From the IMG/VR virus record IMGVR_UViG_3300033146_000658, positions 5,330 through 69,329 of that record: 64,000 nt of DNA. One strand, 5' to 3'. Both the position numbers and the translations under genes were made by a program. This document shows positions 1 through 64,000 of the stretch, piece by piece (the first letter of the stretch is position 1; each line of letters opens with the position of its first letter). This DNA is from a virus. The notes under the pieces are model-generated. The model was not told the DNA's origin. It saw only the letters and a list, made by a program, of their open reading frames with translations, and did no database searches.

Positions 1-423
1 AAGACTTATAAAGGGTCATGGTTAAATGTTGAACATGATGCGGCGGCTCATGGCATGCCAGTAGCCTTGATAACTATCAATGCTGATGATATGTTAGCAT
101 TCTATGAAAGAGAGGCATTATACGACAATGTTTTAGTTACTGCAAGAGTTCCTAATGTAGATCCTGATGGGGATAGAACGTTTTCAAATATTAATGCCGT
201 AATGGTTATTGTTAGAGATAAACTTAGTATTAATCCATCGATTGAGCCGATGCTATCTTATGCTAATTTATGCACTCAGGGAATGAAAGAGATAGGGGAT
301 CAAAATGATTTAGCGTCGTATCTGAATAATACACGACTAACTGACGGGTCGTCTCTTAACACGTGGTATAATAATCTTAATGTGCTAGATTACATAAAAA
401 GGCACACTCACCAAACAAGGTAA
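1..423 (+). CDS. hypothetical protein, 5'-truncated by window edge
   Basis: Frame 1 is open from base 1 (KTYKGSWLNVEH...) through the ORF called at 55..423; no recognisable motif. Confidence 0.6.
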   Translation, partial: KTYKGSWLNVEHDAAAHGMPVALITINADDMLAFYEREALYDNVLVTARVPNVDPDGDRTFSNINAVMVIVRDKLSINPSIEPMLSYANLCTQGMKEIGDQNDLASYLNNTRLTDGSSLNTWYNNLNVLDYIKRHTHQTR

Positions 424-425
424 TT

Positions 426-881
426 ATGAATATATTACAAGCGATAGCGTTTGCTTTAGTGTTTATAGGATTTCATCTCAACGGAAATGAAAAGACAAAA
501 TCTATAAGCTATTATATATGGATTGTATCAAATGCTATATTGTCAATGATAGCTACATTTAGCAATTTGCCAATAATAGCCATAATGTATATGGGTCTTA
601 TAGTAATGTTGCTCAATAACTTACGCAAGATGCCTGAATCAATGAACATATTTAATAAACCTATTATAAAACAATATAGGGTTATACAAACTATTCGTGG
701 CGTTGGAGCTGTATATCATATAGAGCGAAATAAATTATATTTTGAACAATACGAAACAAAATACACAACACTAAAAGATGTGTCAAATAATGTTATTCAA
801 TTTAATCATAAATATTTAGCGATTAGCTTTGTTGAGCAAATGAAGCTAAAAGATAGTGAAATTAAAAACATAGTAGGTTAA
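426..881 (+). CDS. membrane protein (about 3 N-terminal TM helices, PnuC-like fragment possible)
   Basis: Three hydrophobic segments in the first 65 aa, including YYIWIVSNAIL; soluble C-terminal half. Confidence 0.5.
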   Translation: MNILQAIAFALVFIGFHLNGNEKTKSISYYIWIVSNAILSMIATFSNLPIIAIMYMGLIVMLLNNLRKMPESMNIFNKPIIKQYRVIQTIRGVGAVYHIERNKLYFEQYETKYTTLKDVSNNVIQFNHKYLAISFVEQMKLKDSEIKNIVG

Positions 882-895
882 TTAAAATTAAGTAA

Positions 896-1438
896 ATGAA
901 ATATACAGAAAAAGATTTAGCAGAGAAATTTGGATTGGCTCCAGGTGTTGAAATTAGAGGTCTAGCAGAGCACGCTTTAGCTAGATTCAAATTTGGGCTA
1001 GAAGAGATATCCATTACAGAGATCAAGAAGATAGTGTTTAATGAAGAGCACGATTGTTACGAGTTTCATATTGAAAACTTTAACGATTTTGTATCAATGG
1101 CTCTTCCTGAAAATGTAGATATTGCATCTATTAAAGACGAAGACAAATGGTTTCCTGTATCAGAGGAAGGATTATCATTTTTAAGACCATTAGGGATAGC
1201 AGCATTGCCAGAATCTTTTGATATGGAAGCAGGTATGGTTGATTCAGAAGATTACACTATTCCATTAGCTGTTGTTAGATCATTGATTCCATTTTATGAA
1301 TTGATGCAAAAACAGAAAGAAGAGTATGGTGAATTTCTGGATTACGAGTCACTAGGCATTAAGATTGATGAAGATGTGACTATATCTATTGAAGATTTAG
1401 GCATCTTAATAAAGTCTTCTGATATAGACAGAAAGTAG
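896..1438 (+). CDS. hypothetical acidic protein
   Basis: 180-aa ORF in the tightly packed + strand operon. Confidence 0.6.
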   Translation: MKYTEKDLAEKFGLAPGVEIRGLAEHALARFKFGLEEISITEIKKIVFNEEHDCYEFHIENFNDFVSMALPENVDIASIKDEDKWFPVSEEGLSFLRPLGIAALPESFDMEAGMVDSEDYTIPLAVVRSLIPFYELMQKQKEEYGEFLDYESLGIKIDEDVTISIEDLGILIKSSDIDRK

Positions 1439-1442
1439 GGCT

Positions 1443-1778
1443 ATGAATACTTTAATAGTATTTAATAGTAGATCTACGCCAGGACAAATATTAGCTACAT
1501 TTATTAGAAATGGGCATACCAATGATCCCGGAGATAGCATTGAGCCAAGAAAAGTAATTGAAAGAATCTCTAATATAAGAGAAAAATCGCTAAGAGATCA
1601 TAAGGGAATAGGCTTTATATATTCAAAATCTATAAAGTTATCGGGCGAAACGTATTATTCTAGCGGCTATGATATTGGGTTGATTATAAAAAATAAGAGC
1701 TATGACCGTGTTCTTGGAGAATGGGATTTCTTTGACTTAAGGACTCTGCCTGAGATGGGAATATTAAAAATCATTTAA
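1443..1778 (+). CDS. small hypothetical protein with conserved C-terminal tag (EMGILKII)
   Basis: 111 aa; ends with the motif shared by 10 other ORFs. Confidence 0.7.
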   Translation: MNTLIVFNSRSTPGQILATFIRNGHTNDPGDSIEPRKVIERISNIREKSLRDHKGIGFIYSKSIKLSGETYYSSGYDIGLIIKNKSYDRVLGEWDFFDLRTLPEMGILKII

Positions 1779-1790
1779 ATTATATAAGAT

Positions 1791-2315
1791 ATGAAAGTAG
1801 AAAAAAGTTTGAGAGTGTTTATTCATTCAAATGGATTAAGTCCAAATCAAGCATTCTTTCTAATTTCCTTATATAACAATGACGATAAGTATATTAATAA
1901 CATTACAAAAGAGGAAAAGAGAGAATTATATGAAAGGAACTTAATATTTAATACAGAAAAGCCAGCCCTTCGTAGCGAAGGGTTGAGCTTATTTTCTGAT
2001 GACAACATCAAGGAATTGTTTGATTTATTTTGGGATAGATATCCTAGCAAGACACCTAGCGGTAGAGTATTGAAGTCTGTCGCTAAGGGGACTAAACAAT
2101 ATGATGTTGCGTGGCAGAAATATAAAAGAATAATTAAACGTAAATCAGATCATGAGGCTGTTATGCATGGATTGAATGCAGAATTGCAAGACAAGGGACG
2201 TAGAGGTAGTCTAGAGTATATGCAGGGCGTAGAACGCTATTTAAATGCTCGCCAATGGGAAATGTACCAAGAGAGTGAGATAGTTCAGGAGGGTAGTAAT
2301 TATAGTTCTATTTAA
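1791..2315 (+). CDS. putative replication initiator / helicase loader
   Basis: FDLFWDRYPSK...YMQGVERYLNARQWE resembles the phage replisome-organiser C-terminal domain; overlaps the helicase start (TAATG). Confidence 0.6.
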   Translation: MKVEKSLRVFIHSNGLSPNQAFFLISLYNNDDKYINNITKEEKRELYERNLIFNTEKPALRSEGLSLFSDDNIKELFDLFWDRYPSKTPSGRVLKSVAKGTKQYDVAWQKYKRIIKRKSDHEAVMHGLNAELQDKGRRGSLEYMQGVERYLNARQWEMYQESEIVQEGSNYSSI

Positions 2316-3397
2316 TGAGTTATTTCCAATCATTTCAAGACGTTATGAATGAAGATAACGCCGGGATAGATTTTCCCGTAGACAGATTAAATAGTATTAT
2401 TCCAGGCATACAAAAACAGCGTATTTACGTTGCTGGAGCAGGATCTGGTGTTGGAAAGACTAAATTTACATTAGAGTTTTTTGTATTTAATACATTTGAC
2501 GATTGGTATTTTTCAGACAGAACTGATAGTATAAATATACATGTATTTTCATTAGAAGTTCCCAAGGAAGAAGTAATAGCGTCACTCGCGGCCAGATGGC
2601 TATACAAACAACACAAGATATTAGTTGATTATGGATATATACTTAATTACTGGAAGAAATATCCAATGACTGAGTATGTTAAGGATTTGCTCAAATCAGA
2701 CGAATTCAAATTATATTTAGAGAAGTTTGAAGAGACAGTTAAAATACTTGACTTTTCCCTCAATACAGTATCGTTTGCACAATATGTGGATGGTATAGCT
2801 AAAGAGCAAGGGGAAATATTAACTAAGCAAGTTGTTACAAAAGACAATGTTACATTAAATATGTTTGAATCATATACGCCTGTAAATAAAGATACTTATA
2901 ATATATTTGTATTGGACCATATTGGTTTAGTTAAAACAATAAGCGGTCAGGATAAGCGTAAAATGATTGAAGATATAGCTGATTATCAAATTAAAGCAAG
3001 AAACAGGTATAGATTTACATTTTGTAACACTCAGCAATTAAATAGAGGGTCTAATAGTGTAGAAAGACACAAGCTTGAAGATTTAATTGTTAAAGATAGT
3101 GATTTTGCTGGTGGCTCAGGATTATTTAATGCGGCCAATGTGGTGATAGGGTTAATGAGCCCTAATAGAGAACAGCAGTCATCATTTATGGGGTTTAGGG
3201 TAGCTAATAGCGACTTACAACCCGGACTAGGAAACAGACTTACTGTATTAAATGTAGTTAAGAACAGGCATGGTTCCGCTTTTGGAGTATTACCAATGTT
3301 ATTCCTTGGGGAAATAGGCTTGTATAGTGCATTACCTAGAGATCCTGAGGGATTTGACTACAATCAGATAAGTAATATAAAGAAATATTATGAATAA
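2315..3397 (+). CDS. dnaB: DnaB-like replicative DNA helicase
   Basis: Walker A AGSGVGKT, FSLE, Walker B FVLDHIG, QQLNR and KNRHG arginine-finger motifs of SF4 helicases. Confidence 0.85.
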   Translation: MSYFQSFQDVMNEDNAGIDFPVDRLNSIIPGIQKQRIYVAGAGSGVGKTKFTLEFFVFNTFDDWYFSDRTDSINIHVFSLEVPKEEVIASLAARWLYKQHKILVDYGYILNYWKKYPMTEYVKDLLKSDEFKLYLEKFEETVKILDFSLNTVSFAQYVDGIAKEQGEILTKQVVTKDNVTLNMFESYTPVNKDTYNIFVLDHIGLVKTISGQDKRKMIEDIADYQIKARNRYRFTFCNTQQLNRGSNSVERHKLEDLIVKDSDFAGGSGLFNAANVVIGLMSPNREQQSSFMGFRVANSDLQPGLGNRLTVLNVVKNRHGSAFGVLPMLFLGEIGLYSALPRDPEGFDYNQISNIKKYYE

Positions 3398-3674
3398 ATT
3401 CAGAGTTGGACAAAAAGTAAGGGTTAAGAAGTCTGTTAAAGCTGGTGATGTTATATACGAAAAATATGGACAGCAGATAAACGAACGAGTCTACTCTATA
3501 ATATCTGATAAGACTTTTGTTATATCAAAAGATACTATAGATCTACTTTTACCTCCTAATACGTATTACCTTGATTATGACAGTATTGAAATGAAAGGAT
3601 TAGAATATACGTGGGACGAAGATGTATTGGAATTAGCAAAACTTGACAACTTAGGCGTATTAAAGATTTTATAA
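3390..3674 (+). CDS. small KOW/SH3-like protein with C-terminal tag (NLGVLKIL)
   Basis: N-terminal FRVGQKVRV; shared C-terminal motif. Confidence 0.7.
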   Translation: MNKFRVGQKVRVKKSVKAGDVIYEKYGQQINERVYSIISDKTFVISKDTIDLLLPPNTYYLDYDSIEMKGLEYTWDEDVLELAKLDNLGVLKIL

Positions 3675-3675
3675 T

Positions 3676-3924
3676 ATGAAACCATTTAAAATAGGACAAA
3701 AGGTTAGGGTTCGTGATGATTTGGTAATTGGCGAACCATATATGCATTATAATGGAGCGTTTAATGGATTTGTTAGCTCAATGTCTCATTTATCAGGTAA
3801 AGTGGTCACTATAACATACGACAGTGCCTACGGGTATTCGGTAATAGAAAGCGGATATGAATTAACTCACGAAATGTTAACCAATGTAACAAATATCAAA
3901 TTAGGTATTTTAAAAATAATTTAA
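3676..3924 (+). CDS. small KOW/SH3-like protein with C-terminal tag (KLGILKII)
   Basis: N-terminal FKIGQKVRVRDDL; shared C-terminal motif; likely paralog of the preceding ORF. Confidence 0.7.
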   Translation: MKPFKIGQKVRVRDDLVIGEPYMHYNGAFNGFVSSMSHLSGKVVTITYDSAYGYSVIESGYELTHEMLTNVTNIKLGILKII

Positions 3925-3943
3925 CAATAGAATAACGACTGTC

Positions 3944-3955
3944 AATAACATATAA
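3944..3955 (+). promoter_or_regulatory. putative phage promoter motif variant AATAACATATAA
   Basis: One mismatch to AGTAACATATAA, which occurs three times upstream of - strand genes; intergenic, 31 nt before the ATG at 3987. Confidence 0.4.
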
Positions 3956-3986
3956 TTGAATTAAAAACAATTTAAATTATATAAAT

Positions 3987-4655
3987 ATGGCGAGACTTAT
4001 AATGATAGTCGCACAGAGCGGCTCGGGGAAATCAACCTCGTTAAGAAATTTAAAGCCAGAAGAAACATTTATTATTAAACCAAACGCTAAGCCACTACCT
4101 TTTAAAGGTGCTAAAAAGAGTTATTCTAAGGAGAATAAGAATCTATTCGTAACAACAAGCTTGGTAGAATTGAAGAAAACGATATTAAATGTTAATTCTA
4201 AAGCTACACATATTAAAAATTTAGTCATAGATGATTTTTTTCATTTCATGATGGCTAAATCGATGGCTGATATTAGTAAACCAGGATTCCAAAAGTTTGC
4301 AGATTTAGGTAAGGAGGTTTTTGAGGCTACAGCTGGATTAGAGACTGATTTAAGAGATGATCTTAATTTAATCATACTAACACATTCTGTAGAAGAAAGA
4401 GATGCTTCAGGGCTACCTCAGACTAAATTAAAACTTACTGGTAAATTTGTAGAAGAGAAGGTTGACTTACCAAGTTATTTCACTTATGTCTTAGAGGCTA
4501 AGGTGTTATTTAATCAAGGGAAGTCAGAGTATAAGTTCTTAACAAATAAGAGAAGTGAAGCCGATATGGCAAAAACTCCTTTTGGTATATTTGAAGAAGA
4601 GTTTATAGATAATGACCTTCAGTCTGTATTAGAAATCTTAGACGAAAACGAATAA
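3987..4655 (+). CDS. AAA ATPase, Sak4-like single-strand annealing protein (AAA_24-type)
   Basis: Walker A AQSGSGKSTS, Walker B LVIDD, ILTH and C-terminal AKTP motifs; near the SSB gene. Confidence 0.75.
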   Translation: MARLIMIVAQSGSGKSTSLRNLKPEETFIIKPNAKPLPFKGAKKSYSKENKNLFVTTSLVELKKTILNVNSKATHIKNLVIDDFFHFMMAKSMADISKPGFQKFADLGKEVFEATAGLETDLRDDLNLIILTHSVEERDASGLPQTKLKLTGKFVEEKVDLPSYFTYVLEAKVLFNQGKSEYKFLTNKRSEADMAKTPFGIFEEEFIDNDLQSVLEILDENE

Positions 4656-5134
4656 TGAGTTGGGGAAATAATATGAGTGAATTAAGATGGGCTAGTGGCT
4701 CATCATCACTCCCTAATGCTAAAGAGGAGATGGATAGACGGCGAGATGTTTTTAATGGAGTATTTAATACTACAGATAAGGGACGCGATGTAAAGAGAGA
4801 GCCAATTCTGACAGCTTCTTCTAACTGGATGGATTTAAATACAACTAATGGAGATTTATATAATACTAGAGGTTGTGATAGAATTGAGCAATTAGAGCCA
4901 GTTGATGATACTAGTGATACAATTTTAAATATCGATTTTGAAGAGCCTATTCGTGCCAATGTAGGTGTTGGAATACAATCAGCTGCTGACATGTTATCGT
5001 CATGGGATTCTATAAGGATTAAGTCTTTAAATGAGATGATTAAGGCTGAAGCTGCTTATTTATTTAAGGAATCTATGTTTAACATAAAGAGACGTCAAAT
5101 AAGATCTAAATTAGGCATTATGAAGCTTGTTTAG
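4655..5134 (+). CDS. hypothetical protein with C-terminal tag (KLGIMKLV)
   Basis: 159 aa; shared C-terminal motif. Confidence 0.6.
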   Translation: MSWGNNMSELRWASGSSSLPNAKEEMDRRRDVFNGVFNTTDKGRDVKREPILTASSNWMDLNTTNGDLYNTRGCDRIEQLEPVDDTSDTILNIDFEEPIRANVGVGIQSAADMLSSWDSIRIKSLNEMIKAEAAYLFKESMFNIKRRQIRSKLGIMKLV

Positions 5135-5177
5135 CGAAGTGTAGTAGTAAGCGTTGAGTCACGCGCTAAAGTGGCTT

Positions 5178-5208
5178 AAAACAATTTAATAAACAATTTA
5201 ATAAACAA
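5178..5208 (+). repeat. tandem 12-nt repeat AAACAATTTAAT x2.5 directly upstream of ssb
   Basis: aaacaatttaat-aaacaatttaat-aaacaat immediately before the ATG at 5210. Confidence 0.6.
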
Positions 5209-5209
5209 T

Positions 5210-5818
5210 ATGATTGATTTTAGTGGAGTAAAGGAAGAAGGTAAGAAATTATCGTGGGTAGGATATGGAATCAGTGAGAATGTAGTATTCTCGAGTATTA
5301 ATTTAGGCGAATCGTCTAATGGTAAGCCCAGAATAGAGATGAAGATAAAGTTCGATGGATCTGATGACTCTTCGTCAACTAATCTATATCTGTATTTATC
5401 GGAGAATGCGATTCCGTATACAATGAAGAATATTCTCTCGATTCAGAAGAGATTAAGTTCAGAAGCAGCATTACGAGCTAATTCATTTGCTGACAACGCT
5501 GCATTAGTAGCATTCTTGTCATCACAATGGATTGGAGATGGTAAGAAGTTCAGAATTAAGCTCAAAGGAGAAGAGTATGTGGGCACTGATAAAGAAGGCA
5601 ATCCTGCTGTGAAGATAAGAGTATCTGTTCCTTATGGAGATTTTATCGAGTCTATGAATCCGTTCTCAGAAGCACCTGCAATTCTAGCAGAGAGTGATAC
5701 TAAATTAAAGTTCTCTAAGGGGGATAAGTATGATTTTCAGCAATTACCAGATGCAGACATTCAGACATTAGGAGAGAGTCCTAATACACAATCAAAAGCT
5801 GATGATTTACCGTTCTAG
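5210..5818 (+). CDS. ssb: single-stranded DNA-binding protein
   Basis: Beta-rich body with acidic C-terminal tail ending DDLPF, the SSB-Ct motif; located between Sak4-like ATPase and primase. Confidence 0.7.
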   Translation: MIDFSGVKEEGKKLSWVGYGISENVVFSSINLGESSNGKPRIEMKIKFDGSDDSSSTNLYLYLSENAIPYTMKNILSIQKRLSSEAALRANSFADNAALVAFLSSQWIGDGKKFRIKLKGEEYVGTDKEGNPAVKIRVSVPYGDFIESMNPFSEAPAILAESDTKLKFSKGDKYDFQQLPDADIQTLGESPNTQSKADDLPF

Positions 5819-5837
5819 TGACTAATTAGTTATCAGT

Positions 5838-6086
5838 ATGATAAATGTATCTAAGTTAAAAAGTGGAGATATTATTAAAGCTAAAGCGTGCATATCTAAA
5901 AGAGGCGAGCATTGGAGCCCTTATGGATATATGGATTATTTGCTTAATGGAGTTCATTCGCTTAAGTATCGTAGCGGTCAGTCATTATATACATTAGATA
6001 ACCTCGGAAAAATAAAATGGATAGTCAGACACACTGAATTCTCTTTGGTTAAACAATATAATATCGGTATTTTCAAAATATTATGA
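5838..6086 (+). CDS. small KOW-like protein with C-terminal tag (NIGIFKIL)
   Basis: LKSGDIIKAK at N-terminus; shared C-terminal motif; ATGA overlap with primase. Confidence 0.7.
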   Translation: MINVSKLKSGDIIKAKACISKRGEHWSPYGYMDYLLNGVHSLKYRSGQSLYTLDNLGKIKWIVRHTEFSLVKQYNIGIFKIL

Positions 6087-7069
6087 TTGACTTTAATAAT
6101 ATACTTAATAAGGATAATCTTTTAAACAAAGTATCAAATTATCAAATACTAAAGTTCTACCTGCCTCAATTAGAGGTGGGTGGAGTTGTTAGTTCACCGT
6201 TGAGAAGCGATAGTAATCCATCATTTTCTATGTTTAATAGTAGGTATGGTGTATTAGTTAGAGACTTCTCTACAAATAAGATTTATAATGGAATAACATT
6301 CGTTATGGAGCTTATGGCGGTTAATTTCTTTATGGCGTTATCTATAATAAATAGAGATCTTGGGTTAGGTATGATTGATGATAATGCTAGCGCGTTAGTC
6401 GGTCATAAATTAACCAAGAGTGAGGTTGTTATAGATGACCCTAAAGAACATTCATCAAAGGTAATTACATACAGTTTCAGAGATTGGAATCAAGACGACG
6501 CTGATTATTGGCGACCATTTGGGATAACATCCAAGCAGTTGATTGAATCAAAAACTTTCCCAATTAAATATTTTTGGATAAACAATCAATTTACGATAAT
6601 GGCTGATAAACTGGCTTATGTCTATATGTTCTATGAGCATAAAGGTATATTTAGAGTTAAAATTTATCAACCATATAATAAGACATGGAAATGGACTACG
6701 AATTTAGACTCAACAGTTGTTGATGGAATTAAGGAATTAGAGCCATCAGATTTGCTGATTATAACTAAATCACGTAAAGATAGATTAGTCCTTAATAACT
6801 TTGGGTATCAGGCAATAGCCGTAAATAATGAAGGGAGTTTCATTCCCGATAGTCTATTTGAGAAATTAACAGCACGTTATCCAAGGATATTGTTATTCTT
6901 TGATAATGATAAAGCTGGCAAGGAAATGAGCACAAAGTTCTCTGAATTGTATGATATTGAAAATATAGCAATACCAGACGAATATGAAGAGAAGGATGTG
7001 GCGGACTTTGTAAAGTCTTACGGCAATTTTGTAACAAAAGATGTATTAACTAAATTAATTAACAAATGA
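6083..7069 (+). CDS. DNA primase (crAss-type, TOPRIM)
   Basis: Degenerate Zn-binding-like N-domain SPLRSDSNPSF; IITKSRKD and FFDNDKAG TOPRIM motifs; KDVAD. Confidence 0.85.
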   Translation: MIDFNNILNKDNLLNKVSNYQILKFYLPQLEVGGVVSSPLRSDSNPSFSMFNSRYGVLVRDFSTNKIYNGITFVMELMAVNFFMALSIINRDLGLGMIDDNASALVGHKLTKSEVVIDDPKEHSSKVITYSFRDWNQDDADYWRPFGITSKQLIESKTFPIKYFWINNQFTIMADKLAYVYMFYEHKGIFRVKIYQPYNKTWKWTTNLDSTVVDGIKELEPSDLLIITKSRKDRLVLNNFGYQAIAVNNEGSFIPDSLFEKLTARYPRILLFFDNDKAGKEMSTKFSELYDIENIAIPDEYEEKDVADFVKSYGNFVTKDVLTKLINK

Positions 7070-7302
7070 TAATAATAATTTTATGGTCGCTATTAGCGAT
7101 AATTGTATATGCTGTAATAGGCATTGCATACTACGTTGTTCTTGAACAGAAAGAGGATGACCCTGGATACGAATTCCAGAAAGAAGCGAAAATAGATGCT
7201 TATATATGGTTGCTAATCTTAATATGGTGGCCTCATAAGTATATGTATAATTTAATATTAACTAAGTTTGGAGAGGCTACCTTAAAACATAAAAAATTAT
7301 GA
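7066..7302 (+). CDS. small membrane protein
   Basis: Two hydrophobic segments in 78 aa. Confidence 0.6.
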   Translation: MIIIILWSLLAIIVYAVIGIAYYVVLEQKEDDPGYEFQKEAKIDAYIWLLILIWWPHKYMYNLILTKFGEATLKHKKL

Positions 7303-7625
7303 TACATGTATTATACATATTAATATATGCTTATTTCCATTTTTTAATGGCTGGGTTATCCATAGCATTAATAAAGGGGTCTACAGCATCAATTTACTAT
7401 AATTATGGGGAATCTGAATATGATGATGTGGACGGGCTATTACTTATTATAATATTAGTGTTTGCCCCAATAGTTATTTTAATATTCTTAATATACGTTA
7501 TTGCAGTGGTTTTATATATACATATAATTAAAAATGCTGCAAAGCCATTTAAATGGATAGGTGTGAAGATTTATGATTTTTTTAATTACTTAATAGAAGA
7601 ATATTACTATAGAGATGGAGAATAA
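7299..7625 (+). CDS. small membrane protein
   Basis: Two long hydrophobic segments in 108 aa. Confidence 0.6.
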   Translation: MIHVLYILIYAYFHFLMAGLSIALIKGSTASIYYNYGESEYDDVDGLLLIIILVFAPIVILIFLIYVIAVVLYIHIIKNAAKPFKWIGVKIYDFFNYLIEEYYYRDGE

Positions 7626-8061
7626 TAACAAGAGTGTGACACGCTCATTAATAAGTGTTTATGGTTCACTTCGGAAAGGCCACGGAAATCATGGATTATT
7701 CCTAAGATTTCCTAAGGATGAATGGGAATTCGAGGGTGTAGAGACAATTAAAGGATTCAACTTATTCCCATTAGGAGGGTATCCTGGAATAGAGAGAGGC
7801 GATGGTCAATTAGTTATTGAGAAATATCTAGTTTCGGACGCCGTGTTAGCTAGAGTGAGAGGGTTGGAAGGTTATGACCCAAACGAACCTCATTCTGCGC
7901 AAGATTTTTATGACGAAATTCAAATTGAGACAACTTCTGGAACTTCTGGAATCTACTTGTATGTAGATGGCGCTAGGGGAGCTAGTATTATCGAGGATGG
8001 AGATTGGAATAAATATTGTGGAGTAGAGGAATTAACAGAAAAAGACAATAGTTATGAGTAA
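7615..8061 (+). CDS. gamma-glutamylcyclotransferase (AIG2-like)
   Basis: VYGSLRKG signature, YPG and LEGY catalytic-Glu motif. Confidence 0.85.
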   Translation: MENNNKSVTRSLISVYGSLRKGHGNHGLFLRFPKDEWEFEGVETIKGFNLFPLGGYPGIERGDGQLVIEKYLVSDAVLARVRGLEGYDPNEPHSAQDFYDEIQIETTSGTSGIYLYVDGARGASIIEDGDWNKYCGVEELTEKDNSYE

Positions 8062-8551
8062 GAGTAAGATAGGTATCTTGTCACTCGTGTTTAAAAGCGC
8101 GGGGATTAATGTATTAAATAATAATAAACCTATTGAATATGGTGACCTTGTTAAGATAATTAGTAAGAGATTTCAGAATTATAACGAAGGTTCTGTATTT
8201 AGAGTCGATGGACTAACGCATGATAGTAATGGTAATATTACAAAAGTGGGTATACGCCCATCCGAAAAAGGCAATACCCCACCAAGATACGGGGTAAATA
8301 AACTACGATACGTATCAATAAAAGGTGTGATTAAAGTTGCTGGGAATAGAGGTAATTTCGACTTAGATGTTCCTGAAGAGGTGCGGTCAGCTCACAGAAG
8401 GAGATTGCTAAACCATGAAGGTAGGGTGACGACATCTGGTGAATTTAAATGGTATAGTGGATATGGGAATAACTTTTCATACGAGCATGAAGTTACCAGC
8501 GAATTACTTGCGTCGTATAAAAAGTTTGTAAGATTGTATAAAAAGAGATAA
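8054..8551 (+). CDS. hypothetical protein (KOW-like segment)
   Basis: 165 aa inside the ligase cluster; IEYGDLVKII. Confidence 0.55.
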   Translation: MSKSKIGILSLVFKSAGINVLNNNKPIEYGDLVKIISKRFQNYNEGSVFRVDGLTHDSNGNITKVGIRPSEKGNTPPRYGVNKLRYVSIKGVIKVAGNRGNFDLDVPEEVRSAHRRRLLNHEGRVTTSGEFKWYSGYGNNFSYEHEVTSELLASYKKFVRLYKKR

Positions 8552-8553
8552 CA

Positions 8554-9471
8554 ATGAAGAAAATCAAAGTATTATCATGGGACAGAACTAGCATGAGTTC
8601 AAGAACCATATCAAGATTTCAGCCAGGGAAGAATAGAGTTCGTCCTGAAAGCACAACATTCAAGCCTAAGGTTGGTCAATTATTGATTAATTGGGGTTTT
8701 CGCGGTTCATTTGGATTTTCTATACCAGAGGGCGTGGATATCCTAAACAGACCAGAGAATGTCGCTAACGCATCTGATAAGCGAAGATGCTTACGCATAT
8801 TAACAGACAACGAAGTTCCTACATTGGATTTTGCATTAAATAGGACTGATGCTGCTGCTTTATTTGAAAATACAGATAAAGTTTATTGCCGAACAAGAAT
8901 CTCTTCACATAGTGGAAGAGGTATTATTATCGCAAATAATATAGAGGAGTTAGTAGATGCTCAGTTATATACAGCTAATTTTCCTAATACTACAGAATTT
9001 AGAGTTCATATATTTAAGGGACAAATCACTGATATTACACAAAAGAAGTCAATGTCTAGTGAGCGTAGAGAAAGATTAGGTATAACAAGAACTGAGCGAA
9101 GAGAAGAAGTTAGAAACTTAGGCTCTGGATGGTCATTTGTTAGAACTGAAATGGATCTTTACGACAGCGAAGGAGATGTTCGTAATGAAATACACGATGT
9201 GTCATTAGATGCGATGAGTGCGCTAGGGCTTGATTTTGGAGCCGTAGACTTGTTAATGAATGATGAGGGTGAATGTAGAGTTGTAGAGGCTAATACCGCA
9301 TGTGGAATGAAGATAAACACTACTACGCATTATCGTTACATTAAGAACTTCATGGATTACGCTAATAATGACTTTTCGTTAAGTTTATATAATAGTAGAT
9401 ACGAAGGGAATTTCAATAACGAACACGAGGGAAATATCGATCAGTTTATAGCTGATTGTTCAGAGGAGTAA
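8554..9471 (+). CDS. ATP-grasp ligase (RimK/phiEco32-like)
   Basis: INWG, SDKR, HSGRGI, EFRVHIF, LGLDFGAVD and VVEANTACG motifs. Confidence 0.85.
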   Translation: MKKIKVLSWDRTSMSSRTISRFQPGKNRVRPESTTFKPKVGQLLINWGFRGSFGFSIPEGVDILNRPENVANASDKRRCLRILTDNEVPTLDFALNRTDAAALFENTDKVYCRTRISSHSGRGIIIANNIEELVDAQLYTANFPNTTEFRVHIFKGQITDITQKKSMSSERRERLGITRTERREEVRNLGSGWSFVRTEMDLYDSEGDVRNEIHDVSLDAMSALGLDFGAVDLLMNDEGECRVVEANTACGMKINTTTHYRYIKNFMDYANNDFSLSLYNSRYEGNFNNEHEGNIDQFIADCSEE

Positions 9472-9489
9472 TAACATCAAATATAACAA

Positions 9490-10455
9490 ATGGCATTAAA
9501 GAGAGTAAAACAAGATAGGGATTCTAGAGTTGGTAATTACGGATTAAGAAACTCATCTTATAGAGTGGTTGGAGTTGCTGATGATGGATCTAGAGGTAGT
9601 AGACAAGATTGTTGTGAATCATTTGCTACAATAAGTGGTGAGTATAATGTAGAAACATACGTGTTTTTGCATCAAATGGCTTATGAGCACATGAGAGAGC
9701 CTTCTTACGTTAAGAAAGTAGAGGAGTATATCAATTCGTTAGGATTTGATGTAGAATTACTTAACACAGAGCCTAAGATCGTAAACATTGAAAGACCTAA
9801 TATAAATGAAGATATACCCAAAGAGAATAGCTATAATAAATTAGCTTATGCATTTAGAACCAATTCCGTTAATTACAAGAAAGGGGCTATGACATTAGCT
9901 TCACATTCTTTAATTAGAGCATTATGGTCTGATAGATTTGATGATTTATGGGATGATGTATTTATGTTACGGGATCTTGATGAATTGTCTCATTTGGATA
10001 ATTACGAGATTTGGCAAATGGCTGAATACAGAAAGAAATATTGGGGATATCATGGATTACTACCAACAGAAGATGATTCTGATAGAAAGTTACACATGAT
10101 AATATCAATGGGTGGATTAAAGAATAGAATGAATTCAAGTATTCACAATACCGTTCACAAGATGTGTGCCCAGAAGTTTGATGATGATGGAAAATCTGAC
10201 GTCACAAAAGCTTTGCGTAGCGAGGTTAGAAAATTATTCAAAGCTAAGAAGTATGTGGAACTATATGATAAGATGTCTATAAAAGGACAATCATCATTCG
10301 GTTTATGTAATGATGATTCGTACAGAGAAGATTGGATTGTGATTGGTAAAACTTATGACATTAAAACATTAAAAAACAAGAGATTTATACTTGTTAAATG
10401 TGAAGATGGTGTTAATAGAAGGTTGAAGAAAACTAGATTTAATTTATCTGAGTAA
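9490..10455 (+). CDS. hypothetical protein within ligase cluster
   Basis: 321 aa; no recognised motif; possible small beta-domain at C-terminus. Confidence 0.6.
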   Translation: MALKRVKQDRDSRVGNYGLRNSSYRVVGVADDGSRGSRQDCCESFATISGEYNVETYVFLHQMAYEHMREPSYVKKVEEYINSLGFDVELLNTEPKIVNIERPNINEDIPKENSYNKLAYAFRTNSVNYKKGAMTLASHSLIRALWSDRFDDLWDDVFMLRDLDELSHLDNYEIWQMAEYRKKYWGYHGLLPTEDDSDRKLHMIISMGGLKNRMNSSIHNTVHKMCAQKFDDDGKSDVTKALRSEVRKLFKAKKYVELYDKMSIKGQSSFGLCNDDSYREDWIVIGKTYDIKTLKNKRFILVKCEDGVNRRLKKTRFNLSE

Positions 10456-10709
10456 TGAAATATAGCAAATATGATATATTCCAATTTAATAGTCACTTTT
10501 TTAGACCGTTAGATGATATGAGGTTACATAAAGGGGGCATAAGAATAAAAACTTTTAAAACTATAAGAGTGAATAAGGGAGAACCTACTAGCGACGCATT
10601 AATTAATTTAGAAGCTGATGCGCCATTTGATAATTATGTAAAGGATAATATATTTAAACTTGTAAAAAAGCATAATCTTGACAATATTGGAATATTAAGA
10701 ATTATTTAA
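10455..10709 (+). CDS. small hypothetical protein with C-terminal tag (NIGILRII)
   Basis: 84 aa; shared C-terminal motif. Confidence 0.7.
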   Translation: MKYSKYDIFQFNSHFFRPLDDMRLHKGGIRIKTFKTIRVNKGEPTSDALINLEADAPFDNYVKDNIFKLVKKHNLDNIGILRII

Positions 10710-10724
10710 TTAATTAATTAACAA

Positions 10725-11543
10725 ATGAATAACAAAGAAGTTAAATTTTTACTTGGGAGTGACCCAGAACTTTTTCTAAAGCGTCGAGTTAAAGGCGTTT
10801 TAGACTTCTTTAGCCCAGAAGGACTATTGACTGGAACAAAAACAGAGCCAGAATGGATTGACGAGAACAAACAGAGAGGTATATTATTAGATAATGTGTC
10901 ACTTGAGTTCTTGACTGCTCCATCTGGTAACAAAAGAGATTTCGTTGATGAGCATAAATTCATGATGAATTACGTTAAGACTGCGATGTCTGCATATAAA
11001 TTAGTTGTATCGGAGGATTCGGTCGCTGAATTCAATGATAAATATTTATCTACAGCAAATGCTACAGAATTCGGGTGTTCTGAATCATTTAATGCAAGAA
11101 CCGGAAAGGTTAATGTAATGCCTGATGCGTCAATATCTAAGAAAAGAAGTTGCGGTGGTCATTTACACGTGAGCGTTGATGATTATGACATGACATTTGA
11201 GGATTGCATAGATATAACTAGAATCATGGATTTGTATCTAGGGGTTCCATCTGTAATAATGAGTAAGGATACGGAAAGACGAAATATGTTCTACGGGAAA
11301 GCTGGAGAATTCAGATGGCAACGAGAACGATATTTAGAATACCGATCATTAGATAACTTTTGGTTATTCGATGAGAAGTATATGGAATGGGCATGGGCTC
11401 AAACGGAAAGGGCATTAGTTGCGTGGCGTAATGGGTTTAGAGTTGATAACAAATTATACGATATAATTGAATTAACAATAAACAAATACGACAAGGCGTC
11501 AGCTAATGTCATAATTGATAAATTTAACTTAAACATAACTTAA
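10725..11543 (+). CDS. phiEco32-like COOH-NH2 ligase type 2
   Basis: LGSDPELFL, DNVSLEF, FGC, RSCGGHLHV, YGKAGEFR and EYRSLDNFW motifs. Confidence 0.85.
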   Translation: MNNKEVKFLLGSDPELFLKRRVKGVLDFFSPEGLLTGTKTEPEWIDENKQRGILLDNVSLEFLTAPSGNKRDFVDEHKFMMNYVKTAMSAYKLVVSEDSVAEFNDKYLSTANATEFGCSESFNARTGKVNVMPDASISKKRSCGGHLHVSVDDYDMTFEDCIDITRIMDLYLGVPSVIMSKDTERRNMFYGKAGEFRWQRERYLEYRSLDNFWLFDEKYMEWAWAQTERALVAWRNGFRVDNKLYDIIELTINKYDKASANVIIDKFNLNIT

Positions 11544-11544
11544 T

Positions 11545-13395
11545 ATGTGTGGTATAACAGGTAGTATAAAACGTTACGAAAGTGATATTTGTATTAATAA
11601 AATGAAAATATTAACCATAGGAAATAGAGATAGAGGAACAACTTCTACAGGTATTGCTATGGTTGATAAAGATGGTAAACATTATGTAAATAAAGTAATG
11701 AAAGGCCCATTATTATCACTCGAGGATGGCGATTTGTTTGATGCAAATAATATACCTTCTGTATGTATAGTTCATAATAGAGCGCCTAGTATAGGGACTT
11801 TAAAGACTATAGATCAAGCTCATCCAGTAGAGTATGATAATATTTTACTAGTTCATAATGGAACAATTCATAACGAAGAGGCGTTGGCTGAAAAGTATGG
11901 AGTAGACATAGATCATGGGGACACTGACACTACGGTATTAGCTAAGATATTGAATAAAAAAGAATTCGATGTTTTAAGTGATTATTTTGGTGCGGCATCA
12001 TTATTATGGATGTATAAAGATGAGCCAGATAGCTTGTATGTTTTTAGAGGAGAATCTAAAACAGGAAGTTACACTGCATTTACTTCAGAGGAGAGACCAT
12101 TATACACATACGAAGGTAATGAAGGGTTTTATTTTGGCTCAGTAGAAGATTATTTAGAGATAATAGCTGACAATAAGGATGATGCTGAAGAGTATGTTAA
12201 TAAAGTCAAGGCTAATGTTGTTATAAAATGCAGCACAGGAGAATCAACTCCGTCGATAATAAAGACTATAGATAGATCTAAAGCTCAGCAAACAGCGGCC
12301 TATAAACCTTATGTTGCTCCAGGATCAAAAAACGTAAACCAATCAACAAAGGCTCAGATGTCGATTGGCACTGGAGCTGGGCGAGAGGAAAGGGGTTCAG
12401 TATGCACGATTTCTAACTTAACTGAATTCTATAAGAAATATTCAATTAAAGATGATTTGGATTATGGAATAATTTCAGAAATTGATACTAGAAAGGGATT
12501 CCCTGATGAATTTGTTGATGAAGACTTAATAGGTAGTCGAATACATTATTATAAAAGTCGATACTGGAGGAATAATAACCCGGTGAATGGTATTTATCAT
12601 GTATTTAGTGACGGAACTATTAATCCTGTCGCTACAAGCGGAACTTCACAATATGCATTTATTCAAGGATGGTTATTAAAGGATATGAATGATTATAAAG
12701 GATTAGTATTAAATACACTAGGACTTGTTAATCCAGGGACTCCATTAAGTTTAGAATTGCTGTCAGGCAAGACCGATATGCCTATACTTAAAATATTTAA
12801 AACTACAGGTAACACTGAAGACCTTAAGTATTATAAGAATAAGACTACACTATATACTAGTGTTTACGAACCTCTATTTGCGTCTATTAAATATTATGTA
12901 TTTGATCGCTACGGATATATAGAATCGGCTATAAATTTCTTACTGGAGGACTTGACTGTTGGTGATGTTGTATTAACTAACGAATGGAAAGTCATAAAAG
13001 TAACGGATATTAATGGAACATTTGATGATTCTTATAGCGGGATGGATAAAAATAATATTGCTGTAGAAGCGTTTATTGAGGATATACTATTATTAAATGA
13101 TAGCGCCCCTCATGATGATTTAATATCACCATCTATAGCATACATAATATCAGCATCGCCTATCGCTGACAATAACGATCCAGCGAATAATGACATCGAT
13201 GACGGCAGATATACTATACAAGATATTCATTATTGTAGAGCTGATGCCATAAGCGCCACAGAAGGTGCTATAGAGGAAATCAAGGCAATAGGGACTGAAT
13301 TATTTCAAAATCATGACAATAGTTTACGTTTAGTGGAGGTGTGCGAATCGGAAATTGACAAATTAAAACAAGCATTAAAAATTTTATCTGAATAA
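11545..13395 (+). CDS. class II (Ntn) glutamine amidotransferase with long C-terminal extension
   Basis: N-terminal MCG, RG, HNR, AHP, HNGTI and DT motifs. Confidence 0.85.
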   Translation: MCGITGSIKRYESDICINKMKILTIGNRDRGTTSTGIAMVDKDGKHYVNKVMKGPLLSLEDGDLFDANNIPSVCIVHNRAPSIGTLKTIDQAHPVEYDNILLVHNGTIHNEEALAEKYGVDIDHGDTDTTVLAKILNKKEFDVLSDYFGAASLLWMYKDEPDSLYVFRGESKTGSYTAFTSEERPLYTYEGNEGFYFGSVEDYLEIIADNKDDAEEYVNKVKANVVIKCSTGESTPSIIKTIDRSKAQQTAAYKPYVAPGSKNVNQSTKAQMSIGTGAGREERGSVCTISNLTEFYKKYSIKDDLDYGIISEIDTRKGFPDEFVDEDLIGSRIHYYKSRYWRNNNPVNGIYHVFSDGTINPVATSGTSQYAFIQGWLLKDMNDYKGLVLNTLGLVNPGTPLSLELLSGKTDMPILKIFKTTGNTEDLKYYKNKTTLYTSVYEPLFASIKYYVFDRYGYIESAINFLLEDLTVGDVVLTNEWKVIKVTDINGTFDDSYSGMDKNNIAVEAFIEDILLLNDSAPHDDLISPSIAYIISASPIADNNDPANNDIDDGRYTIQDIHYCRADAISATEGAIEEIKAIGTELFQNHDNSLRLVEVCESEIDKLKQALKILSE

Positions 13396-14795
13396 TGGAA
13401 AATATTATAATTAAATTTAATGGAGAAAAGGCTCCAAGATCAAAATGCAGACGCCTTAGACGGGGGAAATTAAAGCCTGAATTCTATGAAAGAAATATTG
13501 ACTGTTTCAGGATAGATGGAGTATGGAGACGTTGTGATGATAAATATATTTATAAAAATCTTGACAGAAAAGATGAATATGTTCGTAAGTCATATTTTGA
13601 CGATCATATTAAAAATAATTCAAGAGGATTAAAGATATACACAATAGGCGTTAATGCTGAAGGTGATGATATCATGGGTTATAGCACTGGTATACCATTT
13701 AATATCGTTGAGGTATACAATGAAGATACTGGTGAAATCGAGAGACATAGAACTAGTGAATTTGATAGTTCTAATTATTCTAGAAATGAGAAAAACGGAA
13801 TATATTACAAGAGAGGCCACGCATCTAACATAAGTGGTCAGTCAGGCATGTTGTATCGTAGAGAAATCTATAACTTTGATAAAATTATGGGATTTTATAG
13901 AGATGCAAAATTCTCATTTAATCCAATAAGAAAATCTAAATATTCGTTTGGTGTAGAAATAGAAACAGAGAATGGTAAAATCCCTGTTTCTGAATTAACA
14001 TCACTAGGATTATTCCCTTTAAGGGATGGGTCTATAGGAGGGTTTGAATATACTTCTGTGCCATTTAATGATTTAGGACATGCTGTAGATATCGCTAAAG
14101 CGGTATCTAAGTATTGCCAAATAAGCACAGCTAATTCATTACATGTGCATATAGGTGGATTAAATACCGATAAAGACAGTATTGTTACAATGTATGAAGT
14201 TTTGTATAATTTACAAGATGAAATATACTCTATGTTCCCGGCTTATAAGCAAGGCAGGAATGATGTGAAAAGACAGGCTTATTCTGATAGATTACCTAGA
14301 TTGTCGCGTGACAGCGTAGATTCATACTTTAATGAATTAATGCAATTCTTCACTAATGGGAACATGAATGGAGAATCTTACAAGGGTAAAAGACTTAATC
14401 ATCCACAAGACCCTAACGGGGAACATAAGTGGCAGATAGGTGCTAGATACAGAATCTTTAATTTAGTTCCAATGATATTTTCTGAAGGGAGGACTGTTGA
14501 ATCCAGGATACATGAGGAGACAACGAACCCTTATAAAATAGCTTATTGGATAATGATTAATGAAGCGATTGTTGATTATGCTCAGAAAAGAACTTTTAAA
14601 CAGGTTTTTGGTAAGAAAATCACATTAGACTTAATATTGAATGAGTATTTCGGCAAGAAAGAAGTTTCTGCATTAACTACATATATAGACGAGCGAAAGA
14701 AATTATACGCAACTATAGGAGTTAATGATATAGAAACGTATTTAAAGATATCTAGTGAAGATAAATCTTACGAACCGCCAATTAAGCTCTTTTAA
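13395..14795 (+). CDS. putative amidoligase (Amidoligase_2 / GS-like fold)
   Basis: FGVEIET, DGSI, EYTS, LHVHIG, RY..FN and TVESR motifs. Confidence 0.8.
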   Translation: MENIIIKFNGEKAPRSKCRRLRRGKLKPEFYERNIDCFRIDGVWRRCDDKYIYKNLDRKDEYVRKSYFDDHIKNNSRGLKIYTIGVNAEGDDIMGYSTGIPFNIVEVYNEDTGEIERHRTSEFDSSNYSRNEKNGIYYKRGHASNISGQSGMLYRREIYNFDKIMGFYRDAKFSFNPIRKSKYSFGVEIETENGKIPVSELTSLGLFPLRDGSIGGFEYTSVPFNDLGHAVDIAKAVSKYCQISTANSLHVHIGGLNTDKDSIVTMYEVLYNLQDEIYSMFPAYKQGRNDVKRQAYSDRLPRLSRDSVDSYFNELMQFFTNGNMNGESYKGKRLNHPQDPNGEHKWQIGARYRIFNLVPMIFSEGRTVESRIHEETTNPYKIAYWIMINEAIVDYAQKRTFKQVFGKKITLDLILNEYFGKKEVSALTTYIDERKKLYATIGVNDIETYLKISSEDKSYEPPIKLF

Positions 14796-15025
14796 TGAGA
14801 CCTATCAAAATTGGCGATGTTTATGCAAGGATTGGTGATGATAATTCTCAATTAAAAATTGTAAGAAGACTAGCTGATGGTAATTTTATATACTTACCTA
14901 ATTTATGGTTCAGCAATACCGCTAACGAAATATCATACACCACGTGCATATCTAATATTAAGATGGGTTTTTGGACACTGGTGGTCACTCATGTTCCTAA
15001 AGTTGGGATATTTAAAATACTTTAA
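14795..15025 (+). CDS. small protein with C-terminal tag (KVGIFKIL)
   Basis: IKIGDVY N-terminus; shared C-terminal motif. Confidence 0.7.
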   Translation: MRPIKIGDVYARIGDDNSQLKIVRRLADGNFIYLPNLWFSNTANEISYTTCISNIKMGFWTLVVTHVPKVGIFKIL

Positions 15026-15026
15026 T

Positions 15027-15275
15027 ATGGAGTTTAAATTTAAAGTTGGGCAAAAATTCAAAAGATGTGAACCATTTTTTAAGCCACATCAATGCATTGA
15101 TTTTAAAATTATTAAGGTTAGCGAATATGGAATAACAATAGATAAGTCGTATATGCTTGATAATTTTTTTGACGGATATGAAATTGATAAAAATAATGCA
15201 TCGTACCATATTCGGACTAATCATTGGGAATTAATAAAATCACCACGAAATATAGGAGTATTAAAAATTCTATAA
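15027..15275 (+). CDS. small protein with C-terminal tag (NIGVLKIL)
   Basis: Likely start is ATG at 15027 (MEFKFKVGQKF), just after the previous stop, rather than 14877; shared C-terminal motif. Confidence 0.7.
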   Translation: MEFKFKVGQKFKRCEPFFKPHQCIDFKIIKVSEYGITIDKSYMLDNFFDGYEIDKNNASYHIRTNHWELIKSPRNIGVLKIL

Positions 15276-15316
15276 CTTACTAATAACGATCAATCTAAAT
15301 TTATAAAGATTGATAT

Positions 15317-15712
15317 ATGAATAGAAAAGTAAAAACGACTGAGTATATTGAGTTTAGTTTAACTAATCTTGATAAACTCAGTCTTAATAAATTTAACACT
15401 CAACACTTTATAGTGAAGAGTAAATGGAAAAACGCGTTTAAGGAATTAGTCAGAGAACAAACTAATAATCTTAAATTAGATGGAGGTTACGAATTGGATT
15501 TCAACTTCTTCTTTAGCGGTAGGAAATTAGACAAGATTAATGTTGCTCATTATTGCAAGACTTGTGAAGATACTATCTTTACTGAAGATAAGGATAATGG
15601 CACGGTCTCGATGAATACTAATCAAATACCTAAGAAGGATATAGATGACAGAGGTAATTATGTCAATATAATCCTTACGAAAGAAAAGGAGGTGTCTGAT
15701 GAGGTTAATTAA
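15317..15712 (+). CDS. RusA-like Holliday junction resolvase
   Basis: RKLDKINVAHYCKTCEDTI resembles the RusA D-x-x-N...K...D catalytic segment; size fits. Confidence 0.5.
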   Translation: MNRKVKTTEYIEFSLTNLDKLSLNKFNTQHFIVKSKWKNAFKELVREQTNNLKLDGGYELDFNFFFSGRKLDKINVAHYCKTCEDTIFTEDKDNGTVSMNTNQIPKKDIDDRGNYVNIILTKEKEVSDEVN

Positions 15713-16697
15713 AGACAGTGAGTATTATTCAATTAGAAAGAAGAGTTATTCAATGTTAGCCAGATTCGATCGCGACGGCCCAATGTCGCTAATTAAGGAG
15801 TTTAAAGAGACTCCGGCGATGTTATTAGGTAGCCTAGTTGATGATATGGTCACAAATGCAAGTCAAGTTGATAGTATTTATGCGATATCAAAACACAAAA
15901 CGCCGACAGCATCATTATTAGTGTTATTTGATGAGATTAAGAAAGATTTCGTTAAGTTTGCGCCAAAGGGCGTGATGAATATTGATTTAGTGGCTGAATT
16001 AGCCCATGAGCTTATCTTATGGGACTCCGTTAAGAAACCTGATGTATTTGTTAAGAAGTTTAATACAAGTGCGTTTAGAGGGTATATAATGGAGTATTTT
16101 AATAATTTTGGCAAAAGGGTTGTTGATCAAGAAATGTGGAATTTAGCAGATAAGATGGCTGGAGCATTATTGAATGATAAAGTTACTGGGCCGTTATTTA
16201 AGAATGAAGAAGGTGAATCTATATTTCAGTTATCTATACTTTGGGGAGACAAAGAGCAATTTAAATCAAGATTAGATTTAGTTGTATTAGATCACGAAAA
16301 TAAACTGATTAGACCTTTTGACTTGAAAACTATGGGATTGCCTGTAGAAGAGTTCAGGAGTTCATTTATGAATTTCCGCTATTATATTCAGGATGCGGTA
16401 TATACAGACGCGGTTGAGGAATGGCGTAATGAGACTTATCCAGATTATGATATTGCGGATATTGAAAACATCGTAATATCATCAAAAGAGCCAGACAATC
16501 CAGTATTATTTAAAGTTAATAAAGATTGGGTTGCTGCTGGTAAGTATGGGTTCTTCTTAGGTAATTATAGAAAGCGAGGTTATTTAGAATTAGCTGATGA
16601 GGTTGATTGGCATAGATCTAATAAGATTTATAACAAAAGCCGAGAACAGGTAGAGAAAGGCTTTTTGTCTATTGATTTTAACGGGAGGTTAGAATAA
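15699..16697 (+). CDS. PD-(D/E)XK exonuclease (RecE/ExoVIII-like)
   Basis: LGSLVD, KSRLD...DLKT and YYIQDAVY motifs. Confidence 0.8.
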   Translation: MRLIKDSEYYSIRKKSYSMLARFDRDGPMSLIKEFKETPAMLLGSLVDDMVTNASQVDSIYAISKHKTPTASLLVLFDEIKKDFVKFAPKGVMNIDLVAELAHELILWDSVKKPDVFVKKFNTSAFRGYIMEYFNNFGKRVVDQEMWNLADKMAGALLNDKVTGPLFKNEEGESIFQLSILWGDKEQFKSRLDLVVLDHENKLIRPFDLKTMGLPVEEFRSSFMNFRYYIQDAVYTDAVEEWRNETYPDYDIADIENIVISSKEPDNPVLFKVNKDWVAAGKYGFFLGNYRKRGYLELADEVDWHRSNKIYNKSREQVEKGFLSIDFNGRLE

Positions 16698-17125
16698 TGA
16701 TAATTAACAAAAGCTACCACATGATATATCCAATGTTTGAAAAAAACTTAGACATGAGGTATAGTGCATTTAACTCTTATATGAATCATAGAAAATATAA
16801 GAATACAATAACCATAGATATATTATTTAAAGATGATCACATTGACACTGGCTATGAATCATTTGGATATGTCGAATTTGATAAATATTTAAGAGGCCAT
16901 AATTTATATGTAACACATAGAGATAATGGAGATTATATATCTTACACATTTAACATTCCTCAATCACTGAATCAAGTAGTGTCTGATTTATGGCATGGCG
17001 ATTGGGAATTTATCACTAAACAGAATTATAATGAGATGACAGCAATTGGACAAATGGTATTTCAAGAATTAAAAAACAAGGAGATTCCTCTAAAAAGATA
17101 CAAGACATATGAGCAAGCGTTTTAA
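16697..17125 (+). CDS. hypothetical protein
   Basis: 142-aa ORF coupled by TAATG overlap. Confidence 0.6.
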   Translation: MIINKSYHMIYPMFEKNLDMRYSAFNSYMNHRKYKNTITIDILFKDDHIDTGYESFGYVEFDKYLRGHNLYVTHRDNGDYISYTFNIPQSLNQVVSDLWHGDWEFITKQNYNEMTAIGQMVFQELKNKEIPLKRYKTYEQAF

Positions 17126-17333
17126 ATTAATAAAAGGTCAGGTATATTATAGGGAAATGTCTAATATACGATGTAATATAATTAATCTATTTGGCGAAAC
17201 TGTTATTTATAATCACGATAACGGAGAAGAACATCATGGCAAAATTAGTTGGCTGTCTGACGCATTGTCTTCGTCTGGTTATATTTTAGAGAAGGTAATG
17301 CATAACAATATGGGTATATTAAAAATATTATGA
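17109..17333 (+). CDS. small protein with C-terminal tag (NMGILKIL)
   Basis: 74 aa; shared C-terminal motif. Confidence 0.7.
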   Translation: MSKRFKLIKGQVYYREMSNIRCNIINLFGETVIYNHDNGEEHHGKISWLSDALSSSGYILEKVMHNNMGILKIL

Positions 17334-17560
17334 CAAGAGGTCGGTATATAGAGATAATGGATAATCCTGTCCCAGAAAACATTAATGAACTATTATTTTC
17401 ATATGTTAGCGATAATAACAAGGTTATGACTGTCGATCAATTGAATATTTTCAATAGACTTGGACTAAAAGGAGAGGCTATAATCACAGCTTCAAAATAT
17501 TATGAAGACTTGTTTGAAATAGCTAGTCTTGAAACAGAAAAAGGTATAATTAGATGGTAA
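17330..17560 (+). CDS. hypothetical protein
   Basis: 76-aa ORF, ATGA overlap. Confidence 0.55.
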   Translation: MTRGRYIEIMDNPVPENINELLFSYVSDNNKVMTVDQLNIFNRLGLKGEAIITASKYYEDLFEIASLETEKGIIRW

Positions 17561-17561
17561 T

Positions 17562-17906
17562 ATGGGAAAGAGTTTGAGAAAAATGAATAAGCAGGAACTC
17601 ATTGCAAAAGTAGTTGAGTTGGAAGAGAAATTAATTAGCCAGAATGATGATTCTAGCGCTACTGATTCAGCATATTTTGTTGAATTTGCAGAAACTAAAG
17701 AATCATTAATCAAATGTAATAAGAGTGCAGAAATATTACGTGATAAAATTGTTACGTATAAATCTACACTAAAGGACAATTCTGAAGCTATGATTAAATT
17801 AAGTAATGATTTAGAATCATCTAAAGAATTCGTTAAATTTTATAGCGATATGAATATTCTTCAATTTGCATATTGGAAGATAGTAAATTCAAGAATATTA
17901 GATTAA
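17562..17906 (+). CDS. hypothetical coiled-coil protein
   Basis: 114 aa with heptad-like pattern. Confidence 0.55.
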   Translation: MGKSLRKMNKQELIAKVVELEEKLISQNDDSSATDSAYFVEFAETKESLIKCNKSAEILRDKIVTYKSTLKDNSEAMIKLSNDLESSKEFVKFYSDMNILQFAYWKIVNSRILD

Positions 17907-17967
17907 CACAATAATTAACAATTATCTATAACTATATTTATTTATAAACAATTTAAATATATAGTTA

Positions 17968-20370
17968 ATGACAGATAATATAATGTATTTTAACGGAGAT
18001 GAATTAGCCGCTAAAGTCTGGTATGATAAATACAGACATGATGGAGAGTCCACACCGCTAGATATGCATAAAAGAATGGCAAAAGAATTTGCCAGAATAG
18101 AATCAAATTATAAAAATCCTTTATCTGAAGATGAAATATTATCTTATTTAATAGATTTTAAACATATAATTCCACAAGGGAGTATAATGAGTGGTCTTGG
18201 TAGTAATAAGATAGTATCATTATCTAATTGCACTGTAATAGATTCGCCATTTGATTCTTATGGAGGAATATTCTCTACAGATGAGGAATTAGCTCAATTG
18301 ATGAAGCGGAGATGCGGTGTAGGCGTAGATATATCAACATTGAGATATAATGGGTCTAATGTAAAGAATGCTGCAGGAACATCAAGTGGTGCTGTATCAT
18401 TTTTGAAACGATTTAGTAATACAACTAATGAAGTTGCGCAAGATGGCCGAAGAGGAGCGTTGATGGCTTCAATAGATGTATCTCATCCTGATATTAAAGA
18501 ATTTATATCAGTAAAATCAGATTTATCACAAGTTACTGGTGCTAATTTATCAGTTAGGATATCTGATGATTTTATGAAAGCTGTCGAAAATGTTGATATA
18601 TGGCCATTGGAATTTGAAGGTGAAGTGATAGAATGCGTAGATGCTAAAGAATTATGGGATCTAATAGTTAAGCAGGCTAGAGATAATGCCGAACCAGGAA
18701 TTTTATTCTGGGATAGACATCATAATTATTCAACTAGCTCAGTATATCCCGATTACAAGAATGTTAGCACAAATCCGTGTGGAGAACAAGCGTTACAAGC
18801 ATATGATTCATGTAGGTTAATAGCGTCTAATATGTTAGGGTCAGTAATAAACCCATATACAGAAGATGCTTACTTTGATTATGATAATTACAAAAGAGTA
18901 TGCAGAGTATTAGTTAGATTAAATGATGATTTAGTAGATTTAGAAATTGAATATATTGATAAAATAATTAATCATATAGAATTATCTAAAGAACCAGATG
19001 TTATTAAGTCTAGAGAGATTAATATGTGGAGAAAGTTTCAGGATTCAGGGCGTAAAGGACGTAGAATAGGAGCTGGATTTACAGGATTAGGAGATACTTT
19101 CGCGGCATTAGGATTAGTTTATGGGTCATTAAAATCTAAACGATTCTTGAATATTGTGATGAAAGAAAAAGCTGAATCTGAATTTGAGGAATCTATACAA
19201 TTAGCTAAAGAAAGAGGTGCTTTTGATGGGTTTAGTCCTAAGATAGAAGAAACCTCTGATTTTGTTAAAATGATGAAAGAAGAAATGTATTCTACTTACA
19301 TTAAAATGATGAAATATGGTCGTAGAAACATCAATATATCAACAGTAGCCCCAACTGGGAGTTTAAGTATATTAGCTGGTGTAACAAGTGGTTTAGAGCC
19401 GTTATTTATGCCTTATTATACACGTAATAAGAAAGTTACTGAAGGTGAGGTTGCTGATTTTACAGATGAAAATGGTATTGAATGGAAAGGCCATAATGTT
19501 ATTCATAAACAATTTGAATATTGGATGAAAAAACATTACGATTATGACTGGGTAGATAATATGGATAATTTATCAGAAGCTAATTTACAAATAGCATTTT
19601 CGGTATCCCCATGGCATAATTCAACAGCTAACGATATTCGATGGAAGGATAGGGTGGAAATACAATCTATTATTCAGAAATATACTACTAATTCAATATC
19701 TTCTACAATTAATTTACCAGAAAATACTACTGAACAAGAAGTTAGTGATATTTATATGGAGTCATGGAAAATGGGATTAAAAGGAGTGACTGTTTATAGA
19801 GATGGGTCAAGACAAGGTGTATTAGTATCATCTAATGATAAGAAAGACAAAGATGGCCGTCCGGTATCAATAAATAGACAAAGCTCTCCAAAACGATCAA
19901 AAGACCTAATATGTGACATTCATAAATTAACAGCTAAAGGAGTAAAGTATACTGTTTTGGTTGGTAAATTAGACGATGAGCCATATGAAGTATTCGCATT
20001 TGAGCAACAATATGATTCTATTAAAGGAGATGTTGGTATTCTACGAAAAGCGAAAAGGGGTAAATATGATTTAATTATTAATGAAGATATCTATGAAGAT
20101 ATTAATTTGAATGTTGGAGAGAATGAATTATCTTTAACCAGAATGATCTCTACATCATTAAGGCATGGTGCAGATATAGCATTTATAGTTGAACAGTTAA
20201 ATAAATCTAACGGATTAGTAGTTGGATTTACTAAAGCTATAGCTAGAGTATTAAATAAATATTCCTCAAGGAAGACTAAATCAATATGTCCTGAATGTGA
20301 TAGTGAGAACTATATAGAAGAAGGTGGTTGTGCCAGTTGTAAGGATTGTGGATATTCAAAATGTGGGTAA
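17968..20370 (+). CDS. nrdJ: class II (adenosylcobalamin-dependent) ribonucleotide reductase
   Basis: SLSNC, RRGALM, EPG, TNPCGEQ, APTG, SISSTIN and KGVTVYRDGSR motifs; C-terminal CxxC...CxxC zinc ribbon; no nrdB in the window. Confidence 0.9.
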   Translation: MTDNIMYFNGDELAAKVWYDKYRHDGESTPLDMHKRMAKEFARIESNYKNPLSEDEILSYLIDFKHIIPQGSIMSGLGSNKIVSLSNCTVIDSPFDSYGGIFSTDEELAQLMKRRCGVGVDISTLRYNGSNVKNAAGTSSGAVSFLKRFSNTTNEVAQDGRRGALMASIDVSHPDIKEFISVKSDLSQVTGANLSVRISDDFMKAVENVDIWPLEFEGEVIECVDAKELWDLIVKQARDNAEPGILFWDRHHNYSTSSVYPDYKNVSTNPCGEQALQAYDSCRLIASNMLGSVINPYTEDAYFDYDNYKRVCRVLVRLNDDLVDLEIEYIDKIINHIELSKEPDVIKSREINMWRKFQDSGRKGRRIGAGFTGLGDTFAALGLVYGSLKSKRFLNIVMKEKAESEFEESIQLAKERGAFDGFSPKIEETSDFVKMMKEEMYSTYIKMMKYGRRNINISTVAPTGSLSILAGVTSGLEPLFMPYYTRNKKVTEGEVADFTDENGIEWKGHNVIHKQFEYWMKKHYDYDWVDNMDNLSEANLQIAFSVSPWHNSTANDIRWKDRVEIQSIIQKYTTNSISSTINLPENTTEQEVSDIYMESWKMGLKGVTVYRDGSRQGVLVSSNDKKDKDGRPVSINRQSSPKRSKDLICDIHKLTAKGVKYTVLVGKLDDEPYEVFAFEQQYDSIKGDVGILRKAKRGKYDLIINEDIYEDINLNVGENELSLTRMISTSLRHGADIAFIVEQLNKSNGLVVGFTKAIARVLNKYSSRKTKSICPECDSENYIEEGGCASCKDCGYSKCG

Positions 20371-20371
20371 T

Positions 20372-20962
20372 ATGAAAAGTAAAAAATGTTCAAAATGTAA
20401 AAATATATTACAAATAGATAATTTTGGTTTAAAAAATAAAAAATACAGAAGCGAATGTAAAGAATGTAGAAAGAAAGAAAGGCAAACGGAAAATGGATTA
20501 ATAACGTCTATATATTCATCACAAAAATCTAATTCAAAACGCAGAGGACATTTGATGCCTGAATACTCTAAGATAGAATTAATAAAATGGTTATATAATA
20601 ATAATTTTAAAACATTATATAATAATTGGGTAAAATCAAATTATAATTCAAATCTCAAACCGAGTGTAGATAGATTAAATGATGAAAGATGCTATTCATT
20701 TAGCAATATTAGATTAGTTACTTGGCATGAGAATAATAAGAAAGGATATAGTAATGTAATTAATGGTGTTGATAAAAGAAAATTAAGATCAGTAAATAAA
20801 TATTCTGTATGGGGTTATTTTCTAAGAACTTATTATTCAATATCGCAAGCGGAGAGAGAAACTAATATTAGCAGTAGCCGCATCAGCTCAGTTTGTAAAA
20901 ATGAAAAAGGTACAGCTGGAGGTTTTATGTGGAGATATAATATCGGTATTAATTTAGAGTAA
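20372..20962 (+). CDS. free-standing His-Me finger (HNH-like) homing endonuclease with NUMOD1 domain
   Basis: CSKC...CKEC zinc finger, PSVDRLNDERCYSFSNIRLVTWHEN nuclease core, C-terminal YYSISQAER...AGGFMWRY; likely start ATG at 20372. Confidence 0.75.
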   Translation: MKSKKCSKCKNILQIDNFGLKNKKYRSECKECRKKERQTENGLITSIYSSQKSNSKRRGHLMPEYSKIELIKWLYNNNFKTLYNNWVKSNYNSNLKPSVDRLNDERCYSFSNIRLVTWHENNKKGYSNVINGVDKRKLRSVNKYSVWGYFLRTYYSISQAERETNISSSRISSVCKNEKGTAGGFMWRYNIGINLE

Positions 20963-20980
20963 ATAACAAAAGTGAAAAAG

Positions 20981-21125
20981 GCACTGTAGTAGCTAATAAC
21001 CAGCCCAGTGTGCCCGAAAGACCCGAAATCTTAATCATGAGTGGATACATGATGACGTGAATAATACGAGATTTATCTTGTGCACGCGGCAGGAGATGCC
21101 AAGACAGTGAAGCTGTAGGTTGGTT
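20981..21125 (+). ncRNA. candidate structured non-coding RNA (unassigned family)
   Basis: GC-richer intergenic stretch with several nested complementary stems (see findings). Confidence 0.5.
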
Positions 21126-21145
21126 TTAATAATTAATAATTTAAA

Positions 21146-21430
21146 ATGATAAGAACATGTAGGGCGGGTGACATAGGAGGCATAGTGTTATGTGGGGTTA
21201 ATTCTCGAGCGGACGTAGTTATGTTTAAATCAAAGCCATTAATAAAGGATCAGTTATCGTGGCATATCACTGTAGGCCATTTAAATATGGAGTATTATTC
21301 GGATCAATTTAAGGAATATTACAATAAGGGGTATAGATATGCTTATAATATACATAACAACAAATGTATCGGTAGCGGATTAGTAATAAATAATCGAGTA
21401 TTACCAGTAGGAGTATTTAAAATATTATAA
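21146..21430 (+). CDS. small protein with C-terminal tag (PVGVFKIL)
   Basis: 94 aa; shared C-terminal motif. Confidence 0.7.
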   Translation: MIRTCRAGDIGGIVLCGVNSRADVVMFKSKPLIKDQLSWHITVGHLNMEYYSDQFKEYYNKGYRYAYNIHNNKCIGSGLVINNRVLPVGVFKIL

Positions 21431-21431
21431 A

Positions 21432-21755
21432 ATGACAACAACAAATAGGAATAGTGTGTCTGCTGACCACGTTGCTTTTGTTTTATCGGAATTGCATAAT
21501 GAGGATGTAGAACACCTGTCTCAAATGGAGCAGGAGTTTTACTTCGCATTAGCTGATGCTGTATATGAGATTAAGACATCTAAACGTGTCTTATCGCTAC
21601 TTAATTTATCAAGGATACTCAAGGTGTCTACAAGTGAATTAGATGATTATACAACAGAGATACTTAGTTTAGAGGATCGTTACGAAAAGAACAAGAGAGA
21701 TGAGGTTAAAAGTAGGCAAAAACAATCCGAGGTTCGAGAGAAAAGCGGTCAATAG
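21432..21755 (+). CDS. hypothetical protein (possible HTH)
   Basis: 107 aa; LSLLNLSRILKVSTSEL resembles a helix-turn-helix. Confidence 0.5.
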   Translation: MTTTNRNSVSADHVAFVLSELHNEDVEHLSQMEQEFYFALADAVYEIKTSKRVLSLLNLSRILKVSTSELDDYTTEILSLEDRYEKNKRDEVKSRQKQSEVREKSGQ

Positions 21756-22152
21756 AAAAGATTACCAAGTAGAGTTTGAGAAATCAGTAGAACGTGAAGA
21801 ATGGACTAATAGAATGGGTATTATGACACTGCAAATAATAGTAAATGTTATGTCAAGCAGAAGATTGCCATTTAATAAATATAATTACCAGAAAGATGTA
21901 GTTGCTGAAGAAACATATTATTTAGTAGTCGAGAAGTTACTTGCGCAAATATTATCAAAATATAAGCCAGGCAAAGGCAGGGATGCATTTACATTTGTTA
22001 GTAGTTTTGCTCACAATCAGACCATAAAGATGCTTAGAAAAGTATTGAATAATGGTATTGGTTCAGAGACAGAATTTATTAAACAGAGAAATAATAAACG
22101 AGGGAATGGACACCCTAGTTATTTAGATTATACAATAGTGTCCATAAATTAA
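21700..22152 (+). CDS. putative sigma-70 region-2-like transcription factor
   Basis: LSKYKPGKGRDAFTFVSSFAHNQTIKMLRK resembles the sigma region 2 pattern KFDPxKG..F.TY....N....LRK. Confidence 0.45.
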   Translation: MRLKVGKNNPRFERKAVNRKDYQVEFEKSVEREEWTNRMGIMTLQIIVNVMSSRRLPFNKYNYQKDVVAEETYYLVVEKLLAQILSKYKPGKGRDAFTFVSSFAHNQTIKMLRKVLNNGIGSETEFIKQRNNKRGNGHPSYLDYTIVSIN

Positions 22153-22209
22153 CTTATTATAACTATTATATGTAACTTGTGTTTTATTAATTTAAAAAAC
22201 AATTTATAT

Positions 22210-23064
22210 ATGAGTAATAAAAAAGAAGTAGAATTTTTAGTAGAAAAGTTCGTAAACAACACGTCTTACGCGGGAGTTGGAGCTCCATTAATTGCCAGAA
22301 TGTTTGGTGTTAGCGTGAATAGTGTAAAGATGGCTAAAGGTATAACTAAGCTAAAGATGGCTGAGTTAGTTAATCCAGGAAAAAGGAATGTCTTATTTAT
22401 AGGAGATTTGCATGCTCCATTCATGCATAAAATGGCAATTCCATTCATTAAGCATATGCTAGAAAATAACAATATAACAGATGTTGTTTTAGCAGGCGAT
22501 ATACAAGATAATCATTTTTCATCTTTTCATGATGTTGACCCTGACGGAATGTCGGAGAATGACGAATTTAATAAAGCTAAACAACAAATTCAAGCTTTAT
22601 ATAAATTAGTTCCAAAAGCAATGGTATGCTCTGGTAATCACGATGTTATACCGAACAGAAAGGCATTTGCTGCTGGACTATCAAGTAGATGGATAAAGGG
22701 CATATCAGAAGCGCTAGGTGTTCCTGGATGGGAATTTAAAGACTTCCATGAAATTGGCGATTTTATATTCACTCACGGAATGTCTCAGCAAGCCATTTCT
22801 AGAGCGAGGAATTTAGGGAAATCAGTTGCTCAAGGCCATTATCATTCAAAATTCGGTATCAGATCATTCTATGATACTGGCGGAAAGAAAATGCTTTATG
22901 CTATAGATAGTGGTTGTTTAATTGACTCACAAGCGTATGCATTTGATTATGGTAAGTTTGGCCCTGTCATGTTAAAAGGGTTAACTGTAATTAATGATAT
23001 AGAAGGTATTCCATCTGTATCTCAAATGACATTAGATCAATTTATTGATATCTATAATGGGTAA
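22210..23064 (+). CDS. calcineurin-like metallophosphoesterase
   Basis: GDLH, GD, GNHD, THG and GHYH motifs; ATG at 22210 preferred over TTG at 22177. Confidence 0.85.
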   Translation: MSNKKEVEFLVEKFVNNTSYAGVGAPLIARMFGVSVNSVKMAKGITKLKMAELVNPGKRNVLFIGDLHAPFMHKMAIPFIKHMLENNNITDVVLAGDIQDNHFSSFHDVDPDGMSENDEFNKAKQQIQALYKLVPKAMVCSGNHDVIPNRKAFAAGLSSRWIKGISEALGVPGWEFKDFHEIGDFIFTHGMSQQAISRARNLGKSVAQGHYHSKFGIRSFYDTGGKKMLYAIDSGCLIDSQAYAFDYGKFGPVMLKGLTVINDIEGIPSVSQMTLDQFIDIYNG

Positions 23065-23260
23065 GATGGTTATGAAATGGGAGTGTTTAACCTGCGGAAA
23101 GGTGAATACTTCCGATTCTTCTGTTACGCATCAATTAGATATGTGTAGTTGTGGGAATTCGGGAATAGATCTAGAGGAATATTATACTAGATTTATAGGA
23201 GATGTAAGGGAAATATCAACTGAGAAATATGATGACGATGGGAAAATCACTAAGGTATAA
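23045..23260 (+). CDS. small zinc-ribbon protein
   Basis: CLTCG...H...CSCG. Confidence 0.65.
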   Translation: MISIMGKMVMKWECLTCGKVNTSDSSVTHQLDMCSCGNSGIDLEEYYTRFIGDVREISTEKYDDDGKITKV

Positions 23261-23558
23261 TGAAGGCAAGCCAAAATGGAGCCAAGTTCATTTTGAATCC
23301 TTAATCCCAATGGTTAGAATGTTGGAATATGGAGAAATTAAATACGGTAAGTCGAACTGGAAGATTGGGTTGGACAAAACTGAGATACTAGAAAGTTTAT
23401 CTAGACATCTGTTTTCGTTAATGGACGGAGAAGAGATTGACAAGGAGTCAGGAATGACTCATATTGGAGCGATACAAGCTAACGCAATGTTTTGGGTGTA
23501 TCATAATAACAAAAGTAAAGAGAATGTTGAAAAATGTATAAATTATGAAGGAGGTTAA
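23229..23558 (+). CDS. dATP/dGTP diphosphohydrolase domain protein (DUF5664-like)
   Basis: GKPKW, YGEIKYGKSNWKIG, RH and DKESGMTH motifs. Confidence 0.8.
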   Translation: MMTMGKSLRYNEGKPKWSQVHFESLIPMVRMLEYGEIKYGKSNWKIGLDKTEILESLSRHLFSLMDGEEIDKESGMTHIGAIQANAMFWVYHNNKSKENVEKCINYEGG

Positions 23559-23575
23559 TCATATCACAGGTTAGA

Positions 23576-24064
23576 ATGATATCCGATTTACATTTCGGGC
23601 ATAAATGGATGGCTCATCATCGTGGATTTCAGGACGAATTCTACCAAGATGAACATATTGTTGAACAATGGAATAAAGTTGTTCATAAGAAAGATTTAGT
23701 CTATATACTAGGCGATGTCACAATGGAGTCTAAAGAGCATTATTATCGTTTTAACACAATGAATGGAAGAAAAGTAGTTGTTTTAGGCAACCATCATAGA
23801 TGGCAAGATACTGCCGAATTACTTAAATACGTGGACGGTGTAGCTGGAGTTATAAGCTACAAGGGATTTATGTTAACGCATATTCCTGTTCATTCAAAAG
23901 AGTTGTATGATAATGATTTTAAGACCAGATGGAGAGGAAACATTCATGGACATATGCACGAACATACACTTGATGACAAGATGTATTTTAATGTATCAGC
24001 CGAAAGACTAGATTATACGCCTATATTATTTACTGACATTTTAAAAAAGATGGGAAAGGAATGA
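23576..24064 (+). CDS. calcineurin-like phosphoesterase
   Basis: SDLHFGH, LGD, GNH, THIP and HGHMH motifs; frame is open a few codons upstream (ATA-SQVR), so the true start may be 23561. Confidence 0.85.
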   Translation: MISDLHFGHKWMAHHRGFQDEFYQDEHIVEQWNKVVHKKDLVYILGDVTMESKEHYYRFNTMNGRKVVVLGNHHRWQDTAELLKYVDGVAGVISYKGFMLTHIPVHSKELYDNDFKTRWRGNIHGHMHEHTLDDKMYFNVSAERLDYTPILFTDILKKMGKE

Positions 24065-25878
24065 TATTTATGAGTTTAGAAGCCAGCCCTGCATTGTGTG
24101 GGGTTGGTTTTCGCAATACAGAAGGAGTGTCTATAGTTTATCTAATCGGTTCAAAAGTTAATGAGGTTGATGAGATAACTAAAATGGTCAAGAAGCATGG
24201 TGTTTTGTGCGGTTATAACATTAAGAAATATGACAGTATTATATTGTCATATATAATGAATAATCACGGAGCATCAGCTCATGATATATTTGAATTTTCT
24301 CAGAACATTAAAAAAGTATTGAATGATCACTCTCACAATAGTAGTGAAGATTATAGAACGTATAAAAACAAGACCTACAGAATAGGTTATGTTGATTTAC
24401 AAAAAGTTAATGACTTAAAGAGTGAGAATTTACTAAAGACAGCAATATCTATAAACTTTGAAAATGTAACGCATTTAAATACTGACAAGTTAAATATGTC
24501 AGAGTCATTTAAAGGCCATTTAAAGGAGTTTATTGAAAGAAAGGTAGAAATCATCCATTCGTTATATAATAAGTCGCTAGAGCGTCTTAAAATACGTAAG
24601 TATCTCAGTAAGGAGTATAATGAAGATTTAATGTGTAGCACTAATTCAACAGTTGCTTCAATGATTCTTCAAAAGAAATACACGGCCAAAACTGGTATAA
24701 GTAAATGGGATTTATACAAATCAAGACAAGAATATAGTTTTATTGAGTTAAAAGATATTCTACCGTATCACCTAAAATTTAAGAATAAGTCTATTACAGA
24801 TTTGTTTGAAAGATTGAAGAGTGTTACGTTATCTGAAAATAATTCAAAGATCGACGAACAAGTTATAACTAAATCAATAGTGCATAATTTCAAAAGGGGC
24901 GGATTGCATAGTGTAAGTAAGCCTGGAATTATAAAGCCGCCTGATGGTGGAAAGTTGATTTATTTAGATTTTAATACATTTTATGGGAAACTAATTATCC
25001 AGCAAGATATTAGGCCAAATCATGTGTCCGAGAGGTTTTTGGAAGTTATAAAAGACTTGATTGAATTAAGAACTAAACTTAAAAATAATGACAATCCTGC
25101 ACATAATATGATAAAGCGCACAATTGCGTCTATATCTGGTAACTTATCAGCTAAAAAATCAATGTTTAGAGATTTTAAAGCGGCCGTAAAGTTATATATG
25201 TTTGGGCAATTTACATTATTAAAAGTTATAGATAATGTTGAGCTTGTAGATGGTGTAGAATGTATTTATTCAAATACAGATGGCATTATACTCAAAGCTG
25301 AAGAAAGTAGCTTAAAAGGGCTTAAAATAGCGTTAAATCAAACATCTGAAGAATTAGGCATCCCATGGGAGACTAAACTACTTGATAGATTAATATATCT
25401 TGATGTAAATAATTACGCTATTACAGGAATTGATAATGAATTTGACGGGGTTGGATTGTTTAATAACGAAGTTAAGATAGGCGATGCATTAAGAGCCCCT
25501 ATTGTGACAAAGGCAATTAATAATTACTTCATTGAAGATATTCCTGTAGAAAAGACAGTTATTGATGGTAGAGATGACATAAACAACTACACTTACTCCA
25601 GTAGTATTGAGAGTGATAGTGTGGCTAGTTATGAAACTCAACACGAGAGCATTGCTTTAAGTAGAGAGAACAGATACTATGTATCTCAATCTTTCGGGAA
25701 TATAGTTCATAGGAAGATGAATAGTAAGCATTGGAAACCATTAATAACTGGTTATCATTGTAGGCCTATCAATAAAGTCGAAGACAAAAAATATAGAAAG
25801 ATTAATTTTAAATATTACATTATGAAAGCGAATAAAGTAATAGATAAGATTGACGATAAACAACTAACACTTTTTTAA
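24061..25878 (+). CDS. family B DNA polymerase (crAss-type, divergent)
   Basis: GYNIKKYD (ExoII), GGLHS, YLDFNTFY (motif A), YSNTDGI (motif C), DVNNY; C-terminal QLTLF clamp-binding motif. Confidence 0.8.
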   Translation: MIFMSLEASPALCGVGFRNTEGVSIVYLIGSKVNEVDEITKMVKKHGVLCGYNIKKYDSIILSYIMNNHGASAHDIFEFSQNIKKVLNDHSHNSSEDYRTYKNKTYRIGYVDLQKVNDLKSENLLKTAISINFENVTHLNTDKLNMSESFKGHLKEFIERKVEIIHSLYNKSLERLKIRKYLSKEYNEDLMCSTNSTVASMILQKKYTAKTGISKWDLYKSRQEYSFIELKDILPYHLKFKNKSITDLFERLKSVTLSENNSKIDEQVITKSIVHNFKRGGLHSVSKPGIIKPPDGGKLIYLDFNTFYGKLIIQQDIRPNHVSERFLEVIKDLIELRTKLKNNDNPAHNMIKRTIASISGNLSAKKSMFRDFKAAVKLYMFGQFTLLKVIDNVELVDGVECIYSNTDGIILKAEESSLKGLKIALNQTSEELGIPWETKLLDRLIYLDVNNYAITGIDNEFDGVGLFNNEVKIGDALRAPIVTKAINNYFIEDIPVEKTVIDGRDDINNYTYSSSIESDSVASYETQHESIALSRENRYYVSQSFGNIVHRKMNSKHWKPLITGYHCRPINKVEDKKYRKINFKYYIMKANKVIDKIDDKQLTLF

Positions 25879-25879
25879 T

Positions 25880-26194
25880 ATGGAAAATAAAATATATCCA
25901 GTAAATGTATTACATAGGTTCTTGGATAAATATAAGGCAAGATATGTTTTTATTAAGAATATAGCTACTGCTAATTCGTCCTCCGGTGATGAAGCTAATG
26001 ATATACTTAAATTATACAATGAGGGGCATGTTAATGAAAGAACTATTACGGGATCATTTGGATGGATAGAGAGGGAGTATGAAGGGGATGTAACGTTATG
26101 GATGAGAATAGATCAAGAATGGCGTGATGCTATTGAAAATGGTAGTATTAGGGAATATATACCAAATAATATTGGTATATTGAAGTTATTATAA
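25880..26194 (+). CDS. small protein with C-terminal tag (NIGILKLL)
   Basis: 104 aa; last gene of the + strand block; shared C-terminal motif. Confidence 0.7.
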   Translation: MENKIYPVNVLHRFLDKYKARYVFIKNIATANSSSGDEANDILKLYNEGHVNERTITGSFGWIEREYEGDVTLWMRIDQEWRDAIENGSIREYIPNNIGILKLL

Positions 26195-26241
26195 ATAAAA
26201 AAGGTGCGTCCGGACAAAATGTCTAGTCGCACCTTTTTTAT
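26195..26241. terminator. bidirectional rho-independent terminator
   Basis: AAAAAAGGTGCG (26197-26208) and CGCACCTTTTTT (26228-26239) inverted repeat between convergent gene blocks. Confidence 0.9.
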
Positions 26242-29200
26242 TATTTATTAAAAATGTCAACTTTTGATGGTAGAGCTTTCATATCTCCATACATCGCAAA
26301 TTGTTTGAATGGTGTGAGTCCTATGAACTCTTTCATCATTTTAGAATCTCCTTTCCTCCATCCTGATTGATATGTTTCATACCATCCGTCATCCTCCGTA
26401 GGGCCATGCAATGATCTTGCTATTAACTTACCTCCATTTTCTATCATTGTGGTAGATGTTAATGGCGATCTTAATATATTCATTGCCTCATTAGGGTCTC
26501 TGTAAAACAGCATTTCCGAATGTAATCTATTTATCATATATGTAATGGATGCTAAGAATTTATCATCCTCGTCATCATCATGCAGTCCAAGAAACAGCAC
26601 TCCTAAAAGGCCCGTCATAACCATCATTGTAGACTCTGCTATAGTTTGATGGATATTCTTTCGCTGACCATCAGTTAATTTAGACCAGTTCTCGCCAACC
26701 ATTAACGATTTATTCTTCTTGATTGATCTCGCTAATCCTGTAATGAATCTAGCGGTAGAGGAATATATACCTTCGTTAAATTCCGTCTTAGCTTCATTAT
26801 ATCCCTTTTTATGAATATCTAATTTATCATAATCAGTAAAAGCATAAGTCATTCCCTTTAGTCTTTTATGGACTGTTCTAGGTATCCATTTACGCATATT
26901 AAATGATAATCTGCCAAAAGCTGTCTTCTGTGCATGGGATACCATTTTATCATCATATTGACCACTAGCGTCAGCCATAACATCCCTTATATATAATCCG
27001 GTTCTGCCCCTATCATATGCTTTGTAAGGATTCTGGCTAGTTGTATAAAATTTTATAGAATAATCTATTTTGCCATCCTTAACTGTTATAGCGTCGTTTA
27101 ATGATGCTGCCTTAGATACTTCTTTTACAACTTTCCCATTTTTACCTAGATAATTTCCTTTATTATCCATTAATTTAATGGAGTTCAACATACCATACAT
27201 TAGTGTAGCTTCAATGTAGAATTCACCCATAGAGTGCATAAAGAACATGTGATCCTTATTAACTATCTTCTGAAATAAGTCTTTCCTGAATGTAGGGTTT
27301 GATATCATAGCAAATTCCCCTTGAATATTGAATTGTTTCAAAAGTATGCTAGTTCTTGATTTTGATATATTTGATCCAACATCATTCATCCAATTTCTAG
27401 AGTCTCCCCAGAAATCTTTTTCAGCAGCGTTAAGCGCTCCCTTTTCCATATGTCTACCAAATGAACCTTCTAGCATGTTATTAAATTTACCTTGCATTAA
27501 GTTCACTGATGCACCCATCCAGTTGCCTAGCAAGAATGTCTTTGATACATATCCGTTTATCATTTTAGACATCCTGTTAGGTCCGAATGCACCAGCGTCA
27601 ACAGTTGTGCTACGTCGCCCATAAAGCCTTGTTTCAATTACAGACTTTAATAACTTGTATTCATTAGAATCTCCACTAGACTTTCTAACAACCTCATTGG
27701 TTAAAGAATCTTTATCAAATTGCTTCTTTTTATCCATTCCTATAGTGTCTAATGGCCTAGATTCTTTGACTATATCTAAAAGCATCTCTAGCTCGTTCTG
27801 CATTCCTGAACGCATACCATATTCTATAGCTTTTTCATGATTCTTCTGTAATGATGTGGTTAGGTCAAATGATAATTCATCTATTGGTAATTCGTGTCTA
27901 TAATACATTGGGATTCTCTTATTAAGCTCCCCTTTAAGATTAAGCTTAACCATTCTAAGCTCATCCTCATTAGACATATCCTCAGCCTCTTTCTTTAATG
28001 ATTCATTTTCGGAAGACTCTAATTCAAGAATATCACCAGACCCTATTTTCTTAAAGTCCCATAAATCAGAAATCTTATCCTTCGCGTATCCTGTTAAATT
28101 TAATTCGTTCCTATATTCTCCACCTTCTTTTCTTACCTGAGGTATTGAATAGTAGTCTATTTTACCAAGCTTTTTATAAGTTCTACTTAATTTATTTTCA
28201 ACATGCGAATCACTTCTTTTGATCTGCGGATAGATGACATTTTCTAAGAAATCTTTATGTTTTGCGTATCCTTTATTCTCCCATTTTTTAATAGGTTTAC
28301 CATTTACTATATTTTTCTTAATAAATACATTTAATTCTTTTCTAGCTTTCTTGAAATCGTCATCATTTTTACTTTCATCAGCATGTATCTCCTGCATTAT
28401 GTTTTGCAATCTACGATATTCATGTAACAAACTCCCTTTATACTCACTAATAAATAATCCAGTAGGATTGCCATCTTTGTCAAGGTCAATTATCTCACCA
28501 TGCAACTGCTTGTAAGAGATTCCTTTTCTCTTTATATAATCAGCAACCTTCTTATCAAATGCTAATCCTTCAGTAATCATAACCTCTCTTGCAGCGTCCT
28601 CTCTATCAGATAAAAACGCATTAACAGTCTGAACTAATACAGATCTCGTCATTGACGCGTCAGACACTAAGGCGTCCATCCATGTTATGTCATAACTACC
28701 GTTTTTAATGTAGTCCATCCACATCTTTTTGTCTTTCTCAAATACAGCATCTTTTGATTTAGATAAATTCTCAAATACATAGTTATCTCTAGCCAAAGTC
28801 CATACTGAAGAATTTACTAGCTTCCCATCTAACTTAAACATATTTCTAGCTAACTCGTTGACGGGAGGATTTTCATCTTCAAATTTTCGCTCTAAACGCT
28901 CCTTCATATCTATGGCTCCAGAATTACCTAACGTAGCTAATATAAACCCCCATTTAGATGTAGCGTCATCCTTTAATGACGTATACCTAGATGCTGCCTT
29001 ATTTTTAATTTTTGCAGCAGATGCTGACATTTTGAAAATAACATCATAATCCTTATCGGCTTTATCCATCCCGGTAAGCATTTCATTAAGGACATTATTG
29101 ACGTCACTTAATATGCTAAGCTTCTCGTAACGGACTTGTAGCTCACGTATCTCATTAGCGGAGGTCCCTAGGGAATTCTCATGTATATTATCGTATTTAA

Positions 29201-31418
29201 GCTGTAGTTCAGATAACTCTATTTCCGAAATCCTTATAAATTCATTAAGTCCTTCAAGGTCATCTAACTTACCAAGTCTCTCTATCGTGGATATAACGTT
29301 ATCCTTGTAAGGCCTATTTATAAGCCCATTGTTTGAATTTAACAAACCATTGAGCATATTCTTTATTTTCTTAGATACTGACTCTACAGTTTCTTTTAAT
29401 TCATTTGATTCAGATACAGATAAGCTGATATTCCCAGTTTGCTGACCTAGTTCGCTATATATAGGAGTCCATAAAGATTTATTCCTACTAATCTTATCAA
29501 CATTATCTATTGTTGGCTCTATGGATGATAATAATCCTTTACTTTCTGAATTTTCAAAATCTATATCAATTGGCAATGTTAATATAGTTGCATCACCATT
29601 AAATTCCAGTCCGGGATACAACTTCTCAATAAGATTAGCATACGCCGCAAGCTGTTTGGCATATTTCCTTTTCCTATGTATATCAGTTACTGGATTCTTT
29701 TCATTTCTTGTCTTGAAATCATAAACAGCAAATTCGCCAGTTGATTGTTTTACAAATATTAAATCAACACTTCCCGCGATCTTTTTTGATTTATCAAATA
29801 ATCTAGCCTCAGATACTGGTTTATATCCCTTTTCCGCATACTCATCAACTAAGTCATGGACAAAATCATATATAGGTTGTAACTTTTTATCTTCAGCTAC
29901 CCATTTATTGGCGTCTATCGCAGTTTCTAATAAATCATGAACGTAAGTTCCGTAATCTGCCTGAATATCATATCCCATAGCCGTGCTTATAGCTAATTTC
30001 CCAACATCCTCTAATAATTCTTTATTATCAAATAATTCATTAATTGAGTATACACTTTTGTCAGACATGGCGTTTTTAACAGCCAATGGTAGATTATTCA
30101 TATTGTCCTTATAAAACTCTACTCCAGGGATTACATATTCACCATTAGAGTCTATTGGCATTTCAGCAAACTCATCGCTACTTATCATTTCAGTAACAGA
30201 TCTTGATGCAATTACATCACCAAGTTTATATTTGTGACTTTTTTTATCAAATTCAACATGAGATCCGCTATTTTTCACCTTAGTTCCTTTCAAGCTTTTG
30301 AAATGGTCACTTGGAGGTGACTTGTCGTATTGAATGTATGTTGGAATGAATGATGATTCATTAGTTAATGACTTTCTGTTAATTCCTTCCTCAGCAAGCT
30401 GTTTAGCTATGTTATTTGATGTTTTAAATAATTTTGATATCTGAGCATATAACCATTTTTTAAACCTGTTAAAAGAGTCTATTTGTGGCTTATTATTAAA
30501 TAGAGCAGTAGCTTCTTTACCGACAGATTCTGCAACTATCTCCAATTTAGCTTGCTCTTCTTCCATTTCTGGATTATTTTCCAATATCTCTTTAAACCTA
30601 TCCGTCTTAGATAAGTCATTTGCTAGTTTAGCTACTCTAGGATTATTTAATCCACCTATAGAATTAATGTATATATGACCAATAGCTTCGTGAAAAACAG
30701 TATCCTCACGCACCTTTTTTTTACTTAGGGTGACATATGGATTGTTATTACCATCATAATTAACACTACCATGGAAATCCTCATCTTCTGTTAAGTTTAC
30801 TTTTATACCTAACTTATCTTGAATATATTTAATTTGTTCACGAATCTGCTCATCCTCAATAGCTTTAAGTTCATCTTCCGCTAATTCCATAGGAGTATAA
30901 CCATAATTATCCTCCTTCACTGTTTTGTTGAAATTATGTTTATGGATCGATGCAGCTACGGATCGCCTATGTCCAGTAGATGAATTAACTGATGCTACTG
31001 ATGCAGCTTCAGATATACTAACTTTAGGATCAAGTAACTCAGACTCCTTCTCTTCTGCCAGTCTATTATTAATACTTTTTAATAATGGTAATGATTTAGA
31101 ATTTAAACTCATCATGCTATAAATTACAGCATCTGATGTTTTGTCATAATTATCATTTACAGAATTAACAGTATATGTATTATCTTTATTTTGGGTCACA
31201 TCAATATTTAATGATGTATCAAAATTAGAATTAAAGTCATAGATCTTACTCATACTCTTGGTAAAGTCTAATTCATTTAATACATCGCCAGCTTTAACTC
31301 CAGTTATGCTAGATACAGTGAATGCATCTGTTTTAGAACTTATATCTAAAGCTTTAGCAAACCCAACTTTATCTGCTATATATTCAGCAGGAGTCCCTTT
31401 AATTTTACATTTTCCCAT
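26241..31418 (-). CDS. giant virion cargo protein with zincin-like and PD-(D/E)XK nuclease domains
   Basis: 1725 aa; VFHEAIGH metallopeptidase-like motif; IAGSVDLIF...YDFKT...KQLAAY nuclease motifs; last gene of the RNAP cluster. Confidence 0.7.
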   Translation of the reverse strand: MGKCKIKGTPAEYIADKVGFAKALDISSKTDAFTVSSITGVKAGDVLNELDFTKSMSKIYDFNSNFDTSLNIDVTQNKDNTYTVNSVNDNYDKTSDAVIYSMMSLNSKSLPLLKSINNRLAEEKESELLDPKVSISEAASVASVNSSTGHRRSVAASIHKHNFNKTVKEDNYGYTPMELAEDELKAIEDEQIREQIKYIQDKLGIKVNLTEDEDFHGSVNYDGNNNPYVTLSKKKVREDTVFHEAIGHIYINSIGGLNNPRVAKLANDLSKTDRFKEILENNPEMEEEQAKLEIVAESVGKEATALFNNKPQIDSFNRFKKWLYAQISKLFKTSNNIAKQLAEEGINRKSLTNESSFIPTYIQYDKSPPSDHFKSLKGTKVKNSGSHVEFDKKSHKYKLGDVIASRSVTEMISSDEFAEMPIDSNGEYVIPGVEFYKDNMNNLPLAVKNAMSDKSVYSINELFDNKELLEDVGKLAISTAMGYDIQADYGTYVHDLLETAIDANKWVAEDKKLQPIYDFVHDLVDEYAEKGYKPVSEARLFDKSKKIAGSVDLIFVKQSTGEFAVYDFKTRNEKNPVTDIHRKRKYAKQLAAYANLIEKLYPGLEFNGDATILTLPIDIDFENSESKGLLSSIEPTIDNVDKISRNKSLWTPIYSELGQQTGNISLSVSESNELKETVESVSKKIKNMLNGLLNSNNGLINRPYKDNVISTIERLGKLDDLEGLNEFIRISEIELSELQLKYDNIHENSLGTSANEIRELQVRYEKLSILSDVNNVLNEMLTGMDKADKDYDVIFKMSASAAKIKNKAASRYTSLKDDATSKWGFILATLGNSGAIDMKERLERKFEDENPPVNELARNMFKLDGKLVNSSVWTLARDNYVFENLSKSKDAVFEKDKKMWMDYIKNGSYDITWMDALVSDASMTRSVLVQTVNAFLSDREDAAREVMITEGLAFDKKVADYIKRKGISYKQLHGEIIDLDKDGNPTGLFISEYKGSLLHEYRRLQNIMQEIHADESKNDDDFKKARKELNVFIKKNIVNGKPIKKWENKGYAKHKDFLENVIYPQIKRSDSHVENKLSRTYKKLGKIDYYSIPQVRKEGGEYRNELNLTGYAKDKISDLWDFKKIGSGDILELESSENESLKKEAEDMSNEDELRMVKLNLKGELNKRIPMYYRHELPIDELSFDLTTSLQKNHEKAIEYGMRSGMQNELEMLLDIVKESRPLDTIGMDKKKQFDKDSLTNEVVRKSSGDSNEYKLLKSVIETRLYGRRSTTVDAGAFGPNRMSKMINGYVSKTFLLGNWMGASVNLMQGKFNNMLEGSFGRHMEKGALNAAEKDFWGDSRNWMNDVGSNISKSRTSILLKQFNIQGEFAMISNPTFRKDLFQKIVNKDHMFFMHSMGEFYIEATLMYGMLNSIKLMDNKGNYLGKNGKVVKEVSKAASLNDAITVKDGKIDYSIKFYTTSQNPYKAYDRGRTGLYIRDVMADASGQYDDKMVSHAQKTAFGRLSFNMRKWIPRTVHKRLKGMTYAFTDYDKLDIHKKGYNEAKTEFNEGIYSSTARFITGLARSIKKNKSLMVGENWSKLTDGQRKNIHQTIAESTMMVMTGLLGVLFLGLHDDDEDDKFLASITYMINRLHSEMLFYRDPNEAMNILRSPLTSTTMIENGGKLIARSLHGPTEDDGWYETYQSGWRKGDSKMMKEFIGLTPFKQFAMYGDMKALPSKVDIFNK

Positions 31419-31419
31419 A

Positions 31420-34035
31420 TTAACATTCTATTTTAGATACTGATTCATCTATTTCGCCGGTCTGATCCCTGACCACATTTTTTCCGTAAGCGAATGACGC
31501 AACAAAATAATTATACTGTTCCTTGGTGTATCCCTCCTTGCCATTAAATTTCATTTTATTACTATCTATTCTCGTCATTGGCATATAGTTATTAGGACTT
31601 ATATTGTATTCAAATATATTCCTTCCTTTCCCAGAGGTATACCCAATATTATCAACAAGAGCATATATTCCTTGCTTATATTCGCTACCATTAATATCTT
31701 CACCAACAGTAACCATTTTCATTTTCTTATAAATATCAAACATGCCCCTTTTCTTATTCCATATTTTGATAAAATTAGAATCCCTAGTAGCCTTACTAGA
31801 GAATAGCATTACATGTTTATTTTTATTCATTTTACTTAGCACTTTAAACATATCAGATATATCTTTATCTGAAGCTGTTTTTTTACCAATCATACTTTTT
31901 GAAATCATCAACTTTGTTTCGTCAGATAATTTATCATCTATCGGAAGATATCCATATTTTTTACCAGTGGCATATCCCCATGAAACTTTATCTATAAACT
32001 TATTTGGAGAATTCATTATTATAGTATCAACCAGGAGACTCCTATTAATCCTGTCACTATAAAGTATATTGTTTATCCTATTGGTCTGTAGTGATGTCAT
32101 TCGTAGTATATCCGCTGATTGAACATCGTTATAACCACCTCTTACTGAATTACCTCCAGACATAACAAATAACGACTGTGTTAAATCTAAAGCAAATTGC
32201 CGAGTATCTTCATTTGCATACAACTCATCAAATTCAGCAGTCATTCTATTCTTCTCTGCTATATCTAATCCTGATGCGGTAGAATATACATATCCAAAAT
32301 TCTTATCCGATACATCAACTCTTAATGACTGTATAAAACTATTATCCTCATACTCTTCACTACTCTGTAATCCTATTAACTTTTTCCCTAAATATCTATC
32401 ATTTGTTTTTTCAAACAAATCCATATAATTCTTATTTCTGTAAATATCTATAGTATTAGCATACATTAATGAGAATAAATTTCTCTCAGCAACCTCAGCC
32501 TTCTTAACATCAGTCTCCTCAAAATATTCATCACTACGACGCTTCCCTATAATATCATACATTAAGTCCTGGAATTGACCATCAAATGCTGGCGTAGTTC
32601 CGCTCATTAGTGATGGAGCTATATATAAGCTATTTTTTATAGCTGTAGCCAATGGAGTATTTCCGTATTTAGATGAACTCATTCTATTAGCAGTCTTTTT
32701 CGACTCGTAAGATTCTGCAACATTAAGCTTATGCATTTTCTGCATGTATGTGGCAGGGCCGGTGCCTATACCCTCCGTAAGAACACTATTTACATCCATT
32801 ATTTTCTTAAGTCCCTTTGATCTATTTTTAAAGACCATATATGAAGCTATAAAAACTAATGCAGAATATGACTCCTCATTAAATAATTCCTCTACAGTAG
32901 CAGATTCTTTACCAGATGATTTAGATATTTCTTCAATATTTTCAGATATATTTATTGGAACAAATTCATCATTCTTTGATAGCTTTCTGGCTTCTTCAAT
33001 AACACCAGCCCCATATCTTTTTTCAAACTTCGACTCCAGCTCTTTAATCCTATCTTCATTATACAGGTCAGCACTTATGCTTTCTTCGTCTAATTTAGCA
33101 ATAGCATTAATTACAGGATGCATCATATATGCTATAACAACCTCTTTTTGCATACCTTCTCTTAATAAGGACACTGCAGTTCTGAATGTAGATGCATTTA
33201 AGTTAGCTTTAGATATATAGTCATCCTTAGCGATATCTACGTAAGCGGTAAGTAATGCAGACATAGTTATGCTTAACTTAGTCCCCTTCCCTCTGGAATC
33301 AGCCATCTCTTGTAGCGTCTTCTTTACGAATTTAATACCAAGTAACTCATTATTAGCATCGTTACTATCCCTGCGATCTAAAGTCTCTCCGTCTGGGTAT
33401 TTGTATAATATATTATGTGTTGCAGTTTCTCTCTGAACCCCCCATTCGGAACTACTCTTCATTGAAGCTAACATAGCCATAGCTACATCGGCTGTATGAT
33501 TCGCTGACTGAGCAACTCCAGTCTTGCCCATTGAATAGTTTTCTTTAATCTCGAATTGAGTGCTTCCAGAAAAGAAATCAAATGGGTTTGAATTATTTTC
33601 ATTTTCCGAATTATTCGTGTCGTAAAGATCATTTATTATATTAGGAAGAAAGTCTGAATCTAACGGCCCCATAACGCTAGAGTAAGACATTTTATCTCTT
33701 AATAAAGCGTCATACAAATGCATTATACCGTTATTTATGGCTTGCTCACTTCTTTTGGTATTTATTTTAATTGGTCTGAAATCATTATTCGCGCCAATCA
33801 TTTTACCAGTCTCCGTTATATTAAATAACGATTTCTCTAATGAATCAGCGTAATCACTAGCTAATCCAGTCTCTAATAAATTATCCAAATACTCATCAGA
33901 AAATATAGTTCCGTCGTCATTGAGTGATGATTCATCAGCATATAAAGAGTATACAAATTTCTCATCATTATATATATCCATAAGAACTGTCATTTCAGCT
34001 CTTACTTTTGCATTACCTACCTTAGGACATCCCAT
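31420..34035 (-). CDS. virion RNA polymerase C-terminal part (putative)
   Basis: GKTGVAQSANH and SALLTAYVDIAKDDYISKANLN resemble segments that I recall following the DxDxD motif in crAss-like virion RNAPs. Confidence 0.6.
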   Translation of the reverse strand: MGCPKVGNAKVRAEMTVLMDIYNDEKFVYSLYADESSLNDDGTIFSDEYLDNLLETGLASDYADSLEKSLFNITETGKMIGANNDFRPIKINTKRSEQAINNGIMHLYDALLRDKMSYSSVMGPLDSDFLPNIINDLYDTNNSENENNSNPFDFFSGSTQFEIKENYSMGKTGVAQSANHTADVAMAMLASMKSSSEWGVQRETATHNILYKYPDGETLDRRDSNDANNELLGIKFVKKTLQEMADSRGKGTKLSITMSALLTAYVDIAKDDYISKANLNASTFRTAVSLLREGMQKEVVIAYMMHPVINAIAKLDEESISADLYNEDRIKELESKFEKRYGAGVIEEARKLSKNDEFVPINISENIEEISKSSGKESATVEELFNEESYSALVFIASYMVFKNRSKGLKKIMDVNSVLTEGIGTGPATYMQKMHKLNVAESYESKKTANRMSSSKYGNTPLATAIKNSLYIAPSLMSGTTPAFDGQFQDLMYDIIGKRRSDEYFEETDVKKAEVAERNLFSLMYANTIDIYRNKNYMDLFEKTNDRYLGKKLIGLQSSEEYEDNSFIQSLRVDVSDKNFGYVYSTASGLDIAEKNRMTAEFDELYANEDTRQFALDLTQSLFVMSGGNSVRGGYNDVQSADILRMTSLQTNRINNILYSDRINRSLLVDTIIMNSPNKFIDKVSWGYATGKKYGYLPIDDKLSDETKLMISKSMIGKKTASDKDISDMFKVLSKMNKNKHVMLFSSKATRDSNFIKIWNKKRGMFDIYKKMKMVTVGEDINGSEYKQGIYALVDNIGYTSGKGRNIFEYNISPNNYMPMTRIDSNKMKFNGKEGYTKEQYNYFVASFAYGKNVVRDQTGEIDESVSKIEC

Positions 34036-34054
34036 GCTTATTTATTTAAATATT

Positions 34055-34084
34055 AAAAGACTAAGAGAATATTCCCTTAGCCTT
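34055..34084 (-). terminator. hairpin / intrinsic terminator after the 1161-aa ORF
   Basis: Minus strand GGCTAAGGGAA-TA-TTCTCTTAGTC followed by TTTT. Confidence 0.6.
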
Positions 34085-34097
34085 AACTGTTCTTAAT

Positions 34098-34109
34098 TTA
34101 TATGTTACT
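34098..34109 (-). promoter_or_regulatory. putative phage late promoter motif AGTAACATATAA
   Basis: Exact 12-mer also at 52177-52188 and 60540-60551, each upstream of a - strand gene. Confidence 0.5.
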
Positions 34110-37100
34110 TCGTAGGATAACTGTAGATTAAATTATAGCCACTTCCTCTTTTGTTTTTTAAATCTCCGCTTGAATATTTTCTAAAATCACTATCTGTTAA
34201 TCCTTTTTTATTCTCAACCATATGATTGTATCTTCCATTATCAATTATAAGGAATGATGCATTAGGGTTGGATTCTTTAAATTCCTCAGCTTTCTTTTTA
34301 AGGTTATTTTTTGAAAATCCATATAATAACTTTTGTGCTCCAGTTGATTTATCATATAGTATAACTTTCCCGTTGACTGCATTATCATACATTTTATTAA
34401 AATTACCATCAAGAAACGCATCATTTCCAGGTTTTTTTATACCAGCCCCTTTGTATATTTTATTTTTGATAGACGCAATAGCTCTTGAGTATGATACGGT
34501 GTTGCGTGAAGCAGATCCTATACTTTTATTATATTCATCAACTTCTATAGCAATTTGCATTTCAGCACCAGCTAGTTTAGACTTATACCCTGGCATTGAT
34601 GTATTTTTATCATATTCTGTATTGTATTTACCACCCCACCTAACAGGAACAATTACTTGATCGTCATTAAATTCATTCACTAGCCCTATTTTTAAAGCCC
34701 CATCTACTACACTATAAAACTCTTGACCATCATCCATTTTAACAGTTCTTCCTCTACTGCCGTATCTTTCAGTTTCATATTTTTTGAACTCTAATGCGGT
34801 TTTTGCAGATTCGTTACTTTCTATAAATTCACCACCTATTATAAGATTACCATTAGATGCTTCACCAGTTCTAGCAGCAGACATTGATCCTTTTGTTAAA
34901 TCTATTTCTAAATTTTTAGTAGAATTTACTCCTGTTGGCCTTATTACATTTTTTCCAGATACGCCCCCAGTAGCTTTCGCTCTTGACGCGGACACGACTC
35001 CGCCACCAATATTCTCATCACTTAATTTACGCGTCCCTTTAATTGTTCTTTTCATGGATGTTGAATACTTTCTAGTATTTCCGTGCATATCAGTCCATAT
35101 AAATTCTTCATTATCACCAAGGTCTTTTCTAGCTAAATCCCTAGCACCATCTATAGTGTTGCTTTTACTGGTATAGCTGTCAACATTTATATTTGATGGA
35201 TTAATTGAACCCCAATCACCATCTTTCTGGAAATCATCTCTTTTTACAATTGGTTCAGATTTATTTTGATTACTATTGGTAATATTAACATTATTATTAG
35301 ATGATTCAGTAATAGGATCAGGTTCTTGCTCGTAAATTTTATCATCCCATGATATTACACCCATATTATTTGCTGCCGAATAGCCCTTATACTCATCCCC
35401 GTTGGCGGCAGCCTGCTTAACATAAGCATCATTCATACCCTCAATGGTTTTGTATTTCTTTAATGTTGCTGATACGTTATCTATATTTTGATTGTAACCC
35501 TGAGTGGCCAATTGCCAAACCTCTTGATTTGTTAAATTAATATCAGAATTATCTCTTACGATTTCCGATATCATTTTGTAATTTCTAGTAAGCTTTATAG
35601 CTGCGGCTTTCATTCCGGTCTTTAATCCAGCCTGCCCTTTAGCTAATAACGTCTCATTGTTTATATTTAAATTCTTTCTTGTATTTTCTGATAAATTAGT
35701 TTCGTCTTTGAATTGCATAACACCTTTAGAATATTCTTCACCAGACATAGCTTCTATAATATCGCGATAGACTGAATTATTGCCTTTCCCTCCCTCTAGC
35801 TTAGCTTTACCTAACGATGACTCAGAATGACCTATTAAGGTCATAGCCCTGCTCATGTTTTTGATATTTTCAATACTCATACCAGAAGCCCCACCTATTT
35901 GACTAGCGTAATCAAGGGCTGTCTCATAATATAAATTAGACTCTTTAGATCCTATTGAAGTTGTTCTATTAACGCCTTTTAAGTCTTTTATTGATCCATC
36001 AGTATACGAATGACTACTTGTTACATTATCAAATTCATTATAAGCTTTTGCTGCTATAATACGCATGCCGCCATTAGACGATCCTTTAATAGCATCCTGC
36101 AATGGAGTCAATATTGTATTCCCATTTATTTCATGATTAACAAATTTCTTTCCATTTATTATTTCAATAAATCCAGCATGAGTTCCAATTGTTGAATTGC
36201 CTTCCTTGTAAGCTTTTTCATGACTGGCACTTCCTGGGTAATACATATTAACAATTGATAATGCTGGTAGATTAGTTAATTTAGCTTGATCTTCTGGCGT
36301 TTGTTTTTTAAATGCGGCACTTATTCCATCCTTAATACTTTTTTTATCACCATTAAAATCAGGTCGCTTCCAATCAAATAAATTATATGAATTTGAATAT
36401 AGCTCATTACCTGCCTTATTTTTACCTGTGTATTTAAAATAAGTCCATGCATCACCCGTGAAACTAGGTATACCATATTTCTCTGTTAAATTCTTAGTAA
36501 CATGACCAGCACACTCACCTTTTTTACCAGTGCATTCCTTATTATTGTATTTATATTCTTTAGTAGGATCACTTGTTATTTCTATAGATCCATTTTTTGT
36601 ATATTTGAAATCATCTATATCATCATAATCGTATATGTCAATACCTTGAATAGCTTCTTCTGGATCTTTTATATCTGTCTGAATCTGTCCAAATAAACGG
36701 CTATTTTTACTTTCTTCAGAATAGAACTCCTCTCTACCTTTTCTATTCATCTCATTATTCTTCTTGTTGCTAATCAATGATAAATTAGCATTTTTCGCAG
36801 ATATAGCCTTCTTGGTTCTTTTCCCAATTATTCCGTCAGATTCTTTTTTAATTAAATTCTCATTATAATTAGCGACGGCATTTCTTGTAATAGGGCCAAT
36901 ATCACCATCTAGATCAGACCCTTTTAGTCCAACTTTTTTTTGAACTTTAATAATTTCTGAACTAGATAAGTTATCTATATTTTTAATAATAGAGTCTTCA
37001 TAGAATCCGCCATTAAGTAATTCCATCTGCTTTTGTTTAATATTGTCATTTTTGCCTATAGTATATTTGTCGTAATTATCATTAACTAATGCTTCTTTAA

Positions 37101-37590
37101 ATTTCGCATTTTGATTTTTTGTATTAAATTCGTTCAATTTTTTACGAAAAGAATTTCTGGAATTTGTTTTATTAATAGCTTTGTTCTTATCTGTATTAGC
37201 AGCATAATCAGGAATCACGGTAGTATTCTCGCCTAACATATCTTTCGTGAAGCTAAAATCATTTTCCTTAGCTTTCATTCTATCATAAGACTTCATTACA
37301 TCATGTAAAGAATTCTCAATATTAACTTCATTATATGATTTCTGATTATTACCTAACAATTTAGCTGCCTCTATAGTTGGCCCTACATTATCATTAACAA
37401 TCAAACTGCCATCCTCAGCATAATCAGCCATATAAGGTAGGATAGAGGCGATATTGTCTATCGCCCCATTATTACCATCATTTATATGTTTTAATGCCTC
37501 AGAACGTCTGTTTTTAGGTATAATGATTGTATCTCCATAATTATTAGTCATTACGAGCTCATTACCTTCCGCTTCTATGTGTTTATTCAT
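34105..37590 (-). CDS. virion-associated multidomain peptidoglycan hydrolase (PG-binding, CHAP/NlpC-like, lysozyme-like)
   Basis: DGDIGPITRNA and DGIIGKRTKKA PG-binding repeats; ECAGHV...GDAW...THAG Cys-His pattern; ESS...GVMQF...YN lysozyme/SLT-like pattern. Confidence 0.6.
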   Translation of the reverse strand: MNKHIEAEGNELVMTNNYGDTIIIPKNRRSEALKHINDGNNGAIDNIASILPYMADYAEDGSLIVNDNVGPTIEAAKLLGNNQKSYNEVNIENSLHDVMKSYDRMKAKENDFSFTKDMLGENTTVIPDYAANTDKNKAINKTNSRNSFRKKLNEFNTKNQNAKFKEALVNDNYDKYTIGKNDNIKQKQMELLNGGFYEDSIIKNIDNLSSSEIIKVQKKVGLKGSDLDGDIGPITRNAVANYNENLIKKESDGIIGKRTKKAISAKNANLSLISNKKNNEMNRKGREEFYSEESKNSRLFGQIQTDIKDPEEAIQGIDIYDYDDIDDFKYTKNGSIEITSDPTKEYKYNNKECTGKKGECAGHVTKNLTEKYGIPSFTGDAWTYFKYTGKNKAGNELYSNSYNLFDWKRPDFNGDKKSIKDGISAAFKKQTPEDQAKLTNLPALSIVNMYYPGSASHEKAYKEGNSTIGTHAGFIEIINGKKFVNHEINGNTILTPLQDAIKGSSNGGMRIIAAKAYNEFDNVTSSHSYTDGSIKDLKGVNRTTSIGSKESNLYYETALDYASQIGGASGMSIENIKNMSRAMTLIGHSESSLGKAKLEGGKGNNSVYRDIIEAMSGEEYSKGVMQFKDETNLSENTRKNLNINNETLLAKGQAGLKTGMKAAAIKLTRNYKMISEIVRDNSDINLTNQEVWQLATQGYNQNIDNVSATLKKYKTIEGMNDAYVKQAAANGDEYKGYSAANNMGVISWDDKIYEQEPDPITESSNNNVNITNSNQNKSEPIVKRDDFQKDGDWGSINPSNINVDSYTSKSNTIDGARDLARKDLGDNEEFIWTDMHGNTRKYSTSMKRTIKGTRKLSDENIGGGVVSASRAKATGGVSGKNVIRPTGVNSTKNLEIDLTKGSMSAARTGEASNGNLIIGGEFIESNESAKTALEFKKYETERYGSRGRTVKMDDGQEFYSVVDGALKIGLVNEFNDDQVIVPVRWGGKYNTEYDKNTSMPGYKSKLAGAEMQIAIEVDEYNKSIGSASRNTVSYSRAIASIKNKIYKGAGIKKPGNDAFLDGNFNKMYDNAVNGKVILYDKSTGAQKLLYGFSKNNLKKKAEEFKESNPNASFLIIDNGRYNHMVENKKGLTDSDFRKYSSGDLKNKRGSGYNLIYSYPTK

Positions 37591-40500
37591 TATGTTTTAC
37601 TTTAACCCAGTTTTCATTAATCCACTTACCGTCTTCTCCACGGCGACTTCCTATATTAACATAACCTAAATCAGCTTCGCTATTAGATTCTTCATTAGTA
37701 ACAATATCCGGCTCTTTTACTTCGTCCACTACTGTTTTTTCCTCAACAACTTTCTCAATAGTTTCTTTTTTAGGATTAGCCTTATCGTATGCCGCTTGTG
37801 ATTTATCACCCCATATACCATCTACCGTAACACCTAAACTTTCTTGCTTTTTAGCATTAGCGTATTCGGGTGTGCCTTTTAAAAACATCTTACCCTTTGG
37901 TTTAGCGTATTGCGGATACATTATCTTGTCACCATTCTTAGCATCTTCGATAAATCCAATAGGTTTATTGCCGTCTACTGATGCATAGTCATAGGCGTCC
38001 TTTACTATGTCTTTTTTAGGTCTATTGTTCCTGTATGATATGTGTCTATTAGTGCCATCACTTGTTGGCACATAAACTTTTGTTGAGTAATTATCGCCAA
38101 TTCCAACTACATTATTTGCATTTGGCTTGACATTTTTATAATAATTATGTAATTTTAACGAATCGTTATAAGTCTTATATGATTTATCATTCTTATTATC
38201 AACAAAGCTATAATCCATATCACCACCATCTTTAATGGGGGGATTATTAGGTATGACCATTCCGTGGGCAGCGTGAATTGAACTATCCCCTTTAGTAAAA
38301 CTTACATTACCTTTATTAATACTTAATTGAACACCGCCGGACTTGTGACTAGGGTGGCCTTTTAAATCCTTAACTACTCGCCATTTACCACCTTTCTTAA
38401 ACCCCGATTGCATTCCGTCTTTAGCTTTAGGGGAGCCTCCACCTTTACAGTTTTCAATATCTTCTTCAGTAGTTTTATTGTTAACTCTCATTAAGTCAAC
38501 TTGTCTCTTATAACTACCATCACTAAGCATTTTGCTAAGTAGCTCTAATGAATTTTGAGACCTAATGACTTTCTTTATTTCCGCAGAGACCTTATCATGA
38601 CTGCTATACATTGCATTAAGCTCAGAAGTAATTTCATCCTTCCTTTGAATTAGCTCATCTTTTGAGGCTGTGTCACTATCTATATTCTCTTCATCTTCCT
38701 TATTAAACTCATTAAGTTTATTGGATATATCAAGCATCTCTTTACTTAGCTTGTCTATAGATTCCGATATAGCAACTTTATTGTCATACAGTTTATCTAA
38801 CCCGCTCGATTCAGCTATTCTGGCAGTATGATAGTTATCTTCTTGAAATAAATCATGTTTAACTTTTCTAATCCCAGTTATTTTACTTTTATTAACATTA
38901 ATATATTTACTTATGTTATTAAATAAATCCAATGGTATAGAATCGTTTAATCCGGCTTCGTCTCTTGATATATATTCATTTAATAATAATTCTTGAAATA
39001 CCTTCTTCCAATCATTACCTGATAACATATCCTCGGGCTGATATCCTATATCCTTAAGCAATTCCTTGGCTTTATCTATATTGAATGTTTTTGATTTCAT
39101 CATATTGCCTATAACACTTTTTGCGCTAGAGACTTCTATATTATACTCCGGAATCATCATATACATTTTATCAATATCAAAGTCAGATCCTGATTTAACT
39201 ACGATTTCATCATATAATATAATGGTATCTCCCATTGTCGGCGGCAATATACCAACAACATCTATAGATTCTAGCGAAGACATAGCCTGAGTAGGTATAC
39301 GATAACCTATTAACCCTTTAAATATTTCAGGGTCAATATTTATATCACCCTTCCCTTTAGAGTTTAATATAAATCTTGCCTTATAATCTTCTAAGTCTTC
39401 ATCTTTACGCTGGGGCATTATTTTTTGAATAATATTAAATGGCATCAATACTTGCGCCCTATTACTCATTTTACCATCTTTTTCAATAATCATTGGAGAC
39501 AATCTTTCATTCTCCATCTCTTTTTTAGTCTTAAAGAATAACACCTTGGATTGATCCACATTACTTAAATCAGTAAACGCTCCAGAAGCCTGTATCATAG
39601 ACCCTCCATTTGTTTTGATTTTAGTAACCGCCTTAGTTATTTCACTAGCTATAATCTTATTTATTTTATCTCTCAATTGAGGCGTTACAGATATATCCCC
39701 AGTAGAGTATAATAATTCCATATGTGTCTCAGGAGTAGTATCTTTCAACTGATCCATTACAGCATTCATAAATGTGGATTTATCTACAGTGACCCCAGAG
39801 ATATCTTTACCATATCTTTTCAATACATCTTTAATTGCATTGTCTGATTTGGCAGCAAATAAACTAAATAATTCTTTTATCAAGACATCGCCTTTAACAA
39901 GACCCACCCCACTAATCTCATATTCTTTATTTATATCAAAATTGTATAAAATCTCTCTTTGTATTTGAGATCCTATAGATGTTGCGTGATGACCTTTGGC
40001 TGGTAAATCTTGCTGTATTCTATAACCTAAATTTGAATATTCATTTCTGTTAAGTGGTGAATCTTCAATATAATTACCATTATCATCAAATACAGTGCTT
40101 ATGTTTTGTGCTCCAGCCTTGTTCCCTGACACGAATATAACTTCGTCTATTTCGCTACCCTCTTCGCTTGATGTATTATACGTTCCGTCTTCATTAAACG
40201 CCTTACTATCCATCTTCTTCAATAAAGAATCTGAATGACCGGCCACCCCTGGAATTATAACAAACTGAGAATATTTGAAGTATACAGGCTTATTTCTCGG
40301 CCCGTCTTGCTGAACGTCATAATACACACCTTTAACCGGCTGCATTAGTATCTTAATATCTTCAGAATCAAGCTCAAATGGCCGATTAACCATTTTGTCA
40401 AAAACAGAATCCATACTAGGACTCCATTTACCAGACTTCTTCATAATAAATTTCCATCTATTAGGAGTTATCAACCCCCATCCATCAGCTCTGTTAATAG

Positions 40501-43414
40501 AGGAATATCCTTTATACATTTCCTTCTCAGACGGATCTGATTGATTAAAAGAACTTATTATCTTGTCTAAGAATACAGATTTTGCATTAACGTCATTTAT
40601 TATTGCCGCACCAAAATTAACATCTTTCTTATGTTCAACATTAAGTCGCTTCCCATCAGCGTATGCCGCAGGAACACGTTTAATCATTTCTAATCCACTT
40701 TTAAAAAATGCTTCAGAACCATGAAATATAACCATGTATTCATGAGTTGATATTTGTCTATTAAATATATAATCAATTATTATTTCTTCAGCAAGATTAG
40801 CATTTTCTTTAATCGATCCCTCTTTCGGTAATATTAAAGTTGTTGATTTAGCGTCATTAGACGTTGCTATATTACCATTAGTATCAACTGATATAATGCC
40901 CTTGTTGAGCATTTTCTGAATCTCTTTAAGCATTGACGCCTTCAGGTTATCGCTAATTGATTTATCAATAGATTTACTCACCTTCTCATCTCGCAAGGAT
41001 TCTAAATAAGTAGGATAATCTAATATCTTACTAAAGAATTCCCCCATAGAATAAGCTTTTGCTCCTGAATCACGAACCATTAATAAATGCTTCTCAAGAA
41101 CTTCCATGTCACTATTTAACGACTCATCCGTAAATTGCATTCCGGACGCTAATGATTCTGGTGTAATATCACCAACTGTTATTCCGCCGTCTTTTAATAC
41201 ATTGTATCCTGGTATAGCATTAAATTCCCTATCCCTATCCATAGATAATTTAAACTCATCATTAAACGTTCTGTCTTTTGACGGCTTAACCGACTTAAGT
41301 ATTCTATAAATATGTTCTGATGAATAAGCTAGTTCCTTTGATACAATATTGCCTTTAGCAAGAATTTTATTCTTCCATACCTTAATTAACTCAGGACTTA
41401 GTTCTCCATCAAGATTATCTATAGACATTCCATTTTTAGACAATAATCCATTAACATCTATCTTTGACTTAGGATTACCATCACTATCCATTGGTGACAA
41501 TGCGCTACCTAAGAAAGTCTTACTTAATACCGGTATTCCAGATATCCCTAATGTTGTAGATTTATCAGATGCGGTAAGACCCTCCTGTGCGTAATTTAAG
41601 GCATGCCCAGTGAGTTTTGTTATAGCGAATGAGTTAATAGACCTTTTTTCATTTTCTATAGCCCTAAGCTTCTTATTTGGCTTTTCTACTCTTCCTTTAT
41701 ATGCAAATAGAATTTTCTTAATGGATATATTTGATATCCGTTCCTTGCGTAATTCCAATCTCTCCTCTTCTGTGTATTCTTTTTCGTAACCAAGAATGTA
41801 TTCAAGTATTCTTGAACCTCTACCTTCGCCATGTCTATAAAATGACTCTAGTTGAGAGAAGTCGTTTTCTGATTTTGCTCTATTAAAGAAATCATCAATG
41901 AAATTTGCATTAGAAAATGCATATACTTTCTTTCCATCTGGCCCTAATTGTGAATAATCATCCATTGAATCAATTTTACTATATTTAGCAATTGATGCAA
42001 TTTTCTTAAGTCCAGATGACTCTTTCGACATTATGGAAGGAGTTTCCGTCGATACCCTGTCATGTTCCTTTAATGATTTAATGATATGACCTAATATCTC
42101 TTTATCGTATATTAAACTATTATTATTACTATTAATTTCTTCTACGGCACTTTCTGATATTACTATACCGAACTTTCTGTATAATAAATCGATATCAGCC
42201 GATGTGTAATCATCAGACTTCTTTAGTCGCTCATGCTCTGCTGACACCTCTTTAATTAACGCCTCGTTCTTTATAAAGCTATTAGCGTCCCTGCTCATTG
42301 AGAAAAATTTATTCAAGAATGAATTATTCCAATCCTCAATCATTTGACCCTCAGTGCTGTTTGCTGTTTTTGTATCAGAAACTTTAAGAACAAGCTTTTC
42401 CCCAACCTCCTGTAGCCCTTGAGCTTCAAAATTATTTGTTGATTGAGAAAATACGTGAATAAAATTATCTCTAGCAGATGGATTTTGTAATAATCTATTC
42501 CTCAATACAAGGAATTCGCTATTAGCCTCACCCATCTTTAGGAGCTTTTTACTCATGCTATCCCATATAGTAATAAGATCACCACCTTCACTAAGGCTCG
42601 GTGTAGTATCAGCTAATGTGGCCCATAACGTATTCTTAATACTTTTTGCGTTATGCACCTTAGGTATATATCTAGATCCATCAACAACAGGATTTTCATT
42701 ATCAACATATGGTATTCTTGATAATTCTAAATTAAGTAATGTACCTATCTTAGCGCTAGGATTAAGCTCCATAGCGTCACGAATACCTAGGTCGCCACTT
42801 TTCTTAGCGTCGCTTTCGGCTATTTCTTGAACGCCTAACGATCTAAGTCTTTTAGCAATGTTACTTTCGAGCTCATTAATCCCAGAATCTGTCTCTAATG
42901 CTAATTGTATTGCTGAATCATGCTCTGTTCCATTTGTAAACCCATCAACTATACCAAATGCAATATCTCTTATTAATTCAAAAGTTAAATTGCCAAGGAC
43001 ATCATTATCGACAACATCTGATGTTGGATCAAGATCCACAACATCACCAGTCGGCTCACCTTTGGTTATTTTAATAGCCCCTTCAATAGCCTTGTTTAAT
43101 ACCATCATCTCAAAAGAGGCCTTTACAATAGGGTCGACATTCTCGAATCCTGTAGGTATTAAATAACGCTTCGCACCTCTTTTATCAACTATAAAAAGTT
43201 TATCAGAATGACTCCTAAATACCTTTATTGTGCCAGATGATATAAATGCATTCCCACTTTCTTCATCATTAACATCACCGACTTCATTAATAAACCATTT
43301 CTCTTTAGTTTGGTTTATAATAATCTCAGCTTCAGATCTACTAAGGTTGTCATTAATCGTATATTTACTAATCAACTCTTCATGTATCGCTGATTCAATT
43401 TTGCAATTGCTCAT
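37583..43414 (-). CDS. virion DNA-dependent RNA polymerase, catalytic part (crAss-type)
   Basis: 1943 aa; YRIPTQ and GSDFDIDKMY (DxDxD at 39170-39184); KR, DG, QPVKG and KYSQ conserved blocks; C-terminal PG-binding-like DGIWG. Confidence 0.85.
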   Translation of the reverse strand: MSNCKIESAIHEELISKYTINDNLSRSEAEIIINQTKEKWFINEVGDVNDEESGNAFISSGTIKVFRSHSDKLFIVDKRGAKRYLIPTGFENVDPIVKASFEMMVLNKAIEGAIKITKGEPTGDVVDLDPTSDVVDNDVLGNLTFELIRDIAFGIVDGFTNGTEHDSAIQLALETDSGINELESNIAKRLRSLGVQEIAESDAKKSGDLGIRDAMELNPSAKIGTLLNLELSRIPYVDNENPVVDGSRYIPKVHNAKSIKNTLWATLADTTPSLSEGGDLITIWDSMSKKLLKMGEANSEFLVLRNRLLQNPSARDNFIHVFSQSTNNFEAQGLQEVGEKLVLKVSDTKTANSTEGQMIEDWNNSFLNKFFSMSRDANSFIKNEALIKEVSAEHERLKKSDDYTSADIDLLYRKFGIVISESAVEEINSNNNSLIYDKEILGHIIKSLKEHDRVSTETPSIMSKESSGLKKIASIAKYSKIDSMDDYSQLGPDGKKVYAFSNANFIDDFFNRAKSENDFSQLESFYRHGEGRGSRILEYILGYEKEYTEEERLELRKERISNISIKKILFAYKGRVEKPNKKLRAIENEKRSINSFAITKLTGHALNYAQEGLTASDKSTTLGISGIPVLSKTFLGSALSPMDSDGNPKSKIDVNGLLSKNGMSIDNLDGELSPELIKVWKNKILAKGNIVSKELAYSSEHIYRILKSVKPSKDRTFNDEFKLSMDRDREFNAIPGYNVLKDGGITVGDITPESLASGMQFTDESLNSDMEVLEKHLLMVRDSGAKAYSMGEFFSKILDYPTYLESLRDEKVSKSIDKSISDNLKASMLKEIQKMLNKGIISVDTNGNIATSNDAKSTTLILPKEGSIKENANLAEEIIIDYIFNRQISTHEYMVIFHGSEAFFKSGLEMIKRVPAAYADGKRLNVEHKKDVNFGAAIINDVNAKSVFLDKIISSFNQSDPSEKEMYKGYSSINRADGWGLITPNRWKFIMKKSGKWSPSMDSVFDKMVNRPFELDSEDIKILMQPVKGVYYDVQQDGPRNKPVYFKYSQFVIIPGVAGHSDSLLKKMDSKAFNEDGTYNTSSEEGSEIDEVIFVSGNKAGAQNISTVFDDNGNYIEDSPLNRNEYSNLGYRIQQDLPAKGHHATSIGSQIQREILYNFDINKEYEISGVGLVKGDVLIKELFSLFAAKSDNAIKDVLKRYGKDISGVTVDKSTFMNAVMDQLKDTTPETHMELLYSTGDISVTPQLRDKINKIIASEITKAVTKIKTNGGSMIQASGAFTDLSNVDQSKVLFFKTKKEMENERLSPMIIEKDGKMSNRAQVLMPFNIIQKIMPQRKDEDLEDYKARFILNSKGKGDINIDPEIFKGLIGYRIPTQAMSSLESIDVVGILPPTMGDTIILYDEIVVKSGSDFDIDKMYMMIPEYNIEVSSAKSVIGNMMKSKTFNIDKAKELLKDIGYQPEDMLSGNDWKKVFQELLLNEYISRDEAGLNDSIPLDLFNNISKYINVNKSKITGIRKVKHDLFQEDNYHTARIAESSGLDKLYDNKVAISESIDKLSKEMLDISNKLNEFNKEDEENIDSDTASKDELIQRKDEITSELNAMYSSHDKVSAEIKKVIRSQNSLELLSKMLSDGSYKRQVDLMRVNNKTTEEDIENCKGGGSPKAKDGMQSGFKKGGKWRVVKDLKGHPSHKSGGVQLSINKGNVSFTKGDSSIHAAHGMVIPNNPPIKDGGDMDYSFVDNKNDKSYKTYNDSLKLHNYYKNVKPNANNVVGIGDNYSTKVYVPTSDGTNRHISYRNNRPKKDIVKDAYDYASVDGNKPIGFIEDAKNGDKIMYPQYAKPKGKMFLKGTPEYANAKKQESLGVTVDGIWGDKSQAAYDKANPKKETIEKVVEEKTVVDEVKEPDIVTNEESNSEADLGYVNIGSRRGEDGKWINENWVKVKHNE

Positions 43415-43420
43415 ATTGTG

Positions 43421-46400
43421 TTATTTTTTACATTCATTCATTTCATTTAACGCATCTTGTATCTTCTGTAATTGAATTTTACCAAATTCAGATTTTGCCA
43501 TAATACTCCCATTGACCCCGTTAATTTTTAGACTAATATAATTTGACGTTCTCCCGGTATTAACCTTCTGAGCATTCTTTCCTGTTGATATAACATCGTA
43601 TTTATCCCCATTGATTTCAGCTATCATCGAATCAACTTCCTTAATAATGTCCTCTTTACTTAAATTATCATCAAATGTAATATTCTGAGGGAATTCATAT
43701 AGGTTATCTTCAACTAAAGGCTCAGTAATTTCATCCTCCTTAGTTTCAATAATATCTGTATTTTTAGGAGGTTTAATAGTAATTGCTTTTTCGTTATGCA
43801 TTTCAACACCCCATTTGATAGCTTCGCTTAAATCATTAAAGGACTTTCTTGTCTTGCGACTTTTCCTAAATGATGTTGTATATGTAATTTTACCATCCTC
43901 GTCCTCTTTAGCATCTATTTTGAATGTCAATTTAGCTTTATTAAATTCGGCTATAGTAGAGTAGTTGTTATCAGATTTTTCTTTAGCCTTCTTTACAACC
44001 TTAGATTTGCCTTTCTTAACATAATATCCATCTTTATTCTTTTCGTATCCAGCATCCTCCAATTCTGTTATTATAGAATCGACATCCTGTTTAGATTTCG
44101 CTAGATTAAAAAACTTTCTCTTAAACTCCTTATCATGACTAAGTTCAATTATTCTATTAATATTAGCTGATTTCTCATCTAATGATGACGCCTCTCTTAA
44201 TGACCTTAATGCTATCGATTGTTGACTGGCTTTCATTTTTGATTTTCTCCCAAGAGTGTTCTCAAAAGCACCAGACCCTGAAGTTGTTTTATTTTTGGAC
44301 GATTCTCTCTTAGCCTCCTTGTGAATATTAATCTTTGTTGTCATGATAGGAGATAATCCAACACTATCCTCTTCAGGGATAAATTCTACATTATCGGCTA
44401 TGTCTGTAGATAATACATTATTAATAACGAATGCGGCATAACTATCCTTCTCATAAGATCCTTCATTCCTTATAACATCAAATCTAACATTTGTCTTTAT
44501 ATCAGCGTTAATTAATGCTGCTTTAATAACATCTATACCAACTACTTGCCCAGAATTATTAGTTACTTTTCCTGAATTCTCATTAAATTTATATGATGTA
44601 TCGCCTATTATTACCGCCTTTGTTTTACTAAAGGTAGCTAATTTCTTTTTATTACCATCAATTAAAGTCTGCTCTCCGCTATTGACAAACATATCTAATA
44701 ATTCATACAATTTAGTCTTTGAATTAATTAAATCAGCATTTAACCCTAGTTTATTTATAACATTATCTCTCATTGCAGATAATACTTTACCATCATTATT
44801 ATTGCCAAGTGCTATATTAAACATTATTTCAGCAACTATACCAGCTAATTCCGGATGAGTATCATTTAATGAATTATGATTTAACTTAATAGGAAGTAAT
44901 CTACCTGACGCAGTCTTACCGGTGAAGTATATTCTTCCGGAACTATGGTCTTTAGCTTTGAGTTTTTTAAGAATTTGAGATAACTCAACTCCACTCTTAC
45001 CTTTTCCTTTAGACATTTTACTATAATCTAAATTCATATCGGAATAAACTAATAGTTTCTCTATTAAGTTCCCTATACGTTCGGATTCATTTTCGCCTAA
45101 GTTATCAACAGCGTTTAGTAAATTACGATCACCTCTAGACTCTTTTTCTTTAATTTTATTAATTGACTCAAAGACAGACGTATTATTAAATGTTACCTTT
45201 ACATCTTTATCCTTAACTCCTTTCTCATTCATTTTATCAGAAAGTTCTTTATAAATATTTCTTACACTCTGGTTATCAGAAGTATCTCTGCTTTCATTTA
45301 TTACATTATAAGCAAATGTTTTAAATACTACTTTCTTTCCTTTATTCTTCCCACTTTTAATAGTCGTTGTAACTACTGCCTTTAACCCAAAATTAAACTT
45401 CTTAGCAGCCTCCTCCATCGCTTTCGGATCATTTGGGGTATTGCCAGAATAATCTAAATCAGGTATTGTCTCCATTGACTTGCCTTCGGTTGAAACCGGA
45501 ATAATGTCTACTGATGTTGTTACATTTTCAGAGTCTACATCTTCGCCAAGGTCTTCAAGTTTTGATACATATTCATTGTAATCACCCTCTGAAGACTTAC
45601 TTTCAGTAGTGGCTAATGACATAGCTTTCAAATGACTATTCTCACTAGTCCCGCTAGTGGAGATGTCTTTCGACTTCTCGTTTTTATTTACCGGGCTAGT
45701 AACATTTGTCTTCTTCTTTGTGTTCTTTACTGATTTATCAGGTTTGCTATTCTTTATCTTAGAGTGTTCTTTAGCGACTTCTCTCTTGGCATCAAGCATT
45801 CTTGTAGCGGCCTTTTCTGATTGCTCTAATAATTCATTGAACTTATCAAGATTCATATCTTTACTAAAGTTCTCTGATATTAATTTAGCCCTATTCAATA
45901 AACCTTCTTTCCATTCAGTAATACCTTGCTCGTCTTTAAAATCCATTGAAGCAAATTGTTTAGCCTCTTCTTCAATTGCCTTTAGGTCTACTTTAGCTTT
46001 TTCTGTTGCATAAAATGCTGGGTCAGCAAATAATTGATTGCTTAAATTAATAGCATTATGCAATCCTATCTTAGCTACTTTAAGCTCTTTAAATGCATCG
46101 ACAACAGATTCGGCTTCTTGCTTTGAGTATCCTGATTTTTTACTATCCAAAATACCTATAACCTGCTTGAATACAGATGATGACGATGTCATATAATTAC
46201 CTAATTCAGACATTAATTCACGCCTTTTTTCCTCATCAACAAATCCAGCACTATTTAATGACATATTGAATGCATCCTCAATCTCAAAATTGTTCTCCTC
46301 TGAAATAAACTTATCTATTAGATTTAATCCATTTTCGTCTACAGTATTTAGTATATCAGACAATCCTGGATTTTCTGCTATAGCTGAGTCGAATGCATTA

Positions 46401-48391
46401 CGAATAGTCTTAACCTTATCCTCGATCATAGACTTAAATGAGTCCATCTTGTATAAATAGTATGCGTATTTATCTCTAGAGTAGGCATTTGTTATTCCTG
46501 ATTTATCAGCTTTTGACTGAGCTATACTATAATTCTTTATAGACCCTCTTAATGATTTTATTGTGTTATCTCTTAATTCATTAGCTTTCTCATTATAAGC
46601 TTCGTCATTTGTTGAATCTTCTAGGGAATCTCTTAGTTCTGTCTTATATTTAATAGCACTATCACTATCCATTACAGCATCTATGAATTCATCACCTTTC
46701 ATATCAGATACATCATCAATCATAGAATGAGCTATATCTGTATATCCGTATTTAACAAATGGTTTAAAAAATCCAACAACAGCATCATCATAAAGATCTT
46801 CACTATTAATATCATTATCAGAGTTCTCTATCCCATTTAATGATGCCTGAGTATCTTGTAACGATCTTAATTTATCTATATTGTATTTAGGAAGTCTTAA
46901 TCCATCAAGTTCAGCAGCCATTTCTTTAGCTGTTTTCTGATCCTTTCTGTATTCAAACATTCTATTTATAGAACTACCCTCCCATGACAATCCAGTCCAA
47001 GACATTATATTCTTAGCTCTTTCTTTCTCGTTCTTATCTTTGTTATTCTTTCTAACCGATGGCGATCCTATCATACCTATAAGCATCCCCATATAAGCTT
47101 CATGACGGCCTGCCACTGTCATTGTAGACTTCCAGAATCCGTCGCCTAAAGCACCTAACGCATCAGTTATGCTAACATCTTCAGTTCCGCTACCAGAGCC
47201 ATATGCTCGATTAACAGCGGTAGATACAACACCCTGAGACATTTCCTCCATGCCTTCTGATATAGGATTCTTTAATGTATTCTTAAATATCTTACCAGTT
47301 AATGCTAATTTGCTCATATCTTGATATTTAGCAGACAGCTTACCATTTTTAACTGTTGTTTTTAAGAAATCTTTAGCACCCTTAAACTCTTTACCTATCG
47401 AGCTAAGCCTCATAGCCGATGGGGATTTAAATAAATTAGGGAACTGTATCATATTTGATGCCTGAACTATTGCTACATTAGCAAAAAATACCTTAGCTTC
47501 AGCGTCATGAATTCTTGAGTTAATCTCTTCTTCATTAAGCCCCTTTGACTCAAGGGTGTGTCTTAACTCCTCCATTGCACCTTTAGTCTCTACGATACCT
47601 TCCCATGCGGCTCCGTTAAGAAATGTCTGCCGGGCAATCCTTCCAACATCATTTACGGTTTTCCATTTTTGAGCAGCTCTAGCCACCTTATTAAATTTAT
47701 CCGCACCTGATGCTAATTGAGATGCTTTTTTAGCTGAATTAGCTAATCTAAACATTCTTCCGACTTTATTAGCTATAGCCAAAGAGGCTAGTCCGCCTGT
47801 GGCCATTTCCGATATAGCGGCACCAGCAGTAAATGCTAATGCGTCAGCTACACTTTCGGCGAATAGCGTTCCCGACCCTTTAAAGAATCCCCTCTCATCA
47901 AAATCCTTAGGCTTGTATATACCCATCTCATCCTCAGCCCATGACGTCATACTATCTGTAAGGTCAGTAAAATCATTATCATAAAATTTTGAACGATCAC
48001 CAGTAGCCGCCCACGCAGTTAATCCGTAACCGGCTCCAGTTATATTACCACCGACCTGTATTGCTGTTTTAGCCGCAAATTGACCAAGAACCTTCGCGGA
48101 GTTTCCCCACGCGCTAGATTCATCATACATTGTATCTTCAATGTTGGCCATTGTTTCATTATTCCCATTATATGAAACATCATCAAATGCTCTATTATAG
48201 TCCTGAAGCATATCGCTATCTTTAACAGATATTGACATGCGATCCATCTTAGGCCTATTCATGTTTGATTCATCGACTGCTCGAGAACTCCATGCACCTG
48301 TTTTTATATCTGAGAAATCAAAATTCTGCTGATTTGCTACAGGTATTTTTTCACCATCGCTAGCGACTGCTTTCATTCTTAAATTAGACAT
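43421..48391 (-). CDS. giant virion cargo/ejection protein
   Basis: 1656 aa; Gly/Ala-rich N-terminal third with EGMEEMSQG; adjacent to the RNAP gene as in crAss-like phages. Confidence 0.65.
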   Translation of the reverse strand: MSNLRMKAVASDGEKIPVANQQNFDFSDIKTGAWSSRAVDESNMNRPKMDRMSISVKDSDMLQDYNRAFDDVSYNGNNETMANIEDTMYDESSAWGNSAKVLGQFAAKTAIQVGGNITGAGYGLTAWAATGDRSKFYDNDFTDLTDSMTSWAEDEMGIYKPKDFDERGFFKGSGTLFAESVADALAFTAGAAISEMATGGLASLAIANKVGRMFRLANSAKKASQLASGADKFNKVARAAQKWKTVNDVGRIARQTFLNGAAWEGIVETKGAMEELRHTLESKGLNEEEINSRIHDAEAKVFFANVAIVQASNMIQFPNLFKSPSAMRLSSIGKEFKGAKDFLKTTVKNGKLSAKYQDMSKLALTGKIFKNTLKNPISEGMEEMSQGVVSTAVNRAYGSGSGTEDVSITDALGALGDGFWKSTMTVAGRHEAYMGMLIGMIGSPSVRKNNKDKNEKERAKNIMSWTGLSWEGSSINRMFEYRKDQKTAKEMAAELDGLRLPKYNIDKLRSLQDTQASLNGIENSDNDINSEDLYDDAVVGFFKPFVKYGYTDIAHSMIDDVSDMKGDEFIDAVMDSDSAIKYKTELRDSLEDSTNDEAYNEKANELRDNTIKSLRGSIKNYSIAQSKADKSGITNAYSRDKYAYYLYKMDSFKSMIEDKVKTIRNAFDSAIAENPGLSDILNTVDENGLNLIDKFISEENNFEIEDAFNMSLNSAGFVDEEKRRELMSELGNYMTSSSSVFKQVIGILDSKKSGYSKQEAESVVDAFKELKVAKIGLHNAINLSNQLFADPAFYATEKAKVDLKAIEEEAKQFASMDFKDEQGITEWKEGLLNRAKLISENFSKDMNLDKFNELLEQSEKAATRMLDAKREVAKEHSKIKNSKPDKSVKNTKKKTNVTSPVNKNEKSKDISTSGTSENSHLKAMSLATTESKSSEGDYNEYVSKLEDLGEDVDSENVTTSVDIIPVSTEGKSMETIPDLDYSGNTPNDPKAMEEAAKKFNFGLKAVVTTTIKSGKNKGKKVVFKTFAYNVINESRDTSDNQSVRNIYKELSDKMNEKGVKDKDVKVTFNNTSVFESINKIKEKESRGDRNLLNAVDNLGENESERIGNLIEKLLVYSDMNLDYSKMSKGKGKSGVELSQILKKLKAKDHSSGRIYFTGKTASGRLLPIKLNHNSLNDTHPELAGIVAEIMFNIALGNNNDGKVLSAMRDNVINKLGLNADLINSKTKLYELLDMFVNSGEQTLIDGNKKKLATFSKTKAVIIGDTSYKFNENSGKVTNNSGQVVGIDVIKAALINADIKTNVRFDVIRNEGSYEKDSYAAFVINNVLSTDIADNVEFIPEEDSVGLSPIMTTKINIHKEAKRESSKNKTTSGSGAFENTLGRKSKMKASQQSIALRSLREASSLDEKSANINRIIELSHDKEFKRKFFNLAKSKQDVDSIITELEDAGYEKNKDGYYVKKGKSKVVKKAKEKSDNNYSTIAEFNKAKLTFKIDAKEDEDGKITYTTSFRKSRKTRKSFNDLSEAIKWGVEMHNEKAITIKPPKNTDIIETKEDEITEPLVEDNLYEFPQNITFDDNLSKEDIIKEVDSMIAEINGDKYDVISTGKNAQKVNTGRTSNYISLKINGVNGSIMAKSEFGKIQLQKIQDALNEMNECKK

Positions 48392-48401
48392 ATTGTATTA
48401 T

Positions 48402-50945
48402 TTAATATTTTTGAGAAGCCATAAATCTTATGGCCATTATTGATGACGCTTGACTTCTTGCTGACGATTCAACAAAGTCAGGTTGTGTATAATTTTTGTC
48501 AATTGATTTTTCAACATCACTCCATTTAACATCTTCTCCAGACTGAGCTGCGGTAGAATAAGCTTTATATAACAATATTGCATTTGGATCATTACCAAAT
48601 GCTTTTTTAGCTTGCTCATCAGTAGCTTTCCCATTACTAAGTCTATCAAACATAATCATTATACTTTCCGGATCTAGCTTACTATTGGATCCAGCTATCA
48701 TATCAGACATCAATCTAGTAGAATTACTCATGTTAACGTAGCCATTACCTTCTTTTGATTTTACGGCTACCGCAAATGAGGTTCCTGACTGAAGCTCCTT
48801 TAAATCATAACCAATTAAGTTTCCGTTATAATTCATTATATTTCTAGTTTGTTTGAACTCTGAAAATGGCTTTTGTCCACTAGCTTTTAATTTAGCATTA
48901 TCTCTTAATGCAATTAATTCAGTAGATGCATATCTCCCTTGAACTTTAATTATATTATCCAGAAGTGACAATTGTTTATTTGGTGGCATTGTGCTTAAGT
49001 TAATCTTTACATTGCCAGTCTTTTCTTTTGTTCCTGTTTTCATAGAAACGTTTACACTTATAGACCCACCGTTTTTTATTGATGTTGCAATTTTACCATC
49101 TGAAGACTTGAAGTTAGCTGTTGACAATTCTTGACCAACCATAGTTTGTTTTTCCCCATTTTCATCATAATATTCAAAATCAACACCATCAGCATTACCT
49201 CTTAACGCATCAGATACTGATACAGAAGCAACGTTCTTCATCTTCTTATTGTATTCGTCGTAATCTTTAGAGTCCGCTGCTGGAGATGCGTTAGATTCGC
49301 TATAATTAATTAAAGCATTATCATTCATCCACTGATTACCTATATCTGCTTTTCTCTGATTAACCTTTTGTTTGCTTTTATGTATTTTAGAATCTAATCC
49401 ACCGGCCATAATGCTAGGGATTATGGAGTTGCTATTTGATAATAATTTAAGATTGCCATTTTTATCTTTTGAATAATACAATACATTCTGGTCTCCGTTT
49501 ATAACATTCTGACTCCCCGCGTCAAGCTTAAACAAAGTTGAATTTGATTTAATATTTTTTGAAGATACTTTTTTGATATACTCTGGACTTCCTTCATCTA
49601 TAATTTTAATGCCACTAAACCCATAATCCTTCGCTAGTTTAGTAAATTCATCAGTTACTCCATTTTTTGATAATTGATAAGCGCCAAGTTTATCATTTTT
49701 ATAATCAGTCCAAACTTGATCTTTTTTTATCTTATCTTCAGCAACTTCTAATCCTTGAGCTTTATGATTATTAACTCGCTGAGCTCTAAATAATTCAGCT
49801 TCGGCAGCCTTAACCATCTCATCATTACTACTAAACGCTATTGACGCTGTCTTCAGTAATCCTAATGATTGTATAGCTTCTATAGTTATGGGCTTCCCAC
49901 TCTTTATCATATTATTAAGAGCTGTAGCTTTTTCTTGAATATCCTCTTTTGTTCCTGATATAACATTTTCGTCAGCCTCACTTGCTGAGATTTCCTCGTC
50001 AGCCTCATCTGTTGGGATTGATGAATAGTCTACATTTTCATCCAATAAAGAATATTGGCTATCATTACCTTTTGTTGGAGCTGCTGTGTTAGCCCATGAT
50101 CCAATAGTATTACTTGATTGAGTGCGCTTAATATCATAATCACTGCCATATTCGCGAGCTTTCTCTTTAAGAAATTCTTCTCTAGTCATGCCTTTAAGCA
50201 TCCCTAATTTAGCTCTTTGTTCATATTCTGCCTGAATCTCAGAATCATCATTATACATATTATTTAAAGCGTCACTAATGGTTTTGTCTTTCAGCTCCTG
50301 CTTTGAGTAAGAATGACCTTTAATCATATATTTTATTTCTCCACTAGGTAATGTCTCCGTTTGTAGATTGTTATATCTATCCCTGATCCATTGATTAGAC
50401 CCTGATTCAGAATCCATCGATGCTCTTAGTTGATTTATAACTTCAAATGACTTCTCTTCTAAATTTGATACCTTCATTCCAGCATCAGTATGCATTATAC
50501 CATCGCTGCCGTCAGCCCGATATTTAGACATAGAGTTATTTAGTAACTCTCTCTGAACATCTTGTCCAGCTCCAGATGCAGCCAACTCTTTAACATAGTT
50601 TTCATAATCTATTTTAGCCTTAGTCATGTTATCAATCTGATTGCCTTTTTTATATATGTCAGTATGAATAGACTTAAGCTTCATTAAATCATTAATTGTA
50701 TTTACACTATCACCATTCATTAAATTATTGACAATAGCATCTCTACCCTTCTCCAACGGATCTAATGCAGCCTGAGCTTTCTCTCTCTCAAAGTCAAATA
50801 CATCAAATGATGTATCCATTGCTTGCGCCGTAGATACACCTTGTGCATTCTTCCTGCCTTCAGCTAGTCCAGCTAAAGATAACTCCTCAACCGATAAAGG
50901 CTTAAATGATTGAGAATAATTATTCATTGTGTATCTATTCGGCAT
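48402..50945 (-). CDS. putative virion cargo protein
   Basis: 847 aa, helical, N-terminal FKPLSVEEL; located between the muzzle and RNAP genes. Confidence 0.55.
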   Translation of the reverse strand: MPNRYTMNNYSQSFKPLSVEELSLAGLAEGRKNAQGVSTAQAMDTSFDVFDFEREKAQAALDPLEKGRDAIVNNLMNGDSVNTINDLMKLKSIHTDIYKKGNQIDNMTKAKIDYENYVKELAASGAGQDVQRELLNNSMSKYRADGSDGIMHTDAGMKVSNLEEKSFEVINQLRASMDSESGSNQWIRDRYNNLQTETLPSGEIKYMIKGHSYSKQELKDKTISDALNNMYNDDSEIQAEYEQRAKLGMLKGMTREEFLKEKAREYGSDYDIKRTQSSNTIGSWANTAAPTKGNDSQYSLLDENVDYSSIPTDEADEEISASEADENVISGTKEDIQEKATALNNMIKSGKPITIEAIQSLGLLKTASIAFSSNDEMVKAAEAELFRAQRVNNHKAQGLEVAEDKIKKDQVWTDYKNDKLGAYQLSKNGVTDEFTKLAKDYGFSGIKIIDEGSPEYIKKVSSKNIKSNSTLFKLDAGSQNVINGDQNVLYYSKDKNGNLKLLSNSNSIIPSIMAGGLDSKIHKSKQKVNQRKADIGNQWMNDNALINYSESNASPAADSKDYDEYNKKMKNVASVSVSDALRGNADGVDFEYYDENGEKQTMVGQELSTANFKSSDGKIATSIKNGGSISVNVSMKTGTKEKTGNVKINLSTMPPNKQLSLLDNIIKVQGRYASTELIALRDNAKLKASGQKPFSEFKQTRNIMNYNGNLIGYDLKELQSGTSFAVAVKSKEGNGYVNMSNSTRLMSDMIAGSNSKLDPESIMIMFDRLSNGKATDEQAKKAFGNDPNAILLYKAYSTAAQSGEDVKWSDVEKSIDKNYTQPDFVESSARSQASSIMAIRFMASQKY

Positions 50946-52152
50946 ATCTATTTGCTTTTAAGTCAGCCATTCCTCTTTTAGAATAACCAAATTTTCTTTT
51001 CTCTGCTTCTGTTAAATAACCCTTCTCCATAGCAGCTAGTAATAATGTCTTATTTGTTGAATCAACATACTTGTCAGATGTCATTGCATTGAATGATTCT
51101 GTTCCTAATCCAGCCACACTCTGCGCCATAGTAGCGCCCTCGCTTCGTTTGAAGTCAGTTAAAGCGTTATTAGCATCAGCTATATTACTTCTATACTCAT
51201 TAATTCTTCTGTCCATTACTTGTGCATTATACATATCATATTGAGCAGCCTGTTGAGCTTCCGCACCTCTGTGTTGGACGTTAAATTGATTTGAGGCAGA
51301 TGCGACATCCATCAATGCTGAATTTTCTCTAGAATCTCCAACCTGATATAATCTAGCCAAATCCTCTATACTAGTCGCTCGTTCTGCTAAATTAGCTCGC
51401 TGAGTATTACCCCTAGCCATAACGCCTCTTCTAGCTGATTGCTCAGCATATCTTTCCTTCGGCATAAGATTAGACTTATCTAATAAGTTAATAGAAGGAT
51501 CGGCAACGTCAGGACGTTTAGCGGTGGCTAAATTAATTGCATTATTAATCATTGGTGCCATACGCGGTATTAATGTAGAATACCTAGGGTCTTCAAACTT
51601 TTTATTAAAGTTACTGAATGAAGATGCTGTATCATCTGTTGATTGCTCGATTGTATTCATTTGATTAATCATTCTTCTTGATGAATCTACATCTCTTTGC
51701 TCTGGCATTTCTCGATAATTACGCATTGACTCGAGATTTATAGACTGAACCCCATAAGGCGACAATTCTTTAGAAGGAATCTGATTGGCTATTCTTAAAG
51801 GATCATTTTGTTCGTTAATTATGGAGTTTCTTATTTGAGCATCTCTTTCGTAATCACTTAGCTCGTATTCTCCAGTTGATGCATTATATCCTCCTTGGTT
51901 AAAATTATCAGACCCGGGTGGATCGTATATATTACCACCATTAAACATTTGGTTCTGACCTTGGCTAATAGACCGTCTTTGATTAGCGGCATCTTGCATA
52001 ACTTGTTTAGCCGCCTCTTGCTCATCTTTAAGTTTAGATAACTTATCCATCATCGTTCTTTTTGATATAGCATCATCTAAATCTTTGAATTCTTTTTGTA
52101 TATCTTTAGCCCTTTGCGCAAATGTTTTGGCTGGCTTTTTCTTTTTACTCAT
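50935..52152 (-). CDS. putative cargo protein (C-terminal half of a C1-like protein)
   Basis: KTFAQRAKDI...DAISKRT N-terminus; helical, Q/N-rich. Confidence 0.5.
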   Translation of the reverse strand: MSKKKKPAKTFAQRAKDIQKEFKDLDDAISKRTMMDKLSKLKDEQEAAKQVMQDAANQRRSISQGQNQMFNGGNIYDPPGSDNFNQGGYNASTGEYELSDYERDAQIRNSIINEQNDPLRIANQIPSKELSPYGVQSINLESMRNYREMPEQRDVDSSRRMINQMNTIEQSTDDTASSFSNFNKKFEDPRYSTLIPRMAPMINNAINLATAKRPDVADPSINLLDKSNLMPKERYAEQSARRGVMARGNTQRANLAERATSIEDLARLYQVGDSRENSALMDVASASNQFNVQHRGAEAQQAAQYDMYNAQVMDRRINEYRSNIADANNALTDFKRSEGATMAQSVAGLGTESFNAMTSDKYVDSTNKTLLLAAMEKGYLTEAEKRKFGYSKRGMADLKANRYAE

Positions 52153-52176
52153 AACAACTTTTTAAATTGGTTAGTA

Positions 52177-52188
52177 TTATATGTTACT
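52177..52188 (-). promoter_or_regulatory. putative phage late promoter motif AGTAACATATAA
   Basis: Intergenic exact 12-mer, 24 nt upstream of the ATG at 52152. Confidence 0.55.
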
Positions 52189-52193
52189 GTTGT

Positions 52194-53399
52194 CTATGTT
52201 AACCGATCAGAGAAAATATAATTGCCTCCATTCTTCCCAAAATCAACTTTAACTTCATTCGCTTCTACTGAATTGGGAACTCCATTAGAGCCTGATCCCA
52301 TAGGGACTCCCCCTAATGGATTCTGCTCATGAGATCCCCCTTCGTTAATTTCAGTTATAGCTTGATCATCACCGGTAACACCAGTGTCAATAGTCCCTCC
52401 GTAGGCTGCCATATTCATTATCATATTACCAGAATTGTATGATTTATTAAATCCAGCAGCATGTTTAGCCTGCTCGGACCCATAAGCAGCTGCATTCTGA
52501 CTAGCTGTTAAATCATCAGATAACTTCTTCTTTCGTTCAATATCCGCATTAACTGCTAGCTGATCTGATATTCTAGATTCTTCAGCATTCATTCCTGTAA
52601 TACCTTGATAAAGACCCACTCCGGTTCCAACTATTCCGCCAGCTAGAGCCCCAATCCCCATACCTACAGGACCTGCTAGACTCCCAATACTCATCCCCAT
52701 GCCTGCATATTGACCCATATTAGACAATGTTGTTCCTCCCACGTCACCCCATTTCTCACTTGTTGTATAATTTAAATCTCCATTAGACCCTCCTTGATTT
52801 TTCCAAATTCCACCACCAATATTTGCAGCTAAAGACCCAACTACAGCAACTCCTCCTGCGGTTTTACTACCCATTGCCTCTTTAAATCCAGAAGTCCCAG
52901 ATGCAGCAGTTGATGTTCCGCTAAGTAAGCTATAACTGTCCATTCCTCCGCCATTAGACCCGCTTAACCCGCCACTCGATGCATTGTTCATATTTAATGA
53001 TGGAGTCGATTGTGGTGCTGTAATACTAAGATTCGATGAGGTATTATAATTACTAGCTAATCCGGGTGTCTGAAATGAACCAAAGTTCATTCCATTTGAT
53101 TGAGTATTCATGAACGGCTCGTTATACGATTTCGTCCGAGTATTCAATAAGCTATTAGGGTCATTTGACTGCAATAAGGAATGTCCGTTAGTATTATTAG
53201 AATTGTTTATTCCATTACCCATTTGGCCATCAATACTTATAGGTGGCAACACATCGCCCTGAACAGCTTGATTAGCAACAAACCCATTAGGGCTTGCGCT
53301 ATCATCAATCATGTTGTAGTTACTAAAGCCTCCTAGACTCATTTGATTTTGTGAGTAGAATGGATTAAAGTCCGTTCTACTTTTAATATTATTGCCCAT
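52194..53399 (-). CDS. putative cargo protein (N-terminal half of a C1-like protein, glycine-zipper TM)
   Basis: GMGIGALAGGIVGTGVG glycine zipper; EGGSHEQNPLGGVP...VEANE...IFSDRL. Confidence 0.6.
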   Translation of the reverse strand: MGNNIKSRTDFNPFYSQNQMSLGGFSNYNMIDDSASPNGFVANQAVQGDVLPPISIDGQMGNGINNSNNTNGHSLLQSNDPNSLLNTRTKSYNEPFMNTQSNGMNFGSFQTPGLASNYNTSSNLSITAPQSTPSLNMNNASSGGLSGSNGGGMDSYSLLSGTSTAASGTSGFKEAMGSKTAGGVAVVGSLAANIGGGIWKNQGGSNGDLNYTTSEKWGDVGGTTLSNMGQYAGMGMSIGSLAGPVGMGIGALAGGIVGTGVGLYQGITGMNAEESRISDQLAVNADIERKKKLSDDLTASQNAAAYGSEQAKHAAGFNKSYNSGNMIMNMAAYGGTIDTGVTGDDQAITEINEGGSHEQNPLGGVPMGSGSNGVPNSVEANEVKVDFGKNGGNYIFSDRLT

Positions 53400-56300
53400 T
53401 TCTAAGTGGTGTTACTGTGTTAAAATGTAAATATATATCATGAATCACGACTTTATTAAGTAATCCATTATAATCTAATTTAATAAACATGTGAGAATCT
53501 CTCATCCTATCAAATGTCCCTTCGTTTCTATAAACTATAGACCTATGTTTCCTTATCCTTAATGACGGATCAAAGTCTTGAACTCCAGTATTTTGATAGC
53601 TATTATAACATTCCCATGTTGTAAATGATTTATTAACATCAAAATCATTATATACTATAGGAGAGAATTCTATATTGTCATATCGCTTAATTACATCCTC
53701 TTTACGAGAGTGTAATAGTGTAAGTGATACTGGAGCATCCCCAAAAGATCCTATGTCATCAGGAACCTCGTATAAGCGTTCTATTACATTATTATAATAT
53801 AAGTCATACTTGCTTGAGTTCCTAAGGAAGCCATTAGGTTTGAAATCGTGGAATGATATAAATGTATTTGATAACCCATTAAATGAAACAGTAAATGATT
53901 CCTCAGAACCAACCATTGTAGCATAAATGTTATTAGTAAATGTATTATACCCTAAAACGACATACCCTTCTCCTTTTAACGGATCACTCAATATAGAGTC
54001 ATAATTTAAACTTGTAAAATCATCTATATAATCATGTAATCCTGTAGATTTAGACAATTCGTATTCAATGTCACCCATGCTATTCTTAGTGCCCTGAATC
54101 ATATTAATAGTTCCATTAAGCTTATCGTAGTATAACATCTTCTTACCGTCATCTGCAATACACCATTTTCCAGAACTTCCTGAATTATGAGTTAAATACT
54201 TAGCGTCATGAAGGACTTTACCCTCTCCTAGAAGTATATTATCTTCCGCACCATCCATATTAACAGCCGTTTGCGCTATTGGAGAAATCACTAATTGAGC
54301 TATGCCCGTTTTCTGAAACGCAAATAACTCATCATTGAATTTATATAATTCCGTTATACATCCAAATTTAGATTCTAAATCCTTAACTGTAGATGATTCA
54401 AATCTCATCCACGAATCAATTGATTCAAACGGGAGTTTCTCTTCTGATGCAATTATTCGCGTGCAGAAAGATGTCTCCTCATTAAAATTAAGAGGTATTC
54501 CGTATATTGGAATAGATTCCAGTGTTGCAAATACATCATGAATACTCATTTGGCATTCATCTGACCCGAACATAAATGCGTCATAATCTAATTCCACTAC
54601 AGTATTCCAGTAGAATTGACTACTTGGTCTCCCTGCAACATTAACCATTTTATCAAGTGTTGCATCATGCCTGCCATATGTATTTATTGTAGAGTCTACA
54701 TATATAGAAAAATCACTTCTTGAATAATAATCAGAAGCACCCATGCCATCATACGACACCCTACTTGGATGGTTGGATATTTGAGCAACATCAAACCTCA
54801 CTCTATAATTATCTCCATAAGCTGTTGTTTGGTCAGATAATTCAACAGCGTTTCCACACATTATATACTCTGACAACGCCCTGTTATTTATGGTGTTATT
54901 ATCATATATATTCGGTCCACCTTCGTTTATAATTTCTATTAATGGAAGAAAAAAATAATCATGATTATGTGACCTTGGATATGTTTCGTAAAATTTATCA
55001 TAAACAGCACCTCCGTAAGATGCTATATTAGCATCAAGAGAACATGGTGAGTTACTTGTTTCATAAGATGCTGGTGGATTAAAATCAGTAATCAATACTT
55101 CACTCATGGATTCATGTTCGTTAACACTACCTGTAAATGATGACCATTGAGCATCTTCGTATTCTATTAATACCGTATTTGCTCCAGTAAACCAATTATG
55201 AGTAGATGTGCTTACATCGAGCCCTTCGTCAGTAAGAGAATATCTCCCATAAGGATTGTAAGGATCATCACTACCACCCCCTGAAAAAGATTCGCCTTCG
55301 GAAAAATTATTATATGAATATTGCCCTATTTGTAGTGACGTTTGTGTGTCACTATTCTTTAACGAAAACACTGATTTTATTTGAGTAATATCAATTGGCA
55401 TATATCCATCATCTGATACATTAGGGATCTTTACTGCGCCATTACTCTTACTTTGTGCAAATTTAGTATAACTAACTCCTCCTGTAGCCCCTCCCGTGTA
55501 AGTTGACTCATATGCGAAATTTATATACGTTCTTGTTCTTCCGTTTCCGGGACCTAACGAATCCCAGTCGGCGCCAAATGTAGATGAACAGTAAGCTAAT
55601 CCATACGGCTTAATCTTATTTGATGCATTTAGTATATATCCATTCGATTCTAAAAATTCAGTATACGGAGAATAGAATTGAGATACCTCATTTACAGGAT
55701 AGTTAAATATTGTATTACTATTATCCGTGGTTGATGCCGGCCCGGACACTCCTGTTATATCTAGCGCTTGTGACGTTTCGTAATCACTGTTAGTTCCATC
55801 ATCAACGTAATCATATGGCTTAATAGCTCTACCTATATTGAATGGTCTTAATTTATATTCAAATTCATATTTATCATAACCTCCGTCATAGGGACTCCTT
55901 ACTCTACTTACAGGGGGCTGAATAAATCCCTGAGAAACAACTCTTCTGTTATTTTGCTCAGCATTTACCATTAATATCTCATAAGAGAAATACCCTTTAT
56001 TTTCCGCTGCAATCAACCCTGCCGCAGTTAATGAGAAATCTATAGTTATGGTTCTCTCTGCATTGTCATTTTGATAATCACCATTATATAAATAAGGTAT
56101 TGTATAGTCTGATATCCATGATGGATTAGTTGCATTACCTGCGTTAGTAAAGAATCTTATAGCAAATCTATAAGTATTACCTTCTTTAAACGTTCTTTTA
56201 TCAACTAGAGCATTTGCGTAATGATTATATTTTAATTCAAAATTAACAAGCTCGCCACTACCTCCAAATTTAATAGAATTTCTCATATAAGAATATTCTA

Positions 56301-57690
56301 AAGTATCACCTACAGATCCATCAAATTTAACAGGTTTATAAAAATTTCCACTACCAGAACCACTAGATTCTGCCGTAAACAATGATGGATTTACGCTATC
56401 AAAATCTAAATTAGGATACCCATCTATTGACGGATTAAAAAACACTGGATTAGACCCATTAGAATCAACCACTGATGTTGATATTTGACTCTTTTTGTAA
56501 GAGAATGCTCTTGTGTCAAATGACTCAGGTATCTTAAGCGCTAATGTATTAAAGTTTGCTGCAAACAGTCTATTCTTTTTTATTTCTATATGTGATGGCG
56601 AATATGCTGATGATCCTAAATCTATTAATTCTGAAAGTGTTATTATAGTTTCTAAATCAGTTTGCCCGGCATCCGTATATTCAAATGTTCCTCCATTAAT
56701 ATAAACTTCGTTTTGAATTATTCTAACATCAGGATCTCCATTGCTCGAAGACCAATATAGCCTATATAGTGATAATTTACTAAAATTACTATTGATATTA
56801 GGTATTTGTATAGTTACACTCTTGTTGTATTCTATAGGGATTGAATGCAGATCATGACCACAATGATTCTCATTATTATCTAATCCAAACCCCCTGTGTA
56901 TATCTATTGAATGAGATATAGGTGATAGCTTAGTTTGTATTCCGTTATCATTCATATACGTATAAGCATATACGACGGATCCTGAACCGAAGTTACCAGT
57001 CTCATTAACATCTATAATTCTAGGGGGAAGCATGTTAGATGCCGGATTCTGATCTATCCCTTCCGGTGGGGTTAATAATGATTCGTCTCCACTTATATTT
57101 AATTTTCTTAATTGATTAGATCCATCTGCCCAGTATACATTCTTGTTATCAGAACCTTCTACGTTTGTTATAATATCTAATTTTGTATCATTAGACAATC
57201 CTAAATTATTCACAAATTTAATCGTTATATCATCATTAAAATCTATAACAATTATCATTGTGACTGAACCAGATGAGTTTGTTCCGTTTATAAACACAAC
57301 TGTGCTATCATCAAATCCCGGATTCATAATACTTTTTTGTCCGATGATTTTCATTGTAGTATAGTCTCCTCCGAGATAATGGCTACTATCACCACCATTG
57401 TCTCCCCAGACCACAGGTGTTGTTATAACACTTTCGTTGCCATCTATATCATATAATGAGTAATTTAAAGACCATCCTCTAGTCTGGTCAGGCGATGATA
57501 ACCATTCGCTTTTATGAATTGAGTGAAATTCAAATCTCATCTTATGTTTATGGTGTGTTGATAGATTACCATTATCACCTTCGTTTAAAAGCATAAGATT
57601 CTCCGCGTGCCAATATAGGGAATTATCCCTTTTATCTAATGCTAAATCTTTATTTATTCCTTTAAACGTAAGCTTATCTGTTACTCTCAT
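53389..57690 (-). CDS. tail muzzle / stabilisation protein (P22 gp10-like)
   Basis: 1433 aa, beta-rich; FKGINKD, VYWADGSNQLRKLNI, RLFAAN and YRFAIRF blocks typical of crAss-like muzzle proteins. Confidence 0.75.
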   Translation of the reverse strand: MRVTDKLTFKGINKDLALDKRDNSLYWHAENLMLLNEGDNGNLSTHHKHKMRFEFHSIHKSEWLSSPDQTRGWSLNYSLYDIDGNESVITTPVVWGDNGGDSSHYLGGDYTTMKIIGQKSIMNPGFDDSTVVFINGTNSSGSVTMIIVIDFNDDITIKFVNNLGLSNDTKLDIITNVEGSDNKNVYWADGSNQLRKLNISGDESLLTPPEGIDQNPASNMLPPRIIDVNETGNFGSGSVVYAYTYMNDNGIQTKLSPISHSIDIHRGFGLDNNENHCGHDLHSIPIEYNKSVTIQIPNINSNFSKLSLYRLYWSSSNGDPDVRIIQNEVYINGGTFEYTDAGQTDLETIITLSELIDLGSSAYSPSHIEIKKNRLFAANFNTLALKIPESFDTRAFSYKKSQISTSVVDSNGSNPVFFNPSIDGYPNLDFDSVNPSLFTAESSGSGSGNFYKPVKFDGSVGDTLEYSYMRNSIKFGGSGELVNFELKYNHYANALVDKRTFKEGNTYRFAIRFFTNAGNATNPSWISDYTIPYLYNGDYQNDNAERTITIDFSLTAAGLIAAENKGYFSYEILMVNAEQNNRRVVSQGFIQPPVSRVRSPYDGGYDKYEFEYKLRPFNIGRAIKPYDYVDDGTNSDYETSQALDITGVSGPASTTDNSNTIFNYPVNEVSQFYSPYTEFLESNGYILNASNKIKPYGLAYCSSTFGADWDSLGPGNGRTRTYINFAYESTYTGGATGGVSYTKFAQSKSNGAVKIPNVSDDGYMPIDITQIKSVFSLKNSDTQTSLQIGQYSYNNFSEGESFSGGGSDDPYNPYGRYSLTDEGLDVSTSTHNWFTGANTVLIEYEDAQWSSFTGSVNEHESMSEVLITDFNPPASYETSNSPCSLDANIASYGGAVYDKFYETYPRSHNHDYFFLPLIEIINEGGPNIYDNNTINNRALSEYIMCGNAVELSDQTTAYGDNYRVRFDVAQISNHPSRVSYDGMGASDYYSRSDFSIYVDSTINTYGRHDATLDKMVNVAGRPSSQFYWNTVVELDYDAFMFGSDECQMSIHDVFATLESIPIYGIPLNFNEETSFCTRIIASEEKLPFESIDSWMRFESSTVKDLESKFGCITELYKFNDELFAFQKTGIAQLVISPIAQTAVNMDGAEDNILLGEGKVLHDAKYLTHNSGSSGKWCIADDGKKMLYYDKLNGTINMIQGTKNSMGDIEYELSKSTGLHDYIDDFTSLNYDSILSDPLKGEGYVVLGYNTFTNNIYATMVGSEESFTVSFNGLSNTFISFHDFKPNGFLRNSSKYDLYYNNVIERLYEVPDDIGSFGDAPVSLTLLHSRKEDVIKRYDNIEFSPIVYNDFDVNKSFTTWECYNSYQNTGVQDFDPSLRIRKHRSIVYRNEGTFDRMRDSHMFIKLDYNGLLNKVVIHDIYLHFNTVTPLRNGQ

Positions 57691-57693
57691 ATA

Positions 57694-58398
57694 TTACGGA
57701 TTAACCCTATTAAGGTGTTCATAATTAAATCTTTGTGAATTAGCTCTATAATTAGATATAAATCTAACAAGACCATTTCTTATAACTTCCATCTCATCTT
57801 CAGAAGGCATTTTAAATGCTGTTTCTGCAGCCGCAATATGCCACGCATATTCTCGCTCCGCCCTCTGCAATACAGACGGATGCATGTCTCCCATATCGGT
57901 CTTGATAGTGAAGTGTTGAACCTTAACGTATGATTCAATAGCTTTTATCAAATGCACATTATCTGGTATCATAGGCATTCCGTCTTCATCCATAACAACA
58001 GCCTTGTATTCTATATTAAGAATACCACGCTCAATGTCTGTATATATATAATTTTTCTTAACGGTGTATGTTAGTCCCGACCGTATAGCCATGCCTCTCT
58101 CGGAGATACAATTCCATTTTCCGCCTGAATGACTTACTGAGTATTGCATAGGAACCATCTCATCACCATCTTTTATACTTAAATGTTCTAAATATAACAT
58201 ATCTGGTGGTATGTTCGCTCTGTAATCGTCAAATGGTATAGTTTCAATTTTGGACTCATATATTATAGGAGCTCCTATCATTTTCACTAAATCCATTATA
58301 TCCATGGCTATATCTGAATAATTCACATCAGACATAAGAGTATTCCTCTTTATTCTATATATTAGTTCGTTAACCGAAACATATTTTCCATTAAACAT
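57694..58398 (-). CDS. tail ring protein
   Basis: 234 aa; DEDGMPMIPD motif; directly upstream of the muzzle gene. Confidence 0.65.
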   Translation of the reverse strand: MFNGKYVSVNELIYRIKRNTLMSDVNYSDIAMDIMDLVKMIGAPIIYESKIETIPFDDYRANIPPDMLYLEHLSIKDGDEMVPMQYSVSHSGGKWNCISERGMAIRSGLTYTVKKNYIYTDIERGILNIEYKAVVMDEDGMPMIPDNVHLIKAIESYVKVQHFTIKTDMGDMHPSVLQRAEREYAWHIAAAETAFKMPSEDEMEVIRNGLVRFISNYRANSQRFNYEHLNRVNP

Positions 58399-58837
58399 TT
58401 TCTATTGCATTTATGTTAATATTTGGATCTTTTAGCAATGAAGCTAAATATCTTTTAAATTTGTATCTATTAGGTTTAAAGTAAAGTCTCTTACCTTGTG
58501 AAGAGAAGTGCTTATTGAATTTTATCATAAAAACATATCCGTTCGTATGAGCATTTTCGTAACGTATCTTTTTACCATAAGTTTTAGAGGCCGCCCTGTC
58601 TATTGAGAATGACAATCTTAATTTATCATCAACAACTTCGGCAACCTGCTTCTTCTTGGCTAAAAATATCTTGCCTATAGATTTTATCTTGTATTCATAG
58701 CTATCAAATATAATAGCATCGATTATCTTCTTGTGGAGCAATTCGATAACAGAAGAATATTCTCTTGATGATATATTTATGTTATCTTGCGATTTTATAG
58801 TTTTGTAAAAATCAACAGTGCCGTAAGTATCTTTCAT
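58391..58837 (-). CDS. IHF/HU-like DNA-binding protein
   Basis: Basic 148 aa; helix followed by IKSIGKIFLAKKK; position between ring genes matches crAss-like synteny. Confidence 0.55.
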   Translation of the reverse strand: MKDTYGTVDFYKTIKSQDNINISSREYSSVIELLHKKIIDAIIFDSYEYKIKSIGKIFLAKKKQVAEVVDDKLRLSFSIDRAASKTYGKKIRYENAHTNGYVFMIKFNKHFSSQGKRLYFKPNRYKFKRYLASLLKDPNININAIENV

Positions 58838-59568
58838 TATAGGTTTTGTCTAACTGATGATAAATATTCTTTAGAATAACTATCTGACATTGGATTACCT
58901 GGCATTTCGGCCGCTTGAGGAGATATATCTGCTGGAGTAAATTTAGAACCTAGTAGTTTTGAAACAACATCATCCTTTATATATCCCCACATCTTCTTGC
59001 TAACTGGATAATCTTCCAGCTCAGTAATTTCTCCATCCCTAGCATCAGCATAAGAATATCCAATAGCTTCTGATGGATTTTCAAGAACATGATCTAATGA
59101 TATATTCTGTAAGTTCCTTATTGATTTTCTTGAACTAACTAAATATAATCTATCATCAGTATCTAAATATATAGCTAATGGACAAAATGGCGCATCAGCT
59201 GCATATCTAGCTCTATGCTTATCCATTAAATCATACTCCCCTATATTTCTATCAATTGATGTAATAGAATAAATACCTGGTAATCTATTCATTACTAATA
59301 ACTTAGGAAGTTTAATGGCTGTCCTAACTAAATATTTACCAGTCTCTAATATATTAACATCCATACTAGTGTCTACTGTTTCTAATGGATATGTTATTGA
59401 TTGCCTTACATCTATTGGAATTATCTTCTTTCTGAGATAGTCCCGTTCTATAAATTTAGCTCTACTTTGATCCATTAATTCAGCAATGTATTTCTCTGAA
59501 AAATCACTATCGTCATCAAATTCTGTAAGCCTATTTATTATATCGTATATTCCTTCTCTCTGTGTCAT
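58837..59568 (-). CDS. tail ring / tubular protein
   Basis: 243 aa; LENP and YPVS motifs; synteny in the tail module. Confidence 0.55.
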   Translation of the reverse strand: MTQREGIYDIINRLTEFDDDSDFSEKYIAELMDQSRAKFIERDYLRKKIIPIDVRQSITYPLETVDTSMDVNILETGKYLVRTAIKLPKLLVMNRLPGIYSITSIDRNIGEYDLMDKHRARYAADAPFCPLAIYLDTDDRLYLVSSRKSIRNLQNISLDHVLENPSEAIGYSYADARDGEITELEDYPVSKKMWGYIKDDVVSKLLGSKFTPADISPQAAEMPGNPMSDSYSKEYLSSVRQNL

Positions 59569-59572
59569 ATTA

Positions 59573-60514
59573 TTATACTAATGTTGAAACTAAATTGCCA
59601 GCATTGTCAACTGTTAATTTAAATTTTGTTCCATTTGGTGATCTCATTATAATACCCTCGCCAGGGAGGTTTGTCTCTAATCTAGGAACCATAACGGTAT
59701 CACTATCTGATAAATTTGCGTCTGTGCATCCTATTATTACTGCATTTCTATCTGCATCAATAGACGAATTATCACTAGCAATTATAGCTGTTGAACCATT
59801 TGGTGAATCAATTGTATTCGTACTACCACCAATTATGACTGATTTTGTGCTATTTGAAATACTAACATTATCTGAATTATAAATACCATTATATTCTCCA
59901 CTAACAACGGAATTTCTGGAACCAATAATTATATTTCTAAGTCCATTCACTGTATTACCAAATCCGCCAATAATACCCGAATTTTCATTATAGGCACCTA
60001 ATATTTTATTATCCAATCCACCACCAATGAACGAAGTTGATCCTTCATTTTTATTAGCATCACCACTAATAATCCCAGAACCATACCCACTTGTCTGGTT
60101 ACCAAATCCACCAATAACAGTAGAGTGTGTTCCCGATGCTTCGTTGGTATTACCAACTGCAATTGAATAATCTTCACTAGTAATGCAATTCTGAGAGATT
60201 AGTTTAGCACTTTTTGCGCCAGTTCCTTCTTCCCATAATCCAGATGCCGGAGTAGCCGTCCATTCTAGTGCGTCCCCTGTAGCGTTGCTAACAAGCATCA
60301 TATTAGATTCAAATAACTCAGGTGTATCAGTAAGATTAATGAAGCTACTAGTGGCTAAATAAGCTGCATTAAAACAGCTATAGATAAGATTACGAAAGTC
60401 TTTCCCATGAGGTTTGTCGTAATCATTAAAGAATTGAGTTAAAGGTTCTGGATGTATATATATAAGAGCTCCATTGGAATTTCCATCCCACGGCTCATTC
60501 CATGTTACGCTCAT
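59573..60514 (-). CDS. tail fibre/spike-like protein with Gly-rich beta-roll repeats
   Basis: Repeated (S)xIxGGxxN units; C-terminal GIIMRSPNGTKFKLTVDNAGNL. Confidence 0.6.
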   Translation of the reverse strand: MSVTWNEPWDGNSNGALIYIHPEPLTQFFNDYDKPHGKDFRNLIYSCFNAAYLATSSFINLTDTPELFESNMMLVSNATGDALEWTATPASGLWEEGTGAKSAKLISQNCITSEDYSIAVGNTNEASGTHSTVIGGFGNQTSGYGSGIISGDANKNEGSTSFIGGGLDNKILGAYNENSGIIGGFGNTVNGLRNIIIGSRNSVVSGEYNGIYNSDNVSISNSTKSVIIGGSTNTIDSPNGSTAIIASDNSSIDADRNAVIIGCTDANLSDSDTVMVPRLETNLPGEGIIMRSPNGTKFKLTVDNAGNLVSTLV

Positions 60515-60539
60515 AATGTATTATATTTTAAATTCATTT

Positions 60540-60551
60540 TTATATGTTACT
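60540..60551 (-). promoter_or_regulatory. putative phage late promoter motif AGTAACATATAA
   Basis: Intergenic exact 12-mer, 25 nt upstream of the ATG at 60514 and just downstream of a terminator. Confidence 0.6.
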
Positions 60552-60556
60552 TTATT

Positions 60557-60592
60557 AAATAAGAAAGGCCCACCCATATAGGATGAGCCTTC
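60557..60592 (-). terminator. rho-independent terminator
   Basis: Minus strand AGGCTCATCC-TATAT-GGGTGGGCCT followed by TTCTTATTT, right after the stop at 60595. Confidence 0.7.
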
Positions 60593-60594
60593 TA

Positions 60595-61176
60595 TTACTT
60601 TATTCTATATCCTGCATGAATATTTATAGTCTTATTCCTTAGTCCGTAAGATCCTCCAATAAGCCAACATTTATTTGGTGTATACCATGCTGCTGGGCCT
60701 ACATCTAAAAATTCACCAGAGCCACTTATCTCTCCACCAATAAATAGTTTTGATTTAAATGGATACTTAACTTCAAGCACCTCTTTAATTACTGGCGTTC
60801 TTCTGGTTACTAACACGCTTCTGTTTTCGACTTTATTCATAAATGTATTCTCCTGAATCCTGACAGTTAGTAAAGAATCTATCTCTAGAGTATCGTCGTA
60901 AAAGTTCTTGCAAAAATATTCTTCAGCAATTGCCGCACTATCTAATTTTAAAGAATCTATAATATTATATATAGTAGAATCTTTAACTTTAGTTTTGTAT
61001 CTTATTACTAAAGAATCCTTATTTACGATATTGGTATCATTAAACCACAATGTGTCAACAACTACGATAGATGTATCATTTTGTTTAATATCTATATGTT
61101 GTTTATCGCAAGTATTAAATGATAACATAAATATCAATATCGCAGATAATCCTAATATTATAAAATTCTTATTCAT
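60595..61176 (-). CDS. membrane-anchored protein (possible spanin-like lysis accessory)
   Basis: N-terminal TM/signal with nearby Cys, VxDT repeats and C-terminal amphipathic beta-strands ending GYRIK. Confidence 0.45.
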   Translation of the reverse strand: MNKNFIILGLSAILIFMLSFNTCDKQHIDIKQNDTSIVVVDTLWFNDTNIVNKDSLVIRYKTKVKDSTIYNIIDSLKLDSAAIAEEYFCKNFYDDTLEIDSLLTVRIQENTFMNKVENRSVLVTRRTPVIKEVLEVKYPFKSKLFIGGEISGSGEFLDVGPAAWYTPNKCWLIGGSYGLRNKTINIHAGYRIK

Positions 61177-62849
61177 TATCCTAAGGTATTAGATATTAAT
61201 ACATTATCAATTATTGCGGTATAAGCTGGCCCAAAAGGGTCTGATGTGGTATGCGTAAATGAACACGGGTGAGGAGCGCCTTCTATCATGGCTAGTTCTC
61301 CAACTATTGTTAAATTATCATCTATTGCGCTATTTGCATATGCTCCGGTGTCAAGTATTGCTGAGAACGAGACCGTTTTATTTCCATATTCATCGCCTGT
61401 TGTTGCTGCCTTGTCCGCACAATCATCCGCTGCGATAAAGTACGTTATTGAAGAAGCATCCTGTAATCCATCTTGCCCATTTGCAATTATAGATAAACTA
61501 TACCCAATAGGCTCACATGTGCCTGCGTTGTCACGATACGTCATTATGTCAGTAAACGTAATATTACCTGATACAAATATTTTATGATCATCGGTTCCTG
61601 TTCCTGAAACTTTTGTATAATTACTGCTCTGCCAAACGTTATCGGGATCATACGATTCATCAGTTCCTAATGAATCATCTGCTATTATATCAAATGATGT
61701 ATATTTAGATAATGATGTTACGTCTTGGCTTGTATTAGTTGCTTTAAACGTATATGTAGGAATATAATTACTGCATTTCGTAAAACATACTTTCTGAAAC
61801 CATACCGATGATGCTATTTGCCATATCTCTCCAGTGTCAGTATTTATGTAAACATCATTTTCATTTCCGCTTACCGGTATAGTATTTGGATCCGTCTCGG
61901 TGCCGAATATAGTATTGGCTCCAGTGGATGTTACTGGCGCTGGTATTGTTGCAATTAAATTTGCGGTTGTATCATTCCATGCGGTAACAGCATTGTATAA
62001 ATTTATAGACCCATCTCCTGGGTCATTTGAATATACTTTGGTGTTCTTTTGTATTGTCGTGGTTGTTTGTAATGATGAATCCTCAAACCATTTAAATGAC
62101 CAATCATCAACCCCTTCTGTAGCAGTCCATTCATAATTTATACCAGATTGCCACACTGGTGATGATGCTAGCCACGATCCGTTTACCCAATTCTCCAAAT
62201 GAAGCGCACCTGCAACATTAACAATTTTTGATTGACTCCTTAAATCAACCCCAGTATCAATCCATACATCACCAGCTGTTCTTAAATAAAGGGAATTATA
62301 TAATTTTGTATCTATATAATAATCTAAATCTTTTCCAATTCCTGACGGTGGTAACGCTGGAGGAACCCCTCCTAAAGACCCATAATGAAAAGTTGTATGC
62401 GTATCGATGAATAAATCTGCAGTAGGAGACGGAAAATCAACTGTTATAATTCTATCAGTCTCGTCAAATGTTATATCACTTATGACACCTGAATTATTTA
62501 TTAATGTATCATACATCGATTGAGGGTATACTAAAAAGTATCCTTCCGAATCAACTGTATCACCATCATCAAACTGAGCCTGAGTTCCGCGCTTGACTAA
62601 CCCTTGATAATCTTCCGTAGCTGTATCCTCTACATTTAGCTGAAATGCTAAACTTTCAAATAGTTTAGTGAATACATCTTGTGATGGATAATGCTCTGTT
62701 AAATATCTATTCTTAACGGTAACGGTTCCTCCGCCAGGTATATTAACCTGATACTCTATTGGAAAGCCAACTTCTTGATCAGGATAAGGTCCGCCAGCTT
62801 CCTGAGAGTCTCTTAGGAAAAATTCTTTATATTCTCTATCTAATGCCAT
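61176..62849 (-). CDS. putative structural (tail/fibre) protein
   Basis: 557 aa, acidic, T/G/D-rich, beta-rich; GxxxDYYIDT and GxxxDVYINT repeats typical of fibre shafts. Confidence 0.5.
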   Translation of the reverse strand: MALDREYKEFFLRDSQEAGGPYPDQEVGFPIEYQVNIPGGGTVTVKNRYLTEHYPSQDVFTKLFESLAFQLNVEDTATEDYQGLVKRGTQAQFDDGDTVDSEGYFLVYPQSMYDTLINNSGVISDITFDETDRIITVDFPSPTADLFIDTHTTFHYGSLGGVPPALPPSGIGKDLDYYIDTKLYNSLYLRTAGDVWIDTGVDLRSQSKIVNVAGALHLENWVNGSWLASSPVWQSGINYEWTATEGVDDWSFKWFEDSSLQTTTTIQKNTKVYSNDPGDGSINLYNAVTAWNDTTANLIATIPAPVTSTGANTIFGTETDPNTIPVSGNENDVYINTDTGEIWQIASSVWFQKVCFTKCSNYIPTYTFKATNTSQDVTSLSKYTSFDIIADDSLGTDESYDPDNVWQSSNYTKVSGTGTDDHKIFVSGNITFTDIMTYRDNAGTCEPIGYSLSIIANGQDGLQDASSITYFIAADDCADKAATTGDEYGNKTVSFSAILDTGAYANSAIDDNLTIVGELAMIEGAPHPCSFTHTTSDPFGPAYTAIIDNVLISNTLG

Positions 62850-62859
62850 TTTATTTTAT

Positions 62860-63270
62860 TTAAAAAGTTGTTACTCCGTCCTTGATTGTAGCTACATCTA
62901 AATGAACCCAATTGACGTTCTTTTCTAATCTTATTCCGTATGGTAATATATTATCATTTAATATAATCCATTCTCTAACTTCTTTCGCAGTCATCCCCTC
63001 AACATCAAAGTCTACTGCTTTACCAAGAACGTGTCCTGATAAGTATATTCTATTTTTAGATTTAACTATTTGACTCATGTTATGCCTTAACCCTCTTTGA
63101 GAGAATCCGCCACCATGCTTCCATGTATTTATTGTAATGGGCTTTTTAAGCTCTTCTCGTATCTTATCTATTGTCTCCAATAGTCTGGTATCAAAAAATC
63201 TTTCTGATGCCTCTCCGTGTAAATTATAGACCTTCTCGTCTACTAACTCATACATCTTAAAGTGTTTCAT
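62860..63270 (-). CDS. endolysin, peptidase M15 family
   Basis: SGHVLGKAVDF and WVHLD Zn-binding motifs. Confidence 0.85.
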   Translation of the reverse strand: MKHFKMYELVDEKVYNLHGEASERFFDTRLLETIDKIREELKKPITINTWKHGGGFSQRGLRHNMSQIVKSKNRIYLSGHVLGKAVDFDVEGMTAKEVREWIILNDNILPYGIRLEKNVNWVHLDVATIKDGVTTF

Positions 63271-63463
63271 CTTGTTGTTTCTTTTTGTAGTTTTTTATTC
63301 CCTCAACACCCATGAATGCTGTTAGAACTAATCCTAATGGTAAAGAGAACTGTTTAAGGGCCTCTAGCCATATTGGATATGCGGCACTCCCTAGAGCAAG
63401 AGTTATAGCCGTTAGCACCATACTAACGACTATAAATCTTCTTATTAATTTTGAGTAACGCAT
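63257..63463 (-). CDS. putative holin (2 TM)
   Basis: Likely start ATG at 63463 overlapping the upstream stop (TAATG); two hydrophobic helices and a basic C-tail; adjacent to the endolysin. Confidence 0.55.
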   Translation of the reverse strand: MRYSKLIRRFIVVSMVLTAITLALGSAAYPIWLEALKQFSLPLGLVLTAFMGVEGIKNYKKKQQDETL

Positions 63464-63711
63464 TAGGCTACTAATTGAATAACGGTAAACACTATTGTTA
63501 ATACACTCATTATAACAGCGCCAGTCCACTTTAACATATCTTTAGTGGCGTATTTCCTATCACGACTATCTAGGGAGTTTTGCATTTCCGTAAACCGATC
63601 AGCCTCATCCTTAACGTGTTCCTTGAGGGCCTCCTTTATTTCACGTATGCTATCTGACACCCCATCTAATTTTTCCTCCATTCTTGCAACTTTTATCTCC
63701 GTTGATTCCAT
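63463..63711 (-). CDS. XhlA-like coiled-coil + C-terminal TM protein (holin-like)
   Basis: VARMEEKLD coiled coil and a C-terminal hydrophobic helix; in the lysis cassette. Confidence 0.55.
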   Translation of the reverse strand: MESTEIKVARMEEKLDGVSDSIREIKEALKEHVKDEADRFTEMQNSLDSRDRKYATKDMLKWTGAVIMSVLTIVFTVIQLVA

Positions 63712-63717
63712 ACCTTC

Positions 63718-64000
63718 TTAATTTGTTATATATGTTGCCTTCTTATCTATAATTGTTTTTGGATCTGCATAAATATTACTAAGTGTAGCATTACCATACT
63801 GAGTAACCCACATTAATAATTCAGCGAATTGTAAGTGACCTCTAGTCCCATCCTCTCTATATCTAACCATAGGTATAAAGTGATGTGTATCATTAACTAA
63901 CTCATTCTTATTCATGAACTCACTAACAACATCTTCTTTCTTTACTTCTACGTAAGGTAAGTAACTAGAAGTCCAATTCACTTCAATATTCTTAGATAGG
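63718..64000 (-). CDS. hypothetical protein, probably 5'-truncated by window edge
   Basis: Reading frame remains open upstream of the GTG at 63981 to the window end. Confidence 0.5.
   Translation of the reverse strand, partial: LSKNIEVNWTSSYLPYVEVKKEDVVSEFMNKNELVNDTHHFIPMVRYREDGTRGHLQFAELLMWVTQYGNATLSNIYADPKTIIDKKATYITN

Follow-up and report, generated by a model that had tools for sequence, protein, structure and literature searches.

In Family 1 encapsulins, cargo proteins that are otherwise unrelated carry a short C-terminal targeting peptide behind a linker, for which the available excerpts of two papers give the consensus GSLxIGSLK with the core hydrophobic-G-S-L-[KR] (PMC10960027, PMC8346489). 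The peptides described in these excerpts (GSLxIGSLK, GGDLGIRK, LTVGSLRR and TVGSLIQ) are held inside an HK97-fold shell by hydrophobic anchors and a Lys-Asp salt bridge, with two or three hydrophobic side chains placed in luminal P-domain pockets (PMC10960027, PMC8346489). The reader of the peptide is thus the interior of a shell whose fold is also used by tailed phages. A second system is known from the T-even phages, where the internal proteins are diverse and, according to the accessible part of the source, have the capsid targeting sequence as their only common feature; this peptide brings small accessory proteins, most of them basic, into the prohead, so that they can be injected (PMC3012670).

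The DNA analysed here, referred to as the window, is a stretch of 64,000 nucleotides from a 69.3 kb contig of an uncultured crAss-like phage, with a CheckV completeness of 68%. The earlier note had named eleven ORFs of this window which end in the same peptide, and the check returned all coordinates and endings as claimed, with the tail G-[IV]-[LFM]-[KR]-[IL]-[ILV]-stop at the end of 11/11 ORFs. All of them lie on the plus strand: 1443-1778 (111 aa, EMGILKII, body without family match), 3390-3674 (94 aa, NLGVLKIL), 3676-3924 (82 aa, KLGILKII), 4655-5134 (159 aa, KLGIMKLV, stop TAG, with a body unlike all others), 5838-6086 (82 aa, NIGIFKIL, the stop TGA overlapping the primase start), 10455-10709 (84 aa, NIGILRII, the sole R at position -3, located within the amidoligase module), 14795-15025 (76 aa, KVGIFKIL), 15027-15275 (82 aa from the ATG at 15027, NIGVLKIL), 17109-17333 (74 aa, NMGILKIL, stop TGA), 21146-21430 (94 aa, PVGVFKIL) and 25880-26194 (104 aa, NIGILKLL), the last being the final gene of the plus-strand block, followed by a hairpin and a T-run. 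Two further plus-strand carriers outside the window, at contig positions 958-1284 and 4339-4662, show N-I-G-[IV]-L-K-L-I followed by FKN or FNN and raise the number for the whole contig to 13. Since these two proceed for three residues beyond the tag, the tag need not lie at a constant distance from a free C-terminus, and the former description of the motif as strictly C-terminal, with free carboxylate and immediate stop, has to be relaxed to a position at the C-terminus or at most three residues from it, which applies to 13/13 carriers. The carriers frequently occur in pairs (3390/3676 and 14795/15027), and all of the tagged genes belong to the replication or early-middle block, none to the virion block.

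Among the 319 six-frame ORFs of at least 30 aa in the window, the strict pattern G[IV][LFM][KR][IL][ILV] matched 11 times, each time covering the final six residues of the ORF, with no internal match, while the looser pattern G-[ILVMF]2-[KR]-[ILVMF]2 added one internal match, GLVRFI in the minus-strand ORF 57694-58398. For the whole contig, a set of 74 non-overlapping ORFs (22,671 aa) served for the estimation of chance occurrence. From the composition of this set 3.8e-4 terminal matches are expected, and 2000 per-protein shuffles showed a maximum of 1 and a mean of 0.001, so that the proposed enrichment at C-termini over internal positions and shuffled controls is borne out. The 5-residue core [ILVM]-G-[IVS]-[LFM]-[KR] was found 13 times in the same set, comprising 12 tags and a single internal match inside the ribonucleotide reductase. 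The same holds true for the assertion that neither enzymes nor minus-strand genes are tagged, as the tail was missing from all 20 minus-strand ORFs and from every protein matching an enzyme family of Pfam.

Compared to the encapsulin peptides, the tag shows a similar arrangement as a short C-terminal peptide on otherwise unrelated proteins. The core hydrophobic-G-x-hydrophobic-[KR] was present in 13/13 tags, with IGILK, VGIFK and LGVLK on the side of the phage and IGSLK, VGSLR and LGIRK in the encapsulin excerpts, and in both systems the core may have a few residues after it. However, the tag has I or V in the position of Ser, lacks the GSL repeat upstream and ends in two extra hydrophobic residues without counterpart. 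Furthermore, the tag is distributed over 13 small, dispersed carriers in the replication block, whereas encapsulin cargo consists of one or a few enzymes of the shell operon. A search of the whole contig (about 68% of the genome) for an encapsulin shell gene (Linocin_M18, PF04454) gave 0 matches at E <= 1. Since the agreement concerns a 5-residue pattern and about six motif classes were compared, one partial match is not very surprising. The likeness to the T-even signal would be one of function and lies in a diverse set of small, mostly basic proteins whose common feature is a short peptide, with a pI of 8.9 or more for 9 of the 13 bodies. The T4 capsid targeting sequence lies at the N-terminus, where the prohead protease cleaves it off, in contrast to the C-terminal tag; moreover, the sequences are dissimilar and only few genes per T-even genome carry the signal. 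A prohead protease gene was not seen on the contig, which represents about 68% of the genome.

No close relative of this phage was found. Neither the 80 distant crAss-like loci, with 2240 ORFs in total, nor phi14:2 carry the tag, although the amidoligase module of phi14:2 is the same. Within the last 12 residues, hydrophobic-G-x-hydrophobic-[KR] occurred in 3/2240 ORFs of the 80 loci, in 0/125 ORFs of phi14:2 and in 12/74 ORFs of the contig studied here. A homologue in phi14:2 was obtained for 0/12 tagged ORFs compared to 12/42 untagged plus-strand ORFs of the 74-ORF set, and phi14:2 has no gene at the place of the carrier 10455-10709. Altogether, the tag is known from one genome and one 868-base fragment only. 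In the annotation of phi14:2, which itself is untagged, proteomics notes are attached to minus-strand genes only.

The codon usage of the tag shows on which level it is conserved. While Gly is invariant, position -5 comprises only I or V, position -4 only L, F or M, and position -8 is occupied by N, K, E or P. All four Gly codons (GGA, GGC, GGT and GGG) are used, and the 11 carriers of the window end with TAA (eight), TAG (one) or TGA (two). The information per nucleotide column across the tag is three-periodic, with an invariant T or A at the second codon positions and 0.01 bit at the third position of the Gly codon. Since the conservation follows the three-base period and the third codon positions are free, selection on the tag acts at the level of the peptide and not of the DNA, in agreement with the earlier interpretation.

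With the tags removed, the bodies of seven candidates for an SH3-like domain were tested by leave-one-out hhalign. Support for an SH3-like body was clear for two of these, 3676-3924 (98.5%) and 3390-3674 (94%), which are adjacent paralogues (E 2.5e-5), weak for another two (43%, and 24% for 15027-15275) and 7% or less for the other three; the remaining six carriers did not exceed 1.3% when compared to the SH3-like profile. An N-terminal strand K-x-G-[QD]-x-[VIF], which is part of the SH3-like fold, was found in 7/13 carriers and perhaps in an eighth, and is missing in five. The domain to which only 3676-3924 and 3390-3674 conform ('KVGDKVRV...WTDEMLEPV') is Pfam SH3_15-like, phrog_7488 and YorP-like, with an SH3_15 score of 21.8 that lies below the cut-off of 24. 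For 3676-3924, the AlphaFold2 model (mean pLDDT 86.7) predicts an SH3-like barrel for residues 1-70 and a linker with the tag for residues 71-82, which appear as coil with block means down to 58 and 44, and Foldseek returned weak matches of this model to SH3 domains, YorP (2heq) and the Mind bomb repeats (4tse). A profile search of 1.84 billion representatives gave 47 matches, the paralogues of the query among them. In the ten sequences inspected and in 15 aligned outside homologues, the shared domain stops at ...EMLEPV, before the tag. The only tagged outside homologue of those examined was P0051, which ends NIGIFQIL, with Q in place of K, and has 5838-6086 as its counterpart among the carriers. 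Because the outside homologues end before the tag and the tail of the model is of low confidence, the data support the tag being an appendage beyond an autonomous domain rather than the last structural strand, as predicted for the one body modelled. A single fold running end to end with the motif as its final strand is not supported, 2/13 bodies being clearly SH3-like and two weakly. The high divergence reported for the bodies holds insofar as they are mostly unrelated once the tags are removed, but not for the two clear paralogues and the several carriers with the common N-terminal strand.

Based on these findings, we consider it fairly probable that the tail is a portable short linear motif of the protein level, which addresses small, mostly unrelated accessory proteins to one receptor. 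From the earlier idea of a portable address label, the selection on the peptide, the modular bodies, the appendage position and the near-exclusive core are retained, while the free carboxylate is not.

Among the alternatives, a C-terminal degron would hand these small early gene products to an AAA+ protease of the host (ClpXP, ClpAP, Lon or FtsH) and so keep them short-lived. Known degrons comprise non-polar C-terminal tails, read by FtsH or Tsp, as well as the ssrA- and MuA-type tails read by ClpX, whose substrates also include [KR]-hydrophobic-hydrophobic endings. Such degrons share with the tag an exposed hydrophobic ending at the extreme C-terminus and a basic residue nearby. In the model the tail is an exposed stretch without structure, it lies at or near the C-terminus throughout, and its carriers are small accessory proteins of the early and replication block. 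However, the final residues of the tags are [IL]-[ILV], or FKN and FNN in the extended ones, and not the L-A-A-COOH of ssrA-type ClpX degrons, and the 3-residue extensions displace the carboxylate. In addition, the residue preferences at individual positions are better explained by a shaped pocket than by general hydrophobicity. A degron is therefore considered unlikely.

We regard it as improbable, too, that the tail docks by beta-augmentation or groove binding on a non-structural hub, such as the host sliding clamp, a chaperone, the RNA polymerase or a replication protein of the phage. Hub peptides like the beta-clamp motif QL[SD]LF or the acidic SSB tail are, like the tag, short terminal peptides on unrelated proteins read by one hub, and the replication genes are interleaved with the tagged ones. 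The phage itself has such C-terminal hub peptides, as its PolB ends QLTLF and the protein 5210-5818 ends ADDLPF; QLxLF terminates 3/22 PolB sequences checked, including the one of the window. N-I-G-I-L loosely parallels QLGLF of Pol II, but the available excerpts describe the beta-clamp motif as QL[SD]LF or QLxLxL with a highly conserved Gln, which occurs in 0/13 tags, while the invariant G and K/R of the tag are not positions kept in QL[SD]LF (PMC3716654). Judged from the same excerpts, hub peptides have other conserved positions than the tag. The tag carriers are small proteins of unassigned function and not enzymes. Since the phage has the canonical motif on its PolB, where a clamp is needed, and this tail differs from the tag, the clamp-type option among the docking sites suggested previously is weakened. 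Moreover, thirteen competitors at one site of the replisome would be odd.

There is likewise only a small chance that the tail acts as a short amphipathic helix and attaches its proteins to the cytoplasmic side of the cell membrane with no protein as receptor, similar to MinD or FtsA. Summed over each tail, the Wimley-White interfacial energies range from -1.2 to +1.3 kcal/mol and lie slightly below zero in most cases, which is close to a hand sum for the MinD tail of E. coli, and G-hydrophobic-L-K-x-L of the tag resembles that tail. R substitutes for K, and in the extended form G-I-L-K-L-I-F-K-N the Lys residues at i and i+4 should keep the helix amphipathic. In contrast, such membrane tails tolerate wide variation, while the tag is kept position by position on bodies that diverged beyond recognition; it also appears to be much shorter than the MinD and FtsA tails, and far stricter across unrelated carriers than those are among orthologues. 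Neither the invariant Gly nor the beta-branched I/V following it is needed for amphipathicity, and eight residues are at the lower limit for stable binding.

The common N-terminal strand, the adjacent paralogues and the frequent pairing of carriers could also originate from one SH3-like gene that was duplicated and diverged fast, with a tail that completes or oligomerises the fold and has no address function. This explanation is quite improbable, as the SH3-like outside homologues are complete without a tail, the tail lies outside the modelled barrel, and the six carriers without SH3-like signal and the five without the strand motif do not fit. Least probable by far is a substrate mark, i.e. 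a modification of the tail Lys or the C-terminus by amidoligase or ATP-grasp enzymes as suggested earlier for the phage ligases: the phiEco32-type module is complete (GGACT, R2K ATP-grasp, COOH-NH2 ligase, GATase and Amidoligase_2), with one carrier inside and two directly behind it, but this option is weakened because phi14:2, with the same gene order, and MW202615.1 possess the module and share the tail in 0/2 cases, and moreover 10/13 carriers are not adjacent to it, the in-module carrier has R and P0051 has Q instead of K, and the 3-residue extensions shift the C-terminus.

For the portable docking peptide, both the existence of a common receptor and its identity are inferred. Tentatively, and by analogy to the encapsulins, the likeliest candidate may be the inside of the HK97-fold head that the phage itself builds, or the assembly core of this head. 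Loading into the virion is favoured by the match of the core hydrophobic-G-x-hydrophobic-[KR] to the encapsulin targeting peptides, and the exclusivity of the tag, the basic bodies and the accessory status of the carriers count for docking and loading as well. In the accessible part of the source, the cargo zone of crassvirus heads is put at about 5 MDa, which counts for loading, while mass spectrometry of the crAss001 virion gave large cargo proteins only, which counts against it (PMC10172136). A tblastn comparison of the contig with the MCP, portal and terminase of phi14:2 gave no match. The location of the tagged genes outside the virion block counts against capsid loading, and so does the restriction of the phi14:2 proteomics notes to the minus strand, although phi14:2 is untagged. 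In the proposed mechanism, [NK]-hydrophobic-G-[IV]-[LFM]-[KR]-[IL]-[ILV] would be appended to accessory proteins via a short linker and would bring all carriers to one common receptor; the tagged proteins would thereby be loaded into the procapsid and may be delivered together with the DNA.

All eleven ORFs for which the earlier note had reported a common C-terminal tag (1443-1778, 3390-3674, 3676-3924, 4655-5134, 5838-6086, 10455-10709, 14795-15025, 15027-15275, 17109-17333, 21146-21430 and 25880-26194) were present with the endings described. Among the 319 six-frame ORFs of at least 30 aa, the pattern G[IV][LFM][KR][IL][ILV] was matched eleven times, each match comprising the last six residues and none lying internally. 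For a set of 74 ORFs drawn without overlap from the entire contig, 3.8e-4 terminal matches were expected from composition, and the comparison with shuffled controls, which the earlier note had named as a check, came out in its favor with a maximum of one match in 2000 shuffles of this set. Since the motif is only terminal and is practically absent from the shuffles, a chance origin is ruled out. Two extra carriers were found beyond the window at contig positions 958-1284 and 4339-4662, in which N-I-G-[IV]-L-K-L-I is followed by FKN or FNN. Altogether, the contig comprises 13 carriers among about 75 ORFs, every one on the plus strand and 74-159 aa in length. The stop directly after the tag, described as a constant feature, thus holds for the eleven carriers of the window and fails for the two extended ones. 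Within the 74-ORF set, the five-residue core [ILVM]-G-[IVS]-[LFM]-[KR] has 13 occurrences, twelve as a tag and one inside the reductase; the thirteenth tag, that of 14795-15025, was left out of this set because the following ORF overlaps it when taken from its long alternative start.

Across the 13 tag regions, Gly is encoded by all four of its codons and each hydrophobic position by three to six, and all three stops occur. The information per nucleotide column is three-periodic, with invariant second codon positions and 0.01 bit at the third position of Gly. This codon variety together with the three-periodic conservation rules out a DNA repeat as the origin of the tag. The position-specific preferences are sharp: N, K, E or P at -8, I, L, M or V at -7, G at -6 in 13 of 13, only I or V at -5, only L, F or M at -4, K (12) or R (1) at -3, I or L at -2 and I, L or V at -1.

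After removal of the tags, BLASTP connected only 3390-3674 with 3676-3924 (E 5e-5). The bodies are therefore mostly as divergent as had been stated, with the exception of this related pair. Leave-one-out hhalign comparison with an SH3-like profile gave 98.5% and 94% for the pair, 43% for contig 958-1284, 24% for 15027-15275, at most 7% for three further candidates and at most 1.3% for the other six carriers. Searching 1.84 billion representatives with a profile built from six paralogues retrieved 47 proteins, including the query's own paralogues. The SH3-like family shows the pattern 'KVGDKVRV...WTDEMLEPV', often in tandem repeats, and its domain stops at EMLEPV, after which the following repeat or a tail of unrelated sequence begins (ten sequences read and 15 outside homologues aligned). 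These outside homologues carry no tag, P0051 apart. This homologue of 5838-6086 (88 aa, on an 868-base ENA contig) ends NIGIFQIL and is the sole carrier found outside the contig. With a deeper alignment, AlphaFold2 predicted a confident barrel for residues 1-70 of 3676-3924 (mean pLDDT 86.7) and coil for residues 71-82 (block means 58 and 44); an earlier model from six paralogues only was unusable (pLDDT 48). Foldseek returned weak matches only, all SH3-like, e.g. prophage protein YorP and Mind bomb repeats. Pfam and PHROGs, applied to ten of the eleven window carriers (25880-26194 left out), gave near-threshold matches for 3676-3924 only, and the ESM Atlas provided no lead for 25880-26194 (best feature score 0.81, TM at most 0.38). 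A four-copy complex prediction of 3676-3924 (score 0.00, mark 0.42) was neutral on self-association.

The tag was found in none of the 2240 ORFs of 80 PolB-related IMG/VR loci (1.2 Mb), none of all 125 ORFs of the Cellulophaga phage phi14:2 and none of the 70 ORFs of MW202615.1. Two degenerate DNA scans of IMG/VR revealed at most one tag-like ORF end per contig; the first tag-pattern scan gave 9 stretches, none with a tag-type ORF end, and the second 53, of which 5 held a single ORF ending GILKIL and none held several. Three unrelated IMG/VR viral contigs (L125, L137 and L139) encode one 211-aa protein family ending ...SGILKIL in a single copy per locus, an ending that is probably a coincidence. 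Different shared tails were observed within the same viral order: in the distant crAss-like phage L087 (IMG/VR record of 115,882 bases; about 2072-7100 and 3990-4820), the ending [DE]-W-F-[EN]-x-[FN]-K-K-K is shared by four ORFs and N-N-V-K-x-L-I-S-K-I by three others of ~90 aa arranged in tandem.

The contig is a linear IMG/VR virus record of 69,329 bases with a CheckV completeness of 68%. The gene order of the window parallels that of phi14:2, a crAss-like phage, with helicase, Sak4-like ATPase, primase, phiEco32-type amidoligase module, exonuclease, ribonucleotide reductase and PolB on the plus strand; the minus strand carries the genes of the giant virion RNA polymerase and of cargo proteins. 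Since the protein identities to phi14:2 are only 23-50% and PolB is 27% identical to its best relative in 5.8 billion proteins, the lineage has no close sequenced kin. A megablast search with 25 kb of sequence matched none of 50,697 phage records, the helicase found no relative in IMG/VR, and the protein of 3676-3924 matched only itself among 5.8 billion proteins. A search of sequencing runs listed one DNA run with a small share of the contig's words and no RNA run; the reads gave short contigs of low depth, most of them identical, that did not usefully cover the tags. A 202-aa protein encoded between Sak4-like ATPase and primase (5210-5818, plus strand), for which neither Pfam nor PHROGs gave a match, ends ...ADDLPF and thereby resembles the acidic SSB tail of bacteria. 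The amidoligase module (7615-14795, plus strand) follows the gene order of phi14:2 plus three insertions specific to this lineage (8054-8551, 9490-10455 and the tagged 10455-10709), all without a family match. A 212-aa ORF weakly matching NUMOD1 (20324-20962, plus strand) shares 47 bases with the 3' end of the ribonucleotide reductase gene and may be a homing-endonuclease-like insertion. On the minus strand (50935-53399), the Pfam domain 'Crassvirus cargo protein 1' is divided between two adjacent ORFs, 52194-53399 carrying profile positions 2-64 at its C-terminal end and 50935-52152 carrying 75-127 at its N-terminus; possible causes are a split gene, a frameshift and a faulty assembly. The contig contains no capsid, portal or terminase gene and breaks off within a minus-strand gene (window 63718-64000); further tagged genes as well as the reader may be encoded in the part that is missing.

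Based on this one incomplete genome, the tag is probably a general docking label. The 'portable address label' of the earlier note stands as far as modularity and peptide-level selection are concerned, while its single common reader is something we infer. PHROGs and Pfam named no candidate reader among the remaining plus- and minus-strand proteins, and a 557-aa minus-strand protein matched nothing in PDB sequences or phage records. Shared terminal docking or targeting peptides are an already known kind; the results listed by full-text literature searches included no description of such a tag.

As a tentative version of the docking label, by analogy and a short pattern match, the tag might serve virion loading. 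[quoted passage not shown] The tag core (IGILK, VGIFK, LGVLK) fits this pattern, a fit found after comparing several motif classes, and other C-termini rarely show the encapsulin-like core pattern (3 of the 2240 ORFs of the PolB-related loci). In PMC3012670, the T-even internal proteins are diverse and share a capsid targeting sequence as their sole common feature, and the cargo in crassvirus heads is given as ~5 MDa in PMC10172136. Nine of the 13 carriers have basic bodies. The location of the tagged genes in the replication block speaks against virion loading. The tag would then be an encapsulin-type cargo-loading peptide on unrelated small proteins, which would be loaded into the phage's own HK97-fold head and injected together with the DNA. 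That a tailed phage loads at least a dozen small, unrelated proteins in this manner and then injects them is, taken as a whole, rather doubtful.

Docking to a hub is clearly less probable than virion loading. A PDZ-type reader, suggested earlier, would require a free carboxylate at a fixed distance and is weakened by the two extended carriers. Docking to the clamp is weakened as well, since PolB here, a family B DNA polymerase (24061-25878, plus strand), ends ...DDKQLTLF, the canonical bacterial beta-clamp-binding motif (PMC3716654), and the tag conserves other positions. The ending QL[TSK]LF was observed in 3 of 22 PolB sequences, the window's own included, and YN[ST]LFD near the end of many longer ones; these sequence motifs suggest a phage polymerase that rides on the clamp of its host. 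A C-terminal degron is just as improbable as a hub, the extended carriers likewise weakening an ssrA-type reader, which would have the same carboxylate requirement, and membrane targeting is rated no higher. A family heirloom ranks marginally lower still: a K-x-G-[QD] strand at the N-terminus of seven, possibly eight, carriers is in line with it, and about half of the carriers may share a common origin; at least five show other architectures, and the tag is mostly not merely the end of one fold. A substrate mark for the amidoligase module, another earlier suggestion, is highly improbable, as phi14:2 and MW202615.1 carry the same module without a shared tail, and -3 is R in the carrier inside the module and Q in P0051. 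A nascent-peptide effect on termination is unlikely because the carriers comprise 74-159 aa with folded bodies and two of them have three extra codons.

If one receptor reads the tail, about one sixth of the phage genes would form one functional class identifiable from sequence alone, and the tail would provide a minimal handle of 6-8 residues for pulling down the receptor. If this receptor is the capsid, the cargo-loading mode of encapsulins would also be at work in a virus, which bears on the relationship between encapsulins and HK97-type viruses, and a natural tag to put proteins into crAss-like virions would be at hand. Should virion loading prove true, the tag would naturally link the cargo loading of encapsulins to the internal proteins of phages, and the carriers would represent a ready-made set of injected host-takeover or anti-defense effectors, recognizable by their sequence.

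What the first reader, a model, noticed from the sequence alone, without database searches (positions are those of the whole stretch)
26241..48391. Lone terminal cysteines in consecutive giant cargo proteins suggest a disulfide-linked head-to-tail chain
Seen by reading the translations: these proteins are essentially Cys-free except at their ends. The 1656-aa protein has one Cys, in C-terminal NECKK. The 1943-aa RNAP has Cys4 (MSNCK) and Cys1656 (IENCKGGG, 38447-38449) at the end of the polymerase part. The 871-aa protein has Cys3 (MGCPK) and a last-residue Cys (KIEC). The 1725-aa protein has Cys4 (MGKCK). In gene order each C-end Cys is matched by an N-end Cys in the next protein, and the chain has no Cys at its very start or very end. 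Inference: intermolecular disulfides (or shared metal sites) concatenate the cargo into one thread for ordered packaging or ejection through the tail, released in the reducing cytoplasm. This would also tie the two RNAP halves together.
Basis: partly seen in the sequence, partly recalled or inferred. Interest (0 to 1): 0.72.

Follow-up and report, generated by a model that had tools for sequence, protein, structure and literature searches.

The report
Terminal cysteines chain crAss cargo proteins
Four giant proteins of this crAss-like phage, including its RNA polymerase split in two, have cysteines only at the ends that face the next protein, a pattern kept across the phage order that suggests, without proof, end-to-end disulfide links.

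Summary
The four proteins hold 6 Cys in 6,195 residues, where about 48 are expected.

The pattern is family-wide. Of 119 RNAP homologues at 30-37% identity, 115 have Cys at residue 3-8, 115 have Cys in the last 8, and 103 have only these two. Fused forms lack the junction pair, and three triple fusions of 4,651-4,834 aa have no Cys at all. Few fusion events are independent.

Cys1656 is not terminal. It precedes a ~68-aa module that follows such a Cys in 134 of 143 homologues. In all 19 related loci the order is module-bearing protein, then a protein with the 1,161-aa protein's N-terminal domain, then a protein starting M-x-C, as here.

Cyanophage A4 shows the same signature, and its Cys1715-Cys5 disulfide was seen by cryo-EM.

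Head-to-tail pairing is well supported. Disulfide chemistry and ordered ejection are untested. This scan noted the same pattern before on other DNA, and four paper searches found no report of it.

The parts
43421..48391 (-). w1656, first link ('A' type, counterpart of phi14:2 gp67 / crAss001 gp47). Its sole Cys is C1654 (43430-43432), third residue from the end.
   Evidence: for the Cys. BLASTP to crAss001 gp47 gives E 4e-6 and to phi14:2 gp67 E 0.003, which is weak. The position upstream of the RNAP matches the 8 loci with a complete gene.
37583..43414 (-). w1943, N-terminal part of the virion RNA polymerase. It carries C4 (43403-43405), the DFDID catalytic motif at residues 1411-1415 (39170-39184) and C1656 (38447-38449).
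   Evidence: Residues 878-1466 match phi14:2 gp66 859-1417 at 32% identity, E 2e-74.
38243..38446 (-). Module of about 68 aa directly after C1656 (residues 1657-1724; conserved W..VKDLKG.P.H..GGV core). I read it as a C-end connector or docking module.
   Evidence: phmmer against 1.84 billion representatives gave 404 hits at E <= 1e-3. Of the 143 homologues examined, 134 have a Cys just upstream of the module and 97 have the module at the extreme C-end. The function is inferred; the AF2 model has low confidence.
37586..38242 (-). Tail of 219 aa after the module (residues 1725-1943).
   Evidence: Similar tails follow the module in P0243, P0283, P0354 and P0386. In 10 of the 19 module loci, 110-604 residues follow the match. 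No Pfam or PDB sequence match.
It has an N-terminal domain of about 65 aa (37396-37590) and internal C353 (36532-36534) and C360 (36511-36513). It is probably a cell-wall hydrolase cargo.
   Evidence: The N-domain is 37-56% identical (E 1e-10 to 7e-17) to the protein that follows the module-bearing gene in all 19 loci. The hydrolase reading is only a lead: protein-atlas neighbours at about 0.9 carry Amidase_5, CHAP, SLT or Lysozyme_like, a similar C-x4-6-C...GDAW...H pattern occurs in L027 and L032, and Pfam and PDB sequence searches found nothing.
31420..34035 (-). w871, C-terminal part of the RNA polymerase (bridge-helix and trigger-loop region). It has C3 (34027-34029) and C871, the last residue (31423-31425).
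   Evidence: Residues 90-328 match gp66 1467-1673 and residues 95-830 match P0003 1538-2302. The gp66 bridge helix is at 1529-1559 and the trigger loop at 1598-1636 (preprint passage).
26241..31418 (-). w1725, last link ('B' type, counterpart of phi14:2 gp65 / crAss001 gp49). Its sole Cys is C4 (31407-31409). It contains a PD-(D/E)XK nuclease-like domain.
   Evidence: BLASTP to gp65 gives E 1e-76. Pfam PF12705 scores 28.8 bits against a cutoff of 22, and phrog_298 is annotated exonuclease. Cys.
48402..53399 (-). Three upstream ORFs of 847, 405 and 401 aa with no Cys. They are probably further ejected cargo and are not part of the Cys chain.
   Evidence: w401 residues 250-400 match crAss001 gp45 (cargo protein 1) at E 1e-11.

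Best explanation
The window holds the virion RNA-polymerase cargo module of a divergent crAss-like phage.

Proposed chain. Its giant proteins avoid cysteine except for one at each end that faces the next protein: w1656 (C-end) - (N-end) w1943 (C1656 + module) - (N-end) w871 (C-end) - (N-end) w1725. I infer that each facing pair forms an intermolecular disulfide once the particle is outside the cell. This would join about 6,200 residues head to tail into one covalent thread, the same topology that relatives achieve by fusing the genes. The thread would keep the proteins, here including the two halves of a split RNA polymerase, together in 1:1 ratio during packaging and passage through the tail. 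The host cytoplasm would then reduce the links.

The middle junction. The junction inside the polymerase is a conserved three-part type: a Cys plus a ~68-aa module on the upstream protein; a protein with a ~65-aa N-terminal docking-type domain (w1161, probably a cell-wall hydrolase carried along); and a downstream protein starting M-x-C.

What is shown and what is inferred. Shown: the sequence pattern, its conservation, and its tracking of gene boundaries. Inferred: the disulfide chemistry, the timing of oxidation, and any role in ordered ejection.
For: 1. Cys positions and the chance estimate in the window.

2. Same rule in distant relatives.
- phi14:2: gp67 has its only Cys as the last residue; gp66 has C3 and C2179 of 2180; gp65 has C3 only.
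- crAss001: gp47 has C2339 of 2341 only; gp50 has C5, C1334 and C2404 of 2412; gp49 has C5 only. gp47 lies on the other strand, not next to gp50.

3. Ten IMG/VR loci at 23-35% identity, two of them giving identical ORFs.
- In 8 of 8 loci with a complete upstream protein, it has a single Cys in the last 5 residues.
- In 7 of 7 loci with a complete RNAP, it has C3 and a Cys in the last 4.
- In 10 of 10 loci the downstream protein has a Cys at residue 3-4.

4. The 119 RNAP homologues. N-end Cys in 115, C-end Cys in 115, both in 111, exactly these two in 103. Only 9 internal Cys occur in 285,566 residues.

5. Boundary tracking in 120 longer proteins.
- Of 113 with the RNAP core pushed to residue 1800 or later (N-terminal fusion), 3 have an N-end Cys and 112 have a C-end Cys. 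In 37 the C-terminal Cys is the only Cys.
- 2 of 2 RNAP-B fusions keep only the N-end Cys.
- 4 of 4 A-RNAP-B fusions have no terminal Cys, and 3 of these have no Cys at all.

6. Module. A Cys precedes it in 134 of 143 homologues. It ends A-type proteins, RNAPs, A-RNAP fusions and small B-type pieces. 71 of 143 have only an N-end Cys plus the module Cys.

7. Three-part junction in 19 of 19 loci (two pairs give identical ORFs). The M-x-C protein follows directly in 16.

8. Precedent. Anabaena phage A-4L ORF27 (1717 aa) has its sole Cys at 1715, and ORF26 (1114 aa) has its sole Cys at 5. A Cys1715-Cys5 disulfide was seen in the A4 virion (PMC12002296, passages).

9. Disulfides do form in a crassvirus particle: tail and gp57 in crAss001 (PMC10172136, passages).

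10. [quoted passage not shown]
Against: - There is no direct chemical or structural evidence for any of these links in any crAss-like phage.
- Particles assemble in a reducing cytoplasm, so oxidation must come later.
- The passages I saw of the crAss001 atlas report disulfides only in the tail and gp57. The cargo was not resolved there. Its extended-data tables were not visible to me.
- Few boundary changes are independent. On a FastTree of 238 RNAP cores the N-fusion state changes only twice, with one informative pair. The B-fusion state changes four times, with 4 of 4 pairs concordant and sign test p = 0.125.
- Some lineages of fused proteins carry 8-17 internal Cys.
- P0147, a triple fusion, has 3 internal Cys.
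- 8 of 119 RNAPs lack one terminal Cys. Several look like fragments or intron-interrupted ORFs.
- In this window the C1656-C3 pairing is assigned by elimination. C1656 is 287 residues from the C-end, and the adjacent gene is w1161, not w871.
- Most relatives of w1161 carry a C-H-x-C motif at residues 42-45 (15 of 19 loci). That could point to a metal site at this junction type.
Confidence: 0.6

Rival explanations
1. The facing cysteines, with neighbouring His or acidic residues, share a metal ion such as Zn instead of forming a disulfide. The proteins are still tethered end to end, but by coordination.
For: At the module-type junction, 15 of 19 loci have C-H-x-C at residues 42-45 of the w1161-type protein. 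The module has an invariant His. With the module Cys and the next protein's Cys3 this gives four or more possible ligands.
Against: At the plain junctions only two Cys are present, too few for a Cys-based site. The window, L023, L026, L027 and L032 lack the C-x-x-C yet keep the module Cys and the M-x-C start. In phage A4 the same two-Cys signature is a disulfide.
Confidence: 0.12
2. Each terminal cysteine acts on its own rather than pairing with its neighbour. It might attach to a third partner (portal, capsid wall, DNA end) or carry a modification.
For: No contact between the ends has been observed. The AF2 model of the module alone has low confidence, so its partner is unknown.
Against: The first protein never has an N-end Cys and the last never has a C-end Cys. 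Fusions lose both members of a pair together. Together these fit pairing between neighbours, not independent anchors.
Confidence: 0.08
3. The cysteines are remnants or parts of protease cleavage sites of an ancestral polyprotein. The Drobysheva preprint states that fused forms are probably cleaved.
For: The preprint says some phages fuse the three proteins into one polyprotein, 'likely cleaved', and that gp65 has a zincin-like protease domain (passage).
Against: If Cys marked the cleavage sites, fused proteins should keep them. Instead 37 of 113 N-fused proteins have a single, C-terminal Cys, and 3 of 4 triple fusions have none.
Confidence: 0.03
4. The ends undergo a ligation chemistry such as intein-like trans-splicing or thioester-mediated joining, which would make a true peptide-linked chain.
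For: The N-proximal Cys and a Cys preceding a small conserved domain loosely recall splicing junctions. This is my recollection, not a test.
Against: No Hint or intein family appears in the Pfam scans of the six proteins or of the module region. The module is only about 68 aa. The N-end Cys sits at residue 3-5, not at a splice junction. The plain junctions have no extra domain at all.
Confidence: 0.03
5. The pattern is chance, composition, or a nucleotide-level signal at gene junctions.
For: The genes are tightly packed, with gaps of 1-6 nt or overlaps.
Against: P is about 1e-10 to 1e-14 within the window. The pattern is conserved at 23-37% protein identity. It is kept in crAss001, where gp47 is on the other strand and not adjacent to gp50.
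Confidence: 0.01

Closest known systems
Cyanopodophage A4 (Anabaena phage A-4L) ejection proteins gp27 and gp26; pre-ejectosome cryo-EM, PNAS 2025, PMC12002296 (passages read)
   Same: Adjacent genes. The upstream giant protein has its only Cys three residues from the end (C1715 of 1717), and the downstream protein has its only Cys at residue 5. The two form an observed intermolecular disulfide in the virion.
   Different: There is one link between two proteins, in a pentameric ring on the portal. No RNA polymerase and no connector module are involved. There is no detectable sequence similarity to the window's proteins (all BLASTP E > 1). Here there are three links joining four proteins, plus a three-part junction.
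Virion RNAP cargo module of Crassvirales: phi14:2 gp67-gp66-gp65 and crAss001 gp47-gp50-gp49
   Same: The proteins are homologous and follow the same end-cysteine rule. These proteins were detected in virions (record annotations; PMC10172136 passage).
   Different: In the window the RNAP is split after the DFDID domain into w1943 and w871, with a new Cys pair and the w1161 gene at the break. The papers I could read do not mention the cysteines: 0 hits for 'cystein' in PMC10172136, and 0 hits for cystein or disulfide in the preprint.
Cysteine suppression in ejection proteins of Schitoviridae (N4 gp50, DEV gp71-gp73), PMC11445570 (passages)
   Same: Giant ejected proteins, including a virion RNAP, are almost free of Cys. 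That paper attributes this to passage through the periplasm.
   Different: Those proteins lack Cys altogether. Here one Cys is kept at each facing end.
Fused A-RNAP-B polyproteins of some crAss-like phages (mentioned in the Drobysheva preprint)
   Same: The same domains occur in the same order as one covalent chain.
   Different: The link is a peptide bond, and the junction Cys are absent.

Membership tests
Crassvirales virion RNA-polymerase cargo module | Giant protein with the DFDxD catalytic motif, homologous to phi14:2 gp66 | tested here: met
   DFDID at w1943 residues 1411-1415. 32% identity to gp66 over about 590 aa, E 2e-74.
Crassvirales virion RNA-polymerase cargo module | Flanked by homologues of gp67/gp47 (upstream) and gp65/gp49 (downstream) | tested here: met
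   w1725 matches gp65 at E 1e-76. w1656 matches gp47 at E 4e-6, and gp67 only at E 0.003.
Crassvirales virion RNA-polymerase cargo module | Proteins are packed in the virion and ejected | not testable with these tools
   Known only for phi14:2 and crAss001 (annotations; passage).
Disulfide-linked ejection-protein pair (phage A4 gp27-gp26 type) | Lone Cys at the C-end of the upstream protein and lone Cys at the N-end of the downstream protein | tested here: met
   At the middle junction the C-side Cys is followed by a module and a tail.
Disulfide-linked ejection-protein pair (phage A4 gp27-gp26 type) | The two Cys form a disulfide in the particle | not testable with these tools
   Needs non-reducing gels, MS or cryo-EM.
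Disulfide-linked ejection-protein pair (phage A4 gp27-gp26 type) | Sequence homology to A4 gp26 or gp27 | tested here: not met
   BLASTP gives all E > 1 against the window's proteins. The likeness is one of pattern, not of family.
Cys+module / w1161-type N-domain / M-x-C three-part junction | A Cys directly upstream of the ~68-aa module | tested here: met
   C1656. 134 of 143 homologues have it.
Cys+module / w1161-type N-domain / M-x-C three-part junction | The next gene encodes the ~65-aa N-terminal domain | tested here: met
   w1161 residues 1-65 are 37-56% identical to the corresponding proteins in all 19 loci.
Cys+module / w1161-type N-domain / M-x-C three-part junction | C-H-x-C at residues 42-45 of that domain | tested here: not met
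   The window has N-N-G-A there. The motif is present in 15 of 19 loci.
Cys+module / w1161-type N-domain / M-x-C three-part junction | A following protein starts with Cys at residue 3-6 | tested here: met
   w871 starts MGC. This holds in 19 of 19 loci, directly after the w1161-type gene in 16.
Polyprotein cleavage-site motif | The motif is retained at junctions of fused proteins | tested here: not met
Intein / Hint-type splicing element | A recognisable Hint or intein domain at the junction | tested here: not met
   No such Pfam family appears. The module is about 68 aa.

The most novel reading that the evidence does not exclude
The Cys-tipped ends, and above all the three-part junction (Cys + ~68-aa module, a ~65-aa N-terminal docking domain, and an M-x-C start), are a portable coupling system. 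It would let crAss-like phages cut their giant ejected proteins at almost any point, even inside the RNA polymerase as here. It would also let them hitch extra cargo, such as the probable cell-wall hydrolase w1161, onto one covalently linked thread that is reassembled in the particle and released by reduction in the host. Proteins of 72 to 6,422 aa carry the module.
Probability: 0.35. Interest if true: 0.8.

Novelty: new variant of a known kind. Interest (0 to 1): 0.64.

Why it matters
How crAss-like phages pack and inject about 0.7-1 MDa of protein, including their RNA polymerase, is open. A 2026 paper on N4 says the crassvirus ejection proteins still need to be resolved (PMC13434306, passage).

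A conserved end-to-end cysteine code gives a simple, testable model. The cargo would be one thread, made either by gene fusion or by disulfides. That would fix the stoichiometry and possibly the order of ejection.

The model also explains why a polymerase split between its catalytic barrel and its bridge helix can still be delivered as a unit. And it is a sequence rule that predicts which proteins of uncultured phages are ejected cargo and in what order they are linked.

Tried and rejected
- Complex prediction of the module (alignment A1) with w871 residues 1-120 gave no verdict (score 0.01). It counts neither for nor against.
- The AF2 model of w1161 residues 301-790 without an alignment had mean pLDDT 38, and the module with 50 rows had pLDDT 57.5. 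Both were too poor for a fold search, so none was run.
- Pfam and PHROGs gave nothing for w1656, w1943, w871 or w1161 beyond a sub-threshold PG_binding_3 match.
- PDB sequence searches gave nothing for w1161 or the w1943 tail.
- The search for homologous proteins with w871 at near length returned only w871 itself. So I found no independent second example of a split C-half. P0004 is an N-half with Cys + module and lacks the w871 region. It is the window's nearest relative on the tree, so it is probably the same split event.
- An apparent split without new Cys in L008, and ORFs P0002 and P0034 that end at the DFD motif, is better read as a group I intron. Rfam RF00028 scores 33 and 25 bits, below its gathering score of 50.
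- The chance and nucleotide-signal reading and the cleavage-site reading were rejected for the reasons given under the rival explanations.
- The published Nature 2021 version of the gp66 paper (PMC12127119) is not held; only the preprint was read. Extended-data tables of PMC10172136 (disulfide list, virion MS) and all supplements were not visible, and they may bear on whether cargo disulfides were seen.
Full report
WHAT IS IN THE WINDOW

The minus strand between 26241 and 57690 carries a tight block of large ORFs. I counted cysteines in their translations.
- w1656 (43421-48391): only C1654, in NECKK.
- w1943 (37583-43414): C4 and C1656.
- w1161 (34105-37590): C353 and C360.
- w871 (31420-34035): C3 and C871, its last residue.
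- w1725 (26241-31418): only C4.
- Three ORFs upstream (847, 405 and 401 aa): no Cys.

So the four proteins are not strictly consecutive.

The pattern is not chance. Other ORFs of the window hold 0.77% Cys (74 in 9,602 residues). About 48 Cys are therefore expected in the 6,195 residues of the four proteins, and 6 are seen (Poisson P = 3e-14). Five of the six lie within the 40 terminal positions (P = 7e-11).

WHAT THE PROTEINS ARE

w1943 is a distant homologue of the virion RNA polymerase of crAss-like phages. The best hit among 50,697 phage records is Cellulophaga phage phi14:2 gp66, at 32% identity over residues 877-1468. All 135 matching records are below 60% identity. w1943 carries the DFDID catalytic motif at residues 1411-1415.

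The other proteins place as follows.
- w1725 is the counterpart of gp65 / crAss001 gp49 (E 1e-76).
- w1656 is weakly like crAss001 gp47 (E 4e-6).

The polymerase is split.
- w1943 878-1466 aligns with gp66 859-1417, and w871 90-328 aligns with gp66 1467-1673.
- w871 95-830 aligns with residues 1538-2302 of a full-length homologue.
- In gp66 the bridge helix is at 1529-1559 and the trigger loop at 1598-1636 (preprint 10.1101/2020.03.07.982082, passage).
- So w1943 holds the catalytic barrels and w871 holds the bridge helix and trigger loop.

THE RULE IN RELATIVES

Reference phages:
- phi14:2: gp67 (1797 aa) has its single Cys as the last residue. gp66 has C3 and C2179 of 2180. gp65 has only C3.
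- crAss001: gp47 has only C2339 of 2341. gp50 has C5, C1334 and C2404 of 2412. gp49 has only C5.
- In crAss001, gp47 is on the opposite strand and not adjacent to gp50. This argues against a nucleotide-level signal at gene junctions.

Ten IMG/VR loci at 23-35% identity, two of them giving identical ORFs:
- In 8 of 8 loci with a complete upstream protein, it has one Cys within the last five residues.
- In 7 of 7 loci with a complete RNAP, it has C3 and a Cys in the last four.
- In 10 of 10 loci the downstream protein has Cys at residue 3-4. Three of these have one further Cys.

119 RNAP homologues of 1,068-3,401 aa at 30-37% identity (counts):
- 115 have a Cys at residue 3-8 (97 of them at residue 3).
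- 115 have a Cys in the last eight residues.
- 111 have both, and 103 have exactly these two.
- Only 9 internal Cys occur in 285,566 residues.
- The 8 exceptions include ORFs on short contigs. One ends at the DFD motif.

THE RULE FOLLOWS GENE BOUNDARIES

I searched for longer proteins holding the RNAP core and got 120 proteins of 3,402-5,000 aa. I classed them by BLAST against reference A, RNAP and B proteins.
- N-terminal fusion (RNAP core pushed to residue 1800 or beyond): 113 proteins. Only 3 have an N-end Cys. These three, P0210, P0211 and P0239, have no A-type match. 112 keep the C-end Cys. In 37 that C-terminal Cys is the only Cys in the protein.
- RNAP-B fusions: 2 of 2 keep only the N-end Cys.
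- A-RNAP-B fusions: 4 of 4 have no terminal Cys. Three of them (4,651-4,834 aa) have no Cys at all. The fourth, P0147, has three internal ones.

A cysteine is therefore present at an end only when that end faces another protein of the series. This speaks for pairing and against the idea that the Cys mark cleavage sites of a polyprotein.

One caveat matters. On a FastTree of 238 RNAP cores the N-fusion state changes only twice, giving one informative pair. The B-fusion state changes four times, and the C-end Cys goes with it in 4 of 4 independent pairs (sign test p = 0.125). The large counts are thus pseudo-replicated. With the split in this window I count about six independent boundary changes, all concordant.

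Some lineages of fused proteins also carry 8-17 internal Cys, so cysteine avoidance is not universal.

THE MIDDLE JUNCTION OF THIS WINDOW

C1656 is followed by a module of about 68 aa (38243-38446). A phmmer search of residues 1641-1943 against 1.84 billion representatives gave 404 hits at E <= 1e-3. I re-examined the 149 listed non-self proteins and found the module in 143 of them.
- 134 of 143 have a Cys just upstream of the module.
- 97 have the module at the extreme C-end.
- 71 have only an N-end Cys plus the module Cys, and 46 have only the module Cys.
- Other Cys make up 0.024% of 127,403 residues.

The module ends A-type proteins, RNAPs, A-RNAP fusions (for example a 5,339-aa protein whose only Cys is at 5267) and small B-type pieces. 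C1656 is therefore a functional 'C-end' cysteine of a second, elaborated kind.

P0004 is the window's nearest relative on the tree. It is likewise an RNAP N-part ending in Cys + module, and it lacks the w871 region.

A scan of IMG/VR with the module alignment gave 19 loci; two pairs give identical ORFs. All 19 share one layout.
- The module-bearing protein is followed by a protein whose first ~65 residues are 37-56% identical to w1161 residues 1-65 (E 1e-10 to 7e-17). This protein comes directly in 17 loci and one ORF later in two.
- Then comes a protein with Cys at residue 3-6, directly in 16 loci.

So w1943 | w1161 | w871 is a conserved three-part junction, not an accident. Elsewhere this junction sits between the RNAP and B, or inside B. 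Here and in P0004 it sits inside the polymerase.

In 15 of 19 loci the w1161-type domain has C-H-x-C at residues 42-45. The window and four other loci lack it but keep the module Cys and the M-x-C start. In this window the only unpaired cysteines at the junction are therefore C1656 and C3 of w871.

WHAT W1161 PROBABLY IS

Pfam, PHROGs and PDB sequence searches found nothing. A protein-atlas feature search of residues 300-760 gave neighbours at about 0.9 that carry Amidase_5, CHAP, NlpC/P60, SLT or Lysozyme_like, which is a lead only. A similar C-x4-6-C...GDAW...H pattern occurs in the corresponding proteins of L027 and L032.

From recall, this pattern resembles papain-like cell-wall peptidases, with the second Cys as the nucleophile. 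I read C353 and C360 as belonging to an enzyme domain and not to the chain. I put this at roughly 60%.

MECHANISM

The best reading (confidence 0.6) is that each facing pair forms an intermolecular disulfide once the particle is in an oxidising environment. This would produce a head-to-tail thread: w1656-w1943-w871-w1725, with w1161 docked at the middle junction. The thread would be equivalent to the fused polyproteins of relatives, and the cytoplasm would reduce it after ejection.

Three things support the chemistry.
- The one solved case with the same signature. Anabaena phage A-4L ORF27 (1717 aa) has its sole Cys at 1715, and ORF26 (1114 aa) has its sole Cys at 5. A Cys1715-Cys5 disulfide is reported in the A4 virion (PMC12002296, passages). 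There is no sequence similarity to the window's proteins, so this is a likeness of pattern, not of family.
- Disulfides form in a crassvirus particle, in the tail and gp57 of crAss001 (PMC10172136, passages).
- The termini of gp66 are disordered in the crystal.

The general avoidance of Cys in ejected proteins is already described for N4-like phages, where it is attributed to passage through the periplasm (PMC11445570, passages).

The following are not shown: the bond itself, when it forms, whether it orders ejection, and whether reduction releases it. A shared metal site is the main rival (0.12). It is most plausible at junctions with C-H-x-C.

IS IT IN PRINT

Four full-text searches found no paper on terminal cysteines or cargo disulfides in crAss-like phages.
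- crAss + virion RNA polymerase + cysteine.
- Crassvirales + disulfide + RNA polymerase + ejected.
- crAss-like + terminal cysteine.
- Crassvirales + cysteine + cargo + ejection.

The crAss001 atlas has 0 hits for 'cystein', and its disulfide passages concern the tail and gp57. The gp66 preprint has 0 hits for cystein or disulfide. I saw passages only. Supplements and extended-data tables were not visible, and the published gp66 paper is not held.

This scan has noted the same pattern before on other DNA: 216 notes in at least 171 genomes, including notes on matched end modules and on a split RNAP. Those notes led me to the A4 paper, which I then checked myself.

VERDICT

It is a new variant of a known kind. 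The known kind is a disulfide between two ejection proteins in phage A4. The variant is a multi-link chain that includes the virion RNA polymerase, with a dedicated three-part junction that here cuts the polymerase itself.

Noticed in passing
L008:11783-12712 (also proteins P0002, P0034): The RNAP gene of this IMG/VR phage is interrupted right at the DFDID motif by about 930 nt. That stretch has two sub-threshold matches to the group I intron model RF00028 (33.4 and 25.2 bits; gathering score 50). ORFs P0034 and P0002 stop at the same place, so this is probably an intron in the catalytic site rather than a split protein.
   Followed up: partly
window:34057-34084 (minus strand): A terminator-like hairpin (12-pair stem followed by a T-rich run) lies in the only sizeable gap of the block, the 69 nt between w1161 and w871. 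The number of such sites in the region (3) is not above the shuffled expectation (5.7), so only the position is suggestive.
   Followed up: no
window:26241-31418 (w1725 residues about 383-690): The gp65/gp49-type last protein carries a PD-(D/E)XK nuclease-like domain (Pfam PF12705, 28.8 bits against a cutoff of 22; phrog_298 exonuclease, E 9e-13). It is possibly an injected nuclease.
   Followed up: no
L026:7209-7934 and L026:7924-9012; similar small ORFs at L014:7399-8064 and L026:4535-5215: In L026 the w1161-type gene starts normally, then runs into a Cys-containing ORF of about 240 aa. The real domain resumes in the next ORF. This looks like a homing-endonuclease-type insertion, which is my reading from the sequence and was not tested.
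   Followed up: no
L028:4137-4337: A 66-aa protein consists of the w1161-type N-terminal domain alone (with C42 and C45). It sits between a module-bearing RNAP and a 147-aa protein with C3 and C146. It may be a minimal 'adaptor' form of the three-part junction.
   Followed up: no
window:17968-20370 (plus strand): This 800-aa protein has 13 Cys, and its C-end shares CKDCGYSKC with the crAss001 gp69 ribonucleotide reductase. It shows that non-cargo proteins of this phage use Cys freely.
   Followed up: no
window:24000-28000: GC skew flips from about +0.27 to -0.24 at the switch from plus-strand to minus-strand genes near 26200.
   Followed up: no
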